From positions 1 to 64,000 of the IMG/VR virus record IMGVR_UViG_3300036715_003906: a stretch of 64,000 nucleotides of DNA. The stretch is one strand, 5' to 3'. Below, piece after piece: positions 1 through 64,000 of this stretch. The number at the start of each line of letters is the position of its first letter. The first letter of the stretch is position 1. The notes under the pieces are model-generated. The model was not told the origin of the DNA and did not search any database. It worked only from the letters and a program-made list of their open reading frames with translations. Made by a program: the position numbers and the translations under genes.

Positions 1-121
1 GGGCCAACTCCCTGAGCAGGTGGTCGTAGCCCGTCGGTTCGGGCGGGGGCGGCGGGGGCGGCGGTGACGGGAGGCCGTCGTGGACGGCGCGGGGGCGCTT
101 CTGCTTTTCGGTGAGGGCCAT
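1..121 (-). CDS. 5' end of a hypothetical protein running off the window
   Basis: ATG at 121 (minus) preceded by TAGACT-cggggg, a TAnnnT -10 box 6 nt before the start; frame open to the window edge. Confidence 0.3.
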   Translation of the reverse strand, partial: MALTEKQKRPRAVHDGLPSPPPPPPPPEPTGYDHLLRELA

Positions 122-159
122 CCCCCGAGTCTAGCGCATCCTGTGCTACCCCTCCGCCC

Positions 160-480
160 GTGGATCGTTTCCGTGCCCGCCAGCGCCGTCAAACCCTCCG
201 GGAAGAGGCTATCGCCCACCTCGGGGGCCGGTGCCAGATCTGCGGGTACGATCGCTGTCCAGAGGCCCTGGAGTTCCACCACCTGGACCCCGGGGAAAAG
301 GACTTCACGATCAGCCGCAGGCTAGGCAAGCTCTCCGCCCTCCTCCCGGAACTGCGCAAGTGCGCCCTCCTCTGCGCCAACTGTCACCGGGAGGTCCACG
401 CCGGCCAGCATCCGCGCTTCCTCGCCCTCGACTACCAGGAGGGCGGGGGCCTCTACGACGACGATTCCGAGTCCTCGTAA
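160..480 (+). CDS. HNH endonuclease (small, Zn-binding)
   Basis: CQICGYDRC..LEFHHLDP..KC.LLCANCHREVH: CxxC, HH and CxxCH HNH signature. Confidence 0.85.
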   Translation: MDRFRARQRRQTLREEAIAHLGGRCQICGYDRCPEALEFHHLDPGEKDFTISRRLGKLSALLPELRKCALLCANCHREVHAGQHPRFLALDYQEGGGLYDDDSESS

Positions 481-677
481 TCCCCCGGGACGATTGCGTG
501 GACGTCCCCCCGCAGAATCCGCCAACGCTGGATCGCCCCTCCCCGCACCCTTTCGAGGAGCACCCCGGAGCCCCGCGCCCGGACCACCCTTCCCCGGTTC
601 AGGGTGGGCCCCCCTGGGCTCTCATCCCAGAACGAGACCCACACCCCCGCGGTGAGCTTTCTCCTCACTTCCCGCAT
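453..677 (-). CDS. hypothetical protein
   Basis: ATG 677 overlaps the end of the upstream SWIM gene; tail-to-tail overlap with the HNH gene. Confidence 0.4.
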   Translation of the reverse strand: MREVRRKLTAGVWVSFWDESPGGPTLNRGRVVRARGSGVLLERVRGGAIQRWRILRGDVHAIVPGDYEDSESSS

Positions 678-955
678 CTTTCGTAGAGGCCGCAGGCGAA
701 GATGTGCTTGCACTTCGACCCCCGTTCCATGTGGTCGGGGCAGGTGCAGGTGGAGGTCTTGTTCGCCCGGTTCACGGTCACCGTGTAGACCGCCTCGCCG
801 CCCTCGACCACGAACTGGTCGTCGCGGTACTCGTCGGGGGTCACGTTGGCGACCAGGGCGATGGCCTTCTCGATCCGGGTCCGGGCGGCGGGCATCTTGG
901 CGATCCAGAGGCGGGCGACGGTGCTGGCGGCGGAGGAGGGGGTCGAGGTGGTCAT
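665..955 (-). CDS. SWIM zinc-finger protein
   Basis: YTVTVN..STCTCPDH...CKHIFA (CxC-xn-CxH); start at 955 fixed by the promoter cassette. Confidence 0.8.
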   Translation of the reverse strand: MTTSTPSSAASTVARLWIAKMPAARTRIEKAIALVANVTPDEYRDDQFVVEGGEAVYTVTVNRANKTSTCTCPDHMERGSKCKHIFACGLYERCGK

Positions 956-988
956 GGAGCTACTACGCGGCCCCTCCCCGAGAATCAA
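956..988 (-). promoter_or_regulatory. class I promoter cassette (P1)
   Basis: TTGATT-17nt-TAGTAG-ctcc-ATG on the minus strand. Confidence 0.8.
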
Positions 989-1017
989 AAGCCGCCCGTC
1001 GATTTCTTTTCGGCCCG

Positions 1018-1215
1018 CTATTTCAGCGGGCACCCGACGCGCTCGGCGGCCTTCACGGCCTCGTCGAAGCTCCCGTACCTCGTCCGTCGCCCCCCGCCCC
1101 GGGAGAGGTAGTCGTTGCCCCCCAGGTCATGGAAGAGGGGGTAGCGGTGGGACCCCATTCCCCCCTCGTGGCACTTGCCGCCGCACTCGCACGACTCGAA
1201 CCGAAGGCGTCTCCT
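1018..1215 (-). CDS. small Cys/His-rich hypothetical protein; start codon reads AGG
   Basis: GGTGTA at 1226-1231, then 10 nt, then in-frame AGG; CECGGKCH motif. Confidence 0.45.
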   Translation of the reverse strand, partial: RRRLRFESCECGGKCHEGGMGSHRYPLFHDLGGNDYLSRGGGRRTRYGSFDEAVKAAERVGCPLK

Positions 1216-1232
1216 ACCCCCGCCGTACACCG

Positions 1233-1547
1233 TCACGGGGCGATGGCGGGGGGTAACGGAGCCACCCCGATGAGCCTCCCGTAGACGTGTTTTTCAAGAG
1301 TCCAGCCGTTACAGTGGCCGTGGTTATTTGAAATCTGCAAGAGCTTGCCCTTCCGGGCCGTGCCGAGGTGGAGGAACTTCCGCCCCCGTACCTTGCAGAA
1401 CACGATGTCCCCGACGTCCGCGTCCGCCCCGAGGACGGGGGCCCCCGGGACGAGCTGGCCCGAGTAGACCCGGGGGGTCATCGAGTTTCCGTGGGGACAA
1501 AAAGAGACGGTTTCGCCGGCTTTCAGGCGGTCGTTCTGGTTTTGCAT
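1233..1547 (-). CDS. S24/S26 peptidase-like protein
   Basis: HGNSMTP (catalytic Ser), GDIVFCKV, FLHL, GHCNGW pattern of small S24-like proteins. Confidence 0.65.
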   Translation of the reverse strand: MQNQNDRLKAGETVSFCPHGNSMTPRVYSGQLVPGAPVLGADADVGDIVFCKVRGRKFLHLGTARKGKLLQISNNHGHCNGWTLEKHVYGRLIGVAPLPPAIAP

Positions 1548-1591
1548 GAGACCCGGACGATCGACCTTTGGAAAAATCGACAGGGCCGCTT

Positions 1592-1624
1592 TTGATTCCG
1601 AGGGGGGCGCTGCGTAGTACCCCC
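1592..1624 (+). promoter_or_regulatory. class I promoter cassette (P2)
   Basis: TTGATT-17nt-TAGTAC-cccc-ATG; upstream AAATCGAC shared with P1. Confidence 0.85.
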
Positions 1625-1822
1625 ATGACCACGACGACCGCCACCCCGCCCCGGACCCGCCCCCTCTGCCCCTGCTGCTCGCAGCGGATGACGTCCGACG
1701 AGGACACCGTGCTCCTCTCGGGCGTCGGCTACCACTCCGACTGCGTGGCCGAGGTGAACGCGGACCTCGACGCCCGGGACGCCGACCTCGACCTCGACCC
1801 GGACTACCTGGCGGCCGTCTGA
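1625..1822 (+). CDS. small Zn-binding hypothetical protein
   Basis: Leaderless start after P2; CPCC...HxxC motif, acidic tail. Confidence 0.6.
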   Translation: MTTTTATPPRTRPLCPCCSQRMTSDEDTVLLSGVGYHSDCVAEVNADLDARDADLDLDPDYLAAV

Positions 1823-1836
1823 GTCCCTCGGCGCCC

Positions 1837-2241
1837 ATGCGGGGCGTCGAATCCCAACCGTTGGGCTTCCCGGTGGAGGCAACGGCCGAGCAGTTCCGGG
1901 CCCTCGCCCGGGTCCAGGTCAGCAAGGACGACCTCCGTAAGTTCGTCCGCTCGGTCTTCCGCCCCAAGGTCATCGAGGGTGGCCCCCTCGACCCGACGGA
2001 GGAAGCGGAGAACGACTGCGATAGGCTGCTCGGGAAGATCATCCCGCTCTTCGAGGGCGGTCGGGGGAACGACCTCCCCGGGGTCGCCGGCACGGCGTGG
2101 GGCGCCTACAATAGCTTGAACGAATATCTCGCTTACGAACGCGGGAATAATGACGCAACCCGGCTGGATTCCATGTGGTTTGGGGACTCGGCCCGCCTCA
2201 ATGAGCGCGCCCTGAAGGTCGCCCTGGCGATGGTCGGCTGA
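1837..2241 (+). pseudogene. C-terminal fragment of a DUF932 (LGT_TIGR03299-like) phage protein
   Basis: GTAWGAYNSLNEYL...RLDSMWFG..ARLNERAL matches the DUF932 C-terminus; N-terminal part absent. Confidence 0.65.
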
Positions 2242-2305
2242 ACAACTCCCCTGCGAAGGGGGTAGCCGCGACGAGAAGGACCCCACGGTACACCCCGTCG
2301 ACCTC

Positions 2306-2919
2306 GTGCGCTTCATGATGAGCACGGGCCTCTTTGACGAGGAGACCGAAGGGGGCCCGGGCCTCGTCGGAGCCTTCACCGAAGGGGACCCCGCGTGGCG
2401 GGTCCTCCTCGGCACGGGCGAGAACGCCTCGGGCAAGAGCCCGGTCCGCCGGCTCATCAGCGCCATCTGCCAGCGGCAGAAGAAGGTCGAGCACATCGTG
2501 ACCAGCCTGGAGGCCAAGACCCATCACAGCGACGCCCCCTGGCTCGCCATGGTCTACGGCTCCGAAGCGTGGTCGGCGACGGGACAGAACTCGGCCCACC
2601 TCATCCTCGGCGGGATCCGTACAGCCAGGGGGCGGGAGACGCCCCACGTCCTCACCTGGGACGAGCCCGAGCTGGGGCTGAGTGAAGGCGCCCAGCTTGC
2701 CGCCGGAGAGGCTTTTGCTGACCTTGGGCGGGCCCCAGGAGCGCACACGAGGGTGATGGCCCTGGTCACCCACAGCCGACACATCGGAAGGGCTCTCCTG
2801 CCCCTCCGGCCACCCTGGAGGACTGGCTCCAGGCCCCGCTCGTCCCCCGCCCCCTGGAGGACCTCGAGAGCGCCGGCCACGCGCGCTTCCGCCGGGTCTC
2901 GGCGATCCTGAAAGAGTGA
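2306..2919 (+). CDS. ABC/AAA-type ATPase, frameshifted near the 3' end
   Basis: Walker A GENASGKS, Walker B LTWDEPELGLS, H-loop LVTHS; natural-looking stop at 2917-2919 in another frame. Confidence 0.65.
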
Positions 2920-2928
2920 CGGGGGCTT

Positions 2929-2961
2929 TTGCTTCTCGCCCTCCACGCGCGTAGTACCGCC
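2929..2961 (+). promoter_or_regulatory. class I promoter cassette (P3)
   Basis: TTGCTT-17nt-TAGTAC-cgcc-AGG. Confidence 0.7.
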
Positions 2962-3276
2962 AGGGCCACGCAAACCGACCCCAAGGGCATCCCTCACGAC
3001 TACGACGCGGAGTACTTCAAGACCGCGAAGCGACCCACCGAAGCCCTCCAGGTGAAGGTGGGGGACATCGTGGAGTGGACCAAATACTTCCTCAAGAGCA
3101 CGGGCCACGGGCCCACCCATCCCGCCTGGCGTCTCCAGGGTCGGGTCGAGAGCCTCTGCGACGAGGGCGCTTTCAAGGGCTGGCCCCGGGTCCTCTGGGC
3201 CGGCCGCGACGAGGCGAACCTCGTCTGCCCCGTCACCCTCTGTTTCCCCGGCGCGAACCTGCGCCGCCTGGAGTAA
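2962..3276 (+). CDS. hypothetical protein (start reads AGG)
   Basis: ORF in frame from the cassette start position; KVGDIV SH3-like segment. Confidence 0.6.
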   Translation, partial: RATQTDPKGIPHDYDAEYFKTAKRPTEALQVKVGDIVEWTKYFLKSTGHGPTHPAWRLQGRVESLCDEGAFKGWPRVLWAGRDEANLVCPVTLCFPGANLRRLE

Positions 3277-3531
3277 CCCTGCCCGTGCCCGTTCGGCGAC
3301 TCGTGAGCGCCTGCTCGACTTCGTTTTCCCCGAACGAGTGGCGCCCTCGCCGACCCCGTTCCCGGAGTTCCCCGAGCCCCGGGGGATTCGGCCGGGGGAG
3401 CTGATCGTGTTCGTGTCGCCCGACCGACGGAAGGCGCCCACCACGGAGTTCCGCATCGACTTCCGCGTGGAGTTCAGCAGGGAGTTTACGACGGGCTGAA
3501 CGACGACGAGTGATAAAGATCCGGGGGGCTT

Positions 3532-3564
3532 TTGATTCCCGACCAGCTCCCGCGTAGTAGCCAC
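3532..3564 (+). promoter_or_regulatory. class I promoter cassette (P4)
   Basis: TTGATT-17nt-TAGTAG-ccac-AGG. Confidence 0.8.
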
Positions 3565-3837
3565 AGGACCCCCCTGAACGCCTCCCTCGGGCAGCAGCAC
3601 GCGATGGACTTCCTCACCGGCCCGTTGCCGTTGCCCCCCATCTCCGAGGATACCTGCACCCTCACCTTTTGGGCGAGTCACGCCATCGGGGCGTGCCGGG
3701 CAGACCTGACCCTGGAGTCTCCCGGGGAGGATTGTAAATTCTGCCTGATGGCCTACCTTTCGGCCTACCAGGCCACCTGCGCGACTTTCTACCAGATGTC
3801 CTGGCAGATGTTTGATTCCGGACGTCCCCCCGCGTAG
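3565..3837 (+). CDS. hypothetical protein (start reads AGG)
   Basis: In frame from P4; its stop TAG is the -10 box of P5. Confidence 0.45.
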   Translation, partial: RTPLNASLGQQHAMDFLTGPLPLPPISEDTCTLTFWASHAIGACRADLTLESPGEDCKFCLMAYLSAYQATCATFYQMSWQMFDSGRPPA

Positions 3838-3844
3838 TACCCCC
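3812..3844 (+). promoter_or_regulatory. class I promoter cassette (P5)
   Basis: TTGATT-17nt-TAGTAC-cccc-ATG. Confidence 0.85.
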
Positions 3845-4135
3845 ATGCGCCTGACCCGCTACCAGATTCCCAAAGCCCCGTTCTACATCCTCGGCTGGGC
3901 CGCGGACCCCAGCGCGGTCTACCGCACGAGCCGCTACATCGTCCCCGCGGCTTCGGCCGCGGAGGCAGAGAAGCTCAAGGGGGAGGTCGAGGCGGCCCTC
4001 GGGACCCACAAGGGCTCGGTCATTGTCTCGATCGAGACCGAGAAGCCCGAACTGCGCAAGGGCGTCTGGTACGCCCTGGGGATGCCCCCCGTCTTCCGCT
4101 TAGCGGTCTCGCATGGTGTACGGGAGGCCCCATGA
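3845..4135 (+). CDS. hypothetical protein
   Basis: Leaderless ATG after P5; ATGA overlap with the next gene. Confidence 0.7.
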   Translation: MRLTRYQIPKAPFYILGWAADPSAVYRTSRYIVPAASAAEAEKLKGEVEAALGTHKGSVIVSIETEKPELRKGVWYALGMPPVFRLAVSHGVREAP

Positions 4136-4635
4136 AAGAGACATGGCGCCCCATCCCGGGCATCCCGGGCTACGAAGCCAGCGACCGTGGTCGCGTGCGG
4201 TCCTGGGTCAAACGGCAGGGGGTCCGGCGAGACAGGCCCCTCCTCCGCAAGCCCGTCGAGAACAAGCAGCGAGGCTGCTACCAGCTCATGAACTTCTCGA
4301 CCCCCCGCGGCGTGGTGAGGCGCTACGTCCACCATGTCGTCCTCCGGGCCTTCGGTAAACCGGGCAGGAGGGGGCAAGAGGTCCGACACCTCGACGGCAA
4401 CAACCGCAACAACCGCCTCGACAACCTGAAATGGGGGACGCACCGGGTCAACATGCGCGACCAGGTCGCCCACGGGACCCACACGAAGGGCCACCGGAAC
4501 GGCAACGCCAAGCTCACCCCCCGGCAGGTAGCCGCCATCCGCCGGAGCCCGGCGACGGGGCGCTCTCTGGCCGAGGAGTACGGCGTCCACCCCTCGACCA
4601 TCGCCCGGGTAAAGACGGGGCAGCGGTATGTCTAA
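4132..4635 (+). CDS. NUMOD4/HNH homing endonuclease with C-terminal HTH
   Basis: ETWRPIPGIPGYEASDRGRVRS (NUMOD4), VRHLDGN..NNRLDNL.WGT..N (HNH_3), LAEEYGVHPSTI HTH. Confidence 0.9.
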   Translation: MKETWRPIPGIPGYEASDRGRVRSWVKRQGVRRDRPLLRKPVENKQRGCYQLMNFSTPRGVVRRYVHHVVLRAFGKPGRRGQEVRHLDGNNRNNRLDNLKWGTHRVNMRDQVAHGTHTKGHRNGNAKLTPRQVAAIRRSPATGRSLAEEYGVHPSTIARVKTGQRYV

Positions 4636-5479
4636 GCCCCTCTTCAAATGGGCCGGCGGCAAGACCCGGCTCCTGCCCCACCTGCTCGCGATCCTGCCCG
4701 AGCGGGTCCATGCCTACTACGAGCCCTTCCTCGGGGGCGCGGCCGTGTTCTTCGCCCTCCAGCGGGAAGGTCGGTTCGAGCGCGCCCACCTCTCCGACAA
4801 GAACCCGGTGCTCACGAGCTTTTACAGCGTCATCCGGGGCGCCCCCGCGATGTTCTCGTCCCGGCTCGCCGCCCTCCTGCCCGCCTACCAGGAGAACCCC
4901 GAGGCGACCTTCCTCGCCTGGCGGGAGCGGTTCAACCGCAGGGACACGGACGCCATCACGCAGGCCGCCCTCTTCCTGGCCCTCAACAAGTCCTGCTTCA
5001 ATGGGCTCTACCGGGTCAACCGCTACGGACGCTTCAATGTCCCCTGGGGCAAGGAGCCCGTCCTGTCCCTCCCGACGGCGGAGGAAGTCGAGGCGGCCGG
5101 CCGGGCCCTCCTCGACGTGGGGATCGGGAACCTGGACTTCGAGGCGGCCACCAAGGACGCGGCCCCCGGCTCCCTCGTCTACCTCGACCCGCCCTACGTC
5201 CCCGCCAGCGACACGGCAGACTTCGTGGGCTACGCGGCCGGGGGCTTCGGTCTCGACGAGCACAAGAGGGTCGCCCGGGTCGCCCGGGAGCTTGCCCACC
5301 GGGGGGTGCAGGTCGTCGCGTCCAACGCCGACGTCCCCCTGGTCCGTGAGCTGTACGAGGGCTTCACCTTCACCCCCCTCTCTGTCCAGCGCTCAATCAG
5401 CGCCCGGGCCGGGAGCCGCGTCACCGTCGGGGAGGTCATCCTCACGAGCTACCCCACGAAGTGCGCCCGCGCGGTGTAG
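4628..5479 (+). CDS. dam: Dam-family (D12 class) DNA adenine methyltransferase
   Basis: KWAGGK, YEPFLGGAAVF, FNGLYRVN..G.FNVPWG, YLDPPY. Confidence 0.92.
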   Translation: MSKPLFKWAGGKTRLLPHLLAILPERVHAYYEPFLGGAAVFFALQREGRFERAHLSDKNPVLTSFYSVIRGAPAMFSSRLAALLPAYQENPEATFLAWRERFNRRDTDAITQAALFLALNKSCFNGLYRVNRYGRFNVPWGKEPVLSLPTAEEVEAAGRALLDVGIGNLDFEAATKDAAPGSLVYLDPPYVPASDTADFVGYAAGGFGLDEHKRVARVARELAHRGVQVVASNADVPLVRELYEGFTFTPLSVQRSISARAGSRVTVGEVILTSYPTKCARAV

Positions 5480-5491
5480 CCGGGGGGGGGC

Positions 5492-5881
5492 AGGGGACAA
5501 TCCACGCTCACCTGCGCTATGAGCGGGCTCGCCATCGAGCCCGGCTGCCAGGTCAGGTTCTACTTCCTGACCCAGAACATCTACGGCAACGACCTCGGCC
5601 CCGTCACCTACGGGGCCTGGGCTCCCCGGTCCCTCCCTTTTCGGGTCCGCTACCGGGGCTACGGGGACATCGAGGCGCCCGAGCCCGAGGATGAACGGAT
5701 CGCCAAGGTCGCGGCGGAGTGCTTTGACCTCGACATCCTCTCCCGGGGCTGGGGGGAGAACACGGTTCACGACGTGCCGACCCGCAAGGGCAGGATCCTG
5801 CCCCAGCTCGTCGAGGCTGCCTGGAACGCCTCCAGGTTCACGAGTTTGAGCACGGCCCGCTGCGCCGCTGGCCCCCCGTGA
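5492..5881 (+). CDS. hypothetical phage protein (start reads AGG; ATG at 5519 is internal)
   Basis: GGTGTA at 5473-5478 followed by in-frame AGG-GQSTLTCAMSGLAI. Confidence 0.5.
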   Translation, partial: RGQSTLTCAMSGLAIEPGCQVRFYFLTQNIYGNDLGPVTYGAWAPRSLPFRVRYRGYGDIEAPEPEDERIAKVAAECFDLDILSRGWGENTVHDVPTRKGRILPQLVEAAWNASRFTSLSTARCAAGPP

Positions 5882-6675
5882 TCGTGCCGAAGGGTGTCCC
5901 GACCCTGGCCCGCCTCCACAAGCACCTTGCCCCCCACGCGGCCGAATACGGGGGGCTCGGGGAGTCCCCGGGCTACCTGCTCCGCCGGGAGGGCTACGGC
6001 CACTACAGCGTCTCCTGGGCGGGCGGGGAGGGCGGGGAGGACGGCGCGGATAGGGAGCACCTCGCCCGCTTCCTGGCGGCGCTCCGCTTCGAGTACGATG
6101 TCGAGCCCGAGCAGACCGGCCCGGACTCGGGCAAGCTCCATGTGGGGCCCCGGCAGGGCATCTCGGCGCACCTGCCGCCGATCCGCTCCCCCTTCCTGTC
6201 CGTGTCCTTCGCCCTCGTCCGGGAGGACATCTGGCAGGCGCTCACGACGGGGCCCACCTACCTCGGGGTGACCATGAACGACTTCCTGAACGACGTGCGG
6301 ACCTTCGCCCGCGCGATCCGGGAGACGGGCCCGGGCGCGGTCCCCTACTACCGCGATTCCTTCGCCTGGACCGGCCCGGCGTCCCAGGTTTACAGCCACG
6401 ACACGGTCGACAGGGCCGTCGGGCTGGCGACGCACTTCCACCGACTCTGCCTGAGCACCCCCGAGGCCGAGGAGGAAGGGCTCCTCCGGGTCGCGGCCGA
6501 GACCGCCCTCCTCTGGCGCGGGTTCCTGTCCGCTCGCCGCCTGTGGCCCCCCAGCTCCGCGGTCGCGGCCCGCGGGTCCGGCCAGCGGCTCGTCGAGTTC
6601 GACTACCTCGACCGCATCCACCGGGTCGCGGGGGCCAGGCGGGATGCCGAGGTCAAGGTCAGGGTGCAGCCGTGA
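5878..6675 (+). CDS. hypothetical protein (possibly the 3' part of the preceding gene)
   Basis: 265-aa ORF with GC3-rich codon usage; GTGA overlap. Confidence 0.55.
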   Translation: MIVPKGVPTLARLHKHLAPHAAEYGGLGESPGYLLRREGYGHYSVSWAGGEGGEDGADREHLARFLAALRFEYDVEPEQTGPDSGKLHVGPRQGISAHLPPIRSPFLSVSFALVREDIWQALTTGPTYLGVTMNDFLNDVRTFARAIRETGPGAVPYYRDSFAWTGPASQVYSHDTVDRAVGLATHFHRLCLSTPEAEEEGLLRVAAETALLWRGFLSARRLWPPSSAVAARGSGQRLVEFDYLDRIHRVAGARRDAEVKVRVQP

Positions 6676-6838
6676 TCACCTTCCGCGCGAGGTATCACCA
6701 GGACTTCCAGGGTGTGATCTTCGACAGGGGCCAGGTCGTCTGGGTCGCCGGAGCCGTGGAAGCCGTCTTCACCGCGGACACCTTCCTGGATGCTCGCCAG
6801 AGGGTCCTCCGCGGGATGGAACGGATCTGGGGTGATCG

Positions 6839-7033
6839 ATGAGCATGGCCCCCAACAGCCCCGACGGCCGCCGCCTGGTCGTCAGGATCCCCGCCGGGGA
6901 CGGGCTCGTGGACGGGCCGAGCACGAACGGCCCGGGCTGGACCTGCACCGTGCCCCAGATCACCGTCCGGCCCAGCATCGCTCAGCCCGGCTACCACGGG
7001 GGGCTCACGGAGGGGGTCCTGCTCGACGCCTGA
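6839..7033 (+). CDS. small hypothetical protein (DUF6527-like C-terminus)
   Basis: WTCTVPQITVRPSI...YHGGLTEGVL pattern; ATGA coupling. Confidence 0.45.
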   Translation: MSMAPNSPDGRRLVVRIPAGDGLVDGPSTNGPGWTCTVPQITVRPSIAQPGYHGGLTEGVLLDA

Positions 7034-7083
7034 CGAAAGGGTGTCAGAGGGGGTCCCGGGGGGGGACTCTGGCGGGTCGATGT

Positions 7084-9264
7084 TCAAGAACAGGACCCCC
7101 CACGCGATCGTCCGCCAGACGCACGGAAGCGGGCGAGGAGGCTCGCCATGATGTTCCGCGTCCCGAGCTTGGCAAAGAGCCGGTCAAAGATCGGGGCGAT
7201 GTCCCTCTCGAACCGCGCGTCGTCGATGTACACGTCCTGCTCGTAGGTGAGCCAGGTGAGCCAGGGGTTCACGATGCCCGCCTTGGACAGCTTCGTGTAG
7301 ACGTATTGCTCACACATGCGAGCCCAGACCTCGGCCGCGCTCTGGTAGTAGAAGAGCTTGCGATCGTCCCCGCCTGCGTTCTCCCGGTAGACCCGCTCGG
7401 CCTCCTTGACCAGCTCGGGCGGGAACTGGGACTTGTACCTCTGGGCGTCCGTCCAGCCTGCATCCTTGGCGTCGTAGTAGGGGTGGTCCGTGGGCAGGTC
7501 GTAGACGCTCATCCCCGTCAGGTTCTTGACCGCCTGGGCCATGCTGTCGGCGTGGGCATTGGTCAGCTTGTCCTCCCACCGGGCATAGTCGGGCGTGTTC
7601 GTCACGGCCGCCATGAGGTCGAAGGCTTCGGGGAGCATCGTATGCAGGGCGTCCTGCCGCTTGTTGTACGTACCCTCGACGTAGCTCTCGGCGAAATACT
7701 CCGCCGAAGCTCGCCCGAAGATGTCCCCGGGACCTCCCGAGAACGGGTACTTGCTCGTCTCGCCCTTCTCCTCGTTCATCCTCGTGTCGAGCTTGAACGC
7801 GATCAGGTCCTCGAAATAGTGGCTCAGCTCGTGGGCAAGCACGCCTTCGTACTCGTCGCCGAAGGTCACCCGCGGCTGCCACTCCCGCTTGTCGTCCCAG
7901 GCGAAGTAGTGTGCCTTGGCCATGACGTTCGACTTGCCTCCGAACCGGAAGGCCAGCTTCTTCTTGTGCTTGCCGCAGAAGCCCTTGCCGAAGATCCCCT
8001 CCAGGTCCGTGATGGCCCGGGAGACGCGCCCGAGGAGGACCTCGCTCTCTTCCGGCGGCATCCCGTCGGGCAGCTCGACCGCACCGGTGTCGTGCGCCGC
8101 CCGAAATTCCTCCGTCTTCATGGGCTTGAAGTAGAGGGGTACGAGCGGCACGCCCTCCTTGATGGCCTTGTTCTTCTGGAGGGAGTCGAAGACCGGCTTG
8201 AGGTCCTCGTTGAGCGCCCTGCTCACGATCCCCTTGTCCGAGGCTTCCCCGATGATCCGCTGGACGGTCTCCAGCGTCTTCGCCTTACGGAGAAGGGTCA
8301 CGAACTTCCCGGCGTCGCGTGGGAGGGGCGCCTTGTCCTCTTTCCAGTTGTCCCTCTTCCCGGGCGAGAGCCGCAGGCTTTGTTGGTGCTTCGCCGAGGA
8401 GATGAACGACTTGATAGCCGCCTCGACGACGAACTGCGTCCCGCCGTCGACATCCATCTTCGCTTCCCGCTTGAGCACGTCCTCCAGGGGCTCCCGCTCG
8501 CCCTTCTGGGACTCGAGGATGCCCCTGTTGACCCCGGTCTCCCGCAGGACCTTACGGAGCGCGCGGCTGGCGTTCTCGCACATCGCTCGCTTCTCCTCCG
8601 GGCTCTTGCCCGAGGTGCCGGCAGCCTCGAACTGGGCATGGATGTCGGCGAGGGTCTTGCGGACACCGGCCTTCTCCTCCTCGGTCATGTCGAACCATGC
8701 GCCGGGGTTCTCGTCCTCGTGGGGCGTCAGCGACAAGCTCTTGGAAGATCCCTTCCCGAGCTGGATGACCTTGCGGAGAAGGGTCTTCATCTGCGTCGGG
8801 ATGACCGACAACTTCAGGATCATCTGGAAGAAGGCTGTGAAGTCCTCCCCGTAGGTTGCCTCGTCCCCCTCGGCGATGCCCCTGGTTTCCCGGAGGAGCC
8901 GCATCACGGCGGGCGACAGCTCGTTGCGGGGCAAGTGACGGAAGCCCCGGATGACCTTGACCGCTTGGGCGAGGGCTTGCCGGTCCTGACGAGCCGTGAG
9001 CTTGGAAACAGCCCGGAGCGCGTGGGCTGAGGGTTCGAGCCCCGTCCCGTACCTCCCCTCGTCCATTCCGTCCGCCAGCGCGCCGCACGCCGTCGTGAAG
9101 GTGTCGTGGTACTGCCGTCGAAGGGTCAAGAACTTCTTGATCTCCTTCTCGTCGTAGAATGGATTTTGGACGATGACGTTCTGGGCGACGAGGAGCGCGA
9201 TGCCACCCATGATAGCCTCCACTTCCTGGACGGACGTGTCGCGCTCGTAGTTGTAGTCTGCCAT
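7084..9264 (-). CDS. polyvalent-type protein: zincin metallopeptidase plus LPD1-like domain
   Basis: LAHELSHYFE (HExxH), YYQSAAEVWARMCEQYV (LPD1-like E.xAR.E motif); SD GGAGG; C-terminal SLLARFRA tag. Confidence 0.7.
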   Translation of the reverse strand: MADYNYERDTSVQEVEAIMGGIALLVAQNVIVQNPFYDEKEIKKFLTLRRQYHDTFTTACGALADGMDEGRYGTGLEPSAHALRAVSKLTARQDRQALAQAVKVIRGFRHLPRNELSPAVMRLLRETRGIAEGDEATYGEDFTAFFQMILKLSVIPTQMKTLLRKVIQLGKGSSKSLSLTPHEDENPGAWFDMTEEEKAGVRKTLADIHAQFEAAGTSGKSPEEKRAMCENASRALRKVLRETGVNRGILESQKGEREPLEDVLKREAKMDVDGGTQFVVEAAIKSFISSAKHQQSLRLSPGKRDNWKEDKAPLPRDAGKFVTLLRKAKTLETVQRIIGEASDKGIVSRALNEDLKPVFDSLQKNKAIKEGVPLVPLYFKPMKTEEFRAAHDTGAVELPDGMPPEESEVLLGRVSRAITDLEGIFGKGFCGKHKKKLAFRFGGKSNVMAKAHYFAWDDKREWQPRVTFGDEYEGVLAHELSHYFEDLIAFKLDTRMNEEKGETSKYPFSGGPGDIFGRASAEYFAESYVEGTYNKRQDALHTMLPEAFDLMAAVTNTPDYARWEDKLTNAHADSMAQAVKNLTGMSVYDLPTDHPYYDAKDAGWTDAQRYKSQFPPELVKEAERVYRENAGGDDRKLFYYQSAAEVWARMCEQYVYTKLSKAGIVNPWLTWLTYEQDVYIDDARFERDIAPIFDRLFAKLGTRNIMASLLARFRASGGRSRGGSCS

Positions 9265-9313
9265 CCCTCCTGCGAGGTCACAGAAGCATTAGGCTCATTT
9301 GTGGGGGAGGGGT

Positions 9314-9346
9314 TTTATTCTCGGGGGGCCCCCGCGTAGTAGCTCC
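9314..9346 (+). promoter_or_regulatory. class I promoter cassette (P6)
   Basis: TTTATT-17nt-TAGTAG-ctcc-ATG. Confidence 0.75.
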
Positions 9347-9745
9347 ATGACCACCCTGACCCTCCGCCCCGCCAAGCTCGCCGACCTCGACAACGTCATC
9401 CCAGGCTTGGCCAACGTCTGGAAGCAGATCAAGGCCCAGTGCGGCACGAAGAAGCGCGTCCCCACCATCACCCTCGCCGACTACGCCGAGGCGATGTGCC
9501 CGAACGACGACTCCCTGTGCCGGCGCTTCGCCCTCGACCTCACGACGATGAATCTGAGCGCCGGGCTCCGCGTCTCGGCCGGGGAGTGGGCGGTCCATGC
9601 CAGCCCCAACCACGACGAAGGCGTCGAGGGCGTCGGCAACGGGCAGGCCCTCCTTGACTGCGAGTGGAACGATTTTCACGGCTTCTTCACCCTGCGCATC
9701 CAGGTGGCCCCCGGGGCCCTCCCGAAGCAGGTCACCCAGGGCTGA
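9347..9745 (+). CDS. hypothetical protein
   Basis: Leaderless ATG after P6; strong codon bias. Confidence 0.75.
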   Translation: MTTLTLRPAKLADLDNVIPGLANVWKQIKAQCGTKKRVPTITLADYAEAMCPNDDSLCRRFALDLTTMNLSAGLRVSAGEWAVHASPNHDEGVEGVGNGQALLDCEWNDFHGFFTLRIQVAPGALPKQVTQG

Positions 9746-9780
9746 ACCGGTGTAGGGGGGGAGGATGGAGAACAACAACC

Positions 9781-10455
9781 ATGGGCCAGCGTAAGCCTCG
9801 CCTGCCCCGCAAGGTCACCCCGGATGAGATCTTCGAGACGTATGGAGTCGAGGCCCTGGCGCTGGCCCGAACCCACAAGGGACCCGGCCGGGTCGGGGTG
9901 GAGGGGACGCTCGACCACGGCTACCTCCAGATGAAGCTCGTGCCCGAGGCGTCGCTCCTCTCGGTCAAGGGGATTCGGGCGCGCATTCCCGTGATCGACG
10001 AGGGAGGGGTCATCTTCGCGATCCGCGCGGGACTACGGGCCACCTGCGTCCTGCTGAGGGACCCGAGGCGCGTCGACCTCGACGACCTGGCCGACCAGTA
10101 CGAGGAAGAAGCGCGGCTCGTCCTCGCCCGGTACAAGGAGCGCACGGCGGTCTGCATCTACATCCGCGAGAACGGCATCATCGAGGTCCGTGCCATGCCC
10201 GAGAAGGATTCCCTCTGGTTCTTCCACAAGGAGTCTCCACACCCGGCGCTGGCGCTCATGATCTTCGTCCTGCCTGACTGGGCCGTGGCCTACACCTTCC
10301 GCATCTCCGCCGAGGTCACCGAGGAGGCCCCGCCCCTGACCCCGGCGGAGGTCATCGCTCACAAATCATGGGGCGGTGTGCGCAGGGATCAGGTGAAGGA
10401 GTTATCGATCTTCCCGTTGTCGAGAAAATCGTCCTCAAGCCCAGGGACGAGGTAG
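9781..10455 (+). CDS. hypothetical protein
   Basis: ATG 9781 with purine-rich leader, downstream of GGTGTA at 9749. Confidence 0.6.
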   Translation: MGQRKPRLPRKVTPDEIFETYGVEALALARTHKGPGRVGVEGTLDHGYLQMKLVPEASLLSVKGIRARIPVIDEGGVIFAIRAGLRATCVLLRDPRRVDLDDLADQYEEEARLVLARYKERTAVCIYIRENGIIEVRAMPEKDSLWFFHKESPHPALALMIFVLPDWAVAYTFRISAEVTEEAPPLTPAEVIAHKSWGGVRRDQVKELSIFPLSRKSSSSPGTR

Positions 10456-11324
10456 TGGGAGCGGAGGGTCGAGGGCTCGTGACCGACGGCGTCCGCCGTG
10501 GTGTCGAGGGCCCGCTTGAACTCCTCCTTGAGCTTCTTCTCCCGCTTCTTCTTGTCCTCGGGGAGCGCGCCGCCCTTCTTCCGCTCGGCCCGGAGCTGCG
10601 CCTGCATCTCATTGTTGGCGTGGAAGCCGCGGATGTCCTTGGCGGTGATCGTGAACTTCTTGAGGTAGCTGTTCACTTTGTCCGCGGTGACCTTGCCGCC
10701 CTCCCAGGCGAAGATGTCCGCGTCCTCCCCCTCGACGGCCTCGTAGGCGTCACGCAGGGCCGTGAGGATGGCCTTGTCGGTCACCTGCTTGTCGTGCTTG
10801 ACGCCGGCCTTGCCCACGTACTTGAGCTTGGCCCTGCCCTTGCCGAACGTGACGTGGCTCTTCTGCCAGCCGGTGACCCCGAAGTGCCCGTCGTCGGCCG
10901 ACTCCTCGTTGCCCACCCGCTCGTAGGTCTCGTCCATGAGGGCGACGGCCAGGGCGGTGAGCTTCGTCTCCGGATCGTCCGATCGGAGGTCGCGCTTCAC
11001 CTTCGCCCGAAGCTCGCCGATCTTGCCCCGGAGCTTCTCGATCCGCTTGGCCTTCTCCCGGTTCCGGTGCTCGATCTGCTTGTCCGAATAGAGATAGACC
11101 GTGCCCCCCTTGTCGGTCTTCTTCTTGTCCTTGTACTTGGCCGCCAGCCGGGCCGTCAGGGACATCCCGACCTCGGGCCCCCCTTGCCCGCACCCCGGGC
11201 AGGGGAAGCTGGCGTCGAAGACGGCCCCGGTCTCGGGGTCGCCCGTGAAGCCGCAGGCCGGGCAGCCGGCCGAAGCCGTCCGTACCCCGTACCGGGCCGC
11301 GAGTCGCTGGGCAAGGGGCGTCAT
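10389..11324 (-). CDS. type IB DNA topoisomerase (bacterial/poxvirus-like catalytic domain) with N-terminal Zn ribbon
   Basis: ERVGNE, HFGVT, YVGKAGVKH, TAKDIRGFHAN, VGHEPSTLRSHY (catalytic R/K/R/H/Y pentad). Confidence 0.85.
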   Translation of the reverse strand: MTPLAQRLAARYGVRTASAGCPACGFTGDPETGAVFDASFPCPGCGQGGPEVGMSLTARLAAKYKDKKKTDKGGTVYLYSDKQIEHRNREKAKRIEKLRGKIGELRAKVKRDLRSDDPETKLTALAVALMDETYERVGNEESADDGHFGVTGWQKSHVTFGKGRAKLKYVGKAGVKHDKQVTDKAILTALRDAYEAVEGEDADIFAWEGGKVTADKVNSYLKKFTITAKDIRGFHANNEMQAQLRAERKKGGALPEDKKKREKKLKEEFKRALDTTADAVGHEPSTLRSHYLVPGLEDDFLDNGKIDNSFT

Positions 11325-12097
11325 GTCACGGCCTCCAGGAACGCTTTGGTCGGTTCAGGCATCGCCTTGCCGAAAGCAAGGTGCGCCGCAGCTTCGGCGA
11401 AGTTCTCCAGCTCGTTGGTCTTGCCGTAGGGGGTCACGTAGAGGGCCGGGCGCTTCTCGCCCGCGGCAATCTCCTCGTCCCGGGTGCCCTGAGCGAGCTT
11501 GAACAGATCCTCTTCGCTGTTCTTGTCGGTCAGGCAATCCTGAACGTACTCCCGCACGGGGGGCGCGTCGGGGGACGTGAGCCAGAGGGTGAGGTTCTCG
11601 GACAGATCCGAGGGCATGGGCTTCTTGAACTTCCGCAAGCGCGCCATCGTCACCACCTCCGCCGCCACGGCCCTTCGCAGGGCACTGTCGAAGAGGCGGA
11701 TGTCGTAGCTCGGGTGCTGGAACCTCTTGAACTCTTCCCGCTGCTCGCTGCTCAGAAACTTGAACCAGAACCGGTGCCCGAACTCGTGTGCGATGGTGTA
11801 CGCCTGGCCCGCCGGCTTGTGGTAGGTGAACAGGATCGCGATGCTGTCCGTCTTGGGGTCATACTCGGCGGCGTTCCGCGAGCGTCCCACGAGGTTCACC
11901 TTTCCGTAGAGCCACTGCCGGAGCTTCCCGTGTTGCCCGAGGTGCGCCGCCGCCAGGTCAAGGGCCCCCAGCGTCTCCTCGGTCTGCTCGGGGGTTGCCG
12001 TCCCCGACACCGTGACCTCGAAGGGCCCCCGCTGGATTGTCTTGGCTTTGGCCGCGCTCCTTGCCCGATCGGCCCGTCGCTCCGTCATGGTGCTCAT
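11321..12097 (-). CDS. zincin-like metallopeptidase (MPTase/lethal-factor-like)
   Basis: IAHEFGHRFW (HExxH) and VTPYGKTNELENFAEA downstream Glu ligand motif. Confidence 0.7.
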   Translation of the reverse strand: MSTMTERRADRARSAAKAKTIQRGPFEVTVSGTATPEQTEETLGALDLAAAHLGQHGKLRQWLYGKVNLVGRSRNAAEYDPKTDSIAILFTYHKPAGQAYTIAHEFGHRFWFKFLSSEQREEFKRFQHPSYDIRLFDSALRRAVAAEVVTMARLRKFKKPMPSDLSENLTLWLTSPDAPPVREYVQDCLTDKNSEEDLFKLAQGTRDEEIAAGEKRPALYVTPYGKTNELENFAEAAAHLAFGKAMPEPTKAFLEAVT

Positions 12098-12374
12098 TCG
12101 TCGTCCTCCTCGTCATCCTCGCCGGCCAGGATGACGGGCTCCGCCTCCTCGGCCTTCTGCTTGTCGGGCGGCGGGTCGTGCCAGATCTTGAACAGGCCAT
12201 CTCCTTGTCCTGCTTCCGACCCTTGGGCACGGGCTCGATCACGACCGTGGGGTTGCCGTGCTTGTCCTCGCCAAATTGCCGAATAATCCCGTGGGGGTTC
12301 TTGTATTTTCCGTGAAGTACGGGATCGCCGGGGGTGAAGAACCCCGCGCTAAGTGCGCGGCTCAGCAGGCGCAT
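12094..12374 (-). CDS. hypothetical SH3-like protein, one frameshift near 12200
   Basis: SD GAGGGG then MRLLSRALSAGFFTPGD.VL.GKYKN; continues LFKIWH...EDDE to TGA at 12094 in the adjacent frame. Confidence 0.55.
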
Positions 12375-12653
12375 CCCCCTCGGGGACGTGTGCCCCGTAA
12401 AGGGCCAAAATCTGTCGAGCCCAATGGACCTTGTCAACGACCCGTTGCCCAGAGGGTTGGCTTGGGTGGGGGTGAGGGCACCCGTCGATCGTGCATGTTC
12501 CTCGTCGGACACGTATACTTTCGGCTCGTTGCCGCTGGAGGAGATGAGGGCGGCACAGCCCTGAACGTCCAGCGGGTTGCTCGCAGCTTTCGGCTTTGCA
12601 CGTGCCCGAGTACAGGAATAAGAGAAGTACCGGGAGGCCAGGCGCTGGGCCAT
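12375..12653 (-). pseudogene. 5' fragment of a gene starting MAQRLASRY, fused in frame to the next gene
   Basis: GGAGG SD before ATG 12653; no stop before the next SD/ATG; sequence looks patchy. Confidence 0.4.
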
Positions 12654-12751
12654 CGGGACCTCCACAGGGCTCGCGCCAAGGACGCGGCCCGCCCGCCGCT
12701 GGGCGATGCTCCTACCCCCTGGCCAGCAAACAGAAAGAGTCTCACCCCCTT

Positions 12752-12784
12752 TGGATTCCCGGGGGGCCCCCGCGTAGTAGCGGC
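12752..12784 (+). promoter_or_regulatory. class I promoter cassette (P7)
   Basis: TGGATT-17nt-TAGTAG-cggc-ATG. Confidence 0.75.
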
Positions 12785-13057
12785 ATGTTCAAACGAACCG
12801 ACCGGGTCACCTCCAGCGGCTGCCTCCTCACTGTCCTCGACGTCTCCGTCGGGGCCCTCACCAGGGCCTTCGGGGCCCCTTGCCGGGGGCATGAGGACGA
12901 TGAGGCGGGGTACAGCGGGGAGGAGTGGTACTTCGAGGGGACGGGGGGCCAGAAGGGCCACTTCCACGTCTACGTCCGGTGCGGGCAGCCTCGGATCGGG
13001 GGCAACGAGAACCAGAACCTCCCGCTCTTCAAGGCGTGGCTACGGAGCCGTCTCTGA
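12785..13057 (+). CDS. hypothetical protein
   Basis: Leaderless ATG after P7; single plus-strand gene inside a minus-strand block. Confidence 0.7.
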   Translation: MFKRTDRVTSSGCLLTVLDVSVGALTRAFGAPCRGHEDDEAGYSGEEWYFEGTGGQKGHFHVYVRCGQPRIGGNENQNLPLFKAWLRSRL

Positions 13058-14026
13058 CCGTTCCGGGCCCGTCTGGCCCGCTTCGTAGAAGCGCATCAGA
13101 CGGGCGACATACCGGAAGGGGTCCACGTCCAGGCCGTCGAGGGGCACCGTGCATCCCGCCGCTTTCCGGTGCCCGCCCCCGCCCCCGAAGCGCTTGCCGT
13201 AGTGCTGGCAGAAGGCCCCGCAGTCGAAGGTCCCCCGGCTCCGCGTCGACAGGATGAGCCGCGGGTAGGGGTCCGTGGCGGGCTCGTAGGCGAACGTGAT
13301 CCCGACCACGAAGTCCGCCCGATCCCCGAGGGCCTCCGCCGCGTCGCTGACCAGACCCTTGGTGGTCAGGATCGCCACCTTGGTGCCCTTGTCCGTCGTG
13401 TGCCAGTAGGCCCGCTTGATCGCCTTCTCGACGTCCCGCTGCTGCCGCTCGTGAAGGATGCGCCCGAGCGGCGCCCACGTCCCCTCCCACTCGCTCAGGA
13501 TCGTCGCGAGCCCCTTGGCCTGCCAAACGTCATTCGAGGCCAGGGACAGGGCGAGCCCCTGCTGGCACGCGAGGACCCAGTCGGGGGACGAACGCTGCCA
13601 GGTGTCCCGGACGCCCGCCAGGGTGGCGAAGCGCTCGACGGCCGGGTCCCCCGCCGGGTAGCGCGCCTTCCACACCTCGCTGTACGCCAGGGTCGCCCCG
13701 CAGATGCCGGGCTGGGTCTTCTCGTCCCCGAACACGCCCTTCTCCCCGAAGGCTTCCACGACCGGCCGAGCCGTCGCGTGGTGGTCGAGGACGATCGACC
13801 CCGCTGCCACGAACTCCGCGGTCCGTCCCTCCGGCGGGCTCATGTCGCAGAAGAGCAGGCCCTCCTCCGCCGGGAGATTCTTGTGGGCGTCGGTCCCGTA
13901 CTGGACGAACCGGATCGGGACACGGGGCAGGGCTGCTTGAAGGATCAGGGCGGACGCGGTCCCGTCCGAGCAGGAGTCGTGGGTGATGAAGGTCCGCACC
14001 TTCAGGAGATCTTGCAGGGATAGCAT
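13040..14026 (-). CDS. DHH/DHHA1 phosphoesterase (NrnB-like)
   Basis: HDSCSDGTASA, FCDMS, LDHH, GGGGHRKAAG; leaderless TACCCT-7nt-ATG. Confidence 0.85.
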   Translation of the reverse strand: MLSLQDLLKVRTFITHDSCSDGTASALILQAALPRVPIRFVQYGTDAHKNLPAEEGLLFCDMSPPEGRTAEFVAAGSIVLDHHATARPVVEAFGEKGVFGDEKTQPGICGATLAYSEVWKARYPAGDPAVERFATLAGVRDTWQRSSPDWVLACQQGLALSLASNDVWQAKGLATILSEWEGTWAPLGRILHERQQRDVEKAIKRAYWHTTDKGTKVAILTTKGLVSDAAEALGDRADFVVGITFAYEPATDPYPRLILSTRSRGTFDCGAFCQHYGKRFGGGGGHRKAAGCTVPLDGLDVDPFRYVARLMRFYEAGQTGPERSETAP

Positions 14027-14183
14027 GGCGCCCAGGGTATACCGTGCGTGCCGGGAGGCCAGGTATTGACCCGGGGCCTCCTCACCCCCATCTCGTCACA
14101 CAGGTCCGCCAGCGGGAGCCACGGGTGGATGAGGACGTTGTGCGTCACGCAGAGGGCCCACCAGCGAAGGGACCGCCGGGGCT

Positions 14184-14474
14184 TCACCCGGGCCCCCGGT
14201 CGATGAAGGCCAGGGCCGCCGTCGTGTCGTGCAGCCAATCGCCCCAGGGGCCCGGGAGGGCCTCCATCAGCGGGTGGGCGACCAGGTTATGCACCCGGCG
14301 CCAGAAGAGGACGGACCGGGCCGAGGGCAGGGGAGGCAGGGGCAGACCCGCTTGCCTCTCCCGCAGACCCCGAAGCTCCTCCAGCCAGGCGGCAAGCTGC
14401 CGGTGCTCCTCGGCGCAGGGGCTCTCCCCCTGCCCCTTCTCGTCCGCGTGGACGATGGCCTCGTCCAGCGTCAC
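14184..14474 (-). CDS. hypothetical protein
   Basis: TLDEAIVHA..CAEEHRQLAAWLEELR motif seen in phage proteins; GTGA coupling. Confidence 0.55.
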   Translation of the reverse strand: MTLDEAIVHADEKGQGESPCAEEHRQLAAWLEELRGLRERQAGLPLPPLPSARSVLFWRRVHNLVAHPLMEALPGPWGDWLHDTTAALAFIDRGPG

Positions 14475-14776
14475 GACGCCGGCTCCGCGGGCTCGTCGGG
14501 GGGCAGGGTGACCCGCACCACCTCCCGGTCCCCGATGCTCGCCTTGACCCTCTCCTCGGACCCCCACCAGCACTGCGGGCTGTAGACGTGGGTCCCGTTG
14601 TCGAGGAGGATGCGGGGCACCTCGCGACCGGCCTCGTGGGCCATCTCCGTCATCCACCCCACCGCCCCCGCCTCGGGGACGTGGTAGCCCTCGAACACTC
14701 CGTAGCCGAGAAGCCGGACCGGCGTCTGGTCGGCACTCAGCAGGGGCCCCACGCGCTCGCCCACCTTGGCTCTCAC
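14471..14776 (-). CDS. hypothetical protein
   Basis: LLGYGVFEG...ILLDNG..VY..QCWWG pattern; coupled overlaps at both ends. Confidence 0.6.
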   Translation of the reverse strand: MRAKVGERVGPLLSADQTPVRLLGYGVFEGYHVPEAGAVGWMTEMAHEAGREVPRILLDNGTHVYSPQCWWGSEERVKASIGDREVVRVTLPPDEPAEPAS

Positions 14777-15165
14777 TGCATCCTCCGTATCGCGTCGAAG
14801 ATCTGGTTGCGACGTCCCGGGTCCGTGACCCGCTCGATCCGGCCCCGCTGGGCCTTGTACCACGCCTGGACAGACCCCCCGCCAGCCGCGTGCCGGTCCA
14901 GCTCCCCGAGGAGCAGGGCGACCTCGGCCCCCTGGTCCACCGGAGGCTCCTGGAAGGCTCGCGCTCCGGGGCTCCGCCCCTCCTCGGGAATCTCCTCGAT
15001 CTGCCCGGCCAGCTTGGTGGCGAGGGCCAGCCCCGCCAGGCCGTGCGTCAGGGCCGCCATGGCCTCCTTGCTGTCCTCCCCCCGCAGGAGGGTCCGGCAG
15101 ACGTTCTCGAACGCCTCCCGGGTGAGCGTGAGGATCTTCGCCTGACCTTCGGTCTGGGGTTTCAT
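14773..15165 (-). CDS. hypothetical protein
   Basis: ATGA-coupled ORF in the minus-strand operon. Confidence 0.55.
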   Translation of the reverse strand: MKPQTEGQAKILTLTREAFENVCRTLLRGEDSKEAMAALTHGLAGLALATKLAGQIEEIPEEGRSPGARAFQEPPVDQGAEVALLLGELDRHAAGGGSVQAWYKAQRGRIERVTDPGRRNQIFDAIRRMQ

Positions 15166-15455
15166 GATGTCGCTTTCCCTGCCCGCGCAAGAAGGAAGCT
15201 CTTGAGCTTCCCGGCCACCTCGGAGGCATCGAGGTTCCCGGCCTGTCGTAGCCCCACCTCCAGCGACCCTGCAAGGAAGGACGCCGCCTGCTGGGGGTCC
15301 TTCATCATGGCCCAGCAGGGCTTGCAGTAGTGGAGCGCCAGGGGCGCCTCCTGTCCCGTGGCCCGGAGCACGGCTCGCTCGGTTGGGGTGAGCGTCACCG
15401 TTTCCATCCGGCTCTCCTCGCGGAAGGCCCCACAGATGCCACAGGCTCGCTTCAT
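15162..15455 (-). CDS. small Zn-finger protein
   Basis: CGIC ... CKPC; ATGA coupling. Confidence 0.6.
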   Translation of the reverse strand: MKRACGICGAFREESRMETVTLTPTERAVLRATGQEAPLALHYCKPCWAMMKDPQQAASFLAGSLEVGLRQAGNLDASEVAGKLKSFLLARAGKATS

Positions 15456-16063
15456 TTCGCCCCGTTGTACGCGGAAGCAATCGCCATGTCCACATCGTGC
15501 GGGGAGAGCGTCCCGAGGGCCAGGCGCTCCCCGAGAAGCAGGGCCAGGCTCACGGGCACCGGGGCGGCCAGCGGGAAGAGACGACCGAGCCGCCGGACGT
15601 GCTCTCCAAACTCCCGGGCCTGGGAAGGCAGAGGGTCGATCCCGAGGCCCGTCCCTGCCCGATGGGGGTGACACTGGTCAGGGTCTCCGTGGCTCACGGT
15701 CACCCGGCAAGCCATCGGCCTGCCTCCATGCCCGAGGCACAGGCCCTTGTCGAGCACGGGGCACGGTATCCCCGCCAGGAACCACACCTCGGGGGCGAGG
15801 CCCCGCACCTTCTCCCAGTGCTCCTTGATCCGCGTCTGGAGAGCCGTGGTCCACCGGCCCTGCGCCCCGAGCGCGCGGTAGAGGAGGAGCCCCTCCACCA
15901 CGCTCGTATGGACCGGGTACAGGCAGCAGGACGCGCACCCCCTCTTGCACGAGAGGGGGCCTCGGCCCAGCGCCTCCTGGTGCGCCTCGTCCCCCAGCCG
16001 GGCCCGTTCGCTCCGGACATCCGCCACGGTTCGCTCGACGAGCAAGGGGAGCTTACGTTTCAT
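15452..16063 (-). CDS. YkgJ/CxxCxxCC family Fe-S or Zn-binding protein
   Basis: SCKRGCASCC, CPVLDKGLC...RPMACR. Confidence 0.8.
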   Translation of the reverse strand: MKRKLPLLVERTVADVRSERARLGDEAHQEALGRGPLSCKRGCASCCLYPVHTSVVEGLLLYRALGAQGRWTTALQTRIKEHWEKVRGLAPEVWFLAGIPCPVLDKGLCLGHGGRPMACRVTVSHGDPDQCHPHRAGTGLGIDPLPSQAREFGEHVRRLGRLFPLAAPVPVSLALLLGERLALGTLSPHDVDMAIASAYNGAK

Positions 16064-16556
16064 CGTCCCCGATCAGATCGTAAACCGTCGGGGGGGCGGG
16101 CTTGGGGGGCGCTTCGGCCCAGGCCCTGCGTTGGTCCACGCTCCCCACCTTCACCGGGATGCGGATGACCTGTTCCCCGCGCCTGTGTCCTGCCTTGACG
16201 AGCCCCCCAGGTACCAGGACGACCTCGGGGTGGAAGAAGATGCTGCCCCCCGCCGAGGAGGGGTCCACCATCGTCCACTGCTCGTAGGGCACGAGGAGGG
16301 ACCACGCCTTGCCATCGAAGGTCTGGATCGACTCGACGGGCCCCAGCCGGGGCTGCCTCGGGGCGATCAGAAAGCGCCAGGTCTGGGGGCTGGACACGAC
16401 CACGCAGTTCGTGGGGTCCGTCTCGTCCAGGTTGAAGGCCACCTGGGTCGAGGTACCGTCCGCACGCCGCAGTGTCGCAGAACGGGTCACCTTCGGATCG
16501 TAGCGCGTCACCGTCCACATCCGGCCCTCGCGCCGGATGATGTCCCCCACCTTCAC
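16053..16556 (-). CDS. hypothetical protein
   Basis: GTG 16556 overlaps the upstream stop; KVGDII start. Confidence 0.55.
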   Translation of the reverse strand: MKVGDIIRREGRMWTVTRYDPKVTRSATLRRADGTSTQVAFNLDETDPTNCVVVSSPQTWRFLIAPRQPRLGPVESIQTFDGKAWSLLVPYEQWTMVDPSSAGGSIFFHPEVVLVPGGLVKAGHRRGEQVIRIPVKVGSVDQRRAWAEAPPKPAPPTVYDLIGDDET

Positions 16557-16870
16557 GGACTCACCCTGGGGAGCAGCTCCTCGGGGTGGAATCCCTCCAG
16601 AAACCGCACGATGCGGTCCCGGCTCTTCTCCGGCAGGGAGTCCGCCACCTCGGTCATGGCCTTCTCGGTCGCCTGTCGCAGAACGGCCATGAGGTCGTCC
16701 CGACTCTGGCTCTGCCGTGCCTGGTTCCACTGATCTTCCAGCCTCCCCGTCAACCCCTGCTCGATGGTGAGGAGGCCCTTGCCCACGTCGTCTTCGCGTC
16801 CTGCCATGACGGCTGCGCGGACCTTGCTCTTCATCAGGCGGTAGGCCGCCTCGTAGATTGTCTGTTTCAT
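16553..16870 (-). CDS. hypothetical protein
   Basis: Leaderless ATG after P8. Confidence 0.65.
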   Translation of the reverse strand: MKQTIYEAAYRLMKSKVRAAVMAGREDDVGKGLLTIEQGLTGRLEDQWNQARQSQSRDDLMAVLRQATEKAMTEVADSLPEKSRDRIVRFLEGFHPEELLPRVSP

Positions 16871-16904
16871 GGGGGATACTACACCTGACATGCCTTGAAA
16901 TCAA
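16871..16904 (-). promoter_or_regulatory. hybrid class I/II promoter (P8)
   Basis: TTGATT-17nt(ending GGTG)-TAGTAT-ccccc-ATG; canonical TAnnnT. Confidence 0.8.
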
Positions 16905-16933
16905 AAGCGCGGACCTTTCGGGGCCCGCGCTTT
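16903..16933 (-). terminator. intrinsic terminator after the histone-like gene; U-tract overlaps the -35 of P8
   Basis: AAAGCGCGGGCCCC-GAAA-GGTCCGCGCTTTT stem-loop on the minus strand. Confidence 0.75.
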
Positions 16934-16962
16934 GTCATCCCCAGAGGGGGCTCAGGAGAGGG

Positions 16963-17886
16963 TCAAGCCGACGCGGGCTGACCCAGGAAGGCGATGGCCG
17001 AGGTGCTCGTCACGTCGTCCGCGTGCCCGTTGGCCTTGTTCTTCGAGGTCTTGGGCGCGATCACCGTGGTCGTGACGACCGGGTCCGACGCCTTGGCCTT
17101 CCCCTCGGACTTCTTGGCCGGAGCGGGCGCGGGGACCGCCTGGATCTGCTTCTCCCGGAGCGCCTTCACATCCGCTTCCGCCCGGGCCCGGCCCTCGGCC
17201 GTCACCCGGTACATGCCCCGCTGCCCTGAGACCCGCTCGAACATCGCCGAGGTCGAGCTGAGCGTGTGGCTCACGTAGTCGATGGGCTTGCTCGCCCCCG
17301 GGGCCCAGCCCTCCGCCTTGAGGAGCTGGAGGACGGCGTCCGCGTTCATCGTCTGGTCCTTCATCACGTAAGCGATGCCCACCGCCGCCGTGGGCCGCAG
17401 CCCCATCGCCACCGCCCGCCGACCCTCGGCCGACGCCTGGAGCCGCCGCTTCTCGCTCTCCTCCGTCCGCCCCTTGGGCGCCGCCTTCACCGGCGCCGCG
17501 CTGACCGCCTTGTCGGCCTTCGGGGCCGCCTTGGGCGCCTCCTTGGCCGCCGGGGTCTTCGCCGCCTTCGTCTTCGTGACCGGGCCCGCCGTCTTCACGT
17601 CGATGACGGGCGCCACCACCGCGCTCGGGTGGCGGCCCGTGTCCTCCGTGGTCTTGAGCGTCGACATCCCGAGGGCGTGCTCGATCCCCTCGACCCGCTT
17701 CTGGGCCTGGTCCGCCTGGGCCCGGGCCGCCTGCGCCCGACCCTCCACCTCCGCCAGCCGGGCCTTGAGGTCCGCGACCTTGGCCTCCGCCGCCAGCGCC
17801 TCCTTCTGGAACGTCGCCGCCTCCTTCTGGGCCGCGGGGAGCAGGGTCTTGAGGGTATCGTTCATGGTCGTCGTCGTCGTGGTCAT
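16963..17886 (-). CDS. Lys/Ala-rich histone-like protein with coiled coil and winged-helix domain
   Basis: N-terminal heptads, AAK/APK repeats, C-terminal HARE-HTH-like segment (V..TLS...MFERV..RGMYRV); strong SD and terminator. Confidence 0.6.
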   Translation of the reverse strand: MTTTTTTMNDTLKTLLPAAQKEAATFQKEALAAEAKVADLKARLAEVEGRAQAARAQADQAQKRVEGIEHALGMSTLKTTEDTGRHPSAVVAPVIDVKTAGPVTKTKAAKTPAAKEAPKAAPKADKAVSAAPVKAAPKGRTEESEKRRLQASAEGRRAVAMGLRPTAAVGIAYVMKDQTMNADAVLQLLKAEGWAPGASKPIDYVSHTLSSTSAMFERVSGQRGMYRVTAEGRARAEADVKALREKQIQAVPAPAPAKKSEGKAKASDPVVTTTVIAPKTSKNKANGHADDVTSTSAIAFLGQPASA

Positions 17887-18190
17887 GGTTTCTCTCCGTT
17901 TTCGTTTCTGGGTATCGCCCCCGAAGGGGACATCTTGCGGAGGCAGGAGAGTGCTCCTTGGAGGGCGTCTCCTTCCTTCACGTTGGTAAACCGGCAGCGC
18001 CGGAGCTGGTGACAGGTGGCGAGGACTCCGGGCCCGGCCCGTAGCCCCTCACAGCGGTCACAGAGGGTGGTGCCAAAGTTGACCTCGAATCGTAGTCGCG
18101 CCACCTCTTCGTCAAGGTCGAGGAGCGCCTTGCTCACATCCCCCGCCGCCTGAAAGGCACGGGCAGGGTCCCCGGACTCGAAAGCCCGGA

Positions 18191-18436
18191 TCAGACGGTC
18201 GACGAGGGCAGCGGCATCTCCCGTTCCACGTCGCCCAGGTGGATGATCCCCAGGCGCCGCAGGTGGGCTTCCGTTTGCCCCTTCTGCTGGGCCGCGAGCA
18301 GACCGGGGACCCACTCGGGCCTGACCTGCCGTGCTCGCGACACCGCTGCTTGCAGGAGCTGTGCCCACTCCCCCGGGGTGGCGGGGGTCCGAATCCCCCC
18401 GGTCGGCGGGGTCTCGTGCGTTCTGAACTTCGTCAC
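18191..18436 (-). CDS. hypothetical protein
   Basis: GAGG SD plus GTG. Confidence 0.4.
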   Translation of the reverse strand: MTKFRTHETPPTGGIRTPATPGEWAQLLQAAVSRARQVRPEWVPGLLAAQQKGQTEAHLRRLGIIHLGDVEREMPLPSSTV

Positions 18437-18442
18437 GTTGCC

Positions 18443-18835
18443 TCACTGCGCGAAGGGGGGGTTGCCGCGGAAGATGGCATAGAAGGGGTCCGCCAGCGGG
18501 GAGTGGTGCCGGTTGAGCGCCGTCTGGGTCGCGTCGTCCTGCTGCTCCGTCGGCAGACGCTGGATGGTCTGGGCCAGCTCCCGCAGCCGGGGGTTGGTCG
18601 TCACACGCAGGAGGTCCGCCCGGGCCTTGTCGTCCCGTTCAAGGACCGTGATGACCTGCTCCTCCGTCAGCGTGTCGAGCTGGCAGACGCCGACGACCCC
18701 GGGAGACTCCCGCTCGATCCACACGTTGTTGGTCGTGTCCCCGTCGCACAACGTACAGGTGGGAGGCGGGCAGCCGTACCCGGGCGGGAAGTGCGGGTTG
18801 CAGGTACAGGGGGTCTGGTTGCACGGACAGGGCAT
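18443..18835 (-). CDS. Cys/Pro-rich hypothetical protein
   Basis: GAGG SD; CPCNQTPCTC...C..CTLC N-terminus. Confidence 0.6.
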   Translation of the reverse strand: MPCPCNQTPCTCNPHFPPGYGCPPPTCTLCDGDTTNNVWIERESPGVVGVCQLDTLTEEQVITVLERDDKARADLLRVTTNPRLRELAQTIQRLPTEQQDDATQTALNRHHSPLADPFYAIFRGNPPFAQ

Positions 18836-18836
18836 A

Positions 18837-19085
18837 TTACCTCACGAGCCAGTCGGTCCGGTACACCACCGTGACCTCATGTTCCTGACTGGCACACCGG
18901 AGGTGAACCCGCCAGTAATGGTGCGGGGCCCTCCGGCGGAGAAGGTGCTTCTGGATGAGGAGCGGAGACCCGCACGGGCACCGTGCTTCGGCCAGGTGGG
19001 CCCTGACGTCTTCCGGGCCGGCCGCGGGGATCGCAGCGGCAACCTGGTCGTCCGTGAGGTCGGGGGAGTCTTCGAGGTTCGTCAT
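18837..19085 (-). CDS. small Zn-binding hypothetical protein
   Basis: CPCG ... C..xH; ATGA coupling. Confidence 0.5.
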   Translation of the reverse strand: MTNLEDSPDLTDDQVAAAIPAAGPEDVRAHLAEARCPCGSPLLIQKHLLRRRAPHHYWRVHLRCASQEHEVTVVYRTDWLVR

Positions 19086-20425
19086 GGCAGGAGGGGCAGA
19101 CCCTTCGTGGTGTTCCGCTTCTTCGGAGCCAGGGTACGGTCCGCAGCGTAGCAGTTGTGGGTCGCGAGGCCCGCCGCCATGAAGGTCCGGGTGCTCGTGC
19201 GGATGTCGATGACCTCCCGCTCCCCTGCCCGCTCGATAGACACGATGCGGTCGTGGGCGAAGTCGATGCTCCTCCCAAAGAAGCCGAGCTTGTAGTCGTC
19301 GAGGAAGTCAGGCCCCAGGGCCACGTCAAAGCGGTGCAGGACCGAGGACACGCTCAGGCGATCCGCCCGCTTCCATTGCTTGCGGGTCCGGCCCTCCAGC
19401 CACAGGTGGTCCTCGGTCGTGTAGAACTCGGTCGACTCCGTCACGACGCGCAGGACGGGCTTGTGGAACGTCCAGACACCTTCCACTTTGCTGCTACGGA
19501 ACTTGCGGATCTTCCGCGGGCCTTCCGGTTCCTCATCGAACCCGATGAGCCGGTCCCCCGGCCGCACGGTGGCCAGGGGCCGCCAGGAGAAGTCCTCGAA
19601 CAGCACCGGCGTCGCCGGATCAAGGCAGTACGTACAGCCGAGCGTGCAGGATTCGTTGATCGTGAAGGGGTCCACCATGAGGACGCACCCGCAGCCCTCG
19701 GAGGGGGGAGCCTCATGCCCGGGCAGCCCGAAGGCCCGGGCCGGCGCGCACACCCCTGGCCGCAGGTTCGAGGGCAGCCCGTCCACCCGGTAGAGGGTGC
19801 GGTCCTCGTTGCAGAGCAGGACCCTCATCCCGTGGACCTGGGCCCGAGCCGCAAGCTCCCCCATGAGGGCGAGGCGCGCTTCCCGGTCCCGCGTCTCGAC
19901 CATGAGGTCGTTGCTCTGGAGGAAGGACAGGTACACGTCCCTGATCCGGGACCCCCTGATCTTGTCGAGAATCCGCACGAAACGCCCGATCACTTCCTCG
20001 TGGGGAAGCAGGGGCACGGGGGAAAATCGCCAGTGGGTCCGGGGAAAGGTGCAGGAGGTGCCGACCAGCATGTCACACGCTTCGTCGAGGTCAGGGGCTC
20101 CTTTCTCGACCTCCTCCCACCCCGTCACCGTGACGTGGACCTCGACCTTGTCGTACTCCCGCAGAAGCCGGTGATCCCGGAGCAGGTTCCGCGGGTCCTT
20201 CGTCCAGAAGGTGAGCCCCAGGGTGTCCTCGGGGCTCAGGGACCAATGGGCCGGAACCCCGCTCCGGGGGTCGATCCCGGCGAAGCTCCCCTCGGCCAGC
20301 CTGTCCCGAAACCAGGACCACTTCGCCGCCGGGACGTCGGTCCAGCGGGAAAAGGAGTAGGGGAGGTTCTCCTCGACGCCCGTCTTGAGGGCGCGGGGGG
20401 CGGAATGGATCAGTGGTTCGCTCAT
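19082..20425 (-). CDS. DUF1848-family (radical-SAM-like Fe-S) protein interrupted by an intein
   Basis: SFSRWTDVPA, FWTKDP, WRFSPV, CGC....D......C..GC.YC.A after splicing. Confidence 0.8.
   Translation of the reverse strand: MSEPLIHSAPRALKTGVEENLPYSFSRWTDVPAAKWSWFRDRLAEGSFAGIDPRSGVPAHWSLSPEDTLGLTFWTKDPRNLLRDHRLLREYDKVEVHVTVTGWEEVEKGAPDLDEACDMLVGTSCTFPRTHWRFSPVPLLPHEEVIGRFVRILDKIRGSRIRDVYLSFLQSNDLMVETRDREARLALMGELAARAQVHGMRVLLCNEDRTLYRVDGLPSNLRPGVCAPARAFGLPGHEAPPSEGCGCVLMVDPFTINESCTLGCTYCLDPATPVLFEDFSWRPLATVRPGDRLIGFDEEPEGPRKIRKFRSSKVEGVWTFHKPVLRVVTESTEFYTTEDHLWLEGRTRKQWKRADRLSVSSVLHRFDVALGPDFLDDYKLGFFGRSIDFAHDRIVSIERAGEREVIDIRTSTRTFMAAGLATHNCYAADRTLAPKKRNTTKGLPLLP
19154..19627 (-). mobile_element. 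158-aa mini-intein (no endonuclease domain)
   Basis: Block A CLDPATPV, block B TTEDHLW, block F VIDIRTSTRTF, block G THN followed by Cys+1. Confidence 0.9.
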
Positions 20426-20461
20426 GCCCCCCTACTACACCTCCCCGGGGGGCAGAATCAA
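20426..20461 (-). promoter_or_regulatory. hybrid class I/II promoter (P9)
   Basis: TTGATT-18nt(ending GGTG)-TAGTAG-gggggc-ATG; the TGA in TTTGA is the upstream gene's stop. Confidence 0.7.
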
Positions 20462-20938
20462 ACGTGGGCCTGACGGTATCGGGCCGCAAGCCGGGAGGCC
20501 ACCTCGGCCCCGAGGGCCCGGGCGACCAGGCGACCGGTCACCTTGGAGGGTACCTTGACCTGGAAGTCGTCGAGGAAGCGCCGCAGGACATCCCCGCTGA
20601 CGTCGGCGGCCTTCTCCGACGCCTGCACCCTCTGGCCGTCCTCCCGTGTCTCCGCGCCCCGCTCGTAAGGGTCCCACGAGCGGCGGGCTTCCTGGGCCTC
20701 GATCTCCGGCAGGAGCTTGCCCACGGCCTCCACGAGCCAGCGCGCGGCCGCCGAGGGAAGGTCGAACTCCCCGCCGCCCCCCGCCGCCCCCCGCCCCCAT
20801 GCTGTCCATCCGGTAGCGGACCTTGAACCGGGACCCGTACTCGGTCGAGGGGATCTCCAGGAGCGTCAGGGAGAGACCCCCGTTGTTGACGTGCAGGTAG
20901 GCGTTCGCTCGCTCCTTCTCGAGGAGGTCCGTGCTCAT
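20458..20938 (-). CDS. hypothetical protein, frameshifted in a G-rich tract near 20775
   Basis: MSTDLLEK... start; 3' frame ends RLVARALGAEVASRLAARYRQAHV. Confidence 0.55.
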
Positions 20939-21633
20939 TTGCGGAGGTCCTCGGCAAACTTCCGCATGACGACGGCGAAGGGCCGTTCGAAGATCCTGTT
21001 GCGGAACCCCTCGAACGCTTCGTTGAACTGGCGCCTGTCCTCCGGGCTGAGCACGTCCCGGGTCCGCACGAGGGAGAGGCTGTCGTACTTGCCGTACAGC
21101 CGGTCCGTGAACCGCTCGGCCTGCTGCTCGGTCTTCCGCAGCCAGGCGACGAGCCCCTGGACGCCCGGGTCCTTGAGCTTCCCGGCCGCCGCCGTGAGTT
21201 CGTCCCGAGCCATCAACGTCCCGTGCTTGGCGAAGGTCTTGATCGCCTCCTCGGTCTTCTCGAAGAACGCCTCCAGGGCCGGCGAAGCCCCCGCCCGAAG
21301 GAGGGTGTCCTTGAAGGCGCCTAGCTCCCCGAGCGCCTGGTGCTCGAAGGACGTCAGCCACTTCTGCCCGGCCTCCGCGTCCTTCTTCACCTCGGCGTGA
21401 AAGGCGTCGAGGGACGACCCGTAGAAGGACGCGGTGAGGGCCCGTAGCGCCAGACGCCCTGCCATCGCGCTCTTGCCCTTGAGGTACTCCCCCTGTTCCT
21501 TCTTGCAGTGGTCCGAGCCCGGGTCCTTGTGCTTGCAGAAGACCGACCAGGCCGTCGCCCACGCCTGGGCCTCGGAATAGTCCGGGTTCCCCTGCTTCAC
21601 TTCCTCAAAGTAGCGTTCCACGTCGCTTGGCAT
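20935..21633 (-). CDS. protein with ChaB-like N-terminal domain
   Basis: MPSDVERYFEEV......YSEAQAWATAWS (ChaB-like A.AtAW motif); SD GGAG. Confidence 0.6.
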   Translation of the reverse strand: MPSDVERYFEEVKQGNPDYSEAQAWATAWSVFCKHKDPGSDHCKKEQGEYLKGKSAMAGRLALRALTASFYGSSLDAFHAEVKKDAEAGQKWLTSFEHQALGELGAFKDTLLRAGASPALEAFFEKTEEAIKTFAKHGTLMARDELTAAAGKLKDPGVQGLVAWLRKTEQQAERFTDRLYGKYDSLSLVRTRDVLSPEDRRQFNEAFEGFRNRIFERPFAVVMRKFAEDLRK

Positions 21634-21851
21634 GTTGCTCCCCCGGGGGCACAAGAGCTTTCCTCGCCCGCCCATCCCGCATGTACCGGCGGTAGGCTTC
21701 TCGACACGACACGACACGCAGGGCGGTTCCTTGCGTTTTCGGTGACGGGCGTAACCCGAATCAGTACCCACCCCGCACCCCGGAACATCAGGTAGAGGGG
21801 CCCGCAGCGGTCAACGTCGGCCGGCATGGGGCCCCTGGAGGCAGAGGGGGA

Positions 21852-22193
21852 TCAGTAGTGCCCGGAGTCTCCGTAGTGCTTGCGCCAGAAGTCGGCGTTC
21901 TTCGCAAACTCCTCGGGGGACATCTGGCGGATGTCGAGGCTGTAGCTGACCGTCCGGGCGTTCTTGTAGTCGTGCTTGCCGTCCTCGGCGATCGTGAAGT
22001 AGACGGCCTGGGCCTTGAACCAGAGACGGAACTTCCCGTCCGAGGACGTCGCGTAGGGGATCTTGAGGCCGGTCTTCACCGCCCACCCGTTCTGCTTCAG
22101 GTGGGAGAAGATGGCCTCCTGTGCCTGCGCAAAGGTGGGCGGCTTCCCAGCCGCTTCGAGGGCGCGGCTCACCAGGCGTTCTTTCAGGGTCAT
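21852..22193 (-). CDS. hypothetical protein with N-terminal RLVSRALEA tag
   Basis: GGAGG SD; clean ORF. Confidence 0.7.
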   Translation of the reverse strand: MTLKERLVSRALEAAGKPPTFAQAQEAIFSHLKQNGWAVKTGLKIPYATSSDGKFRLWFKAQAVYFTIAEDGKHDYKNARTVSYSLDIRQMSPEEFAKNADFWRKHYGDSGHY

Positions 22194-22220
22194 GGCAATC
22201 CTCCGTGGAGCCTGAGGTGA

Positions 22221-23396
22221 TCAGAAGGGGTCGTGGACGCAGCGGAAGGGGGCGATGTCCCCCTCGGCCAAGAGGGACTCCTTGGCCGTCAGCATGTCCA
22301 CCGCATACCGGGTGTGCTCGATGGCCGGCTCCGCGTCCGCCGTCCACGCCTTCGACCCCAGCTTCGCGAAGGGGTCGGGCAGGTTGTAGGCGCAGGTGAT
22401 GGCCGGGTACTGCTCGGCCTCGACCGCCCCCACCTCGGCGCGGGTCGGCAGCCGGCCGTTGTTGTTGACGCAGAACTCCGCCGCCTGGCCCCAGGGGACC
22501 GACGCGGTCACCGCGTTCAGCCAGATGAGGCCCGTGACCGTGTCCTTGACCACCGGGAGGTAGCTCACCGCGCCGAGCGGGCCATCGTACTTGTACCCGT
22601 GGGTCGTCGCCACGAACCGCCCCGCCGGCCCCTGGCAGACGCACTCCAGGCTTGCCTGGTCACAGCCGTAGGTGCAAAGCCCCCCGTTTGGATTCCAGGT
22701 CTCCCCGTCGCAGATCTCGGGCTGGAGGCCACCGCACTGGCGAGCCCCCAACTCACACGTCCCGGCCCCCGCCTGCCCCCCGCCACCCTCGCCGGCCGCC
22801 CCTCCCGCCCCAGCCTGGCCCGCGCCGCCCTGGCCCGCCTGGCCCCCAGCTCCCGCCACCGGGGCCCCCGCCTGGCCGGCGTCCGCCTCCCCCCCCTCAC
22901 CGCCCACCGTGCCCGAGCCACCGGCCGCGGGAGCCCCCGCCTGACCAGCTCCCCCCGTGCCCGCCGTGCCCGCCATGCCGGACCCCGAGGCTCCCGCCTG
23001 GCCCGCGATCATCTGCTGGCCGCCCGTGCCGGCCGCACCACCGCCAGCCGTGCCTCCCGCCCCAGCCGGGGTCCCAGCCCCGCCGCTCGTGCCGGCCGCA
23101 CCACCGCCAGCCGTGCCTCCCGCCCCAGCCGGGGCCCCAGCCCCGCCGCTCGTGCCGGCCACCGGGCTCCCACCCTGGCCCGCCTGCCCCGCACCCCCCA
23201 GGCCCGACGAGCTTCCCTGACCCGACGAGCCCGACCCGCCCCCCGTGCCCCCCGGGCCCGCCGTCCCCCCGGGCGACGTTCCCCCGAGGTTGGAGGGCGC
23301 CTCGTCCGGGGCCTCCTCGAACGGCGCTCCCCCGCAACCAACCCCCACAACCATCCCCAGCACCACCCGCAGCGTTCTCGTGTTCATGTGCATCAC
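22221..23396 (-). CDS. myxobacterial-type lipoprotein: signal/lipobox, Gly-Ala linker, Cys-rich module, DUF1566 (Lcl) domain
   Basis: VVGVGC lipobox; GGAGQAG low-complexity linker; VKDTVTGLIW...W..A..FC....RLPTRAE...FRCV. Confidence 0.75.
   Translation of the reverse strand: MMHMNTRTLRVVLGMVVGVGCGGAPFEEAPDEAPSNLGGTSPGGTAGPGGTGGGSGSSGQGSSSGLGGAGQAGQGGSPVAGTSGGAGAPAGAGGTAGGGAAGTSGGAGTPAGAGGTAGGGAAGTGGQQMIAGQAGASGSGMAGTAGTGGAGQAGAPAAGGSGTVGGEGGEADAGQAGAPVAGAGGQAGQGGAGQAGAGGAAGEGGGGQAGAGTCELGARQCGGLQPEICDGETWNPNGGLCTYGCDQASLECVCQGPAGRFVATTHGYKYDGPLGAVSYLPVVKDTVTGLIWLNAVTASVPWGQAAEFCVNNNGRLPTRAEVGAVEAEQYPAITCAYNLPDPFAKLGSKAWTADAEPAIEHTRYAVDMLTAKESLLAEGDIAPFRCVHDPF
23025..23160. repeat. 63-bp tandem duplication (2 copies plus a partial third) in the lipoprotein linker
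   Basis: Units start at 23025, 23088 and 23151; one mismatch between the full copies; encodes AGTSGGAG(A/T)PAGAGGTAGGGA. Confidence 0.85.
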
Positions 23397-23410
23397 TCGC
23401 CTTTCTGACG

Positions 23411-23440
23411 AGTGCTACACCCGAGGACCTTCGGAATCAA
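23411..23440 (-). promoter_or_regulatory. hybrid class I/II promoter (P10), leadered
   Basis: TTGATT-17nt(ending GGTG)-TAGCAC, then AGAAAGG SD-like sequence before the lipoprotein. Confidence 0.7.
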
Positions 23441-23458
23441 AAACCGGAGGTCCGTAGG

Positions 23459-24712
23459 TCAGCCGTTTGTCCGTGCGCCCTTCTCGACCAGGATAGCCGG
23501 ACCCCCCGCCACCGTGTCCTCGGTCACCCGGAGCGCCTTGAGGTTCGGGTGAGAGGGAGCCGTGAAGGCGTACTTCGCCAGGCATCCCTCGACGATGCCC
23601 CGGAGCGCCCGGGCCCCCGTCGGGTTCTTCTTGGCCAGGCGAGCGATGGCCCGGAGCGCCTCCGGGTCGAACTGGATGTCGATCCCATCCATGGCCCACA
23701 GGGCCTGCATCTGCCGGTGGATGCTGTTCTTCGGCTCCGTGAGGACACGGACCATGTCCTCCTCGCTCAGCTCGTAGGTCGAGGTCAGGACCGGGATACG
23801 CCCGACGAACTCGGGGATCATCCCGAACTCCAGGATATCGTCCGTCGTGATGGCCGCGTAGACCTCGGTCGGGGTGTGCTTCGCCCTCGACGTCGCCCCG
23901 AAGCCCAGGGACGCGCCCTTGTTGAGCCTCTGGGTCACCTCCTCCTCGATCCCGGCGAAGCTCCCCGCCGCAATGAAGAGGATGTTGGTCGTGTCGATGA
24001 CCTCGGTCGCCGTCCCGGCCCCCACCATCCGCTGACCCATCTCCCGGGGAATGGCCACCTTGCCCCCCTCGATGATCTTGAGCAGCGCCTGCTGGACCGC
24101 CTCGCCGCCGACGTCCTTGAACCCCGACTGGTTCCGGCCGCTCTTGCGGGCAATCTTGTCGATCTCGTCCACGAAGATGATCCCCCACTGGGCCCGCTCG
24201 ACGTCCCCGTCCGCGGCCCGAAGGAGACCCTGGAGCAAGGACTCGACGTCGTCCCCGACGTAGCCCGCCGCCGTGAGCCGGGTGGCGTCCGCGACGTGGA
24301 AGGGGACGTTGAGCATCCGGGCGATGGCCCGGGCGATGTGGGTCTTCCCGGTGCCCGTGGGCCCGAGGAGCAGGATGTTCGACTTGTCGATCTCGATGGG
24401 CCCCCCGGCGAACACGAAGCCCGTCTTGAACGCCTCCCGCCGCTTGTAGTGGTTGTAGACCGCGACGGCCATGTCGGTCTTCGCCCGATCCTGGGCGATG
24501 ACGAACTGGTCGAGGAACTCCTTGATCTCCATCGGCTTCTTGAGGGGCTCCTCCTTCTTCGCCTGGGTCTTGACCGCGTCCGCCTGGAGGGCCTTGTGGG
24601 CCGAACCGATGCAACGTTCGCAGATGAAGGGCCCGTCGGTGGTACCGACCAGGGACTTGACCTCGTTTCGGGGCCGACCGCAGAACCCGCACTTCGCCAT
24701 GGAAGTCGTCAT
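23459..24712 (-). CDS. clpX: ATP-dependent Clp protease ATP-binding subunit ClpX
   Basis: C4 Zn domain [46 protein letters not shown] loop, TGARALR. Confidence 0.95.
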
Positions 24713-24724
24713 GTTTCCCTCTCT

Positions 24725-25039
24725 TTACACCGCGAGCGTCTTGCCGTCCGTGCCCCAGAGGCGTCCGTTGTAGGACACCTTCCCCACGATGACGCCGTCC
24801 CGGCGTCTCCGCCGGGACTCGGGGCCCCAGTTGCCGCTGCCCAGCCCGTGGATGTCGAGGAAGCTCCGCACCACGCGGGAGGCTTGCTCGGGGCTGTCCA
24901 CGGCCCGCCAGGTCTCGGGCAGGCCCATGTTGCCGTACTGGCCGAGGTCGGGGTTCGGGTAGACCTTGAAGAACACCTCCCACCCCTTCACGGGGACCGA
25001 GGCGGGGGCGGGGGATTCCGGAGCGATCTTGCGTGCCAT
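24725..25039 (-). CDS. hypothetical protein
   Basis: Leaderless ATG after P11; NPD.GQ...GSGNW...SYNGR.W motif seen in phage/plasmid proteins. Confidence 0.7.
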   Translation of the reverse strand: MARKIAPESPAPASVPVKGWEVFFKVYPNPDLGQYGNMGLPETWRAVDSPEQASRVVRSFLDIHGLGSGNWGPESRRRRRDGVIVGKVSYNGRLWGTDGKTLAV

Positions 25040-25072
25040 GGGGGTACTCCGCAGCACCCCGCCGGGAATCAA
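25040..25072 (-). promoter_or_regulatory. class I promoter cassette (P11)
   Basis: TTGATT-17nt-GAGTAC-cccc-ATG; TGA doubles as the nitrilase stop. Confidence 0.75.
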
Positions 25073-25815
25073 ACCTCGGCGATCACAAAACAGTCCCGGG
25101 ACCAGACGAGGCCCTGGCAGTGAACCTTGCCCGAGGGCTCGATCACGCACACCCCGCCCTCCCCGAAGTCGTTGCACCCCTCCTTGCCATACCGGTTCGA
25201 GACGATGAGGGCGCTCTTGTTCTCCTCGACGAAGTCCATCCAGGTCGTCGAGGGGAAGCCCCCGTTGCCCCAGTTGGCCGACAGGCACACGATGTCCGCG
25301 TCCCCCGGCCCGTAGAAGCTCCAGTCGTCGTTCTTCTTGTTCCGGGCGTCCCGGCAGATGAGCAGGCCCACCTTGCGGGTCGTCTCCCGGAACTTCGCCC
25401 GCACGACCGGCGGGTTCCCGATCCCCGGCTTCGCCCAGAGGTAGTCGTTGCCCCAGGGGTTGACCTTCCGGTAGGACAGGAAGTAGCCCGTGGGGTCGGC
25501 GTAGATCTGGCTGTTGTGGAGGTCCCCCGTCCCCCGGTCGATCTCGACGAGCCCCCCGAGCAAGTGGATCCCGAACTTCTTGGCCAGGGCCCGGAAGACC
25601 CCGAGGGTGGTCGAGGCGGGCTCGATGCTCTCGGCGTGGGGCCGTGCCTCCTCCTCCCCCATGAAGCTGTAGCCCGTCGCGCACAGCTCGGGCAAGACGA
25701 CCAGCTCGGCCCCGGCCTTGGCCGCACCCGCGACCAGGTGGGCGAGCCGGCGCAGGTTCTCGGCCTTCTGCCCCATCACCGGCGCGAACTGGACCGCGGC
25801 GACCTTGATCTTCAT
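25069..25815 (-). CDS. carbon-nitrogen hydrolase (nitrilase superfamily)
   Basis: VAAVQF, VVLPEL (Glu), YRKV (Lys), GLLICRD (Cys) triad. Confidence 0.9.
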   Translation of the reverse strand: MKIKVAAVQFAPVMGQKAENLRRLAHLVAGAAKAGAELVVLPELCATGYSFMGEEEARPHAESIEPASTTLGVFRALAKKFGIHLLGGLVEIDRGTGDLHNSQIYADPTGYFLSYRKVNPWGNDYLWAKPGIGNPPVVRAKFRETTRKVGLLICRDARNKKNDDWSFYGPGDADIVCLSANWGNGGFPSTTWMDFVEENKSALIVSNRYGKEGCNDFGEGGVCVIEPSGKVHCQGLVWSRDCFVIAEV

Positions 25816-25839
25816 GCTCTCCCCCGGAACAGAGGAAGG

Positions 25840-26280
25840 TTAGGGAGCCGGGAGGACCTTGGTCTCCTCCCACCCCTTGACCCGCGGTCCCTTGAAGAGC
25901 GCCCACTGGCTCTTGCGCTCGTAGGTGAAGAGGATGCTGTTCGGCAGGGGCCGGGAGCCCGTGGCCCAGCGCATCTGGATCTGACCTTCCTCCCGGCAGA
26001 TGACGGCCCGGCCCCCGGCGAGGAGCGCCTGCATCAGCGCCCGGGCCCCCTCCTCGCTCACGTCCGACCGGAACCGGTGGAAGATCCGCCCCTGAATCGG
26101 GATGGAGGTCATCCACTCCAGACGGCGAAACCAGGGCTTGACCCCCTTGCCCGCCTGGCAGGTGGCCACGATCACATCCCCCAAGCTCTCCCCCCGCCGG
26201 GCCTCGACCGCGAAGTGGGTGGTGAGGGGAAGCGTGGGGGGAGGGGGAATCCGGTTGTCAGCGTCGATGGTAGAGGACAT
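25840..26280 (-). CDS. hypothetical protein
   Basis: ORF in the operon between DHFR and nitrilase. Confidence 0.5.
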   Translation of the reverse strand: MSSTIDADNRIPPPPTLPLTTHFAVEARRGESLGDVIVATCQAGKGVKPWFRRLEWMTSIPIQGRIFHRFRSDVSEEGARALMQALLAGGRAVICREEGQIQMRWATGSRPLPNSILFTYERKSQWALFKGPRVKGWEETKVLPAP

Positions 26281-26764
26281 GCGTCAGGCGTTCGTCGTTG
26301 GGGTTCACTGCTCGCGACGTCTCCTTCAACCCCACAAGGAGGTCCTCAGCCTCTTTCGGCCAGTAGACGAGGTCCGTCATGCCCGCCGTGTTCACGCGGG
26401 GCACCAGCGTCAGGTCCACGACGTCCACGAGGTCCGTCGCCAGCGCGTCCCGGTAGACGGCCGCGCCCCCCGCGACCCAGACGTTCTCCGCCAGCCCCTG
26501 GGCGATGGTGATGGCGTCGAGGATGTTCCTCGCACAGCCATCCGGCATCACCTTCCAGGGCCCCTGGGCGCTCCCCGTCACCACGATGTGACGGCGACCC
26601 GGGAGAAGCCCCGGCAGGCCCTGGAAGGTCTTGCGACCCATCACGAGGGCCCCGTCCATGGTGACCTTCTTGAACCGGGCGAGGTCCTCCTTGTACCGCC
26701 AGGGCAAGGTCCCTCCGGCACCGATGAGCCCCGCGGGGTCCCGCGCAACGATGAGTCCAATCAT
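26258..26764 (-). CDS. folA: dihydrofolate reductase
   Basis: LIGAGGTLPW..EDLARFK..T....VMGRKTF..LPGR; VAGGAAVY; leaderless TAAGGT-7nt-ATG. Confidence 0.9.
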   Translation of the reverse strand: MIGLIVARDPAGLIGAGGTLPWRYKEDLARFKKVTMDGALVMGRKTFQGLPGLLPGRRHIVVTGSAQGPWKVMPDGCARNILDAITIAQGLAENVWVAGGAAVYRDALATDLVDVVDLTLVPRVNTAGMTDLVYWPKEAEDLLVGLKETSRAVNPNDERLTHVLYHRR

Positions 26765-26810
26765 GCGCGGGACCTTACCCACCACCCCCACCCCTGTCCA
26801 CCGCGTAACG

Positions 26811-27065
26811 TCAGCCGGCGCGGCTCCTTCGACGGTCCATGGACTCGACCGCCGCCACGCAGACGGCGGCGATCTGGATGACCCGCCGCCGGGGGGACTG
26901 GCGGCCTTCGAGGAGGCTCTCCGCCAGCTTCCCCATCTGGACGCTCAGGATGAAGTGCCAGTCCTTCGGGTCGTGGATGTCGTCGTGGGTCGCGCCCCCC
27001 CACTCGACCGTCTGCCGGTCCATCTCCGCCTTGATCTCGTCGAACACCGTGGGCATCTCGCTCAT
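26811..27065 (-). CDS. MazG-like all-alpha NTP pyrophosphatase (small)
   Basis: EMDRQ..EWG...W..IL..GK.AE...IQIAAVCVAAVES; own GGTGTA 9 nt before ATG 27065; ORF track fuses it to an upstream gene starting at 27368. Confidence 0.55.
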   Translation of the reverse strand: MSEMPTVFDEIKAEMDRQTVEWGGATHDDIHDPKDWHFILSVQMGKLAESLLEGRQSPRRRVIQIAAVCVAAVESMDRRRSRAG

Positions 27066-27377
27066 GGCCGCCGGTACACCAAGACGGACCCTGAGCTGGG
27101 CCAGGTCGGCTTCGGGCTGCCCGAGGTGACTCTCGGCCTCCCTGAGCAGCTCGGCCGCCACCTGGGGCGGCACCGTGTCAAAGGGCCCCTCGTGCCCGGC
27201 CCACGCCCGCAGCCCCTGGGGGCCGCAGTGGAGCGTGTGACGGATCCACTCCTCGTCGATGTCCACCAGGCTCGTGTCGGAGGCGACAGGGTCGAACCCC
27301 TCGTAGCGCTCCTCGATCGCCCCGAGCATCCCCGCGTCTCCCTGCCGTGTCCAGAATCTGTCCCCCATGGCCCAGGG

Positions 27378-28085
27378 TTACACCGCGAGTTGGGCCCGGG
27401 CAAAGGCACGGGCGAAGCCCTCGGGGGTCACCGACCGCACCTCCTTCGTCCGTTCGCTTTTGCCCCCCAGGGCCATCAGCCACGACCCCTGCGCCGTCGT
27501 GCGGACCAGGGGCACGGGGCGCTTCTCGGGCGGCTGGAAGCACCCCCAGAGCACGGTCCGCTTCGTGTAGGCGTTCGCCCGCTTGACGAGCCCGACGTCC
27601 TCCGATGTCATCTGGTCGTGAGGCGTCGCCCCCAGCACGGCGAGCCGGTCCCGCTCCTCCTCCGTCACGTCCGTCCAGCCCCCGAACTCCCAGGGGTCAA
27701 AGGTGAGCTTCTTCTCCCCGATCTCCGGAGCCAGGCGGGGCAGCCTGCCGATCGGGTTCTCGACGGCCCAGAAGTCAGGCTGGAGGAAGTCCACGGTACG
27801 GAGCACCTGGTAGACCAGCTCGACCGCCCGTGCCGTGGTCCCGTCCTGATCCTTCCTTGCCCAGTGCCCGGCCCCGCTCCGGGAGAAGTCCGTGCAAGGG
27901 GGCGCGGCGAGGAGGCCGTCGATCGTCGGGTACTGCTGGAGGAGCCCTTCCAGAAACCATCGGGCCGACAGCTCCCGGACGTCGTCGCCGAGCTTCAAGT
28001 CCATCTGGACGACGTTCCACCCTGCCTGCTCGAAGGGGAGGCACCAGGCCCCCGAGTGGTCGAAGAGGGACAGGACCGTCTTCAT
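27378..28085 (-). CDS. DNA (cytosine-5)-methyltransferase-like protein (compact phage type)
   Basis: VLSLFD.SG (motif I), AAPPCTDFS (motif IV), VENP (motif VI), YTKRT.LW, RS.TP.GFA. Confidence 0.8.
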   Translation of the reverse strand: MKTVLSLFDHSGAWCLPFEQAGWNVVQMDLKLGDDVRELSARWFLEGLLQQYPTIDGLLAAPPCTDFSRSGAGHWARKDQDGTTARAVELVYQVLRTVDFLQPDFWAVENPIGRLPRLAPEIGEKKLTFDPWEFGGWTDVTEEERDRLAVLGATPHDQMTSEDVGLVKRANAYTKRTVLWGCFQPPEKRPVPLVRTTAQGSWLMALGGKSERTKEVRSVTPEGFARAFARAQLAV

Positions 28086-28285
28086 GCCACCTCGCGCGGC
28101 CGGTAGGCCCCGCACGAGGGGCAGTCCGCCCCCCCGTAGACGTGGCCCTCGCCGCAGCGGGAGCAGCGCTGGGCAGCGAGCCACTCGGACCTCTCCCTCT
28201 GCGTCCGCCGCTTGTTCTTGTACACGGTCCGCTTGGGCCGCTTGCGCCCCCCCGTTGGCCTTGCGCATGCCCCCCGGCTACACCG

Positions 28286-28477
28286 TCACTCCTCGGGCTG
28301 GGCCCGGACGACCTTGTCCCCGACCAGGTCGAGGAAAAGCACGGGCCGAACCCGGCCGATGTCGCTCCTCATGACGGGGCTTCCGTCCCGGGTCGCCACC
28401 ACGGCGTCGTAGCCCCCTTCGGAGGCCCGCCGCTCCGCCATGGACTCGCTCAGGCCGATCCGCTCGTCCGGGGTCAC
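28286..28477 (-). CDS. hypothetical protein
   Basis: GTGA coupling. Confidence 0.4.
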   Translation of the reverse strand: MTPDERIGLSESMAERRASEGGYDAVVATRDGSPVMRSDIGRVRPVLFLDLVGDKVVRAQPEE

Positions 28478-28803
28478 GCGGGCTCCGGGGCGGGGCTGGG
28501 GACCACCACGAAGTGCAGGAGCTTCCCGTCGTCGTCGTACTCCCCCGCGATGCGGTAGCCGGGGGACAGGATGCCGAGGAGCCCGTTGACGACGCCCAGC
28601 GTGCCGAGGAGCGGGCCCCGCGGCCCCTCCATGAGCACCACGGTCGGGTGGTCGAGGAGCGCCGACCCTTCCTCCACCCCCACCCGGTTCTCGACCATCT
28701 TCTCGATCGCCTCGGGCTCCGCCTCCCGGATCTCTTCGAGCAGTCGCCAGGCCGCGTACACGGCCCCCATCTCGGGGGCCGGCGTCACGTAGATGTGTTT
28801 CAT
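28474..28803 (-). CDS. hypothetical protein
   Basis: GGTGTA-10nt-ATG; L..HPTV...G.LGV.NG motif of a phage family. Confidence 0.6.
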   Translation of the reverse strand: MKHIYVTPAPEMGAVYAAWRLLEEIREAEPEAIEKMVENRVGVEEGSALLDHPTVVLMEGPRGPLLGTLGVVNGLLGILSPGYRIAGEYDDDGKLLHFVVVPSPAPEPA

Positions 28804-29499
28804 CCCCCCGCCCTACACCGCTTCGATCTCGGCCACATCGTCGATCCGCACCCGGGGCCCCGTAGGAAGGGCCGCCTCCCCCGGAGGCTGGACCGCAAGA
28901 TCGATCCGTCCTCGTCGAGCGGCGGGGGGTGGAAGGGGCCGAGCGGTCGCCCTTTTGCGACGGAGGCCCCGCTGCGGCCCGGGAGCACCTCCTGGAGCGA
29001 CTCCGCCCCTGGGCCCGGATGCTCGCCCTCCGGTTCGGGGCCCCGGTCTATCTCGTCGGCTCGGCTCTTGAGCTTGTCGACCCCCGGGACGTAGACGTCC
29101 GTGTCCTCGTCCGCGAGGAGGACTTCAAGGCTAGGTACGGCGATCCGGAAGAGTGGCGCCGGGCCCAGGGGTGGCCCGGCCCTCCTCCTTGACATGATCC
29201 ATGAGCCGCGAGACCAGGCGGAAGGCGGTGACGTGGATGTCTTCGATCGGCTTCGGGGTGAGCGTCATCCCCCAGGGCTACACCGCGAAGTCCGCTCCCT
29301 TCGGCGTCTTCCCGGACGTTCTGGAGGACGCCCCCGACGAGGTCCGCGTAGAGCACGGGCCCGAACCAGGCCACGTCGTTGAGCGGCATCCGCCGGCCCT
29401 CCCAGGGCACGATGTGGAGGTAGCCCCCGAGGGCCCGCAGCCGCACCACGGCCTCCTCGACGTGCAGGCCGTTCAGGCCGGCCAGGAACTCGGGGGGCA

Positions 29500-30630
29500 T
29501 CAGACGGCCACCTTGAACGCGATGGCCTGGTGGGGATCATAGCCCTCCAGCCGGAAGAGCGACATGATCTGCTCGGTCGTCACCTCGGGGGCCATGAGGG
29601 CCTCGATGTCGGCCAGGGTCTTGATCGTGTCGGAGATCACGAGCTTCGGGAGGGGGCGCGGTTCGCGGGTGATCTGTTCTTTCAGCCCGGGGATGTGGTC
29701 GAACTCGGCCATGCTCCCGTCGGGCTTTGCGCAATAGATGTGGGCGTCGACCAGGGTGTGGGCGAAGATACCCGGCTCGATACCGACGAAGCGCGAGAAC
29801 AAGTGCAAGAGCAGCCCGTAGCTCGCGATGTTGTACGGCACGCCCAGGGCGACGTCGCATGACCTCTGGGTCAGGTGCAGGCAGAGCTGCTTGCGGGCGG
29901 CGTGATGCGTGACATCATCCGTCGCCGTCCAACCCAGACCTTCATCGTCATTGTCCCCCACGTCACCGTACTTCCGGAGGAACGGGGCCAGGGCGAGGTT
30001 CAGCTCGTTCTCGCTCGCGGCCTCGTCCGCTTCGTTGGTGATGACCCGCAGGTCGATCTCACCCACCGGTTGACGCTTCCAGAGCACCTTGCACTTCACC
30101 GTGTCGTAGGCTTTGGCGTTTTGCACGTTCAGGATGAACATGCAGTGACACGGGGGCAGCTTGGACGTCTGGGCGTTGCCCGGAGCCCAGGCCGAGACGA
30201 CGAGCCGGCGCGACATGGGCAACCTGTTCAGCTCGTCGATGGCCCACTGGATCTGATCGTTGTGGGCGACGGCCGCGCCCTTGAACTCGCCGTCCTCCCC
30301 GTACACGGTGGGCTTGTGGACCGGGAACTCCCGCCAGAAGTTGCCGTAGGCGCTCGGGACCTTGCCCGTCTCCGTATCCGCCCAGGCGTCCCAGAACTTG
30401 CAGCCGTGGCGCTTGAGGATGGCGATGTCGGTCTGGCCCGACAGGAACCAGAGCATCTCGATGACGATGTTCTTCCACGAGATGGATTTGGTGGTCAGAA
30501 GCGGGAAGCCCTCCCGCATGCCGATCTCGTAGTTGTAGTTGAACGTGCTCAGGGTATCGACCCCGGTTCGGTTCTCTTTCCGCTGTCCGTGTTCGAGGAC
30601 GTGGGCGACGAGCTGCTGGTAGGTTCGCAT
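29500..30630 (-). CDS. thyA: thymidylate synthase ThyA with a 79-aa loop
   Basis: NRTGVDT, FPLLTTK, SRRLVVSAW, LPPCH, QRSCD.LGVPYNIASY, DAHIY. Confidence 0.95.
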   Translation of the reverse strand: MRTYQQLVAHVLEHGQRKENRTGVDTLSTFNYNYEIGMREGFPLLTTKSISWKNIVIEMLWFLSGQTDIAILKRHGCKFWDAWADTETGKVPSAYGNFWREFPVHKPTVYGEDGEFKGAAVAHNDQIQWAIDELNRLPMSRRLVVSAWAPGNAQTSKLPPCHCMFILNVQNAKAYDTVKCKVLWKRQPVGEIDLRVITNEADEAASENELNLALAPFLRKYGDVGDNDDEGLGWTATDDVTHHAARKQLCLHLTQRSCDVALGVPYNIASYGLLLHLFSRFVGIEPGIFAHTLVDAHIYCAKPDGSMAEFDHIPGLKEQITREPRPLPKLVISDTIKTLADIEALMAPEVTTEQIMSLFRLEGYDPHQAIAFKVAV

Positions 30631-30666
30631 GGGGGTTCTTTCTGGGTTTGGATGTGAGGGGAGAGG

Positions 30667-31323
30667 TCAGAAACAGCCGCGGCCCTTGCGCTTCTCGGCC
30701 TTCGCCAGCGGGAGGAGCTTCTCCTCGGCGAACGCCTTGAGGGCGGGGAGGTCGGCCAGCTCGGGCTGGTGGTTCTCGATGTACAGGAGATCCCCCAGGC
30801 GCCGCTGGACCTCCGCTCGCATGGCCTCCCGGTCGCCCCCGAACACGGGGGCAAGGATCGTGCCCGAGGGCATGGGGCAGTAGGCGTCGGGGTTTAGGGG
30901 CCGCGGCAGCACAGGGGCGAGGACGTCGTTCAGGTAGGCCGCCGTCATCCACACGGGGGCGCGGTTGACCTCGGGGGGCCGTTCCTCGAGGAGCGCCGTG
31001 AGGTAGACGCCGAGCATCTCCAGCGCGTAGTCGAGGGACCCGATCCAGTACGCCCGGGGCCGCTCCCGGGGCGTGAAGACCTCCTCGGACGTCCACCGGG
31101 GTCGGGGGTAGCCGTCGGGCCAGGGGATGACCTCCAGGAACTCCGTCTTGCGGCGGACGAAGGGCACGGCGTCCGCGTCGTCCTTGTCATCCTCCTTGAC
31201 GTAGACGACCATCCTCTCGTCGTTCGCGTCGTTCGCGTCGTTCGTCGTGTTGATCGCCTCCCCCCGGACCCAGTATTTGGGCCCCCGGTAGTGGCGGTAA
31301 AGACCCGGCTTGATTCCCGTCAT
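30667..31323 (-). CDS. DUF1653-domain protein
   Basis: GLYRHYRG.Y.V..A....E.MVVY...FVR...FLE; GGTGTA-11nt-ATG. Confidence 0.7.
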   Translation of the reverse strand: MTGIKPGLYRHYRGPKYWVRGEAINTTNDANDANDERMVVYVKEDDKDDADAVPFVRRKTEFLEVIPWPDGYPRPRWTSEEVFTPRERPRAYWIGSLDYALEMLGVYLTALLEERPPEVNRAPVWMTAAYLNDVLAPVLPRPLNPDAYCPMPSGTILAPVFGGDREAMRAEVQRRLGDLLYIENHQPELADLPALKAFAEEKLLPLAKAEKRKGRGCF

Positions 31324-31495
31324 GGGGAGCCGGATACACCGGCCGTTTCTCGGCGCGCTTCTCCTTGGTCTCCGCGGCCGAGAGGCACCGTCGGACCACC
31401 TCGGAGAACGAGACCCCGAGCTTCTCCGCTTGCTTCTCCGCCCAGGCCACATTCGGCCCGGAGAGCGCCACGGAGACCTTCTTCACTTTCTTCAT
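31187..31495 (-). CDS. ribbon-helix-helix (CopG-like) DNA-binding protein
   Basis: KVSVALS...W.EKQAEKLGVSFSEVVRRCL. Confidence 0.6.
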   Translation of the reverse strand: MKKVKKVSVALSGPNVAWAEKQAEKLGVSFSEVVRRCLSAAETKEKRAEKRPVYPAPHDGNQAGSLPPLPGAQILGPGGGDQHDERRERRERREDGRLRQGG

Positions 31496-32046
31496 AGCCC
31501 CTCGAGGTGCGTCATGACCTCGGCCCACGATCGGGTCCGATGCCCCACCCGGGCCGAGTCGTTGTACGGCTGGTGCCAGAGCAGGGGCAGGCCCTTCAGG
31601 TGATGCTCGGCCCACGACGCGATGTTATCGGGGTTGTCGTCGATGAGCACGTCGCCCGCCACCAGGAACTTCGCCGAGGTGTGGACGATCCGGCTCCGGG
31701 GGATGCCGAAGTGCTCGTGCAGCCACTCATCCCGCTCATTGGCCCAGTGGGCCGTGGGCATCGGGGCCGTCACGATGTAGGGGTCGGCCCGGAAGGCGAG
31801 GGCGCGGTAGCCCTCCTTGGCCCCCGCGTAGATCGGGATGTTCCGACACCACCCCTTCTCGCCACACGCCCGGATAAAGGCCGGTTCATGGGCCTTGTCG
31901 AACCGGTCGAACATAGGCCACTCGGTCTGGTCCTCGGGCCGGTGGTTCGTCCGGCCGAGGTAGTTCAGGAGGGCGTAGGCCGGGGTCAGAAAATCAGCGA
32001 GGACCCCATCGACGTCGAGCAGCACCCGGGGCTTTCGGTTTCTCAT
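31492..32046 (-). CDS. 5'(3')-deoxyribonucleotidase (HAD, NT5C family)
   Basis: LDVDGVLADF, IVTAP, WL.EHF, K..V.GDVLIDD, PYN. Confidence 0.88.
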   Translation of the reverse strand: MRNRKPRVLLDVDGVLADFLTPAYALLNYLGRTNHRPEDQTEWPMFDRFDKAHEPAFIRACGEKGWCRNIPIYAGAKEGYRALAFRADPYIVTAPMPTAHWANERDEWLHEHFGIPRSRIVHTSAKFLVAGDVLIDDNPDNIASWAEHHLKGLPLLWHQPYNDSARVGHRTRSWAEVMTHLEGL

Positions 32047-32054
32047 GACCCTCT

Positions 32055-32270
32055 TTACACCGGGAAGAAGCCCTCCAGCACGTCGAAGGCCGCGAGTTCC
32101 TCGGCCGTGGCCTTCCGTACCTTCCCGGCGTCGACCATCCCCGCCACCATCTCATCCACCTGCGCGATCGACAGGCAGGAGCCGAGGTGCATCGTCAGCG
32201 GCCCGAGGAGCGTGGGCCGCGGGGCCCGACTCCTCATGTACTCCGCGATCTCCGCCCGAACGTCCTTCAT
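32055..32270 (-). CDS. small hypothetical protein
   Basis: ATGA coupling; ends PV* within a GGTGTAA element. Confidence 0.5.
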   Translation of the reverse strand: MKDVRAEIAEYMRSRAPRPTLLGPLTMHLGSCLSIAQVDEMVAGMVDAGKVRKATAEELAAFDVLEGFFPV

Positions 32271-32504
32271 GACTCGCTCCCGTGAGGACGTCGCCCGCCT
32301 CGAGCAGCACCTGATCGTCCACCAGGACGGGGGTGTGGTCGTCGAGCGCCGTACACCTGCGGATCACTACACCCCTGGCCTCCAGCTCACCCCGGAAGCC
32401 GTCGATGTCCCCCGTCGTGGTCGTGAAGACGTTGAGCCCCCGGTCGAGCAAGACGCGGCGATGGGCCACCATCTCGGGGGCCCAGACCTCGATCGAGTAG
32501 TGCC

Positions 32505-32717
32505 TCACGAGACCCGACCGCCAAAGCCGAGGTCGACCCCATAGGCGGCGACCATGCGCTGCGAAAGGGACCCGAGAAGGATCATCTTCGACGGCGGGAC
32601 GTCGTCGTACAGATCACTGCCGGCCGTCTGGACCGTGTAGGTCTGGGCGCCGCTGTTGTAGTCGTTGATCTCGACGACAGCCGCGCGAAAGGGCGAAGAG
32701 GAGGGGATCGTGGTCAT
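32505..32717 (-). CDS. hypothetical protein (possibly one gene with the upstream ORF)
   Basis: ATGA overlap with the IPT-like ORF. Confidence 0.4.
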   Translation of the reverse strand: MTTIPSSSPFRAAVVEINDYNSGAQTYTVQTAGSDLYDDVPPSKMILLGSLSQRMVAAYGVDLGFGGRVS

Positions 32718-33073
32718 TGGAGGGTTCCTTGCGTACCGGGCAACAGCACGACCCTGGTCCCCCCGGCGAGGGAGACCAGGGGAGTCGGATCAGCCGCCAG
32801 GATAGCAAACGACGCCGACCGCGCCCCCACTCCCTGATCGCTCGACACCTGGACAGCGAAGAAGCCAGTCTGACCCACGGGGGCCGTGTCGGGGATGGAG
32901 GCGACGATCTGCGTGGCCCCCCACGAGACGATCGTCGCCTTCACCGTCGCCCCGTCCGTGGTCGGGTAGAACAGGACGACGGAGGTCCCTTGCGAGGCCC
33001 CGAAGCCCGTCCCCCCGAGCGTGGCGTTCGCCCCCAGCTTCCCCGTCGTCGTGGTGCTCGAAATCGTCGACAT
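32714..33073 (-). CDS. IPT/TIG-like Ig-fold protein
   Basis: TLGGTGFGASQG..V.F....A.IVSW..TQIVA.IP. Confidence 0.65.
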   Translation of the reverse strand: MSTISSTTTTGKLGANATLGGTGFGASQGTSVVLFYPTTDGATVKATIVSWGATQIVASIPDTAPVGQTGFFAVQVSSDQGVGARSASFAILAADPTPLVSLAGGTRVVLLPGTQGTLQ

Positions 33074-33097
33074 CGACACCCCGGGGGCATCAATGGG

Positions 33098-34201
33098 CTA
33101 GCGGACGATAGCCACCGCCGGGTCGACGACTACCTCGGGCACGTCGAGGGGCGCGAGGTGCTCCGTGCTGTAGCCGACGATCACCTCGACCGCGGCCCGG
33201 ATCTCCCACCGGTCGAACCACTCCCGGGTCTCGACCTCCCAGGGGGATAGGACCTCGAGGACCACGGCCCCTCGCCGCAGGCCCGTGGCTTGCCCCCGGT
33301 CGAGGGGGTAGAGGGCCCGGGCTCCCCGGGGCGGGAGAAGGGGCGCCTGCCCCGGGGAGGCGAGCCACACGTCGAAGTCCTCGGGGGGCTGGCGGGTCTC
33401 GCCCCGCACCACCTCCCCGAGAACGCAGACGAGGTCCCGGAGGAGACCGTGGCCCAGGGCAAGCCCGAGGCCCACGCGGGGGTCGTAGCGGAGGCTCGTG
33501 GCGTCCATGTCCTGGATGCCGCGGACGATGTGCGCGTTCAGGAGGGCCCGGCGGAGGGTGAGATCCGGCCCCGGGGGCCCGAAGACCAGGGCGTCGAGCA
33601 GCCCCCGGCCCGAGCCCTGGATCTGGGCCCACCACCCGGGGGCATCCGCCCGGAGATGGGCCCCGATGTCCTGCCGGCCCTGGCGGGTGACCACGTCGAG
33701 GCGCCGGTCCCCCTCGGTAAACTGGAGGGGCGTCATCACCAGGCGGTCCATCGCCCGGAGGAGCTGAGCCGTCTCCCGGTGCCCCTCGATGATGTGTGCG
33801 GTGAGGTCCGCTTCCAGCTCCGGGATGAGCCGGGGGAGGGGGCGGACCATCGTTCCGTCCGTACGGGGCACCGCGGGCGGCTGCCAGAGGTCCTCGTCGG
33901 TCACCCGACCGAGACAGGTCCCCGTCTGCGAGCAGACGATGACGATGCCGTCGCCCACCTGGACGAACTCGTCGGCCAGGTAGCGGGCCACCTCGGCCGC
34001 CGTCTCCAGAGGCCCCAGGAGGGGCACGAGGACCCCTGCCAGGCGCTCCGCATCCCACCCCCCCGCTCGGGCCTCAAGGAAGGCCGTCCGGAGAGGCGCC
34101 TCGTGGGCGATCCGGGCACGGGTGTGCAGGAGGTCGGTCGGCAGGGGACGAGCCCCCGTCGTGACCTGAAACCCCCGGACCCGGTCGAGCGCGTCAGCCA
34201 T
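33098..34201 (-). CDS. hypothetical protein
   Basis: ATG 34201 overlaps the end of the AAA gene; long GC3-biased ORF. Confidence 0.6.
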   Translation of the reverse strand: MADALDRVRGFQVTTGARPLPTDLLHTRARIAHEAPLRTAFLEARAGGWDAERLAGVLVPLLGPLETAAEVARYLADEFVQVGDGIVIVCSQTGTCLGRVTDEDLWQPPAVPRTDGTMVRPLPRLIPELEADLTAHIIEGHRETAQLLRAMDRLVMTPLQFTEGDRRLDVVTRQGRQDIGAHLRADAPGWWAQIQGSGRGLLDALVFGPPGPDLTLRRALLNAHIVRGIQDMDATSLRYDPRVGLGLALGHGLLRDLVCVLGEVVRGETRQPPEDFDVWLASPGQAPLLPPRGARALYPLDRGQATGLRRGAVVLEVLSPWEVETREWFDRWEIRAAVEVIVGYSTEHLAPLDVPEVVVDPAVAIVR

Positions 34202-35780
34202 TGCCCCCGCCGTGAACCTGCAAGGCACCTTCCCGATCCGGGTCACTCGCAAACCGGGCCCGAATCCCGTCGCCCGCCTCGGGATCGTAACCGACCCAGT
34301 CGACGATCTCCTTGATCTCGTCGGCCATGGTCTTGAGGAGGCGGGGCTTGCTCGCCAGGGCCGCCCCGAGGATGTCCTCGTCGAGCCCGTCCTTCTTCTC
34401 GACGAAGGACTTGACCATGGCGTCCCGGATGGCCTGCTCGATCTCGCGACCGACCAGCCCCCGGCCCTTGCTCGACAGCTCCGCCAGGTTGAAGGTCGCG
34501 ACCTTCTGGCGCCGCTTCGCCAGGTGGATCTTGAGGATGTCGACCCGGTCGCTCTCCGACGGGATGTCGAAGAAGAAGCGTTCGTCCATGCGGTTGACGA
34601 ACTCCACCGGGAGGCCCTTGAGGCTGTTCGCCGTCATGGCCAGGCAGACCTTCGCCTGGGTCTCCTGGAGCCAGGTCGACAGGATGCCGATCATACGGCT
34701 GGTGGTGCCCGCGTCCGACTGGCCCGAGGAGGCGTTGCCGGACAGGGACTTCTCGGCCTCGTCCATCCAGACGATGCAGGGGGCGATGGCTTCGATGACG
34801 CGGATCGCCCGGTAGACGGCCGCCTCCGACTCCCCGACGCCCGAGGACCGGAGCCGACCCATTTCGAGCTGGACGACCGGCAGGCCCCACGCGGACCCCA
34901 TCGCCTTGACGCTGAGGCTCTTACCGCAGCCCCAGACGCCCACGCACAGCACTCCCTTGGGGGGCGTCAGGCCGAACTTGGCCCCCGCGTCGGACCACGT
35001 CGCCTGCGTCTCCTTCACCCACGCCTTGAACCGCCCGGCCCCGCCCACCTGGTCGAAGGAGAAGGCGCTCACGTCCACGTTCGACACGAGGTCGGTCTTG
35101 GCGATCTGGGCCTGCCGGAAGTCACGGATGATCTTCGGGTCGATGCGCTTGCCGCCCCCTGCCTCGTCCTTCTTGGTCGCCACCACCGACGCCCGGATGG
35201 CCTGGTCGATCTCGTAGGACGTCATTCCGCGGAACAGGTCCGCGATGCCCGTCGGGGTCTTCGTGAGCCGCAGGTTCGTCGCCGTGGTCTCGACCACGCC
35301 CATGGTCTCCTCGGGGGAGAGGCCCTTGTCGTGGATGACCTGGATGTACCGGGAGAGCTTCTCCGGGATGACCTTCCGGGCCCCGACGAAGATGATGACC
35401 TTGACCCGCCGGGCGTCGTTGTGGAGCTGGTGGGCGATGTTCATGAACCGCCGCACGACGTGGGGGTCGTTCAGCCAGCGTTCCGGATCGGTCACGACGT
35501 AGAAGTGCTGCTTGTCCCCCGTCGCTTCCTTGTAGATCTTGTCGAGGGTGTCGTGGATCGACACGGTCCCGGAATCCACCGGCGCCGCCCCCTGCTTCCA
35601 CTCCCCGATGTACGCGGGCAAGGGCAGGAGGCCGAGCGTCGCGTTGTACACGGACACCCGATCGGCGTGCTCGCTCAAGGCCGCCCGGAGGTCGATGAGG
35701 AACTTGTCCTCCTCGTCCGTGACGAAGTACAAAAACGAGGCCAGGTGCTTCAGGCGGAAGAACATCTCTTCGTTGATCAT
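34194..35780 (-). CDS. Ycf46-like AAA+ ATPase
   Basis: Inactive N-terminal AAA-like domain (T.EE), then PKGVLCVGVWGCGKSL, VGESE, WMDEAEK, TWLQE, TAN...LP.E..R.DE.FF; GGTGTA-9nt-ATG. Confidence 0.85.
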   Translation of the reverse strand: MINEEMFFRLKHLASFLYFVTDEEDKFLIDLRAALSEHADRVSVYNATLGLLPLPAYIGEWKQGAAPVDSGTVSIHDTLDKIYKEATGDKQHFYVVTDPERWLNDPHVVRRFMNIAHQLHNDARRVKVIIFVGARKVIPEKLSRYIQVIHDKGLSPEETMGVVETTATNLRLTKTPTGIADLFRGMTSYEIDQAIRASVVATKKDEAGGGKRIDPKIIRDFRQAQIAKTDLVSNVDVSAFSFDQVGGAGRFKAWVKETQATWSDAGAKFGLTPPKGVLCVGVWGCGKSLSVKAMGSAWGLPVVQLEMGRLRSSGVGESEAAVYRAIRVIEAIAPCIVWMDEAEKSLSGNASSGQSDAGTTSRMIGILSTWLQETQAKVCLAMTANSLKGLPVEFVNRMDERFFFDIPSESDRVDILKIHLAKRRQKVATFNLAELSSKGRGLVGREIEQAIRDAMVKSFVEKKDGLDEDILGAALASKPRLLKTMADEIKEIVDWVGYDPEAGDGIRARFASDPDREGALQVHGGGNG

Positions 35781-35823
35781 GACGGTCCTTACACCACCCG
35801 GGGAACGGGCAGTGGAGCTAACG

Positions 35824-35853
35824 AAAAAGCCCCCGCGGGTCACGCGAGGGCTT
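35824..35853 (-). terminator. intrinsic terminator after the DUF1257-like gene
   Basis: AAGCCCTCGCG-TGACC-CGCGGGGGCTTTTT on the minus strand. Confidence 0.65.
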
Positions 35854-35922
35854 GGGGCAGACGGGATGAAACGATGCCCCCGCCCCCCGTTATCGTGGGG
35901 GACAGGGACACCGTTCGGGCAC

Positions 35923-36252
35923 TCAGCCCATGGCGCAGGCGAGGAGGATGTCGCCGGTCTTGGCGTCGGTCGTCTCCGACTCGATCATGATCCCCTGCTT
36001 GGACATCTCGGCCTTCGCCTTGGCGACCGAGTACCCCTGGCGGAGCGCGCCGAGGACGGTCTCCGTGTGGCCGTGGTCGGTGTCGCCCGACACGGCGCCG
36101 GAACGCAGGTCGAGGAGGGCGTTCTTGAGCGCCCCCGAGGTGAAGTTCACGGTGTTGCCGCTCACCGTGAAGGTGATGCCCGCCTTCTTGGCGGCGGACG
36201 TGACGTGGGCGATGTCCTTCATATCCGTGCGGGTCGTAACGCGGTGGCTCAT
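35923..36252 (-). CDS. DUF1257-like protein
   Basis: MSH..T.T..KD...A....G; GD.D...L.Q.Y.......QG....E.....G.I.L pattern; strong SD. Confidence 0.65.
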   Translation of the reverse strand: MSHRVTTRTDMKDIAHVTSAAKKAGITFTVSGNTVNFTSGALKNALLDLRSGAVSGDTDHGHTETVLGALRQGYSVAKAKAEMSKQGIMIESETTDAKTGDILLACAMG

Positions 36253-36314
36253 GGTCTTTGCTCTCCTGGGGGGGGTTATCTTCCCGATCGTAGAAACGGC
36301 TCGGGCGAGGGGTA

Positions 36315-36503
36315 TCAGACAGACTTCTCGTGGACCGTGTCGGGGCGGTTGTCGGGCAGGCTCTCGTCCGACATCTGCTTCCCGATGCTGTTGGTGACCT
36401 TGTACACGGCATCGCAAAGGTGCTGACCGCGGTCAACGACCTCGGTGATCACCGTGCCATCCTTCTTGATCCGCATCACGAACTTCATCGACTCGTTGCT
36501 CAT
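36315..36503 (-). CDS. DUF2997-like small protein
   Basis: RIKKDGTV..EV...G..C...T..IG pattern; position next to DUF1257 and Ycf46. Confidence 0.65.
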   Translation of the reverse strand: MSNESMKFVMRIKKDGTVITEVVDRGQHLCDAVYKVTNSIGKQMSDESLPDNRPDTVHEKSV

Positions 36504-37117
36504 GGCTTCGTTTCCCTTCCCCCTCCTGGTACACCGCCCAGCCGGACCTTCGCCCCCGGCGTGACCACCAGACCCCCCGCGGGACGCGGAATCACGGGCC
36601 CCGCCCACGGATCGGAGACCGGCGTTGCGGGACGCCCTTGCAGCATCCGTCCCCCCTGGTTCGGGGCGTTGGCCCCGTAAAGAGGGGGAGAAAGCGCAGG
36701 GGATTCCGTCTGGAACCCTTCCGGACGTGGAGCGGGAGTCGCCTCGGGGGACGTGGGCGATTCTTCCGCCGGTTCCTTGTCCGCCGGCATGACCGGGGGA
36801 CGCTCCGGGACCGTGGGGGTCTCGTGGGGGTCCGTCCAGTCCGTCCGTATCTCCGGGGTACGCCCCACCTCGATGTGGGCGAAAGATTGCCGGGTCACCG
36901 CCCCGAAGCGGGGGTCCTCCGGGCGAAGGAGGGGGACCTCCGTGAAGAGGCGCTGCTCCCAGGTCGCGGCCCGGACGTCCATCTGCATCTTGCCGTGAAG
37001 GCTCCGGGTGCAGTCCGGGTTCAAGCACCTGGCGCACCAGGCCCGACTGAAATCGGCGAGGGGCTGGCCCTTGTTGTTGCAGCTCCCGACCCAGTCCTTG
37101 CGCGCCATCCCCGCCAT
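36500..37117 (-). CDS. hypothetical protein with Cys-rich N-terminus and Pro-rich tail
   Basis: C...WCARC.NP.C.RS. Confidence 0.6.
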   Translation of the reverse strand: MAGMARKDWVGSCNNKGQPLADFSRAWCARCLNPDCTRSLHGKMQMDVRAATWEQRLFTEVPLLRPEDPRFGAVTRQSFAHIEVGRTPEIRTDWTDPHETPTVPERPPVMPADKEPAEESPTSPEATPAPRPEGFQTESPALSPPLYGANAPNQGGRMLQGRPATPVSDPWAGPVIPRPAGGLVVTPGAKVRLGGVPGGGRETKP

Positions 37118-37145
37118 GGTAACCGCCACCGCCCCCCCGCGCTAC

Positions 37146-40100
37146 TCACTCCAGGCTGTGGGCTCCGTTCGACCAGTTGCCCTGATTCAAGGCGAACATG
37201 AAGGGCTGGGGATCGACCCGGATGTTCAGGATCGGATCGATGAGGACCTCGCCCGAAGCCGTGATCACCCGAAGGAGGGCCCCGTCCTCCTTCTTGAACT
37301 CCGTGCAAAGGCCCGCAATGCGGGGGATGGCCCGCCGGGTCGTCTCCTTGAGACGTACCGTGAGCACCTGCCCCGCGGGGGGCGTGGGGGCGGGCGTGGG
37401 GGGCCGGGGGGCCGGGACCGGAGCGGGCTGGGGAGCCGGAGCCGGTGCGGGAGGAGGGGGCGGCGCCGCGGGGACGGGGTCGTCCGAGGGGGACTCCATG
37501 CTCAGGGTGTCCTCCCCCTCCCCCTCCTCCGCCACAGAGACGTTCCCAGGAGCCTCGGCCGGTGACGGAGCGGCCGGCACCTCTCCGTTGGGGTAGGGCT
37601 CCGTCAGGTCGTCCCGCCACTCGGGGCCCCATTTGTCCAGGGTCTGGCGGAGCCAGTCCGGCGGCTTGACGAAGAGGAAGGCCCCCGAATGGACCTCACC
37701 CGGCCCTGCTTTCTCGCGCTCGCCGGCCTTGCTTACCTTGGCCCGGCGGGCCGTGGTCTCCGCCCCCCAGTTGGACCCGACCAGGGGGTCGGTGACCAGG
37801 GGGACACCCCACTCGGGGGTCGTCATCCGGCCGAGCGACTCCATGGTCCAGGTGATGACCTCGATCGCGACCAGCAGGACCTCGGGCTTGATCTCGAAGA
37901 CCAGCTCGTCGTGGACCGTGAGCAGCATCCGCACGCTGTCCGACCCGTTCTTGAGCCAGCCCCGCTTCCAGCATTGCTTGTGGATGAGGACCATGGCGAT
38001 CTTCATGATGTCGGCGCCCGTCCCCTGGATCGGGTAGTTCGTCGAGTGCCGCTCACAGGCCGCTCGCGTCGCCTGGGCCGTCTCCTGGTCCAAGGGCTTC
38101 TTGCGCGTGAACCGATCGTGGTAGGCGTACTCCCCCTCCTTGATCGCGGCGTCGGGGATGGAGATCCACCGGCCAAAGGCCGTGTAGACGCCCTTGTCGA
38201 GCTTCACCCTGTCGTGCTTCCTCTTCACCCACTGGGCAAAGGTGGGCAGGGCCTTGTCGAAGGCGTCCTTCTTCCGGCGGGCTTCGAGCTTGTCACACCC
38301 CACCGCCCGCTGGACCGAGGCCGCACCGCCGCCGTAGACCAGAGCGAAGTTGGCCATCTTGCCCGCCTTCCGGTAGCCCTTCTTCTTCTCCTTGTCCTTC
38401 TCCGTGTCGTACCCGGGGAAGAAGGCGCGAGCCGTGATGGCGTGAAGGTCCCCCTCCCCTTCGGTGAACTCCTTGATCCAGACCTTCTCCCCCGACAGGT
38501 TGGTGACGACGCGAAGCTCCTCCCCCGCGTAGTCGCACTTCACCATGACGTAGCCCTCGCGGGCCACGAAGCAGGTGCGCAGGTTCGACGTGCCGGGGAT
38601 GCCGTGGATGGCCAGACCCCCGAAGCCTTGCTCCGGGTCACCCTGGGGGGCCGAGAAGCGACCCGTCGCCGCGCCGGTCTGCTTGAACTGGAACCGGAAC
38701 TCGTCGTTCGCGTCCCCGTTGTGCGCCATGGCAAGGAGGTAGGTCCCGATGAGCTTCTCCTGCTTCCGGTAGGCGATGATCCACTTGAGGGCCGGGGGCG
38801 CATTCTCCCCGAGCTTCGTGGCCAGCTCGTCGATCGTGACCTTGTCGGTCTTGTACTGCCCGCTCGCCTTGTTCCGCTCGGGCTTGGGGGAGATGTCGAG
38901 GCCCCGCGCATCAAAGAGGAAGGTGCCGAGCTGGGCGGGGCTGTTGGGCTCGAAGTTCGGGAAGCCCTTGCTCTCGGCCAGGGCGATGATCTGGCCCCTG
39001 ATCCGGTCGCGCTCCTCCTCCGCCTGGGCCAGTAGCTCCTTGGCCCGGGGCCGATCCACCTTGACTCGGTTCCGCTCCATGACCCGCTTGGCCTGGACCA
39101 CCTGCTTCTCGACCCGGTACATCCAGGCGTGCCTGCTGCCGGACGCCACCACCTGCGGAACCCCCTCGGGGTGAGCGCAGAGGAGCCGTGTGCAGATGGC
39201 ATCCGAGCAGGCGTAGTTCACGATGCTCGGCTCGTCCGGAGAGAGTGTCTCGAAGCGCGGAGCCCGACCCCGGGCAAAGAGCGCGTCGAACTTGATCATC
39301 TCGTAGGGGTGGCCCTCCGGGTCCCGCAGGTACTGCGGGGCCTTCTCCTTGAGCGACAACCGCTTGTCGTCCGAGTAGACCATGTAGAACGCGAGCTGGC
39401 CGTCCTCGAACGAATCGGGGTGCCACCAGTCGATCCCCGTGATCGGGTAGAGCATCTCCTGGTCGAAGGCCGCGTGCCAGAAGTCGATCACCACCCTGGG
39501 CGGCGTCTTGTGCCTCTTGAAGCTGAGGATGTCCGCTTCCTCCGGGAACGGCTCCGGCTGGGCCGCCCGGCAGAGCTTCGCGATGGCAGCGAGCACCCGG
39601 TCCACCGGCTTGATGTTGAGGTCGGGGCCCCCGTCCTCGGGCCGGTGACGGATCGGGATGTAGTACCCGTCCTTTGCATCCCCGTAGGCGATGCAGAAGC
39701 CCACCACCTGATGCACCGTACGGAGGGCACCGGTGACCGGGTCGGGGTAGATGCGCGTGTCGAGACCCTCGGACTCGATGTCCAGGGCGCACCGGCCATT
39801 CGCGATGGCGCGACCAATAAGGTCCTCCACCTCCTCGGGCGTCTTGAGGAGGTGGAAGGTGTGGTGCTTCATCCACGGCTTGGTCATGAGCGGAACGTGG
39901 CGCTCCGCCGCGACGCCCATGATCGCCATGGAAGCCAGAGGGTCGTCCGCGTCCGTGTCCCCGTCGAGGCGCCGTTGCCGGGGCGGCAGGGCCACCATGT
40001 CCTCGGGACGAACGAGGTCGTCCACCGTTACGTTGCGTCCGAAGTCCTCGGGTCGAAGGAAGCTATCGGCCGTGAGTTCGACGGCGGGCGGCGGAGCCTG

Positions 40101-40262
40101 TCCCGGCGGGGCGCCGGGGAGGGGCAACACCCCCTGCGGAGAGAGGGGTAGGACGCCGTCCGCCTCATCGACGAGGGCCTCGTCCCGGGCGATGTTTTCG
40201 TCCTCGTCCTCGACTTCGATCCGGTAGGTGATGTCGTCATCCTCGTCCTCAAGCTGCACCAT
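37146..40262 (-). CDS. polA: family A DNA polymerase with 3'-5' exonuclease
   Basis: ExoI ALDIESEG, ExoIII YACSDA, TGRFS, motif A CDYAGEELR, motif B RKAGKMANFALVYG, NYPIQGTGAD, motif C VHDEL; SD GGAGG at ATG 40262. Confidence 0.93.
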   Translation of the reverse strand: MVQLEDEDDDITYRIEVEDEDENIARDEALVDEADGVLPLSPQGVLPLPGAPPGQAPPPAVELTADSFLRPEDFGRNVTVDDLVRPEDMVALPPRQRRLDGDTDADDPLASMAIMGVAAERHVPLMTKPWMKHHTFHLLKTPEEVEDLIGRAIANGRCALDIESEGLDTRIYPDPVTGALRTVHQVVGFCIAYGDAKDGYYIPIRHRPEDGGPDLNIKPVDRVLAAIAKLCRAAQPEPFPEEADILSFKRHKTPPRVVIDFWHAAFDQEMLYPITGIDWWHPDSFEDGQLAFYMVYSDDKRLSLKEKAPQYLRDPEGHPYEMIKFDALFARGRAPRFETLSPDEPSIVNYACSDAICTRLLCAHPEGVPQVVASGSRHAWMYRVEKQVVQAKRVMERNRVKVDRPRAKELLAQAEEERDRIRGQIIALAESKGFPNFEPNSPAQLGTFLFDARGLDISPKPERNKASGQYKTDKVTIDELATKLGENAPPALKWIIAYRKQEKLIGTYLLAMAHNGDANDEFRFQFKQTGAATGRFSAPQGDPEQGFGGLAIHGIPGTSNLRTCFVAREGYVMVKCDYAGEELRVVTNLSGEKVWIKEFTEGEGDLHAITARAFFPGYDTEKDKEKKKGYRKAGKMANFALVYGGGAASVQRAVGCDKLEARRKKDAFDKALPTFAQWVKRKHDRVKLDKGVYTAFGRWISIPDAAIKEGEYAYHDRFTRKKPLDQETAQATRAACERHSTNYPIQGTGADIMKIAMVLIHKQCWKRGWLKNGSDSVRMLLTVHDELVFEIKPEVLLVAIEVITWTMESLGRMTTPEWGVPLVTDPLVGSNWGAETTARRAKVSKAGEREKAGPGEVHSGAFLFVKPPDWLRQTLDKWGPEWRDDLTEPYPNGEVPAAPSPAEAPGNVSVAEEGEGEDTLSMESPSDDPVPAAPPPPPAPAPAPQPAPVPAPRPPTPAPTPPAGQVLTVRLKETTRRAIPRIAGLCTEFKKEDGALLRVITASGEVLIDPILNIRVDPQPFMFALNQGNWSNGAHSLE

Positions 40263-40695
40263 CGCTGTCCTCCTTGACCACGAGCACGTATACACCGCTC
40301 CGCCAGTACGACAGGAGCAAGTATCCCAGGAAAAGTGCTGCTTCGCCCTCCTGCCCGCCGGGCCGGTAGCAGGTGGGCATCTTGCTCGACAGGGGCGTAC
40401 AGCGCCCCTTGTCGCGGAGCACGCACCCCTCTTCCTCGAGGCACCGCTGGTCGAGCAGGGGGAGCTTGCGGACCACGAGCCTCGGGGCAAGCCCCAGCTT
40501 GTCGAAAAGGGGCCGGGTCCATCCCTTGAGGGCCGCGTCCAGCTCCCCCGCCGTGAGCACGGGGACGAGCTGCCCCATGTCCGAGCCCTGGAGGGGGGCC
40601 CACTCGGGCTCCCATGTCCCCGCCTTGTCCGCGTGGATGAGAAAGGCGTCGATGACGCCCATCTCCCGCACCTTGATCTTCAGCTCGCGCGGCAC
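40249..40695 (-). CDS. hypothetical protein (Cys cluster)
   Basis: C....C.....C......P.C; lies between the primase Zn-finger and the polymerase. Confidence 0.6.
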   Translation of the reverse strand: MPRELKIKVREMGVIDAFLIHADKAGTWEPEWAPLQGSDMGQLVPVLTAGELDAALKGWTRPLFDKLGLAPRLVVRKLPLLDQRCLEEEGCVLRDKGRCTPLSSKMPTCYRPGGQEGEAALFLGYLLLSYWRSGVYVLVVKEDSDGAA

Positions 40696-41300
40696 TTCTC
40701 GCCGATCTTGCGGAGCACCCTTTCGAGCGCGGCCTTGGCTTCGGCGGGGGACGTCGTTCCCGCGTTCATCCGGGCCCGGAGCCGATCGAGGACCACGCCG
40801 AGCGTGAGGTAGCCCTTCCTGTCGAAGGACTCCCGCCCCACCACCAGGCGCCGCTCACAGGCCGCGAGGAGCGCGGTAAGCCGGGCCTCTTCCTCCTCCC
40901 CCGGCTTGTCCCAGACCTCGTAGCCCTCCATGGAAGGGATTTCGGGCGGGCAAAGGTTGTAGGCCCGCTCCATGGCCCGCAGGACAGCCGTGAACTTGGC
41001 CGCCTGCATCCCCTGGAACTCGCGCCAGACCCCCACCACGTCCCACCTCTTCTGGCAGACGAAGCAGTAGACCCCCGCGCCATGGTCGTCGTCCCCGTCC
41101 GCGTGGTACTTGGCCGCCATGCTCTTGCTGTTCGGGTGGAAGGGGCAAAAGATCTGCTCCGACCGGCTTCCGCCGTACCGCAAGGGGACGCCATTCTCCG
41201 ACAGGACATCGGCGACGCGGACCGCCTCCCGTATCGCGGCGGTCCGCTCCTTGATCCAGTCGGCGATCGGGCCCTCGAAGGTGCGCTTGTCCGCCGTCAC
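40680..41300 (-). CDS. primase-type CHC2 zinc-finger protein (no TOPRIM domain)
   Basis: CPFH...SMA...YCFVC...WDV. Confidence 0.75.
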   Translation of the reverse strand: MTADKRTFEGPIADWIKERTAAIREAVRVADVLSENGVPLRYGGSRSEQIFCPFHPNSKSMAAKYHADGDDDHGAGVYCFVCQKRWDVVGVWREFQGMQAAKFTAVLRAMERAYNLCPPEIPSMEGYEVWDKPGEEEEARLTALLAACERRLVVGRESFDRKGYLTLGVVLDRLRARMNAGTTSPAEAKAALERVLRKIGEKCRAS

Positions 41301-42775
41301 AGCCCCGCCATCGCCTCCATGACCGCCCGGTGCTCCTCGACGCTCATCCCGCCCCCCTGGGCCCCCTGGAAGATGTCGAGGTTGAAGATGCGCCGGGGCG
41401 CGAAGTCCACCTTGGCCGTGAAGGGCGCGAAGGTCGGGTTGTCCCGGTTCTTCAGGTTGCAGAAGACCGTGGTGCCCGCGGTCCGGTGGTCGTCGTTCAG
41501 GTACGTGGTCGTGATCGTGTCCGCCGACTTCTCGACCTCGTTCGCGTAGGTGAGGGCGCTGATCTTGTACCGGCCCTCGTTCTTGTCGGCGTCCTCCTTG
41601 CCGGCCCGGTTCATCTGGAAGAGCATCAGCACGGGGACCTTCTCCCCGTGGTTGAAGTGCAGGGCGAGCTTCTTCGCGTCCCGGACGATGCTGTTCATCT
41701 GGATCACGTACTCCTTGCCCGAGCCCTTGCGGGGCTCGATGAGCAGGCCGTGGTCGAGGATGACGAGCCCCACCTCCATCTGCCGGTGGATCAGCTCCGT
41801 TTCGAGGCGGATGTCCTGGATCGACACCTCCCGGTCAGGGCACCGGATCTCGACCTCGCAGTAGTTCGGGTTGTTGCAGAAGTCGTCGATGACGAGCTTG
41901 TAGAACTCCTCCTCCGCGGCCGTCAGCTCCCCGTCCCGGATCTTCCGGTAGTCGAGGGGCGCGTACCCCATCTTCTGGAACTTGAGGTTCGCCGAGTGGA
42001 TCGCGTAGAAGGTCCGGCGCACCTGCTCGTAGGGCATCTCCAGCGACCAGTAGACCGTGTGGGCCTTGTACCGGGTCGCCAGGTTGTAGGCCCAGTTGCA
42101 GGCGAAGCTGGTCTTTAGCTCGCCCGGGAAGGCCGCGTGGACCCACAGCTCCCCCTTCTTGGCGCCCTTGCAGCACTTGTCGATCTCGTTGATCCCGGTG
42201 AAGCGGCCCCAGACCTTGTCCTTGTTCGACTTGGCGTTCGTGTACTCGTCCCACATCGCCTGGCCGTCGTGACGGATCGTGCCGCTCGTCCGGGACGTGT
42301 AGTCCGATTGGACGAGTTCGAGGGACTTCTGGGCGAAGTGCATGACCCCGTCCCGGAGTCCCTGCTTGCGGATCTTGTCCCGGCCCTCCCTGAACTCGAC
42401 GCCCTTCGTGATGATGTCCCGGGCTTCGGTGAGCAGGGCGATGGCCTTGTGCTTGTTCTGGTCGTCCCGGATCTGGCTGAGCAGGTGGACGAAGGTCGTG
42501 CGGATGTAGAACGGCGCCGCCGCGATGTCCTTGACCCGCTCGACCGCCTCGATGTCCCCCGTCCCTCCCACGGTCTCGAAGTAGTCGATGACCGATTGCG
42601 AGGAGGGCATCTCCAGCCGGGCCTGGAAATACTCCAGGCAAAAGTTGTAGATCCGCTGCTCCTCGGGAAGCTGCCAGTCCACGTTGGCGCTGATCAGCTT
42701 CCCGAAGTTCTGGATCAGGTTGTCGGGCGAAACCTGTCCGTCGAAATCGATCACGCTCCGCAGTAGCCGCTTCAT
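41297..42775 (-). CDS. DnaB-like replicative helicase
   Basis: TGINEIDK...G.KKGEL, AFPGELKTS (variant Walker A), WSLEM, VILDH, FQMNR, EKSAD, LKNRD. Confidence 0.85.
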   Translation of the reverse strand: MKRLLRSVIDFDGQVSPDNLIQNFGKLISANVDWQLPEEQRIYNFCLEYFQARLEMPSSQSVIDYFETVGGTGDIEAVERVKDIAAAPFYIRTTFVHLLSQIRDDQNKHKAIALLTEARDIITKGVEFREGRDKIRKQGLRDGVMHFAQKSLELVQSDYTSRTSGTIRHDGQAMWDEYTNAKSNKDKVWGRFTGINEIDKCCKGAKKGELWVHAAFPGELKTSFACNWAYNLATRYKAHTVYWSLEMPYEQVRRTFYAIHSANLKFQKMGYAPLDYRKIRDGELTAAEEEFYKLVIDDFCNNPNYCEVEIRCPDREVSIQDIRLETELIHRQMEVGLVILDHGLLIEPRKGSGKEYVIQMNSIVRDAKKLALHFNHGEKVPVLMLFQMNRAGKEDADKNEGRYKISALTYANEVEKSADTITTTYLNDDHRTAGTTVFCNLKNRDNPTFAPFTAKVDFAPRRIFNLDIFQGAQGGGMSVEEHRAVMEAMAGL

Positions 42776-43737
42776 CGAGACCTCTTGGGATAGGAACCAC
42801 GCTTGCCGTTGGTCTTGGGCCCCGCCGGGCCGCTGAGGGGCCCGCTGAGGGGCCCCCGGGTCTCCTCCCGGTCCCGCTCACGTTCACGCTCTTTCCACGG
42901 GCTCTGCCGGGGGATGGAGGGCTTCTCCCTCGGGGGCAGAAGGGGCATCTCGTCCGTGTTCATCGAGACTTCCTCCGGCTCGTCCTCCTCGGCCTCGGGG
43001 GCTTCGGGGGCCGTCTCGGGCACGGGCTTCGGGGGAACCTTCGCGGTGGGCTTCGCGGGGGGCTTTGGAGCCGCGGAGTCCACGGGGACGGCCTTGGGCT
43101 TCCTCATGGGCATGATCTCGCCTTCCTTGAGCCCCAGCCGCTCGAAGTTGCGCGAGATGTAGTCGGAGACCTCGTCGCTGAACGCCGGGTGGTCTCCCAT
43201 GAAGAGCGCGTCGGGGTCCTCGATGATCCAGGTGGGGAGGAGGCGCGAGGCCCGCATCATGAGGGTCTCCTTGAGGATGCCCGGCATCGCCCGGTTCTTG
43301 TACCCGAGAAACCCGAGCCGCAGGATGAGGAGGTCGACCCCCCCCACGACCAGGTCCGACAGGGAGTTGAAGGTCTCCTGTTCGTCGCGGGTCTTCTTCG
43401 AGCGCGCCCGGTAATCCTCGGACCCCACCCACACGGTCTTGAGCCGCTCGTCGGTGACGACGCGGAACGAGAACTGGGGGCCCTTGAACGCGAGAGCCCA
43501 CTTGAGGTGCGAGAGCACCACGGGCCAGGTCCCCGTCAGAAAGAGGTCCTCGTTCGTCCGGTCCACCTTCCTGGGGAGGTAGAGGGGGCTCGCCTTGATC
43601 GTGTCTGCCCCCGCGATCTCGGCCCCCATGTGGATCTTCAGGGCCCGGGCGTAGGCGCAGATGCACTGCCGCACCGTGCTGTCGTCGTCGGGGAGCGGGC
43701 GGAAGCCGGCTCCCTTGCAAATCGTGCATTCAGCCAT
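42772..43737 (-). CDS. DnaC/IstB-like helicase-loader homolog with degenerate ATPase
   Basis: N-terminal CxxC.G.G...C.C; DLLILRLG...N...E.L..R...PTWI; adjacent to DnaB. Confidence 0.55.
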   Translation of the reverse strand: MAECTICKGAGFRPLPDDDSTVRQCICAYARALKIHMGAEIAGADTIKASPLYLPRKVDRTNEDLFLTGTWPVVLSHLKWALAFKGPQFSFRVVTDERLKTVWVGSEDYRARSKKTRDEQETFNSLSDLVVGGVDLLILRLGFLGYKNRAMPGILKETLMMRASRLLPTWIIEDPDALFMGDHPAFSDEVSDYISRNFERLGLKEGEIMPMRKPKAVPVDSAAPKPPAKPTAKVPPKPVPETAPEAPEAEEDEPEEVSMNTDEMPLLPPREKPSIPRQSPWKERERERDREETRGPLSGPLSGPAGPKTNGKRGSYPKRSR

Positions 43738-45475
43738 GTTTCTTGGCCCCCTCTTGCATCTTCCGCACGAGGTCCTTGGTCGAGCTGCCCTTGGTGTCGA
43801 AGGTGAGGGCCCCCACGGCCGACTCCCCGAGTACCTGGTCGATGATCGCCTTCTTCCCTTCGAGGGTTTCGAGCACGTAGTCGTCGATCGTCTTGCGCTC
43901 CTTGGCCGTCTCCCCCGGTAGCTCGCTCACCAGGTGGTAGACGAGGATACGCGTGTGCTTCGACCCGAGCCGCTGGGGCCGGCCGAGCGTCTGGACGTAG
44001 TTCCCCCACGACCAGGGGGCGTCGAAGAACAGGAGGGCCGAGGCGGCTTGCAGGTTGATCGCCTCCGACCCCGCGTCGGTGATGAAGATCACCTTCGTCG
44101 GGCTGTTCTCGTCCTGGAAGGCGTCCTGAGCCGCCTTGCGTTGCTGGACCTTCTCCTTGCCCGTGATGCGGACCGAGGTGATCCCGCCCGCCGTCAGGAT
44201 GGCCTGGAGCCGGCCCACCAGCGACTCGAACCGCGTGTAGACAACGACCTTCTCGCCGTCGAGTTCCTCGGTCAAGATGTCCATCAGGAGCCGCTCCTTC
44301 GACCCGAGCTTGTCGACCTTGATCGCCTCCTCCGCAAAGGCCGAGCTGACCTCGTCCGCCTCCTTGTACTTGAGCAGCGTGAGGGAGTTGACGACGAGCT
44401 GGCAGTAGATGAGCGCCGTGAGCGCCTTGGTCTCCTCGTAGTCCTTGACCGTCCCGTCCCCGAGTTCGAGGACCCCCGACACCGCCTCCCGGTACTTCGC
44501 CACCTCCGCCGGCAGGAGCGTCGTCGTCATCCGCCGCGTCGTGAGCACCGGTAGCTCGTCCGACACCACGGTCTTCGGGCGGCCGAGGAAATAAGGGTCG
44601 ATCATCTGCCGGAAAAGGCTGAGGTTCCGGTAGCCCACGACCAGGGGGATGCGCCGGCCCCCGGGCATCACCTGCTCACGCACCACGCAGAAGGAGTCGT
44701 GAAATGCCTTCTTGGTCGCGAAGAGCCAGGGCACGACCGCCTTGTAGATCGAGAAACCCTCCACCAGATTGTTCTTCAGGAGCGTCGCCGTCAGGCCGTA
44801 GCAGCGGTTCGATCGGGCCGAGAGCGCCTGGACCACCGTCCACGTCTTCGTCGCCGTGTTCTTGAACGCCGTGGCCTCGTCGAAGATGGTCAGGACGCTG
44901 GTCATCTCCCGCGTGATCCCGTCGAGGAGCCCGGGGATGAAGATCGGCTTCTCGCCCCGCTTCGTGGCCTTGATCATCCCGCTGCCCGCGGTCCAGTCCC
45001 GCAGGAGCTGGCTGTACGTCATCAGCAGGAGCGGCTTGTCCGGCCCCGCGTAGGCTTTCCAGGCGTGGTAGATGGTCTTCCGCTCGTCCGGACCGCCCCC
45101 GACCACGAACACCTTGACCCCCTTCGTAAACCGCAGGATCTCGCTCTCCCACTGGAGCTGCGGGGCCACGGGCGAGACCACGATGGGCCGCGTCCCGGGC
45201 TCCCGCTGCCAGAGGTAGCAAAGGGCCGCCACGGCCTGGAGGGTCTTGCCCAGGCCCGTCCCGTCGCCGAGGATCATCCGAGGCATCCGCATCAGGTGGT
45301 AGACCCCGATCGTCTGATAGTACCTGAGCCGGAGCGGGACCGGCCCCGTCGGCGTGTCCAGCGTGTCCCGCAAATGAGGGGTGGGTTTCAGGGCCACCGT
45401 TTTCGAGTCCCGGATGCGTAGGAGGTCGTGGTAGGTGGCGGTGATCTCGGCTTGGGCCGCGGCCGGAAGGGGCAT
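43730..45475 (-). CDS. SNF2-family (SF2) helicase
   Basis: LGDGTGLGKT, IFDEA, LTATLLKN, KVVVYT, AGSEAINLQAA, QTLGRPQRLG; GGTG-TAAAGT-7nt-ATG. Confidence 0.9.
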   Translation of the reverse strand: MPLPAAAQAEITATYHDLLRIRDSKTVALKPTPHLRDTLDTPTGPVPLRLRYYQTIGVYHLMRMPRMILGDGTGLGKTLQAVAALCYLWQREPGTRPIVVSPVAPQLQWESEILRFTKGVKVFVVGGGPDERKTIYHAWKAYAGPDKPLLLMTYSQLLRDWTAGSGMIKATKRGEKPIFIPGLLDGITREMTSVLTIFDEATAFKNTATKTWTVVQALSARSNRCYGLTATLLKNNLVEGFSIYKAVVPWLFATKKAFHDSFCVVREQVMPGGRRIPLVVGYRNLSLFRQMIDPYFLGRPKTVVSDELPVLTTRRMTTTLLPAEVAKYREAVSGVLELGDGTVKDYEETKALTALIYCQLVVNSLTLLKYKEADEVSSAFAEEAIKVDKLGSKERLLMDILTEELDGEKVVVYTRFESLVGRLQAILTAGGITSVRITGKEKVQQRKAAQDAFQDENSPTKVIFITDAGSEAINLQAASALLFFDAPWSWGNYVQTLGRPQRLGSKHTRILVYHLVSELPGETAKERKTIDDYVLETLEGKKAIIDQVLGESAVGALTFDTKGSSTKDLVRKMQEGAKKHG

Positions 45476-45519
45476 GGCGGGCACTTTACACCGGACCGGA
45501 GGAATCGACCGGCCGCCTT

Positions 45520-45552
45520 TTGATTCTCGTCCGAGCCCCGCGTAGTACCCCC
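45520..45552 (+). promoter_or_regulatory. class I promoter cassette (P12), divergent from the SNF2 promoter
   Basis: AATCGAC upstream; TTGATT-17nt-TAGTAC-cccc-AGG. Confidence 0.8.
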
Positions 45553-45681
45553 AGGACCACGCTCCTCGTCACCCTGACGAGGCCCGAGCCCGACTACAGC
45601 GAGAGGGCCCGCGTCGAGGCCCCCCTCAGCTACGATCGGTTCAGGGCCATCGAGCAGGGTCGCGGGGACGGGAACTGCTGA
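45553..45681 (+). CDS. 42-aa ORF (start reads AGG)
   Basis: In frame from P12 to TGA at 45679. Confidence 0.35.
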   Translation, partial: RTTLLVTLTRPEPDYSERARVEAPLSYDRFRAIEQGRGDGNC

Positions 45682-45722
45682 CCTGTCAGGAGGGGGGCCC
45701 ATCCCCCCTCTAGGAGACCATC

Positions 45723-46346
45723 ATGACCAACCCACAGTTTGCCCACGCCCTCGCCCTCGCGGGGCGTCACTCCCATTTCTGGCCCGGCGTCGTCGCCGAA
45801 GGAGAGGAGCCCTCCTGGGCCGAGATCCACACCCGGTGCAAGGCCGCCTTCAAGGAGGCTTACCAGGAGCACGGCAACGGCCCCTGGTGCGGGGGCATCA
45901 CGCCCGAGGTCAGCGAGGACGGGACCCTGCGCCACACGACGATGACGGGCCGGCTAAGCTGGGTCATCCTGCCCGACGGGCACGTCACCCTCACCGTCGA
46001 CCGCAAGGACGTCGGTGTGGTCCTGATCTGCGAGGTCTACCACAGCCGCGGGCGGGGCTGGGTCGCCACCACCTTGACGGCCCCCGGGCTCCTCCGCCGT
46101 CACTTCTGGGCCTGGAAGCTCGCCCTCCATGCCGTTGCAGGGGCGGGCATCCTACCCCCCGCCGAGGTCGAGCGCGCCATCGACATCACGCTCCCCGATG
46201 TCGAGGACCTTCTCGACGAGCTGATCGAGTGCCGCGCCACCCTGGCTGCGGTCCTCGACCCCGAGAAGACGCCCGACCTCGTGAACCGGGAGGAGTCGAC
46301 GGCCCAGCACCGGGCATGGATCAAGCGAGTCGAAAGGAGTCTCTGA
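45723..46346 (+). CDS. hypothetical protein
   Basis: AGGAG SD plus ATG. Confidence 0.7.
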   Translation: MTNPQFAHALALAGRHSHFWPGVVAEGEEPSWAEIHTRCKAAFKEAYQEHGNGPWCGGITPEVSEDGTLRHTTMTGRLSWVILPDGHVTLTVDRKDVGVVLICEVYHSRGRGWVATTLTAPGLLRRHFWAWKLALHAVAGAGILPPAEVERAIDITLPDVEDLLDELIECRATLAAVLDPEKTPDLVNREESTAQHRAWIKRVERSL

Positions 46347-46351
46347 GGGTT

Positions 46352-46384
46352 TTGCTTCCCGGGGGTCTGCCGCGTAGTACCCCC
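46352..46384 (+). promoter_or_regulatory. class I promoter cassette (P13)
   Basis: TTGCTT-17nt-TAGTAC-cccc-ATG. Confidence 0.8.
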
Positions 46385-46758
46385 ATGAAAACCCTGACAT
46401 CCGAGACGGCAACACCATCCACTCTGTCGAGGGCGAGGTGCTCCACGACGGCCGCATCCTCGTCACCTACCGGGGCCTCGACGCCTACACGGGAGAGGCA
46501 ACCCCCCTCTTTTTCGAGGCACACTTCAAGGGCAACGTCACCGCCCCCGTCGCCTTCTTCCGGGCCATGAGCCAGATGCAGGCAGACAACAAGCACCGCC
46601 TCGTCGAGATGTTCACGACGAGCGCGAAGTGGCACGTCCAGATGGGCGTCGGGCCCGACGGCCGCCCCTGCAACGAGAAGCCCGCCCCCCGGGCCAGCCG
46701 ACCCCTCGACATCCCGCGCGAGTCGAGGTGGTTCAACTTATCGGCGGGCGCTGTTTGA
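46385..46758 (+). CDS. hypothetical protein with a 1-nt frameshift near 46398
   Basis: MKTL(T) joins IRDGNTIHSVEGEVLHDG... if one base is restored; stop TGA lies within P14. Confidence 0.6.
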
Positions 46759-46787
46759 TTCCTGGGGGGTCTCTGCGTAGTACCCCC
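46755..46787 (+). promoter_or_regulatory. class I promoter cassette (P14)
   Basis: TTGATT-17nt-TAGTAC-cccc-ATG. Confidence 0.85.
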
Positions 46788-47105
46788 ATGTCCACCGACC
46801 GCCGCTTCATCACCCGCTTCTCCCTCCTCGCGTCGACCATGGAGGTGCTCGTCGATACCGACTACGAGGGCCGCCTCGTCTTCGAGGCGAGCCTCCGTGA
46901 CGAGGGACAGGAGAGCGCGTACTACGTCCTCAGGGCCACCCGGTCCGTCGTCAGCAAGAACACGGACCGGCTCGCCGACGCCGTGATCCGAGCCCTGCTC
47001 GGGACGACCTGCGTGGTCGACGTGGTCGAGCTGTTCAAGGGCTCGGACCTGTGGATGGTGAGCGAGCACGACCAGGAAGCCCTGAACTACTACGCGGGCA
47101 TCTGA
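46788..47105 (+). CDS. hypothetical protein
   Basis: Leaderless ATG after P14. Confidence 0.7.
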   Translation: MSTDRRFITRFSLLASTMEVLVDTDYEGRLVFEASLRDEGQESAYYVLRATRSVVSKNTDRLADAVIRALLGTTCVVDVVELFKGSDLWMVSEHDQEALNYYAGI

Positions 47106-47126
47106 AAGAATCGTACAGGGGGGCGT

Positions 47127-47159
47127 TTGATTCCTCGGGGGGTGCTGCGTAGTGCCCCC
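47127..47159 (+). promoter_or_regulatory. class I promoter cassette (P15)
   Basis: TTGATT-17nt-TAGTGC-cccc-ATG. Confidence 0.8.
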
Positions 47160-47315
47160 ATGAACGCCGCCGCCTACCGCTCGAACGACGACACCGCCCT
47201 GCTGCCCGAGGACGAGGCCCCCCGCACGCTGCCGCGAACAGCCGTTCAACCTGTGCCCCGTGGGGGCGCGGCTCCTGACCGTGGCTGTGGCCGGGGCCGT
47301 GGTGTAGTCCGTGGC

Positions 47316-48026
47316 ATGAGCACCAGGTTCGACAAGCTGTTCGTGGCCCACCACTCCCCCCAGAAGACGGCCAAGGACCTCCTCGCCGCCGTAGAGGCCA
47401 CCTCCTACCAGACGCTGGAGGAGTGGGGCCTCTACAACGGGGGCGGGGGGCGAGTCGCCTTCCGCAAGCTCCGTCAGGAGCAGCGGCTCAAGGCGGCCGA
47501 GGGGTACGTGCAGCGGATGGAGGTGGCCATCGCCCTCGGCCCCACCCTGGCGATGGCCGACGGGAGCTACACGACCGAGATCTCGGCGGAGGACAAGGGC
47601 AAGGTCGAGGGGGCCGCCCGGGGGGCGCTCGAATGTTTCTACGAGTGGTACAAGGGGGACATCCTCCGCCCGGGCTCCGTGGTTCGCGTCAAGGTCGCCA
47701 TCTCGGTCGACTTCGGAAAGGGCCGCAGCTTCCACACCGAAGAGTCTCTGGACACGACCCCGCCGGCCGGTCCCGTGGGGACCAGCCCCGAGGATCAGGT
47801 CATCCGCCGCTGCATCCGGCTGACGAAGCGGGAGACCTACTGCGGGCGATCCATCGGGGCGGAGTGGACCTTCGGGGTGAACGCGGCGATGAAGGCGGAC
47901 GGCCGCAAGGGACCGAACGCCCTGGTCCCCTGCCTGGCCGGCATCCAGGCCCTCGTCTTACCTCACCAGAGGGCGAAGGACACGGCCCCGATGACCTGGG
48001 AGCGCCCCTGCCAGCGCCAGGCGTAG
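47316..48026 (+). CDS. hypothetical protein (the ORF from 47160 is probably two fused genes)
   Basis: GGTGTA-9nt-ATG at 47316; a separate short gene starts at 47160 after P15. Confidence 0.55.
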   Translation: MSTRFDKLFVAHHSPQKTAKDLLAAVEATSYQTLEEWGLYNGGGGRVAFRKLRQEQRLKAAEGYVQRMEVAIALGPTLAMADGSYTTEISAEDKGKVEGAARGALECFYEWYKGDILRPGSVVRVKVAISVDFGKGRSFHTEESLDTTPPAGPVGTSPEDQVIRRCIRLTKRETYCGRSIGAEWTFGVNAAMKADGRKGPNALVPCLAGIQALVLPHQRAKDTAPMTWERPCQRQA

Positions 48027-48601
48027 CCCGTGTAGACGCCCAGGTTCTTCGTCACGTCGAGCCCGAGACCGGCCCCCACCGACCGCACGCCCACGAAGGC
48101 GTTGAGGTTCAGGTACTGCCAGTAGAAGGGCTCGAGGAGCAAACCCGCGTCGAGGGCCGAGGGCACGTCCGTACGGAGCGCCTCGACCGGGAGGAAGCCC
48201 AGGGCCGCCTTGGGCCGAAACCGCCCGCCCCAGGTCGGCTCGGGCATCTGCGCGGCGTAGACCCCCACCTGCCCCTTGGCCTCGATGTGGTAGTTGCACC
48301 AGTCGAGCGTGAGGGTGAAGGGCGCTGTGCCCGAGCCCGAGGCGAACACCCGCCCCTGCCGGTCCACCACCAGGGTCAGCTTGTCCGCCGTGAGTTGGGG
48401 CTGGGTTGCCCGCCGGCACTTCTCATCCCGGGCGAGCTGGAGAAGGGTCTGAAGGTCCTCCTTGGCCACCGTCACCGTCTCCTGTCCGAGCGCGGGGCGG
48501 GGCGAGCCCAGGAGGAAGAGGACCGTGACCCAGTAGAGGAGCCGCGTCGGGATGGGGACCCGGCGGGCCAGAAAGGCGCGTTCGTCAAAGGCCATGGTCA
48601 C
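47963..48601 (-). CDS. exported protein with a beta-rich C-terminus ending in aromatic residues; candidate outer-membrane lysis or virion protein
   Basis: Signal-like LLYWVTVLFLLG..PALG; amphipathic beta strands, terminal SFALW. Confidence 0.5.
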   Translation of the reverse strand: MTMAFDERAFLARRVPIPTRLLYWVTVLFLLGSPRPALGQETVTVAKEDLQTLLQLARDEKCRRATQPQLTADKLTLVVDRQGRVFASGSGTAPFTLTLDWCNYHIEAKGQVGVYAAQMPEPTWGGRFRPKAALGFLPVEALRTDVPSALDAGLLLEPFYWQYLNLNAFVGVRSVGAGLGLDVTKNLGVYTGYAWRWQGRSQVIGAVSFALW

Positions 48602-49119
48602 CCTCCATACTTCGCGAGCAGGTCGTCGAGCTTCTGCGTGGGCACGGGGGACGTGTCCTTGACCGACACGACGAACTTCCCGGGGGCGAGGACCACGACC
48701 TTGTCCACGTCCCGGGCCGTCACCCCCTTGGGCAGATCGATCTGGACCGGCTCGGTCTGCCCCGGGGGCACGACCTCGACGGTGGTTGGGTTCGAGAAGA
48801 GGCCCGGCGGGGTGATAGGGACCACGACGGCCTGGACGAAGCCCTTGTCATCCGGGGTGCCCGGCTGGATGATCTTCCCCTGCCCGTCCACCCGGCCCGC
48901 AGGAACCGTGTTCGTCACGTCGAGGGCTGGGGTCGAGCCCCCCTTGCGACCGAGGAGCCGGGCGAGCAGTCCCCCGATCTGGAGGTCCTTGGCCCCCATG
49001 GCAACCAGCATGAGGGCCCCGGCGACCAGCAGGAGCGCGACGCCCGGGGCCAGGATCTTGGTCCCCACCCATGCCCCCACGGCGCGGAGCTTGGCCCAGA
49101 CCGTAGCCCAGAAGCTCAC
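48598..49119 (-). CDS. membrane-anchored protein (candidate spanin or holin partner)
   Basis: N-terminal TM ILAPGVALLLVAGALMLVAMG; GTGA coupling to the holin-like gene. Confidence 0.5.
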   Translation of the reverse strand: MSFWATVWAKLRAVGAWVGTKILAPGVALLLVAGALMLVAMGAKDLQIGGLLARLLGRKGGSTPALDVTNTVPAGRVDGQGKIIQPGTPDDKGFVQAVVVPITPPGLFSNPTTVEVVPPGQTEPVQIDLPKGVTARDVDKVVVLAPGKFVVSVKDTSPVPTQKLDDLLAKYGG

Positions 49120-49532
49120 AGCTTGTCCGTGGGGGGCAGGGTGACCGGCGGGGGGGCCTCGTCCTCGGCCACGGGCGCCGTGTCCTCCGTGCCCGGTACG
49201 GGGAAGGGATGGCCGGGCGACCACGCCCCGAGGATCGACCGGAAGCGGCTGTAGACCCAGCCGGAGGCGACTCCGCAGGCCCCGCCGTAGAAGAGGCGCG
49301 ACCAGGGGTCCGCCACGACGTCGGGCCAGGCGTAGCTGTGGGCCACGAAGGCGAGGATCACGCCGGTGCCGATGGGCCCGAGCGGGAGTGCCACCTCCCG
49401 CCACCACTTGTTGGTTTTGATGCCCGGCTGCGCCGTCTCGACGATCGTCCGTACCACGTAGGTCATGAGGAAGATGCCGATGCAGAGCAGGAGCGTGGGA
49501 ACCGAGAAGAAGACCTTTTCCAGCGCGTCCAT
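49116..49532 (-). CDS. holin-like membrane protein
   Basis: 138 aa, three hydrophobic segments, charged C-terminal tail, located after tail genes. Confidence 0.55.
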   Translation of the reverse strand: MDALEKVFFSVPTLLLCIGIFLMTYVVRTIVETAQPGIKTNKWWREVALPLGPIGTGVILAFVAHSYAWPDVVADPWSRLFYGGACGVASGWVYSRFRSILGAWSPGHPFPVPGTEDTAPVAEDEAPPPVTLPPTDKL

Positions 49533-49568
49533 GGGATGCCCTCTGCCCCACCGGGGCATAAGGGCTTT

Positions 49569-49808
49569 TTACCCGCCCACGTCCTCGGCCACCTCGACGG
49601 TATCGCTCAGCGAGACCTCGTGGGCCACGGGGATGCGACCGTGCTCCCAGGCCCCGATCCGGGCGAACTCCTCCGCCACCTGGGCCCGCTGCCCCGGCGT
49701 GAGGAAGGGGTGCGCCAGGTGCCCCTGGAGACGGGTACGGGCCTCCCCTGCCCCCTGGCGCCGCTGCTCGGGGGTGAGGTCGAGGTACGTGATGTGCTTG
49801 ATCGCCAT
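49569..49808 (-). CDS. hypothetical protein
   Basis: Small ORF directly after the large virion gene. Confidence 0.55.
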   Translation of the reverse strand: MAIKHITYLDLTPEQRRQGAGEARTRLQGHLAHPFLTPGQRAQVAEEFARIGAWEHGRIPVAHEVSLSDTVEVAEDVGG

Positions 49809-49811
49809 GGG

Positions 49812-52800
49812 TCAGAGCTTCCGGTACAGCACGGGGCCAAGGGGGATGCCCGCGGGGTCGATGTCCTGCTGGACGTTGTCGGAGACCAGGGGGCGTCCCT
49901 CGATGCGGTAGAGGTCCGAGGCCGACCAGCCTTCCATCGTCCCGTTCGTGCTGAGGAGCACGCCCAGGGTGTCGGGGCCCGTGAGGGGCCAGGCCGTCGT
50001 GACGATCATCATCATCAGCTCGTCGCCCGCGCTCACCTCCGTCGACCCGACCGAGGTCACCGTGTTGCGGACCAGGAGGGCTCGACCCGCGAGGAGGTTC
50101 GCCCGGGGGGCCGTGACGAAGGTGCCGACCGGGATGGCCCGGCCCGCGACTTCCACGCCGCCCGCGGCAAAGGCGCTCCCCCCGCGCAGGGTCCGGTAGT
50201 TCGTGAGCAGGGAGTAGTTGCCCTGCTCCCCGTCCACCTGGACGACCACGTCCCCGGGCGTCGTCCCGCCTGCCGCCGACGTCTCGACCCCGAAGATCTC
50301 CATGGCGTCCCCGCTCGGCCGGAGGCGCAGGCCCATCAGCCACCCGCGGCTGTCGGCCGGGAAGAAGAGCACGGGCTCCCGCTGCCCGGGCGTGAACGAC
50401 TGCCCGTGGAAATCCTTGTCCCGGTAGAGGGCGCCCATGGGAAGCCGCTCCGTGCAGCCGATGTAGCTCGTCCCCTGGGGGAGCGAGGCGTCACCGCTGA
50501 GCGCCCCGAGAAGGGTGCGCGGACGGGCTGCAATGGCACTGGTCGGCGGCCAGACCGCCCTGTCCTCGTAGCCCACGTACTCGGGGAAGGCGTTGCTCTC
50601 GTGGGACGAGCCGGCCATGCGGCCCGTGCCGCTCGTCGTGGCGAAGTCGAGGACGGCCAGGACTTCGAGCGACTTCTGGTTGGGCCGCGTGAGCGACCCC
50701 GGCGTCAGGGTGGTCGAACCGACCTGGTACGCCGTGGCCGAGAGCAGGCACCCCGGCACGTAGCCGATGTCCTGGTAGCTCGTCTGGCTGCCCCAGGCGT
50801 CGCCCTGGTAGGGCGTGCGGCTGAAGGTGACCGTCACCTGGTCCGAGCCCGTCGGAGGCCCGGGAAGGACGCACACCGGCCCGGTGATGGCCGCCCCGAT
50901 GTTGCTCGCCCGGGTCCCGCTCACCGCCTCGCTCCGCATGTACCCTGACGACCCCGACCGGGTGAGGACGATCCGGCACTCCGACTGCGTGTCGAAGGTG
51001 CCCCGATCGAAGCCAAAGAGGCTGGCCTCGATCACGAAGTTGGCCGAGGCGTTGTCGAAGGACGTGATCGGGTAGTTCGTGCTCTTCGTGAGGTCGAGGG
51101 CCTCCGCGTTGAGGATGAAAGTGCTGTCCCCGTCCTCGTCCAGCTCGACCCAGAACAGCGGCCCCTGGACGTTTTGCCGGAGCAGGTTCTTGGCCGCCGT
51201 GAGGCTGCCCGTCGCCGCCCGGCTCGTCGGGTCGTAGGCCGACCCGTTGGTCTTGTAGTCGTTGGCCTCGTACACGGCCCAGAGGCGAGCCACGCCGTAG
51301 AAGGGAGGCAGCTCCAGACCCTTGCGACCGAGGCCGCGGGGGTCCGTGAACTTCCGCATCCCGGCGTAGGTCACCGGCACCGTGTACTTGGTGTTGTAGG
51401 TCGCCGGGTTGGGCAGCGGCACGGGGTCCTGGAGCTGCACCGTCGAGAAGAGCCCGAAGGTGAGCGCCCCGTTGCTGAACGGCACGTAGTTCGTCAGGGA
51501 CGCGGGGTAGGGCCCAGGACCCTTGCCGGTGAGGAAGCCGTAGTTGATCCCCTCGGCGAAGATGCCCTGGTCCTGCCAGAGCAAGGGCAGGCGGTACTCC
51601 CCCCAGCCGGGGACCAGGAAGCGGGGCATCTGGACGTAGAGGTTCTTCGTGGCCGCCGTGGGGTCCGTGACGCCGCAGAAGAGCCCCAAGGGGTCCGTCG
51701 TCGCCCACTTGGACGTCACGCCGTCTCGCTTGAGGAGGGGCATGAGCCCCTGACCCTTGAGCAAGATCCAGCCCACCGGCCCGGCCGAGGTCGGGATGAC
51801 CCGGTCGAGGGTGAGCGTCGCCGCCCCCGTGACCTGCACCACCGTGTAGCGCCCGGGCTGCGGGCCCCCCGTCACCACCAAGGTGTCCCCGGCCGAGACG
51901 CCCACCGTGAAGTTACCCGTGCCGTCCGTGAAGGTCGTCGAGCCGTTCGTGCTGCCCGTCAGCCCGTTCCGGTAGCCCGCGTCGGGCGTGTTGGCGGCCG
52001 TGCCGTCGAGCGTCACGAAGCTGTCGGGCATGTCGATCCGCCGGAGCGGGTTCAGGATCAGCGTCTTGCTGCCCGGGTCCACGTAGGTCTCGGTCACCAC
52101 GGGGGGCTGCGGCCCGAGGCCGTCCGTGTGGTACTTGGCCCACAGCATCGGGTGCGTCACCCGCGTCGGAAAGGTCGAGGAGGGAATCGACTTCGGCTGC
52201 TGCGTGAGCACGTCCGTCGAGGGGCTCACGTACTCGACCGAGTGCAGCATGTCCGGCCGCCGGCTGAGGCCCCGCCCCGGACCGTACTGGACATGCAGCT
52301 CCATGAGGAGCTTGCCCGTCTGGGCCCCCGGGAAGTTCGAGGACAGGGTGATGACGAGGTCGTCGTTCGGCGTGGGCGACGCGGGGGTCACCGTGTAGGC
52401 CGACTGCGGCAGATCATCGGTCTGCCCGTCGAGGCGCAGGGCGACCGAGAGCCCGGTGTCGTTCATCCACCGCACCTGGTCCGCGTCGCCGCCGGGGAGC
52501 CCCGCCTTGAGCTGGGCCACCGGCACCTGGAAGACGTCACCGGGGTTGAACTGGCTCGCCGTCGCCCGTGTCGTCTGGTTCACCTGGAGGCTCAGGGACC
52601 ATGCCACTCCCACCGGTGCGGGGAGGCCGGCCGCCGAGGGCGCCACGATGGCGTAGACCTTCTGCGGGACCGCCGCGTCGCTGAACACCTGCCGGATGTT
52701 GTCCGGCCCGTCCACCTTCGTGACCCCGAGCGCCGCCGCCCCCGTCGAAACCTTGTCCTGGTAGAGCACCACGGGACCCTGGGGCCCGCTGCCCGACCGC

Positions 52801-54128
52801 TTCCAGCCCGCCCGGAGCTGCCCCCGGAGGAGCCGGTCCAGGTTGCCCTTGAGGAGCGCCTGGTAGTCGAAGCCCGCGGGGTTCACCGCGTGACGTAGAT
52901 CGAGGATGTCCTCGGCCACCACCTGGTCGGCAAAGAGCCCGTCAGGACGCCCGGGGAGCACCCGGATCAGGGTCCCCGCCTTGTGCGCCTCCGCCCGGCA
53001 GCCCGCCACCCCGGCCCCGCGGGCGAGACCCGTCACCGTGGTGCCCGTGATCGAGGCGTAGGTCATGACCTCGTCGCCGATCTGGATCGCCACCGGCGTC
53101 GCCGGGGAAGCCGGCAAGGGGATGCCCGTGGCCGAGACCAGGGTCAGGCTTGTCGCCGTCGCGGACAGATCCGCCGCGAGCTGGGCCACGGTCCCGAAGA
53201 CCCGGGCCCCCGTGCGGTCCACCGCCGTCGGGTTCCGGCTGAAGCCGCCGTTCAGGTTCTGGCTCGGGTCCCCGGCCCAGGCGACACTGTTGCGCCGGAA
53301 GACCGCGCAGATCGGGACCGCGTAGACGTAGCCGTCCACCGTGCCGAGGGCGTTGGGCGTCCCGTCTCCCGCTCGCCAGAGCCCGGGGTCCCCGAGCGCC
53401 TGGCGCATGTTTGCGAAGGTGTAGGACGTCGGGGACGTCGCCGCCCCCTGGGCCTTGACGACGGCCGGATCGAAGCCATCCGGGTAGCTCGTGAAGCCAA
53501 CCAGACCCTTGACCACCCGCAGGCGGTACTGGGTCTGGACCCGCTGGGACGTCTCGCTCCCGATGGCCGGGTCTTGCAGGTTGTCGGGGAGGAAGGAGAA
53601 GCCCCCCTCGACGTTGCCGTACCGCCACAGGCCCGCCGCCGAGGGCTTGTTCGTCGTCGAGGGGTTGGGGGCCAGGCGCGCTTGCCAGACCTCCAGGAAA
53701 ACGAAGTCGATCCGGGCGTCCCCCGCGTTCGAGGGCGGGGGGTCGAGCGCGACGATGTTCGTCACGTCCACGTCGTTGGGGCTGCCCGGGGGGGTTCCCG
53801 TCCGCGTCCCTCCGACCGGCACCATCCACCCGTTCACCACGGCCCAGGAGAAAGCCGCGACCTCGCCGGACTTCTGCCGGCCGAACACGAAGCGATTGCT
53901 CCACGTCGGGTCCGTCACGAAGTCCGCCACAAGGCCCGTCTCATTGAGGAGCCAGCCCGAGGGCGTGCCCCGCATGACCACCCGTCGCTGGCCGGTCGTC
54001 GCGATTTCTTGCAGGAGGTTCAGCTCCGCGTCACACGGGGGACGTCCTGCCTGCCAGATCACCTCCGTAAACTCCGTCCCCGCAGGATCGAGGACGCGCG
54101 AGACACCCGGCCCGAGATTGTTGCTCAT
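49812..54128 (-). CDS. large virion structural protein (baseplate/tail)
   Basis: 1438 aa; N-terminal WQAGRPPCDAELNLLQ resembles baseplate/tail-associated N-termini; D.VFLEVW..., TVDGYVYAVPIC.VFRRN, GRPDGLF.DQ....DI.DLR motifs of large-phage virion proteins. Confidence 0.7.
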   Translation of the reverse strand: MSNNLGPGVSRVLDPAGTEFTEVIWQAGRPPCDAELNLLQEIATTGQRRVVMRGTPSGWLLNETGLVADFVTDPTWSNRFVFGRQKSGEVAAFSWAVVNGWMVPVGGTRTGTPPGSPNDVDVTNIVALDPPPSNAGDARIDFVFLEVWQARLAPNPSTTNKPSAAGLWRYGNVEGGFSFLPDNLQDPAIGSETSQRVQTQYRLRVVKGLVGFTSYPDGFDPAVVKAQGAATSPTSYTFANMRQALGDPGLWRAGDGTPNALGTVDGYVYAVPICAVFRRNSVAWAGDPSQNLNGGFSRNPTAVDRTGARVFGTVAQLAADLSATATSLTLVSATGIPLPASPATPVAIQIGDEVMTYASITGTTVTGLARGAGVAGCRAEAHKAGTLIRVLPGRPDGLFADQVVAEDILDLRHAVNPAGFDYQALLKGNLDRLLRGQLRAGWKRSGSGPQGPVVLYQDKVSTGAAALGVTKVDGPDNIRQVFSDAAVPQKVYAIVAPSAAGLPAPVGVAWSLSLQVNQTTRATASQFNPGDVFQVPVAQLKAGLPGGDADQVRWMNDTGLSVALRLDGQTDDLPQSAYTVTPASPTPNDDLVITLSSNFPGAQTGKLLMELHVQYGPGRGLSRRPDMLHSVEYVSPSTDVLTQQPKSIPSSTFPTRVTHPMLWAKYHTDGLGPQPPVVTETYVDPGSKTLILNPLRRIDMPDSFVTLDGTAANTPDAGYRNGLTGSTNGSTTFTDGTGNFTVGVSAGDTLVVTGGPQPGRYTVVQVTGAATLTLDRVIPTSAGPVGWILLKGQGLMPLLKRDGVTSKWATTDPLGLFCGVTDPTAATKNLYVQMPRFLVPGWGEYRLPLLWQDQGIFAEGINYGFLTGKGPGPYPASLTNYVPFSNGALTFGLFSTVQLQDPVPLPNPATYNTKYTVPVTYAGMRKFTDPRGLGRKGLELPPFYGVARLWAVYEANDYKTNGSAYDPTSRAATGSLTAAKNLLRQNVQGPLFWVELDEDGDSTFILNAEALDLTKSTNYPITSFDNASANFVIEASLFGFDRGTFDTQSECRIVLTRSGSSGYMRSEAVSGTRASNIGAAITGPVCVLPGPPTGSDQVTVTFSRTPYQGDAWGSQTSYQDIGYVPGCLLSATAYQVGSTTLTPGSLTRPNQKSLEVLAVLDFATTSGTGRMAGSSHESNAFPEYVGYEDRAVWPPTSAIAARPRTLLGALSGDASLPQGTSYIGCTERLPMGALYRDKDFHGQSFTPGQREPVLFFPADSRGWLMGLRLRPSGDAMEIFGVETSAAGGTTPGDVVVQVDGEQGNYSLLTNYRTLRGGSAFAAGGVEVAGRAIPVGTFVTAPRANLLAGRALLVRNTVTSVGSTEVSAGDELMMMIVTTAWPLTGPDTLGVLLSTNGTMEGWSASDLYRIEGRPLVSDNVQQDIDPAGIPLGPVLYRKL

Positions 54129-54150
54129 GTGCGTTTACCCCTTGGGCGAA

Positions 54151-54780
54151 TCAGTAAACGACCGCCCAGGACCCGAGACCGACCTTGCCCCCGGTCGGGT
54201 TGGTCCACCGGAGGATCAAGCTGCTTCCCTGGTCAGGGAGCGCGATGTTGTTGACCGCGCCCGAGAGCACGGACTGGAAGGTCCCGCCGCCGTTGTACGA
54301 CACCTGACACGTCATGACGCTCGGGCTCGGGTCGACCTCCGCGTAGGTGCGGACAAAGGGCCCCGTCGCCGGGTCGCTGTCCGTGTACGTGAAGTTCTCC
54401 CACAGCACCACGGACTGGGACGGGGTCCCGGTCAGCGTGGCGGCCTGGGTCTGAACCCGGGCCCCGGGAGCCACCAGGACCACCCCGCGCCCCCCGAAGG
54501 TCCCGCCCGTGCCCGACGCCGTGAGGTCCACCCCTGTGAGGTCGAGGAGGTCGTCGTAGGCCAGGTGGGCAAAGCCCGCGTAGCTCGCGAGCAGGCCCTG
54601 GTGCTTCTTGGTGAGGAGGTCCCCGAGGTTGGTCGGGTTCTGGACCTGGATCGTGTCAGGGACACGGATCACCAGCGTCCCTTGCACCGGGGACTGCCCC
54701 GAGGGTGGCGACCTCACGTCCAGGATGCTCGCCGAGGGGAGGGGGTTGCCGAAGAGGTCGACCAGGTAGTGGGTGCTCAT
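54151..54780 (-). CDS. virion structural protein (putative)
   Basis: Beta-rich 209 aa, coupled between two large structural genes. Confidence 0.55.
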   Translation of the reverse strand: MSTHYLVDLFGNPLPSASILDVRSPPSGQSPVQGTLVIRVPDTIQVQNPTNLGDLLTKKHQGLLASYAGFAHLAYDDLLDLTGVDLTASGTGGTFGGRGVVLVAPGARVQTQAATLTGTPSQSVVLWENFTYTDSDPATGPFVRTYAEVDPSPSVMTCQVSYNGGGTFQSVLSGAVNNIALPDQGSSLILRWTNPTGGKVGLGSWAVVY

Positions 54781-57700
54781 TTCGTGTCCGTGGGGCGGTA
54801 GCCGTAGCGGTTACGGGAGCGGGACGTCATCCCCTCGATCCGGGGGGGCCGCGGGCGGCTGAGGACCGGGAGCCATTGGGGCCGCTGCCCGGGGCTGGCC
54901 GTGTCCCCGGCGAGGAGGCCGTTCGTCTTCGGGTAGAAGCGCCGCTTGAGGGTCGCGCCGAGGAGGGGACCGGAGGCGAGCCACCGGGTCCGGCCAAGGT
55001 ACTTCCACCGCTCCTCGACATCCACGCCGCCGTTGACCGTCACGTTGCGCAGCTCGACGCCGTCGGGGTCGAGGAGCTGGATCGTCGGGTCCGGGTAGCC
55101 GAGCGTGAGGAGGAAGACGTCTTCCCGGGGCGCGAGGAAGAGGTCACCCGCCAGATAGTCCGTTGCCGGCCGCGGGAGGAAGGGCGTGCTCAGGGTCACC
55201 GTGGCCTGGTTCACGCCCGCCGACCAGTTGACGTCGAGGACCTGGACCATGGCTTCCGGCTGGACCGCGCCCGAGAGGGCAACAGTGTTGTAGCGGAAGA
55301 CGAGCTGGCAGCCGGGGGTGATGTAGTTGGTGTCGTTCGTCCCCCCGTTGTCCAGCGTGAGGACATTGTTGCTGACGCTCGTGACCGTCGTGTTGATCAG
55401 TTGCCGCTCGGGGGGGAGCTGGTTGGTCCCGGTCGCCTGCGTCGGGGTGCCGTCGAAGTAGGTGGTAACCGACACGCTCACCATCCACCGGCCAAGTGCT
55501 CCGTTCCACCGGACCACGACGTTGCGGATACGGCACGGGGACAGGTTCGAGTTGGCGCTGAGGGCGCCGTCCCCGGGCGTCTGCCCCGGCTGCAAGCCTT
55601 GGAAATCCGAGTAGCCCCGGAGCACCTGGCTCTGCCCCACCTGCCGGAGCTGGCTGTCGTAGAGGGCGTAGCGGAGCCCCGTGCTCGACGGGGACCCGTC
55701 CGTGGCCCAGACCACGAGCAGGTGCTGCCCGTTCCACCCGAGCGAGGAGATGAGGTGCGTCGACCCCGCCGAGACCGGCACCACTCGCGACGCCTGGAGA
55801 GCCCGCTTGTCGAAGGCCACCAGGCTGATCGCGTTGCTGCTCCCGGTCGAGTCGTTGCCGATGAGGGCCACGTACTGGCCGGTCTCCGCCATGTGAGCGA
55901 TGCCGTAGACCCGGCCGATCCGGGCGAGGTCCGTGGCCGTCCGCCCGAGCTGCCGGCTGACGACGGGCGAGGGGATGAGGGCGTCGTCGATGACGTTCTC
56001 CCCGTCTCCCGTTGCGTTCGGATCGCCCTTGCCCTCGTTGACGATCTGACCGTAGATCCCGATCTTGTCCTTGCCGGAGGTCGAAGGAAAGCCCTCCTCG
56101 ACCAAGATGGCGTGCAGGTCGGGCAAGACCGAGAGCACCCGGAGTGTCCCCGGCACGCTCGTCACCGTGGCGTCATAGGTAGCCCGCGCGAGGCGGAGGG
56201 TGTCCCCCACCTTGACCCGCGGCATCGGGCGGAAGGCAAAGCCCTCGGTCGCCTGAGCCCCGGAGATGTGCAGGGCCCGGTCGGTGGTGAGGGTCGTCGA
56301 GGTCACCTGACGCGCCACGTAGATCTGCTTGTTCCCCGAGGGCCCGAAGAGTACGAGGCTCCCTTCCGTGAGGCCCAGGGTCGTCCAGTTGGTGGCCCCG
56401 GGCGCCACGATGGAGGTGCCCGAGGTCCCCGCGCCGCTCGTCACCGTGGCCACCGTCCGGCCCGCGAAGGAGATCAGCGTCGGGTCCGAGTCGTTGGGCG
56501 CGAGCAGCATGAGGGGCTGATCGGAGAGGTACGACTCCGCCGCGTGGGAGACCACCACGTTGGATGGGCTCCCCACGCCGTCCTCCCGGAGCGTGGCCAC
56601 CATGAGGTGGTCGGCCTTGATCCCGCTCTCCGAGGTGCCGCCGCTCCGCCAGGAGACCACGTACCGCTGACCGTCCCAGATGACATGGGGCGACCCGATG
56701 TTGACCCGCTGCGCGCCGATGGCCGGGCTGACCTCCAGCACGTAGGTCTTGGCCCCCGGCGGGAGCTTGGGCTTGTGGAGCGTGTAGCTGAAGGTCGTGC
56801 TGGGGAGCCAGCGGTCGAGGAAGAGGGACGTCGTGCTGACCGACGTCACCCGGTAGCGCCCGATGGCCGTGCCCGTCGTGACGATGAGGATGTCCCCCGC
56901 CGCCGCCATCCCGGCGAAGTTCACGCCCGTGGTCGCCGTCACGACCCCGTACTTGTAATCCTGGTCGAAGGTCTGCCCCAGGTAGCCGGCCGCGCTCGTT
57001 CCGTTCCCCGACCCGTAGTAGGGGGCGGGCTCGCACTCGTAGACGTGGCCGCTGCCGTGGACCCCGGCCGAGAAGATCGTGACCGCCACCATCGCCCCGG
57101 TGCTGTTCGTGCCCGAGACGTTCGTGTCCCTCCCGAGCGTCCAGGCCGCCGCGTAGGTCCGGCCCGAGGTGGCCAGGTCGACCGCCCCGACCGAGTAGCC
57201 GGTCCCGACGCGGGCCTGGATCTCCTGCGCCACCCGGGCCTGCCCCATGACGTCGTAGAGATTGACCGTCTCCGACATCGGCTGCCCGGGCTGATCGGCC
57301 CCGGGGAAGAAGGAGAAGCGCAGGACGGGCGTGCGGCTCGACAGGGTCGCGGTCTCCCACCACACGGCCGCATAGTTCGACCCGTCCCACACGACGCGGG
57401 GAGCCGCGGCGAGGTTCGGGTACACCTCCCGGCCCACGCCGCTGACGATGCCCGAGTAGAACTCCTGGGCAAAGGGGGCATCCTGGAAGTACCAGGGGGG
57501 GCTCGTCTGGGTCTGGAGCCGGCTCCGCGGACCCTCGATCCGCACCGGGTCGAGCCCGAGGGGATCGGAATAGACGGCGAAGACCCCGTGGCCGAAGTTC
57601 TCGAAGGCATTGATCCCCGAGAAGGTCCCGAGGGCCAGGGCGTCAAACCCGTTCTGCCGGCCGGCGAACACGAAGCACGCCCGGTGACCGTCCGTGGCAA

Positions 57701-60700
57701 AGAAGCCCTGGCTGCCCGTGGGCGTCCCGTGCCGCGTCCAGACGAGGTTCTGGCTCCGCAACGTGAGGGGCGAAGCCACACCCGCCACCAGGGCCGTCCG
57801 GGGGTTGCCCTCGACCTTCATGTCCCGGAGACCGTTGTGGTAGGGCCCAAAGCTCTGCCGCAGGACCGAGACCCGGTTGGTGACCGAGGCCGTCGAGGTG
57901 TTGCCACCCGCCACCTCACGGTCGACCGCCGCGTAGCCCGTCTCACCCCAGGCCAGGGCGATGAGCGAGCACTCCTGCTGGGCCACGTAGCTCGTGCCCT
58001 TGCTCCGGCCCACCGCAGGGCCACGGAAGCCGATGTCGGCCCGGTGCCGGGCGTCGGCGGGGGCGTCGTAGTTGATCGCCGCCGGGAAGGGGAAGCCCGA
58101 GGTGACCCAGGCCCCATCGACGAAGCGGTCCGACCCTCCCGTGCGGTTCATGAGCGTCGTGGCGGGAGGGATCGCAAGGAGGGCCGCGTCGTCCCCCAGC
58201 TCCTCGGCGAAGGTGATGTAGGAAGCGGAAGCCAAGACCTCGCCATCGAGCGTCACCCGGAAGCCCGGGTGCTTCGGCCCCTTCGAGGAGTTGGCGGACT
58301 TGATCCACACCCACTCGATGTTGGTCGTCGTCGTGCTCGACCCGAGGTTGAGGAGCCCCGCGTCCGTCCCCGTGAGGGTGACCGCGTGGGGCGCCAGGAT
58401 GTCCGCCACCGCCGCCACCGTGTTGGTGTCCGGGAAGTAAATGAGGTCGCCGAAGTCGAGGGTGGGACGGCCCACGCCCTGGTTGGACGCCTGGGCGTAG
58501 CTCGTCCCGTCGCCAAAGTAGACCGTGGCGTCCCGCAGGGTGACGATCCCGGTGTTGCCCACCGTATAGGTACCGACGAAGGACCGGATCTCGTGCTTGC
58601 TGGGCGAGGCGACCACGAAGTCCTCCCCGTTCCAGGTGACGTCCGGCAGGAGCGAGGGCGTCCGGCTCGTCGTCCACCGGTGCAGCCAGTTGCGGCACGC
58701 GACCTCGTCCGCCATCTGCTGCCCGTCCTTGCGGGTCCCGACGATGTCCCGGAAGTTCGGACGGGCCCCGATGAGGGTCCGCGTCCCGAGGGACCGGCGG
58801 ATCTGCGTCATCGGCCGGCCCTTGGCCTCGTCAAACTCCGGCATGTTCACGCCGATCGAGTCGCGCACCTCATCGAGCGGGGTGCCGTCCCAGCCAAGGA
58901 GGACCGCCGAGGTCGTGATGTGCTCACGGTGGGGCGCCTGGTAGTCCCGGAGGAACACGAAGGCGTCCGGCGGGAGGGGGGACCAGAGGATGCCGACCTC
59001 CCCCACCATGTAGTCCTTCGACAGCCGGCTCGTCGTGTTCATGTTCTGGTAGACCACGATGAAGCGGTCTTCCGCGGCCCCGAGGCGCACGTAGTCAGGC
59101 TCGTACTCCCCGAACTCGTAGGTCGAGGCCGAACCGGGAACCACGCCCCCGGCGAGGAGCAGCTTGGACAGCTCCGCCCCCCCGAGGCTCGTCGACCGGC
59201 GGCCCTCGACGTAGGTCCGCGGTGTCACCGCGAAGCGGAAGGGCCGGCCCACGAGGAGCAGGTACGCGGCCGAGGCGTCGTTGCTGGGGAAGGTCCCCAC
59301 GATGACCAGGCTGTGCGTGCTGATGGAGCCCGCCACCTCATACTCCCCGAGGTTGGGCCCAGAGAGGATGAAGATCTTGTCCCCCACTGCCACCCCCGCG
59401 GTGATGAAGTTGACCGAAGCGTCGCTGAGCGCACTACCTCCCGCGGTCGTGACGCCCGTCGTGCTGGTGGCCAGGACGTGGGTCGTGAAGGTCGGGTAGG
59501 GCTGCCCGTCCCGGCAGGACTTGATCCGGGGCCGCGAGGGGTTCGCGCTGTCGAAGTCGTAGACGATGCCGTCGTCTCCGTAGCTCGGAAGCTCGGCCAG
59601 GTTGAGCGTCGTCGGGGCATCGCCGAGGTAGCTCGTCACGTAGGTCGAGGGCAGGGGCACCCCGAGGTACATGAACTTCGACCCCGCCACGACACCCTTG
59701 GCGCCGAAGCTCCCGACGCCCGCGTCGGTCAGGTAGGAGTGGCCCGGGTCGGGGCTCGCGACCCCGGTGACCGTCCACTTGCCCGTCGTCCCGAAGAGGA
59801 TCGAGTGCGTCCGCACCGACCAGGCCGACTGGAAGCCCGTGCCCTGGCTGTCGAGCACCGCGTCCGTGGACGAGACCACGCCTGCCGTCCCGACCGAATC
59901 CGTCCGCACCGCCACCACGTTCACCGAAGGCGTCGTGGCCTGCCCGTAGACCCGGGCGATGGAGGACGTGTAGCTGCCCGGCGTGACGCTCGAATAAGCC
60001 CAGACGGTCACCAGGTACTCGGGGCTCCCCGTGGCCTCCCCGTGGACCGCGATGCTCGGGTGGTTCGACCAGGTGATCCCGGTCACCACGGCCACCGACG
60101 AGGCCCACCGCTTGACCACCGCGGGGACCGGCTGCGTGCCCTGGGGCGCCGAGGCGGTCGGCTCCGCGGGCTCCACCACCCGGATGGCCTGCATGTAGAC
60201 CTGCGGCCCCGTGTCCGGGCCCACCGTCTTCTCCTCGACCCACACGACGTAGTATTCGTTCGTGCCGATCGAGTGGACCACCCGGGGGTAGTGCCCCGTC
60301 GTGTGGTCCTGGCTGTTCGGCGAGGAGGAGCTGAACAGGTGCGTCGCCGACCCCTTGATCTCCACCCCGAGGCCGGAGAAGCGCGGCGTACCGTCCAGCC
60401 CCACCTCGTTGAACCAGAGGGAGTGCGTCGTCAGGTCCGCCGTCACCGTCCCCCACACCCGCCGCACCGGGTTCCAGGCCACGTCCACGCCCTCGATGCG
60501 CGTCGTCGGCTCGTAGTAGAAGTCCGTGATGTCGTTGGCTTGCCACACGCCCCGCGGCGTGTTGGGCCCGAACACGAAGGCCGTGCCCGTCGCCTTGACG
60601 ATCGTGGCGTCGCCCTCCCCTTCCACCGTGACTCCGGGCGGGACATGCACCGGGGACACGAGCTGGTGCGTCCCCCGGCGGAGGTGAACCACGCTGAACT

Positions 60701-62288
60701 GACCCTCCTCGAGCTTGTCGAAGAGGGAGGTGAGGGCGTTGTTGCCGTACCGACCTCCGTTGACCCCCCCGATGGTCGTGGTGGCGTTGTAGAGCCCGGG
60801 CGCCGTGGGGGGCGCCGAGGAGTCCCCGAGCGTGATCGCCGTGCGGTCCCCGACCTCGACCTCGTGCGCCGAAAGGGGGTCCGTGGGCGTGCCGACCTGG
60901 CGGGCGAGCATCTTCCAGACCCGCTGGCCCGTGGGGGTCGAGGCCGATCCGTAGTAGGAGAAATACCGATCCCGAGCCGACCCCGCCGTGGGGTCCATGG
61001 TGCCGAAGCGCAACGTGGCCCGGTAGTCCTCCGAGGTGTCCCGGACGTCCACAAAGAGGTCATTGGTGCTTCCCGTCGAGCCGATGAGCCACGCGGGCTT
61101 CGCCGGGTTCGTCGAGTAGCGAATGCGACCAGGAGACCGGGGCAAGCCGGGGAGCCCCCGCGTCGCCCACAGCCCCTGGGCCACGCCCGATGTCAGGCTG
61201 AGGTCCACGGCCCAGAAGACCGCGTACAGGTTGAGGCGGCCCGTCGTGGCGTTCACGCACCCCGTCGTGGGCTTGATCTTCGTCCCGGCCTGCGGGGCGC
61301 AGGAGAAGCGGATGACGCCGGCCCGGTAGTCGATCGTCTGCCGCTGGTCGGCCACCGGAATCGCCGGGTCGAGGAGGACGCTCGGGCTCAGGATGGGCGA
61401 GGTGAGGTCCGGGCCCGTCCCCGTGCCGTCATCGGGGTAGAGAACGATCCGGTAGCCGAGCTTGGTCGCCGCCGCCCTCGGGGCAGGCGAGGGGAAGACG
61501 GCGTCCGCACGGTCGACCGACGGGTCTTGCGTGTAGCCGGGGCCCACCAGGTCCATCACGCGGTCGGCGTTGATCTGGTCGATCGTGGGGTTCGACATCC
61601 CGTGAAGCGCCGAGCCCGGGAGAACCGCAAGGAAGGACTGCTCTCGCCCGACGGGCCCCGAACCGGGAACCGCGAAGAGCTGCACCGCCGCCGGCCGCAC
61701 GATGACGTAGCTGTACTCGTTCCCGTCCACGTTCCACAGGACCGGGCCGGCCCCGTTCAAGGGGTTCGTGATGTGCGAGCACCGGAGCTGGTTCGGACCG
61801 AGCACCGTCTGAACCACCGCCGTCCCGAAGGCGTTGAGGGAGCCCGAGGGGGAGACCAGGGGCTGATCCTGAACGATGATGAGGTCCCCGCTCTGAACCC
61901 CCATGGCCACGAAGTCCACCGCGGGGTCATGGGTCCCCCAGACGACCGACGTGACGGCCGCACCCCGCAAGTCGTCGAGGACGGGCGTGGGACCGTACCA
62001 TTGGACGCTCTCCGCCACGAGGGGCGCCGTCGCCGTGGTCGACCCGAGCAGGGTCCCCGGCGCCGGGGGCGGCACGACGCCGTACACGGCCTCGTTCGAC
62101 AGGGCAGGGCCCGTCAGGAAGCGCTCCGCATTCGGGTCCCCACGGCCCACCACACCCTCGGGGCTGAGGGCGGAGTCGCCCACCGTGAGCGCCTTGCCTC
62201 CGGCAGAGGTGTCCGCACGGCGGAGAGCCTCCAGCTCCAGGCGGGTCAGGTTGGAGAGCGTGCTCGTCGGGCTATAGGTTCCGGCCAT
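54777..62288 (-). CDS. giant tail fibre/receptor-binding protein
   Basis: 2503 aa, Thr/Gly/Ser-rich; beta-helix entry VHLRRGTH.L...V.V..GVTVEGEG; WDG/WNG propeller-like repeats; SD GAGG. Confidence 0.7.
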   Translation of the reverse strand: MAGTYSPTSTLSNLTRLELEALRRADTSAGGKALTVGDSALSPEGVVGRGDPNAERFLTGPALSNEAVYGVVPPPAPGTLLGSTTATAPLVAESVQWYGPTPVLDDLRGAAVTSVVWGTHDPAVDFVAMGVQSGDLIIVQDQPLVSPSGSLNAFGTAVVQTVLGPNQLRCSHITNPLNGAGPVLWNVDGNEYSYVIVRPAAVQLFAVPGSGPVGREQSFLAVLPGSALHGMSNPTIDQINADRVMDLVGPGYTQDPSVDRADAVFPSPAPRAAATKLGYRIVLYPDDGTGTGPDLTSPILSPSVLLDPAIPVADQRQTIDYRAGVIRFSCAPQAGTKIKPTTGCVNATTGRLNLYAVFWAVDLSLTSGVAQGLWATRGLPGLPRSPGRIRYSTNPAKPAWLIGSTGSTNDLFVDVRDTSEDYRATLRFGTMDPTAGSARDRYFSYYGSASTPTGQRVWKMLARQVGTPTDPLSAHEVEVGDRTAITLGDSSAPPTAPGLYNATTTIGGVNGGRYGNNALTSLFDKLEEGQFSVVHLRRGTHQLVSPVHVPPGVTVEGEGDATIVKATGTAFVFGPNTPRGVWQANDITDFYYEPTTRIEGVDVAWNPVRRVWGTVTADLTTHSLWFNEVGLDGTPRFSGLGVEIKGSATHLFSSSSPNSQDHTTGHYPRVVHSIGTNEYYVVWVEEKTVGPDTGPQVYMQAIRVVEPAEPTASAPQGTQPVPAVVKRWASSVAVVTGITWSNHPSIAVHGEATGSPEYLVTVWAYSSVTPGSYTSSIARVYGQATTPSVNVVAVRTDSVGTAGVVSSTDAVLDSQGTGFQSAWSVRTHSILFGTTGKWTVTGVASPDPGHSYLTDAGVGSFGAKGVVAGSKFMYLGVPLPSTYVTSYLGDAPTTLNLAELPSYGDDGIVYDFDSANPSRPRIKSCRDGQPYPTFTTHVLATSTTGVTTAGGSALSDASVNFITAGVAVGDKIFILSGPNLGEYEVAGSISTHSLVIVGTFPSNDASAAYLLLVGRPFRFAVTPRTYVEGRRSTSLGGAELSKLLLAGGVVPGSASTYEFGEYEPDYVRLGAAEDRFIVVYQNMNTTSRLSKDYMVGEVGILWSPLPPDAFVFLRDYQAPHREHITTSAVLLGWDGTPLDEVRDSIGVNMPEFDEAKGRPMTQIRRSLGTRTLIGARPNFRDIVGTRKDGQQMADEVACRNWLHRWTTSRTPSLLPDVTWNGEDFVVASPSKHEIRSFVGTYTVGNTGIVTLRDATVYFGDGTSYAQASNQGVGRPTLDFGDLIYFPDTNTVAAVADILAPHAVTLTGTDAGLLNLGSSTTTTNIEWVWIKSANSSKGPKHPGFRVTLDGEVLASASYITFAEELGDDAALLAIPPATTLMNRTGGSDRFVDGAWVTSGFPFPAAINYDAPADARHRADIGFRGPAVGRSKGTSYVAQQECSLIALAWGETGYAAVDREVAGGNTSTASVTNRVSVLRQSFGPYHNGLRDMKVEGNPRTALVAGVASPLTLRSQNLVWTRHGTPTGSQGFFATDGHRACFVFAGRQNGFDALALGTFSGINAFENFGHGVFAVYSDPLGLDPVRIEGPRSRLQTQTSPPWYFQDAPFAQEFYSGIVSGVGREVYPNLAAAPRVVWDGSNYAAVWWETATLSSRTPVLRFSFFPGADQPGQPMSETVNLYDVMGQARVAQEIQARVGTGYSVGAVDLATSGRTYAAAWTLGRDTNVSGTNSTGAMVAVTIFSAGVHGSGHVYECEPAPYYGSGNGTSAAGYLGQTFDQDYKYGVVTATTGVNFAGMAAAGDILIVTTGTAIGRYRVTSVSTTSLFLDRWLPSTTFSYTLHKPKLPPGAKTYVLEVSPAIGAQRVNIGSPHVIWDGQRYVVSWRSGGTSESGIKADHLMVATLREDGVGSPSNVVVSHAAESYLSDQPLMLLAPNDSDPTLISFAGRTVATVTSGAGTSGTSIVAPGATNWTTLGLTEGSLVLFGPSGNKQIYVARQVTSTTLTTDRALHISGAQATEGFAFRPMPRVKVGDTLRLARATYDATVTSVPGTLRVLSVLPDLHAILVEEGFPSTSGKDKIGIYGQIVNEGKGDPNATGDGENVIDDALIPSPVVSRQLGRTATDLARIGRVYGIAHMAETGQYVALIGNDSTGSSNAISLVAFDKRALQASRVVPVSAGSTHLISSLGWNGQHLLVVWATDGSPSSTGLRYALYDSQLRQVGQSQVLRGYSDFQGLQPGQTPGDGALSANSNLSPCRIRNVVVRWNGALGRWMVSVSVTTYFDGTPTQATGTNQLPPERQLINTTVTSVSNNVLTLDNGGTNDTNYITPGCQLVFRYNTVALSGAVQPEAMVQVLDVNWSAGVNQATVTLSTPFLPRPATDYLAGDLFLAPREDVFLLTLGYPDPTIQLLDPDGVELRNVTVNGGVDVEERWKYLGRTRWLASGPLLGATLKRRFYPKTNGLLAGDTASPGQRPQWLPVLSRPRPPRIEGMTSRSRNRYGYRPTDTK

Positions 62289-62321
62289 GAATCCTCTGCT
62301 GTGTCTGCGGGGATAAAAGAC

Positions 62322-64000
62322 TCAGGGGGTGAGCCACTCGAACTCATTGACCCCAAGGGTCGTCCCGGGTCCTTTGATGAGCGTGAGGCGCAGGAAGAGG
62401 GGGAACACCAACCCGTAGTTGCCCGTCGGCGACGTCGTGTTGTAGCTCACAACGACGTCCGAGCCCGAGGTTGAAAGACCGGTCTGGCACCCGTGACCGT
62501 CCACCGTGGTGAGGTCAGGGTCGCCTTGGATGCGCCCGAGGTCAAGCCACCCCGTGACCCCGGGGACCTTGATCTCCAGGATCGCGCCCCCCGGATGATC
62601 CGCCACGGGGTCGCCTGTGAAGACGCCGAGCGAGGCAAAAGCCGATGCCGCGAGCCCGTTTACCCGGATCCGGCCCGTGTTCCGGGAGATGCCCGTGTCG
62701 AAGGCTCGGACGTACCGCCGCAGATGGTTCGCGGCATCCGCCGCCAGAACCGCCGCGTAGTTGGGCTGCCCCGTGGGACGGTAGACCGCAGCGGAGTAAT
62801 CCGTCGTCGGATAGACCACCTGGTTGCCGATGATTTGCAGGTCGTCACCCCCCGCCGTCAGCACCGCCGCGGAGTTGAAGTGGTCACCCCCCGCGGGGAT
62901 AACACCCACCGTGGCCACGCTGGCCGGGTAGGTCGAGACGTAGCGATACCGCTCGTCGACCATCGGCTCCAGGGTCGTGGTCGAGGCCGTGCTCCCCCCC
63001 GACTGGGGAAAGGAGTTGAAGAGCCAGGCGTGGTTGGTGTCCTCGTAGGAGGTCGCGACGTTCTGGTACGGCTTGCTCAGCTCCACGGTAAAGACCCCTA
63101 CGCCCTGCCCGCTCCGGGTGAAAGGCGTCGGGGAAGGAATCGTGACCGATCCGCTCGCAAACTGGCCCTGGTCTCCGGGCAGGGGCGCCGAGGATAGCGA
63201 GTAGAGGCTGCCCCCCGTCGGCTTGAGCTGCGTGTACGGGACGTCGAGGGCCGTCCCACCGAAGGTCGCAAAGTCGAACCGGATCGGCGGGTAATCCGTC
63301 GTGAAGCCCGTGGGGATGTCGGGGGGGCTGGCTGTCGTGCCCAGGTAAAAACTCCCATTAAAGAGGTTGTTCACCCGGAGGTCCACCGTCCACGACAAGC
63401 CCGCGCCCGAGTAGTGCTGGACCCCCGACGTCGCGATGAGGGTCGGGGACCCGTTGACCGTGACGTTGAAGAGCGCCCCAGACGGCGCCGTGCTCGACTG
63501 GGGGTCGACGAAGATGTTGTGCCGGTTGACCGTCTCGATGTCCCCCACGTCAAAGCTCCCCGCGATCGGAACCGCCGAGTACACGTTGGCCGCCACCATG
63601 TTCCCCGAGGTCAGGTTGACCGGCTGGATGGCGCTCAGGCTGACCGCGAAGGTCTCCCGCCAGTGGACGAGGAGGTACGAGCCGTTGTCCCCGTTCGACA
63701 GGGGGCGGCTCATGGCGAACGACGCGAGCTGGTAGCGGAAGAAGTCGATCCCGTAGTCGGCGTAGATCCCCGCGTAGGCCGAGTAATCCTTGAGGTTCGG
63801 GAGCCGGTGGGTGAGCGCGAAGATGTCGAGCCCGCCCCCTCCCGTGTGGTCGGCCTGGGCCCCCGTGCGGCTCGATTCCAGGAAGTTTGCGCTGGGCAAG
63901 CCCGCCGGGGGCGCCGCGGAGCCCAGCCACACGGCCCCGACGAGCGTCGTGTGGCTGCTGTCGAAGTAGTCGCTCGTCGTGGTCGTCCGGTAGAGGGCGA
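62322..64000 (-). CDS. virion structural protein, 5' end outside the window
   Basis: Frame open to 63998; E...DE.YR, R.YVRAF, GWLDL.R motifs typical of large-phage tail proteins. Confidence 0.6.
   Translation of the reverse strand, partial: ALYRTTTTSDYFDSSHTTLVGAVWLGSAAPPAGLPSANFLESSRTGAQADHTGGGGLDIFALTHRLPNLKDYSAYAGIYADYGIDFFRYQLASFAMSRPLSNGDNGSYLLVHWRETFAVSLSAIQPVNLTSGNMVAANVYSAVPIAGSFDVGDIETVNRHNIFVDPQSSTAPSGALFNVTVNGSPTLIATSGVQHYSGAGLSWTVDLRVNNLFNGSFYLGTTASPPDIPTGFTTDYPPIRFDFATFGGTALDVPYTQLKPTGGSLYSLSSAPLPGDQGQFASGSVTIPSPTPFTRSGQGVGVFTVELSKPYQNVATSYEDTNHAWLFNSFPQSGGSTASTTTLEPMVDERYRYVSTYPASVATVGVIPAGGDHFNSAAVLTAGGDDLQIIGNQVVYPTTDYSAAVYRPTGQPNYAAVLAADAANHLRRYVRAFDTGISRNTGRIRVNGLAASAFASLGVFTGDPVADHPGGAILEIKVPGVTGWLDLGRIQGDPDLTTVDGHGCQTGLSTSGSDVVVSYNTTSPTGNYGLVFPLFLRLTLIKGPGTTLGVNEFEWLTP

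What the first reader, a model, noticed from the sequence alone, without database searches (positions are those of the whole stretch)
956..47159. Fifteen copies of a fixed-geometry promoter cassette driving leaderless small genes
Seen directly: TTGATT-N17-TAGTA[C/G]-N4-start recurs, with GCG (or GTG) just before the TAG. Positions are 956(-), 1592, 2929, 3532, 3812, 9314, 12752, 16871(-), 20426(-), 23411(-), 25040(-), 45520, 46352, 46755 and 47127. The spacer is 17 nt in 14 of 15 copies. In the 12 non-hybrid copies the start codon is exactly 33 nt from the first T of the -35, with no room for a Shine-Dalgarno. P1, P2 and P12 share an upstream AATCGAC. Established: a TTGAnn box 17 nt from a TAnnnn box is sigma-70 geometry. 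Inference: these are early promoters producing leaderless mRNAs for an arsenal of uncharacterised small proteins. The -10 usually lacks the conserved final T and sits only 4 nt from ATG, which may indicate a dedicated sigma factor or activator.
Basis: partly seen in the sequence, partly recalled or inferred. Interest (0 to 1): 0.75.

Follow-up and report, generated by a model that had tools for sequence, protein, structure and literature searches.

The report
Phage promoters fused to start codons
A huge uncultivated phage carries dozens of near-identical 36-base promoter cassettes that end on the ATG of the gene they drive, so the mRNAs probably have no leader; the design recurs in related phages, but its -10 box fits no standard sigma factor.

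Summary
All 15 copies are in the window, and 14 fit the pattern within one mismatch where 0.02 are expected by chance. The 251-kb contig, about half of a huge phage genome, holds 27. The consensus is (AAATCGAC)-N11-cTTTTGATTCC-N12-GCGTAGTAS-N3-C-ATG(ACCACC).

An ATG sits 33 or 34 nt from the -35 box in 21 of 27 copies. Eighteen of these open a convincing ORF with no room for a Shine-Dalgarno. Three copies whose real start lies further downstream carry a purine-rich leader.

The same geometry occurs in other metagenomic phage lineages, including before orthologues of three window genes. In one lineage the -35 box differs (TTGAAAC). In another the -10 box differs (CATGGT).

So "promoter placed to make leaderless mRNA" is well supported by comparison but unproven, because no RNA data exist. 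"Early" is only inferred.

Three window copies carry AGG where ATG should be. For one of them, homologues place their Met exactly there.

A second motif, GGTGTA-N9-11-ATG, precedes the replication genes.

The phage encodes an ECF-like sigma in an operon headed by one cassette. Which sigma reads the cassettes is unresolved.

This is a new variant of known kinds.

The parts
953..988 (-). Class I cassette: TTGATT-N17-TAGTAG-N4-ATG. ATG at 955 opens a 96-aa ORF (665-955). AATCGAC lies upstream.
   Evidence: an orthologue on L077 sits behind the same kind of cassette
1592..1627 (+). Class I cassette. ATG at 1625 opens a 65-aa ORF (1625-1822). AATCGAC lies upstream.
   Evidence: orthologue on L077 behind a cassette
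2929..2964 (+). Class I cassette (TTGCTT) with AGG at 2962 in place of ATG. The 104-codon frame runs to 3276 with high GC3.
   Evidence: homologues P0002 and P0003 start with Met at the AGG position; the AGG is also present in a contig from a second sample
3532..3567 (+). Class I cassette with AGG at 3565. The next in-frame ATG is at 3604. No homologues were found.
3812..3847 (+). Class I cassette. ATG at 3845 opens a 96-aa ORF (3845-4135).
9314..9349 (+). Class I cassette (TTTATT). ATG at 9347 opens a 132-aa ORF.
12752..12787 (+). Class I cassette (TGGATT). ATG at 12785 opens a 90-aa ORF.
16868..16904 (-). Hybrid cassette: TTGATT-N17-(GG)TGTAGTAT-N5-ATG. ATG at 16870 opens a 105-aa ORF. A strong hairpin lies just upstream.
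20423..20461 (-). Hybrid cassette: TTGATT-N18-(GG)TGTAGTAG-N6-ATG. ATG at 20425 opens a 447-aa DUF1848 protein.
23412..23440 (-). Hybrid cassette (GTGTAGCAC) with a leader. The likely start at 23396 follows a purine-rich stretch.
25037..25072 (-). Class I cassette (GCGGAGTAC). ATG at 25039 opens a 104-aa ORF.
45520..45555 (+). Class I cassette with AGG at 45553. The 42-codon frame has no canonical start. It lies back to back with the class II site of the SNF2 helicase gene in a 77-bp divergent gap.
46352..46387 (+). Class I cassette (TTGCTT). The frame opened by ATG at 46385 has poor GC3. The probable gene is 46438-46758, with a leader.
46755..46790 (+). Class I cassette. ATG at 46788 opens a 105-aa ORF.
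47127..47162 (+). Class I cassette (TAGTGC). ATG at 47160 opens a 288-aa ORF.
4115..4134 (+). Class II site: GGTGTA-N11-ATG, in front of gene 4132-4635.
45473..45492 (-). Class II site: GGTGTA-N11-ATG, in front of the SNF2 helicase, the first gene of the replication block.
35778..35795 (-). Class II site: GGTGTA-N9-ATG, in front of an AAA ATPase.
32044..32061 (-). Class II site: GGTGTA-N9-ATG.
31321..31340 (-). Class II site: GGTGTA-N11-ATG.
28801..28819 (-). Class II site: GGTGTA-N10-ATG.
28266..28284 (-). Class II site: GGTGTA-N10-ATG.
27366..27384 (-). Class II site: GGTGTA-N10-ATG.
24710..24731 (-). Class II site: GGTGTA-N13-ATG, in front of the ClpX-like gene.

Best explanation
Each cassette is a bipartite, sigma-dependent promoter built so that RNA polymerase starts at the A of the ATG, 33 nt after the first T of the -35 box. 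The mRNA then has no leader and no Shine-Dalgarno, and ribosomes would start on its 5'-terminal AUG.

Parts of the cassette:
- an optional upstream AAATCGAC at about -51 to -44;
- a -35 box, TTGATTCC;
- a spacer of fixed length and free sequence;
- an invariant GCGTAGTA block;
- three free bases, then C(-1) A(+1) TG;
- a preferred ACCACC just after the ATG.

The cassettes drive mostly small genes of unknown function in the two arms of the contig, an operon holding an ECF-like sigma, and probably a tRNA array. That fits an early or delayed-early class.

Shown: the motif, its geometry, its conservation across lineages, and the absence of Shine-Dalgarno sequences.

Inferred: the start site, the timing, and the factor that reads the cassette. 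I lean slightly towards a non-housekeeping sigma, with the phage's own ECF-like protein as prime candidate (about 0.45). The host primary sigma is at about 0.3.
For: Motif and placement:
- 14 window hits against 0.02 expected; 27 genome-wide, all pointing into downstream frames.
- The information profile shows two conserved blocks separated by 12 weakly conserved, G-rich bases, as expected for DNA recognition by a sigma factor.
- ATG is at +33 or +34 in 21 of 27 copies. The chance frequency of ATG at one position is under 1%, my estimate from base composition.
- C at -1 is kept in 25 of 27 copies here and in all copies of the L077, L082 and G001 lineages, whereas the other discriminator bases vary.
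- The downstream proteins are not paralogues, yet they share ATGACCACC. The first codons therefore belong to the signal.

Internal contrast:
- Three copies lacking ATG at +33 have leaders with purine-rich stretches before their start.
- Late-block genes have AGGAG- or GGAG-type sites.

Conservation:
- The same 33-nt geometry is found in G001, L077, L082, L088/L089 and L085.
- On L077, orthologues of window genes 665-955, 1625-1822 and 2962-3276 each sit behind a cassette with ATG at +33.

No room for another promoter:
- In the 77-bp divergent gap at 45476-45552 there is no space for a second promoter.

Published support:
- Leaderless translation strongly prefers AUG.
- Translation falls about two-fold for each extra 5' nucleotide (bioRxiv 10.1101/2020.05.06.081141). 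This would explain the rigid spacing.
Against: - No transcript data exist. No RNA run holds this phage.
- With TAGTAS as the hexamer, the gap to the ATG is 4 nt. Leaderless genes elsewhere show 6-8 nt (PMC6028130), and the standard rule would put the start on the G of ATG.
- No register gives both A at -11 and T at -7.
- Three cassettes carry AGG at +1, which known leaderless translation should not use.
- Two or three ATG-bearing copies (46352, 109520, 212818) do not open a convincing ORF.
- Only about 53% of the genome is in hand, so a phage RNA polymerase cannot be excluded.
Confidence: 0.7

Rival explanations
1. These are ordinary early promoters read by the host's primary sigma factor. TTGATT is the -35 box, 17 bp follow, and TAGTAS is a weak -10 box. 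The phage's ECF-like sigma is an early product that later reads the GGTGTA class in front of the replication genes. This is a classical early-to-middle cascade.
For: - TTGA, then 17 bp, then TA is the sigma-70 layout. In the L077 lineage the -35 box is TTGAAA, 5 of 6 matches to TTGACA.
- The sigma-like gene lies second in an operon headed by cassette 219713(-).
- Class II sites lack any -35 box and sit before SNF2, AAA, ClpX and neighbouring replication genes.
- No RNA polymerase gene was found on the contig.
Against: - T at -7 is absent in 26 of 27 copies here and in every copy of three other lineages. This position is universally important for primary sigma factors (my background knowledge).
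- The simple sigma-70 scan finds none of the cassettes.
- The near-identity of eight -10 bases and of lineage-specific -35 boxes exceeds what a housekeeping sigma requires.
Confidence: 0.3
2. The cassettes are the regulon of the phage's own ECF-like sigma, which is either packaged in the virion or made at a basal level. CGT at -12 to -10 relative to the ATG is the -10 element. The lineage-specific box (TGATTC or TGAAAC) is the -35 element. The sigma operon is autoregulated, as ECF sigma genes usually are.
For: - The sigma-like ORF belongs to a family of about 100 clusters.
- The family profile matches the sigma-2 domain of SigH, SigE, SigL and SigR (E = 4e-5).
- The structural model has mean pLDDT 84.6. 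Residues 51-157 match SigW, sigmaE and SigH at Z 7-8.
- In three lineages one copy of that lineage's own promoter heads the operon holding the sigma homologue: G000, L088 and L085.
- The -10 sequence changes to CATGGT in L085, the lineage with the most divergent sigma of those examined (43% identity).
- CGT as -10 and GAAAC as -35 are ECF hallmarks (my background knowledge). ECF sigma factors need no T at -7.
Against: - The spacer between AAC (or its equivalent) and CGT is 14 nt, where ECF promoters typically have 16-17 (my background knowledge).
- G000's -35 box has no AAC.
- The C-terminal domain of the protein was not recognised as sigma region 4.
- The structural Z scores are moderate.
- The source of the first sigma molecules is unexplained.
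- Differences in host could equally explain the differences in promoter sequence.
Confidence: 0.45
3. The cassettes are read by a phage-encoded RNA polymerase encoded in the missing half of the genome, as with T7, N4 or phiKZ-type promoters. The resemblance to -35 and -10 boxes would be fortuitous.
For: - The copies are very uniform and the -10 box is non-canonical.
- The contig is only about 53% complete.
- Several giant ORFs have no recognisable domain.
Against: - The layout is bipartite with a spacer of free sequence and fixed length, unlike the contiguous promoters of single-subunit polymerases.
- No polymerase domain was found.
- TTGA plus 17 bp is kept across lineages.
Confidence: 0.08
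4. The motif acts at the RNA level. It would be a conserved 5' leader, transcribed from somewhere upstream, that binds a ribosome or a phage protein or forms a hairpin. It would not be a promoter.
For: - The G-rich spacer can pair with the C-run before the ATG in some copies.
- GGAGG occurs in a few spacers.
- Repeated start-associated sequences are known in Cluster K mycobacteriophages (PMC3203893).
Against: - Folding energies equal those of shuffled sequences (mean z = -0.03).
- The C-run is not kept in other lineages.
- Any GGAGG lies 17 nt from the ATG.
- The conserved blocks show no covariation, and there is no Rfam match.
- The 77-bp divergent gap at 45.5 kb leaves no room for an upstream promoter.
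Confidence: 0.05

Closest known systems
Sigma-70-type phage early promoter families (for example T4 early promoters and lambda PL/PR)
   Same: Many copies of a -35 box, a 17-bp spacer, a -10 box and an A-rich upstream element, placed before small genes in the genome arms.
   Different: The -10 box has no T at its last position in any register that keeps A at -11. The cassette ends on the start codon. The conserved bases are far from the TTGACA/TATAAT consensus that strong early promoters usually approach.
Leaderless genes of Actinobacteria, Deinococcus and Caulobacter, and lambda cI from PRM (GeneMarkS-2 'group C' pattern)
   Same: The promoter abuts the start codon, there is no Shine-Dalgarno, and AUG is strongly preferred.
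   Different: There the -10 box is a loose TANNNT 6-8 nt from the start and usually has no conserved -35 box (PMC6028130, PMC3898074). Here a 36-bp near-invariant cassette includes a -35 box and the first codons.
ECF (group 4) sigma promoters and phage-encoded ECF-like sigma factors
   Same: High-information bipartite promoters with CGT in the -10 box and GAAAC in the -35 box of one lineage. The sigma gene lies behind its own type of promoter. The sigma-2 domain of the phage protein matches ECF sigma factors.
   Different: The spacer is about 2 nt shorter. The -35 box of this phage lacks AAC. Region 4 was not recognised in the protein.
Start-associated sequences (SAS) of Cluster K mycobacteriophages
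   Same: A repeated motif at a fixed short distance upstream of many start codons in a high-GC phage.
   Different: By my recollection of PMC3203893 (listed, text not read), SAS is a 13-bp element that contains a Shine-Dalgarno-like core and lies in the leader. The cassette here has no Shine-Dalgarno and has promoter layout.

Membership tests
Sigma-70-type (-35/-10) promoter | -35 box resembling TTGACA | tested here: met
   TTGA is nearly invariant (T 27/27, T 26/27, G 26/27, A 25/27). The L077 lineage has TTGAAA.
Sigma-70-type (-35/-10) promoter | Spacer of 17 +/- 1 bp | tested here: met
   17 bp in 14 of 15 window copies and 18 bp in one. This holds only if TAGTAS is taken as the hexamer.
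Sigma-70-type (-35/-10) promoter | -10 hexamer with A at -11 and T at -7 (TANNNT) | tested here: not met
   The last base is C or G in 26 of 27 copies. The alternative register, CGTAGT, has T at -7 but G at -11. The simple sigma-70 scan finds none of the cassettes.
Sigma-70-type (-35/-10) promoter | Mapped transcription start 6-8 nt after the hexamer | not testable with these tools
   No RNA run holds the phage.
Leaderless mRNA gene | No Shine-Dalgarno between promoter and start codon | tested here: met
   Only 4 nt separate TAGTAS from the ATG.
Leaderless mRNA gene | AUG (or GUG) as the first codon of the transcript | tested here: inconclusive
   ATG is at +33 or +34 in 21 of 27 copies and AGG in 3. 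The transcript 5' end itself is unknown.
Leaderless mRNA gene | -10 box 6-8 nt from the start codon | tested here: inconclusive
   The gap is 4 nt for TAGTAS and 6 nt for CGTAGT. Class II sites (TA at -12/-11) and the L085 lineage (CATGGT-N6-ATG) fit the rule.
ECF sigma promoter | -10 box containing CGT | tested here: met
   In the window's phage, C 25/27, G 27/27 and T 26/27. Also kept in the copies listed for L077, L082 and L088.
ECF sigma promoter | -35 box containing AAC | tested here: not met
   The window's phage has TGATTC. AAC is present only in the L077/L088 lineage.
ECF sigma promoter | Cognate ECF sigma encoded and headed by its own promoter | tested here: inconclusive
   A sigma-2 domain is supported and a cassette heads the operon in three lineages. 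Binding and specificity are untested, and region 4 was not recognised.
Single-subunit phage RNA polymerase promoter (T7-like) | Contiguous conserved block of about 20 bp, and a polymerase gene | tested here: not met
   The layout is bipartite with a free spacer. PF00940 was not found, although the contig is only 53% complete and that search had no positive control.
Cluster K start-associated sequence | 13-bp motif with a Shine-Dalgarno core 3-8 bp before the start | tested here: not met
   There is no Shine-Dalgarno core, and the conserved blocks lie at -33 to -26 and -13 to -6.

The most novel reading that the evidence does not exclude
A clade of uncultivated huge phages specifies the transcription start and the translation start with a single 36-bp cassette. 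The cassette would be read by the phages' own ECF-like sigma, giving a phage-private, largely leaderless early transcriptome. The three cassettes with AGG at +1 would then report either non-AUG leaderless initiation or a deliberate translational off-switch.
Probability: 0.3. Interest if true: 0.75.

Novelty: new variant of a known kind. Interest (0 to 1): 0.55.

Why it matters
- If the start sites are confirmed, this is a compact, portable promoter-plus-start module for high-GC systems.
- It is a clear natural case where selection fixes the promoter-to-AUG distance to the nucleotide.
- It offers a test bed for how a -10 element lacking the canonical A(-11)/T(-7) pair is melted.
- It corrects annotation. 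Gene callers extend these ORFs to the in-frame TTG of the -35 box: the stored protein for 2929-3276 has 115 aa, against 104 and 98 aa in the homologues.
- It gives a sequence signature for recognising a clade of huge phages in metagenomes and for sorting their genes into expression classes.

Tried and rejected
- Hairpin between the G-rich spacer and the C-run: folding energies equal those of shuffles (mean z = -0.03), and the C-run is not kept in other lineages.
- Terminator fused upstream of every cassette: strong only at 4 copies (mean z = 0.08).
- Paralogous gene family as the reason for the shared ATGACCACC: no BLASTP hits among the 27 products.
- RNA evidence: no RNA run holds the phage. 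The single read-laying run on DNA contigs showed near-identical strains. A roughly 90% variant did not cover the cassettes.
- Relatives by exact motif: 21 of 23 viral-contig hits were chance matches, most of them in a conserved gene of low-GC phages. The metagenome scan gave 4 chance hits. Three of four genome-contig hits were a Bathyarchaeota coding sequence.
- LR745208, the nearest huge phage by SNF2 and PolA similarity, lacks the cassette.
- Sigma relatives in IMG/VR: none.
- Host identification failed:
  - PolA and ClpX similarities are uninformative;
  - the tmRNA tag ANDNVALVALAA was not matched to a phylum.
- Canonical TANNNT-N6-8-ATG class: no peak.
- My first Shine-Dalgarno census was too crude to use, because start calls were unreliable.
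- Rfam found nothing in the window.
- Literature searches for GGTGTA or similar phage promoters found nothing relevant.

Full report
**What the window is.** The window is the first 64 kb of a single 251,474-bp contig with 68% GC. It is an IMG/VR virus record classed as linear and about 53% complete. It has no close DNA match among deposited phages. Its SNF2 helicase and DNA polymerase are nearest to a 485-kb uncultured phage and to an Acidobacteria jumbo phage, at 31-38% identity. DNA runs holding it come from microbial-mat, sediment and freshwater metagenomes. No RNA run holds it. The host is unknown.

**The observation.** TTGATT-N17-TAGTAS occurs 14 times within one mismatch, where shuffles give 0.02. 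The 15th copy has an 18-nt spacer. The whole contig has 27 copies: 14 in the window, 1 at 109.5 kb and 12 between 212 and 246 kb.

The information profile shows two conserved blocks, cTTTTGATTCC and GCGTAGTA, separated by 12 weakly conserved, G-rich bases. The last 'hexamer' base is C or G. Next come three loosely C-rich bases, then C (25/27), A (23/27), T, G, and a preference for ACCACC. AATCG sits 16-18 nt before the -35 box in 11 copies.

Three of the twelve plain window copies (2929, 3532, 45520) have AGG, not ATG, at +33. Copy 46352 has an ATG that opens a frame with poor third-position GC.

**What follows the cassettes**:
- Sixteen copies have ATG at +33 opening a frame of 60-288 codons with GC3 of 0.89-1.0.
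- Two have ATG at +34 (16904, 219713).
- Three have ATG at +33 but a doubtful frame (46352, 109520, 212818).
- Three have AGG.
- Three have no start at +33, and their likely start further downstream follows a purine-rich stretch (23440, 234015, 246133).

The products are not paralogues and almost none has a known domain. The shared ATGACCACC therefore belongs to the signal, not to a protein family. Genes of the long minus-strand late block that have intergenic gaps show AGGAG- or GGAG-type sites 6-9 nt before their ATG. So Shine-Dalgarno-type sites are used elsewhere in this phage, and the cassette genes stand out by lacking any.

**Comparative evidence.**
- **G001** is a 60-kb viral contig. 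It shares almost no DNA with this phage except a 61-nt match at 85% over one cassette and one short stretch of 69-77% identity at about 162.5-163.2 kb. It has exact cassettes followed by ccccATG or ctccATG.
- **L077** is a 49.8-kb Logan contig with 66.6% GC. It was found through a homologue of the 2929 ORF. It has seven copies of (T/G/A)TGAAAS-N14-CGTAGTAS-N3-C-ATG in 12 kb. It carries orthologues (35-66% identity) of five window genes. Three of these (665-955, 1625-1822, 2962-3276) sit behind a cassette with ATG at +33 in both phages.
- **L082** is a 6.4-kb contig with 64% GC, binned in a 'Sulfurimonas' MAG. It has four copies with TTGATTCY (one TTGCTTCT) ... CGTAGTAG-agaC-ATG.
- **L088/L089** carry six or more TGAAAC-type copies.

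Across these lineages the 33-nt distance, CGTAGTAS and the C-A at -1/+1 stay fixed. TTGA is kept in most copies, though some L077/L088 copies begin GTGA or ATGA. The rest of the discriminator and the 3' half of the -35 box change. C at -1 with A at +1 is the preferred start-site dinucleotide of bacterial RNA polymerase (background knowledge).

Published reporter work shows that leaderless translation needs a 5'-terminal AUG and falls about two-fold per extra nucleotide. A rigid promoter-to-ATG distance is what that constraint predicts.

**The geometry problem.** If TAGTAS is the -10 hexamer, the spacer is the canonical 17 bp. But T at -7 is missing, and only 4 nt separate the hexamer from the ATG. 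Leaderless genes elsewhere show 6-8 nt. If CGTAGT is the hexamer, T at -7 and a 6-nt gap are restored. But the spacer is then 15 bp and -11 is G.

A more distant lineage, L085 (56% GC), has three copies of gtTTTGAnn-N15-CATGGT. Two of them continue N6-ATG-TCCACC, and the third has TGA at +33 and a leader. The total distance is again 33 nt, and the hexamer has both A at -11 and T at -7. This favours the second register and a start at the A. It rests on three copies only.

**A second motif.** GGTGTA-N9-11-ATG precedes about 22 genes in this contig and about 18 in G001, and it also occurs in L077 and L088. Of 110 GGTGTA occurrences, 22 lie 8-12 nt before a good ATG frame. The mean for other permutations of the same letters is 1.5.

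This motif has no -35 box and no T at -7. Its TA falls at -12/-11 if the A of the ATG is +1. In the window it precedes SNF2, an AAA ATPase, the ClpX-like gene and neighbouring genes of the replication block. The three 'hybrid' copies combine the -35 box with GGTGTAGTA and lie inside that block.

**Candidate reader.** No RNA polymerase domain was found (the T7-type search had no positive control). A 286-aa ORF at contig 217,944-218,804(-) has Sigma70_r2. It belongs to a family of about 100 clusters. The family profile hits the sigma-2 domain of ECF sigma factors (E = 4e-5). The structural model has pLDDT 84.6, and residues 51-157 match SigW, sigmaE and SigH at Z 7-8. Its C-terminal helical domain was not recognised as region 4.

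It is the second gene behind cassette 219713(-). Its homologues in L088 (54% identity) and L085 (43%) also lie in operons headed by that lineage's own promoter type. This fits either an early gene of a cascade or ECF-style autoregulation. I cannot separate the two.

**The AGG copies.** Homologues of the 2929 ORF (69% and 64% identity) begin with Met exactly where the window has AGG. The L077 orthologue has a normal cassette with ATG. So AGG is a derived loss of the start codon in a frame that is otherwise intact. A contig from a second sample shows the same AGG.

There is no in-frame canonical start for 30 codons after the AGG at 2929, and none at all in the 45520 frame. The in-frame TTG of the -35 box could serve only on read-through transcripts. 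Whether these genes are silent, decaying or translated unconventionally is open.

**Rejected alternatives.** An RNA hairpin, an upstream terminator as a general part of the cassette, known RNA families and a gene-family artefact were all rejected.

**Verdict.** This is a real, highly non-random promoter-like cassette fused to start codons. It is conserved in a clade of uncultivated high-GC phages and very probably makes leaderless mRNAs. The timing and the sigma factor are unresolved. It is a new variant of known kinds (phage promoter families, leaderless genes) and of moderate interest.

Noticed in passing
window 4115-4134, 24710-24731, 27366-27384, 28266-28284, 28801-28819, 31321-31340, 32044-32061, 35778-35795, 45473-45492: A second start-linked motif, GGTGTA-N9-13-ATG. 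It has no -35 box and sits in front of replication-block genes. It is also frequent in the related contigs G001, L077 and L088.
   Followed up: yes
window 2962-2964, 3565-3567, 45553-45555: AGG replaces the cassette's ATG in three copies. For the 2929 ORF, homologues place their Met exactly there. All three copies also lack the G-run in the spacer.
   Followed up: partly
window 2929, 3532, 3812, 45520, 46755, 47127 (TTG of the -35 box): The TTG of TTGATT is in frame with the ATG 33 nt downstream. Simple ORF calling, and apparently public gene calls (P0001, 115 aa), extend these genes by 11 spurious codons.
   Followed up: partly
contig 200,303-211,667 (L035/L036), outside the window: An array of about 32 tRNA genes plus a tmRNA (tag ANDNVALVALAA), all on the minus strand. 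Cassette 212818(-) points into it across two plus-strand genes.
   Followed up: partly
contig 217,944-219,679 (L001): An operon behind cassette 219713(-): a 283-aa ORF of unknown function followed by an ECF-like sigma-2 protein of 286 aa. A separate 230-aa protein with Sigma70_r4 near its N-terminus lies at 171,431-172,123.
   Followed up: partly
window 47301-47318: GGTGTA-N9-ATG lies inside the 288-aa gene 47160-48026 and in frame. It could give a 236-aa internal-start isoform.
   Followed up: no
window -51 to -44 of copies 988(-), 1592, 45520, 47127; also L077 and L088: An upstream AAATCGAC element occurs at a fixed distance in 11 of 27 copies. It is kept in the TGAAAC-type lineage. In this phage its reverse complement resembles the -35 box.
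   Followed up: partly
window 29500-30630: The thymidylate synthase gene is 376 aa long and its Pfam match is split into two stretches, which suggests an insertion.
   Followed up: no
window 49812-54062 and 54777-62288; contig 69,743-75,520 and 86,843-92,947: Giant ORFs of 1416, 2503, 1925 and 2034 aa have no Pfam match.
   Followed up: no
contig 151,328-154,093 and 158,569-161,943 (L033): Two large ORFs carry Hint, intein and LAGLIDADG signatures, suggesting intein-containing genes.
   Followed up: no
contig 109,400-109,487 (downstream of cassette 109520(-)): The frame after this cassette's ATG contains a direct repeat coding SSAAIRGFAHL twice and has poor GC3. Its status as a gene is doubtful.
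   Followed up: no
L082 (NZ_JALNZY010000099.1): A 6.4-kb contig with 64% GC and four cassettes is binned in a Sulfurimonas MAG. This is very probably a mis-binned phage fragment. It also has a direct upstream repeat of the -35 box (GGTTGATTCTCA).
   Followed up: no

What the first reader, a model, noticed from the sequence alone, without database searches (positions are those of the whole stretch)
4115..47306. Second promoter class, GGTGTA, in front of DNA-metabolism genes
Seen directly: GGTGTA lies 9-13 nt before the start at 1226(-), 4115, 5473, 24726(-, clpX), 27075(-), 27379(-), 28279(-), 28814(-), 29279(-), 31335(-), 32056(-), 35790(-, AAA), 45487(-, SNF2) and 47301. It lies further upstream, with an SD, at 9749, 18862(-), 36530(-) and 40291(-, polA). 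No TTGA -35 was evident for these copies, while P8, P9 and P10 combine both classes. Four upstream proteins end in Val-stop (GTG-TAA/TAG) because the element overlaps their stop codon: dam, 24725, 27378 and 32055. Inference: a 'middle' promoter with an extended -10, read by a phage sigma or by modified host RNA polymerase, again mostly leaderless.
Basis: partly seen in the sequence, partly recalled or inferred. Interest (0 to 1): 0.6.

Follow-up and report, generated by a model that had tools for sequence, protein, structure and literature searches.

The report
Huge-phage promoter motif for leaderless genes
A seven-base signal, YGGTGTA, sits about ten bases before the start codon of replication-type genes in this giant virus of bacteria and all its known relatives; it is very probably a virus-specific promoter that makes messenger RNAs with no leader, most likely read by a sigma factor the virus encodes.

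Summary
GGTGTA occurs 28 times in the window against 9.4 expected. Fifteen copies have an ATG 9-13 nt downstream against 1.2 expected (P 9e-14). In the whole 251-kb phage record the figures are 41 of 110 against 5 (P 1e-26), peaking at 10 nt. Two listed sites fail: 1226(-) and 5473.

The motif is really YGGTGTA. It is the only conserved block upstream of orthologous genes. It is the top or near-top upstream hexamer in relatives of 48-68% GC, and ten related huge-phage records show the same motif-to-ATG spacing.

Close copies lack a Shine-Dalgarno (8%), while distant copies have one (65%). The base before the ATG is a pyrimidine, and gene interiors avoid the motif on both strands. It therefore acts as a promoter giving leaderless mRNAs.

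It has no -35 and no conserved T at -7, and its TG abuts the TA, so it is not a canonical extended -10. No phage RNA polymerase was found, even in a complete relative. The clade conserves two adjacent ECF-like sigma proteins that are not themselves under the motif.

Best reading: a phage sigma plus host core, as with phiEco32 gp36 and its AATGTA element. Timing and transcription start sites remain untested because no RNA data exist.

The parts
4115..4120 (+). YGGTGTA copy (T before it). ATG at 4132 (N11) opens an HNH endonuclease, 4132-4635.
9749..9754 (+). Copy with a leader. ATG at 9781 (N26), with GGAG in the leader.
18862..18867 (-). Copy with a leader. ATG at 18835 (N26), with GAGG six nt before the ATG.
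24726..24731 (-). Copy overlapping the GTG-TAA end of the upstream ORF. ATG at 24712 (N13) opens clpX.
27075..27080 (-). Copy followed at N9 by ATG 27065, an in-frame internal ATG of the ORF 26811-27368. It is a possible internal promoter or a chance copy.
27379..27384 (-). Copy overlapping a GTG-TAA stop. ATG at 27368 (N10) opens a 185-aa ORF.
28279..28284 (-). Copy followed by ATG at 28268 (N10), which opens a C5 DNA methylase-like protein of 296 aa.
28814..28819 (-). Copy followed by ATG at 28803 (N10), which opens a 109-aa ORF.
29279..29284 (-). Copy followed by ATG at 29268 (N10). The ORF has only 45 codons and a weak coding score, so this site is uncertain.
31335..31340 (-). Copy followed by ATG at 31323 (N11), which opens a 218-aa protein (DUF1653).
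32056..32061 (-). Copy overlapping a GTG-TAA stop. ATG at 32046 (N9) opens a 5'-deoxynucleotidase (NT5C).
35790..35795 (-). Copy followed by ATG at 35780 (N9), which opens an AAA ATPase. The motif is the only conserved block in the alignment of this upstream region across 7 phage records.
35827..35853 (-). Intrinsic-terminator-like hairpin (11 pairs, then TTTTCGTT) about 30 nt upstream of the 35795 copy. If it terminates, the AAA gene needs fresh initiation.
36530..36535 (-). Copy with a leader. ATG at 36503 (N26).
40291..40296 (-). Copy 28 nt before the polA ATG (40262), with AGGAGG in the leader. It is read as Gly-Val in the upstream ORF, whose ..W-R-x-G-V-Y-V.. end is conserved in relatives. 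A coding constraint therefore cannot be separated from promoter function.
45487..45492 (-). Copy followed by ATG at 45475 (N11), which opens an SNF2 helicase.
47301..47306 (+). Copy followed by ATG at 47316 (N9), which opens a 236-aa ORF.
5473..5478 (+). Copy overlapping the GTG-TAG end of dam. The next ATG is 40 nt away (5519). It is not a close copy and its function is uncertain.
16880..16885 (-). Hybrid site: TTGATT, a 17-nt spacer ending in GGTG, TAGTAT, then ATG at 16870 (N9). The base before the motif is A, so it is not the Y form. It looks like the class-1 type.
20436..20441 (-). Hybrid site: TTGATT, an 18-nt spacer, TAGTAG, then ATG at 20425 (N10), which opens a DUF1848 protein. The base before the motif is A.
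23416..23421 (-). Hybrid site: TTGATT, a 17-nt spacer, TAGCAC, then GTG at 23396 (N19). The base before the motif is G.
1226..1231 (-). It lies in codons 2-4 of a small ORF that starts at 1236 by a GTGA overlap.

Best explanation
**What it is.** YGGTGTA is a strand-specific promoter element shared by a clade of uncultivated huge phages. The window is the first 64 kb of one of them, a 251-kb record of 68% GC.

**Geometry.** The TA of the motif lies 10 +/- 1 nt before the ATG. Transcription should therefore begin at the A of the start codon, or at most 1-3 nt before it, which gives leaderless mRNAs. Where the motif lies 20 nt or more upstream, the transcript has a short leader with its own Shine-Dalgarno.

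**Who reads it.** The element has no -35 partner and no conserved T at -7. I infer that it is a single-element promoter read by host core RNA polymerase carrying a phage-encoded, ECF-like sigma. The candidates are two adjacent genes at G000:218828-219679(-) (283 aa) and G000:217944-218804(-) (286 aa). In this genome they sit behind a different promoter type, of the -35/-10 kind.

**Regulon.** The genes served are replication, recombination, nucleotide-metabolism, DNA-modification and chaperone genes.

**Shown versus inferred.**
- Shown: position, strand bias, conservation, the split between close copies without SD and distant copies with SD, and the sigma folds.
For: **Position**
- The spacing peak is at N10 in G000.
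- The complete relative G005 gives N9 21 and N10 26, against a background of about 3.5.

**Clade-wide conservation**
- GGTGTA-N9-11-ATG counts against the reversed-pattern control are 77/3, 62/3, 127/6, 2/0 and 55/8 in G001-G005.
- In G006-G011 they are 60/4, 47/0, 25/2, 51/3, 38/9 and 9/2. The distant polA outgroup G012 gives 0/0.
- GGTGTA is the top upstream hexamer in G001, G003 and G005 and the sixth in G000.
- The other upstream motifs differ between genomes: TTGATTCC in G000, GTTGATCC in G001, none in G003 or G005.

**Transcription rather than translation**
- In the alignment of the AAA-gene upstream regions the motif is the only conserved block. Its distance to the ATG runs from N9 to N27 among orthologs, and an SD appears when it is far.
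- SD-like words occur in 18 of 213 close copies against 31 of 48 distant copies (Fisher P 8e-16).
- ATG is the start in 90% of motif-led genes against 73% of other genes.
- The base before the ATG is a pyrimidine in 69-84% of motif-led starts.
- Against synonymous-codon shuffles, gene interiors are depleted on the sense strand in G000 and G005 and on the antisense strand in G000, G003 and G005.
- A strong terminator-like hairpin precedes the 35795 copy.

- No RNA polymerase was found in G000, G001, G003 or the complete, terminally repeated G005. PF00562 and the D[FY]DGD pattern found nothing in any of them. PF00623 was searched in G000 only. The PF00940 search is uninformative because its control rang nowhere.
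- The 286-aa protein hits Pfam Sigma70_r2 at 27.7 bits against a cut-off of 24. Residues 51-157 of its model align to ECF sigma2 domains with Z 6-7.9 and rmsd 2.5-3.5 A over 75-87 residues.
- For the model of the 283-aa protein, 19 of the top 21 matches among 48,161 chains are sigma factors, with Z up to 7.8. They include T4 gp55 and phiEco32 gp36.
- The gene pair is present in every sufficiently complete relative.
- In most relatives no GGTGTA lies upstream of the pair, while in several of them the next gene downstream has one.

**Precedent**
- phiEco32 middle and late promoters are a single AATGTA centred at -11.5, read by the sigma gp36 (PMC12276001).
- The M. tuberculosis sigma-L -10 element is T-G-N-C/A (PMC6372665).
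Against: - No transcript data exist, so neither the TSS nor the timing has been observed.
- With the TSS at the A of the ATG, the TA falls at -12/-11. That is exactly where the primary sigma reads the TANNNT element of leaderless genes in Deinococcus-Thermus (PMC12340547).
- In the AT-richer relative G005 the motif continues as TA(A/G)TA(T/A), which looks like a primary-sigma hexamer.
- A few copies carry TTGA at a 17-18 nt spacer.
- The structural Z scores are middling (below 8) and the Foldseek E-values are not significant.
- In G001 and G007 a GGTGTA lies 42 nt upstream of the sigma pair.
- All motif-bearing records belong to one clade, so the co-occurrence of motif and sigma is a single evolutionary event, not repeated evidence.
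- The host is unknown.
Confidence: 0.6

Rival explanations
1. The host primary sigma reads the motif as an atypical -35-independent promoter. TA would be -12/-11, and the upstream GGTG would act like an extended -10. This could follow a phage factor disabling -35 recognition, as gp39 of Thermus phage P23-45 or AsiA of T4 do.
For: - The geometry matches primary-sigma leaderless promoters, where TANNNT lies 6-7 bp before the ORF (PMC12340547). Here the hexamer end lies 5-7 nt before the ATG.
- G005 shows a TAATAT-like continuation.
- Hybrid copies with TTGATT occur at a 17-18 nt spacer.
- Thermus phage late genes use extended -10 promoters after gp39 remodels sigma region 4 (PMC4124052).
Against: - T at -7 is not conserved in G000, G001 or G003, and the TG abuts the TA instead of leaving one base.
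- The motif is invariant across phages of 48-68% GC, while their other promoter motifs differ.
- This reading leaves the two conserved phage sigmas without any conserved abundant target motif.
- The three hybrids lack the pyrimidine before the motif.
Confidence: 0.25
2. The motif acts in the RNA. It could be an unusual ribosome-binding or translation-enhancer sequence, or the cleavage site of an RNase that trims transcripts to near-leaderless form.
For: - It lies at a fixed short distance before start codons.
- GGUG can pair with four bases of the 16S 3' end (established anti-SD sequence).
- Many copies lie inside tight gene arrays and overlap stop codons.
Against: - GGTG ends 12 nt before the ATG, which is too far for that part of the anti-SD.
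- The distance varies from N9 to N27 among orthologs, and a separate SD appears when it is far.
- The antisense strand of genes also avoids the motif.
- A terminator-like hairpin sits just upstream of one copy.
- Back-to-back divergent copies occur in short intergenic gaps.
Confidence: 0.05
3. An unrecognised phage-encoded RNA polymerase, too divergent for the searches used, reads the motif.
For: - Many jumbo phages carry very divergent polymerases.
- G000 is only about 53% complete.
- The control for PF00940 rang nowhere, so that search is uninformative.
Against: - The complete relative G005, with terminal repeats, has no PF00562 match and no D[FY]DGD motif in any frame.
- The clade instead conserves sigma-like proteins, which need a cellular core enzyme.
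Confidence: 0.05
4. The pattern is chance or a codon artefact, for example Gly-Val or Val-stop codons at gene ends.
For: - Twenty-five copies in G000 are antisense TAC-ACC codon pairs, which are plainly incidental.
- The polA copy is coding Gly-Val in a conserved peptide.
Against: - Binomial P is 1e-26 in G000.
- The reversed-pattern controls are 10- to 40-fold lower in ten other records.
- A conserved pyrimidine precedes the motif.
Confidence: 0.01

Closest known systems
phiEco32 (and phage 7-11) middle and late promoters read by the phage sigma gp36
   Same: - A single conserved element ending in TGTA near -10, with no -35 consensus.
- The phage has no polymerase of its own and supplies a distant, ECF-like sigma to the host core (PMC12276001).
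- gp36 (9m7y_F) appears among the structural matches of both phage proteins, at Z 4.7 and 5.9.
   Different: - The motif is YGGTGTA, not AATGTA.
- It is centred near -13.5 if the TSS is the A of the ATG, against -11.5.
- Transcripts are mostly leaderless.
- There are two sigma-like genes, one with a roughly 100-aa insert in sigma2.
- There is no detectable sequence similarity to gp36.
- The genomes are 250-490 kb huge phages, not a 77-kb podovirus.
TANNNT -10 motif adjacent to ORFs, giving leaderless mRNAs in Deinococcus-Thermus
   Same: - TA lies at the same distance from the start codon.
- No SD is present.
- ATG is strongly preferred as the start.
- The start codon doubles as the TSS (PMC12340547).
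   Different: - That element is read by the primary sigma and needs T at -7.
- Here T at -7 is not conserved.
- The conserved bases lie upstream of the TA (YGGTG).
Extended -10 promoters of Thermus phages P23-45 and phiYS40, and T4 middle promoters after sigma region-4 remodelling
   Same: - Phage genes after the early phase are transcribed without a -35.
- The switch is away from -10/-35 promoters (PMC4124052, PMC3950348).
   Different: - The canonical TG is separated from TATAAT by one base and the hexamer is conserved.
- Here the TG abuts the TA and the hexamer is free.
- No gp39 or AsiA homolog was sought or found.
T4 late promoters (TATAAATA) read by gp55
   Same: - A single -10-type element read by a minimal phage sigma2 protein.
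- gp55 (7d7d_F) matches the 283-aa model at Z 6.6.
   Different: - The sequence is different.
- T4 late mRNAs have leaders.
- Activation by a sliding clamp was not examined here.
ECF sigma -10 elements, for example M. tuberculosis sigma-L C-G-T-G-N-C/A
   Same: The GTGT(A/C) core matches T-12, G-11, N-10 and C/A-9 of the sigma-L consensus (PMC6372665).
   Different: - ECF promoters normally need a -35 (GGAAC or TGAAC type), and none is present here.
- In the ECF register the TSS would lie about 2 nt before the ATG.

Membership tests
Canonical extended -10 promoter (TGnTATAAT) | TG at -15/-14, separated by one base from the -10 hexamer | tested here: not met
   TG is immediately followed by TA in every copy, as GGTG-TA.
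Canonical extended -10 promoter (TGnTATAAT) | Conserved -10 hexamer with A at -11 and T at -7 | tested here: not met
   TA is invariant. The position equivalent to -7 is T in only 12% of copies in G000, 30% in G001 and 26% in G003. It reaches 45% in G005.
Canonical extended -10 promoter (TGnTATAAT) | No requirement for a -35 element | tested here: met
   TTGA at the right spacing occurs in at most 5 of 55 promoter-like copies (G005), 3 of 77 (G001), 2 of 34 (G000) and about 2 of 120 (G003).
Primary-sigma leaderless promoter (TANNNT next to the ORF) | -10 motif ending 6-7 bp before the start codon, with no SD | tested here: met
   The TA+4 hexamer ends 5-7 nt before the ATG (N9-11). SD-like words occur in 8% of such genes.
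Primary-sigma leaderless promoter (TANNNT next to the ORF) | Transcripts start at the start codon | not testable with these tools
   Only DNA metagenome runs hold the phage. A pyrimidine at -1 and A at +1 are consistent with this.
Phage-sigma single-element promoters (phiEco32 gp36 type) | One conserved element near -10 containing TGTA, with no -35 | tested here: met
   comparator in PMC12276001
Phage-sigma single-element promoters (phiEco32 gp36 type) | The phage encodes a sigma-family protein and no RNA polymerase | tested here: met
   - Sigma70_r2 at 27.7 bits.
- Sigma2 structural matches at Z 6-7.9.
- No polymerase in the complete relative.
Phage-sigma single-element promoters (phiEco32 gp36 type) | The sigma is homologous to gp36 | tested here: inconclusive
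   9m7y_F matches at Z 4.7 and 5.9 only, which is no better than other sigmas. There is no sequence match.
Phage-sigma single-element promoters (phiEco32 gp36 type) | The holoenzyme with the phage sigma initiates at the motif | not testable with these tools
   This needs in vitro transcription.
Shine-Dalgarno / ribosome-binding site | Complementarity to the 16S 3' end at 5-10 nt from the start, and a fixed relation to the start codon among orthologs | tested here: not met
   Only GGTG can pair, and it ends 12 nt before the ATG. Orthologs place the motif at N9 to N27 and add a separate SD when it is far.
Sigma-70 family (for the two phage proteins) | Sigma2 fold with regions 2.1-2.4 | tested here: met
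   - For the 286-aa protein, the Pfam hit is over the cut-off, and 23 of the top 24 VIA rows are sigma2 domains, most of them ECF.
- For the 283-aa protein, 19 of the top 21 matches among 48,161 chains are sigma factors.
Sigma-70 family (for the two phage proteins) | Sigma4 domain that binds the beta flap | tested here: inconclusive
   The C-terminal helices align in order with sigma4 of SigH and SigL, but only at high rmsd. There is no Pfam region-4 hit.

The most novel reading that the evidence does not exclude
A large and so far undescribed family of phage sigma factors defines its own transcription code. The family has 270 clusters at 50% identity and is sharply separated from cellular sigmas. 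It occurs as a conserved pair, and one member has sigma2 split by an inserted HTH domain. In this reading, a single upstream-shifted element YGGTGTA drives a leaderless regulon of up to a fifth of all genes across a whole clade of huge phages, independent of host GC content. The two proteins might act together as one split or heterodimeric sigma.
Probability: 0.2. Interest if true: 0.75.

Novelty: new variant of a known kind. Interest (0 to 1): 0.55.

Why it matters
- **Gene expression in huge phages.** These phages are known almost only from metagenomes, and nothing is known about how they time their genes. A clade-wide motif with single-base positional precision gives a first map of one regulon.
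- **Annotation.** The motif corrects start codons in genomes of very high GC content, where start calling is poor.
- **Translation.** It predicts that 6-21% of genes are translated from leaderless mRNAs.
- **A testable pair.** It names the sigma-like genes together with the promoters they may read. The pair can be tested in vitro without cultivating the phage or its host.
- **Possible use.** If confirmed, the sigma and its 7-bp promoter would be a compact orthogonal expression module.

Tried and rejected
- **RNA evidence.** The one run search found 8 DNA metagenome runs (microbial mat, sediment, freshwater) and no RNA run, so no reads were laid.
- **Host.** A GroEL scan of genome contigs gave only 42-46% matches in unrelated MAGs, which says nothing about the host.
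- **Known phages.** megablast found nothing. tblastn of polA gave at best 33% identity, to an unannotated 485-kb uncultured phage.
- **Literature.** A full-text search for GGTGTA with 'promoter' and 'phage' found nothing relevant. Searches on jumbo or huge phages with 'leaderless' or 'sigma' found no description of this motif.
- **Fold searches.** Foldseek gave no significant match for either sigma model. Profile and PDB sequence searches were weak.
- **Structural genes.** PHROGs and Pfam on 20 large proteins of the 64-184 kb stretch gave almost nothing: one weak baseplate hit and several replication proteins. That 49-170 kb holds structural genes is therefore an inference.
- **Terminators before class-1 promoters.** I supposed each was preceded by a terminator hairpin. 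Mean folding energy equals that of shuffles, so I dropped the idea.
- **A third motif.** TTCTAGG occurs only twice, so I dropped it.
- **-35 in G005.** I first thought about 40% of copies carried TTGA. The exact count is 5 of 55.
- **Further loci.** The search for related loci with the 286-aa family alignment failed for lack of a conserved stretch.

Full report
**What the window is.** The window is the first 64 kb of an IMG/VR virus record, G000. The record is 251,474 bp, linear, 68% GC, and CheckV estimates it about 53% complete. It has no near relative among deposited phages. Its polA finds only huge-phage contigs of 89-407 kb at 45-58% protein identity, and an unannotated 485-kb uncultured phage. 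The DNA occurs in microbial-mat, sediment and freshwater metagenomes, and no RNA run holds it.

**The observation.** GGTGTA occurs 28 times in the window, against 9.4 +/- 2.8 in shuffles.
- The decisive test needs no gene calls. Over the whole record, the distance from the motif to the next ATG is 9 nt in 7 copies, 10 nt in 21, 11 nt in 6 and 13 nt in 6. Other offsets hold about one copy each.
- An ATG at 9-13 nt follows 15 of 28 window copies (1.2 expected, P 9e-14) and 41 of 110 genome copies (5.0 expected, P 1e-26).
- 1226(-) is not: the copy lies in the first codons of a small ORF that starts at 1236 by a GTGA overlap.
- 5473 is not: its next ATG is 40 nt away.
- 27075 precedes an in-frame internal ATG, and 29279 precedes only a 45-codon ORF.
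- The four distant sites (N26-N28), the four Val-stop overlaps and the three TTGATT hybrids are as described.

**The motif is seven bases.** The base before GGTGTA is C or T in 82-97% of promoter-like copies in four genomes, against 51-68% of other copies. It is a pyrimidine in all 17 non-hybrid promoter-like copies of the window. The three hybrids with a TTGATT -35 have A, A and G there.

**Conservation.** I fetched three relatives, two whole and one nearly so: G005 (398 kb, terminal repeats, complete, 48% GC), G003 (the first 400 kb of 407 kb, 55% GC) and G001 (350 kb, 60% GC).
- GGTGTA is the most enriched hexamer within 60 nt upstream of genes in all three: 68 against 8.2 expected, 119 against 11.1, and 65 against 8.0. 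It ranks sixth in G000, at 26 against 3.4.
- The other enriched motifs differ by genome: TTGATTCC with GCGTAGTA in G000, GTTGATCC with CTGTAGGAC in G001, and none in G003 or G005.
- The pattern GGTGTA-N9-11-ATG exceeds its reversed control by 7- to 40-fold in most of ten related records. It is absent from a distant polA outgroup.
- Upstream of the orthologous AAA ATPase gene, the motif is the only conserved block in seven records.

**It acts in transcription and yields leaderless mRNAs.**
- Among orthologs the motif lies 9-10 nt from the ATG in some genomes and 22-27 nt in others. In the latter an AGGAGG-type sequence appears between them.
- Over four genomes, SD-like words occur before 18 of 213 starts with the motif at N8-13. 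They occur before 31 of 48 starts with it at N20-53, and before about a third of all genes (P 8e-16).
- Close-motif genes start with ATG in 90% of cases, against 73% elsewhere.
- The base before their ATG is a pyrimidine in 69-84% of cases. This is the usual context of a start site, which is established knowledge of bacterial TSS selection.
- Against synonymous-codon shuffles, gene interiors are depleted of the motif. Sense-strand depletion is seen in G000 (13 against 32 +/- 4.5) and G005. Antisense depletion is seen in G000 (23 against 35 +/- 4.4), G003 and G005. G001 shows only a weak trend, and G003 shows no sense-strand depletion.
- Avoidance on the untranscribed strand is expected of a DNA signal, not of an RNA one.
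- A strong terminator-like hairpin lies 30 nt upstream of the copy at 35795.
- GGTG ends 12 nt before the ATG, which is too far for that part of the anti-SD to serve as a ribosome-binding site.

**What kind of promoter.**
- With the A of the ATG as +1, the motif occupies -17 to -11, with T at -12 and A at -11.
- That places the TA where primary-sigma leaderless promoters of Deinococcus-Thermus have it (PMC12340547).
- There is, however, no -35: TTGA at the right spacing occurs in at most 5 of 55 copies.
- T at -7 is not conserved, except partly in the AT-richer G005, and the TG abuts the TA.
- It is therefore not a canonical extended -10 promoter of the kind Thermus phages use after gp39 remodels sigma region 4 (PMC4124052).
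- The conserved core TGTA recurs in two ECF-type elements. One is AATGTA centred at -11.5, the single element of phiEco32 middle and late promoters read by the phage sigma gp36 (PMC12276001). The other is T-G-N-C/A of M. tuberculosis sigma-L (PMC6372665).

**Who reads it.**
- No RNA polymerase was detected in G000, G001, G003 or the complete G005. PF00562 and a D[FY]DGD pattern in all frames found nothing. PF00623 was searched in G000 only. The PF00940 search had no valid control.
- G000 encodes two adjacent sigma-like proteins.
- The 286-aa one passes Pfam Sigma70_r2. Its model (pLDDT 69) aligns over residues 51-157 with ECF sigma2 domains at Z 6-7.9.
- The 283-aa one is unannotated by sequence. 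An exhaustive structural comparison of its model (pLDDT 66) nevertheless returns sigma factors in 19 of the top 21 rows. Its sigma2 is split by a roughly 100-residue insert with an excisionase-like HTH.
- The pair is conserved in every relative that is complete enough.
- The 283-aa family forms 270 clusters in 1.84 billion proteins, with a sharp boundary.
- In G000 the pair sits behind a class-1 promoter.
- In most relatives no GGTGTA lies within 60-70 nt upstream of it. In three of them the methylase gene just downstream has one.
- A distant family member's contig still uses GGTGTA, at N7-N9.
- A conserved sigma pair needs a conserved abundant target, and YGGTGTA is the only one in all genomes. 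I therefore put the phage-sigma reading at about 0.6 and the primary-sigma reading at about 0.25.
- All this co-occurrence lies within one clade and counts as one event.

**Regulon.**
- In the window the motif-led genes are an HNH endonuclease, a C5 methylase, NT5C, ClpX, an AAA ATPase, PolA, an SNF2 helicase and small unknown proteins.
- Outside the window they are UvrD, RecD2, Pol III delta', GroEL, a volactin and DUF4419.
- The 49-170 kb block of large unknown proteins in long overlapping operons has only about four sense-strand promoter-like copies.
- 'Middle' timing is a reasonable inference from this and from the sigma genes lying behind another promoter type. It is not shown.

**Verdict.** The promoter and leaderless interpretation is well supported by comparative evidence. 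'Extended -10' is the wrong label. The reader of the motif is probably a phage sigma but is unproven. The kind of system is known: a phage sigma with a single-element promoter, and leaderless phage genes. This motif, its clade-wide use in huge phages and the paired divergent sigmas appear undescribed in the literature I could search.

Noticed in passing
window 988(-), 1592, 3532, 3812, 25072(-), 45520, 46755, 47127; G000 109-246 kb: A long class-1 promoter family of about 23-25 copies: GAAATCGAC, about 11 nt, TTTTGATTCC, 11-12 nt, yGCGTAGTAsCCCC, then ATG. Here the TA-to-ATG distance is 8 nt, not 10. The copies precede small ORFs that begin MTT(S/T)T... G001 has the cognate GTTGATCC...cTGTAGGACCCCCATG.
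   Followed up: partly
G000:218828-219679(-) (L001:1932-2783:-): A 283-aa protein with no sequence annotation whose model is a sigma2 domain split by a roughly 100-aa insert carrying an excisionase/MerR-like HTH. Its family has 270 clusters at 50% identity and does not merge with cellular sigmas in HMMER.
   Followed up: partly
G000:172130-173758(-) and 171431-172123(-) (L046, L013): A NusG (NGN plus KOW) domain fused to a 5'-3' exonuclease, 542 aa. It is followed by a 230-aa protein that has only sigma region 4.
   Followed up: no
G000:123158-124162(-) (L044:3158-4162:-): A volactin (PF25216, E 3e-66), an actin-like protein, in a phage and led by a YGGTGTA-N10 promoter.
   Followed up: no
window 32352-32373(-): Two GGTGTA copies 16 nt apart with no start codon nearby and no pyrimidine before them. 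They lie about 76-100 nt upstream of the ATG at 32270.
   Followed up: no
window 40249-40296(-): The ORF upstream of polA ends ..W-R-S-G-V-Y-V.. and overlaps the polA start by 14 nt. The Gly-Val codons GGT-GTA are rare T/A-ending codons in a genome whose third positions are about 90% G+C. The same six bases stand there in relatives.
   Followed up: partly
window 49812-62288(-): Two giant ORFs of 1438 and 2503 aa have no Pfam or PHROG match. They head a roughly 120-kb one-strand block of large unknown proteins, presumably virion genes.
   Followed up: partly
G000:248354-248375 and 222669-222682: Back-to-back divergent GGTGTA copies lie 10 bp apart or overlapping, serving genes on both strands. 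Several such pairs also occur in G005 and G009.
   Followed up: no
L104 (JGI 3300063038 contig, 54% GC): In a contig carrying a distant member of the sigma family, GGTGTA precedes ATGs at 7-9 nt rather than 9-11 nt. This is a possible spacing variant that could be used to test covariation.
   Followed up: no
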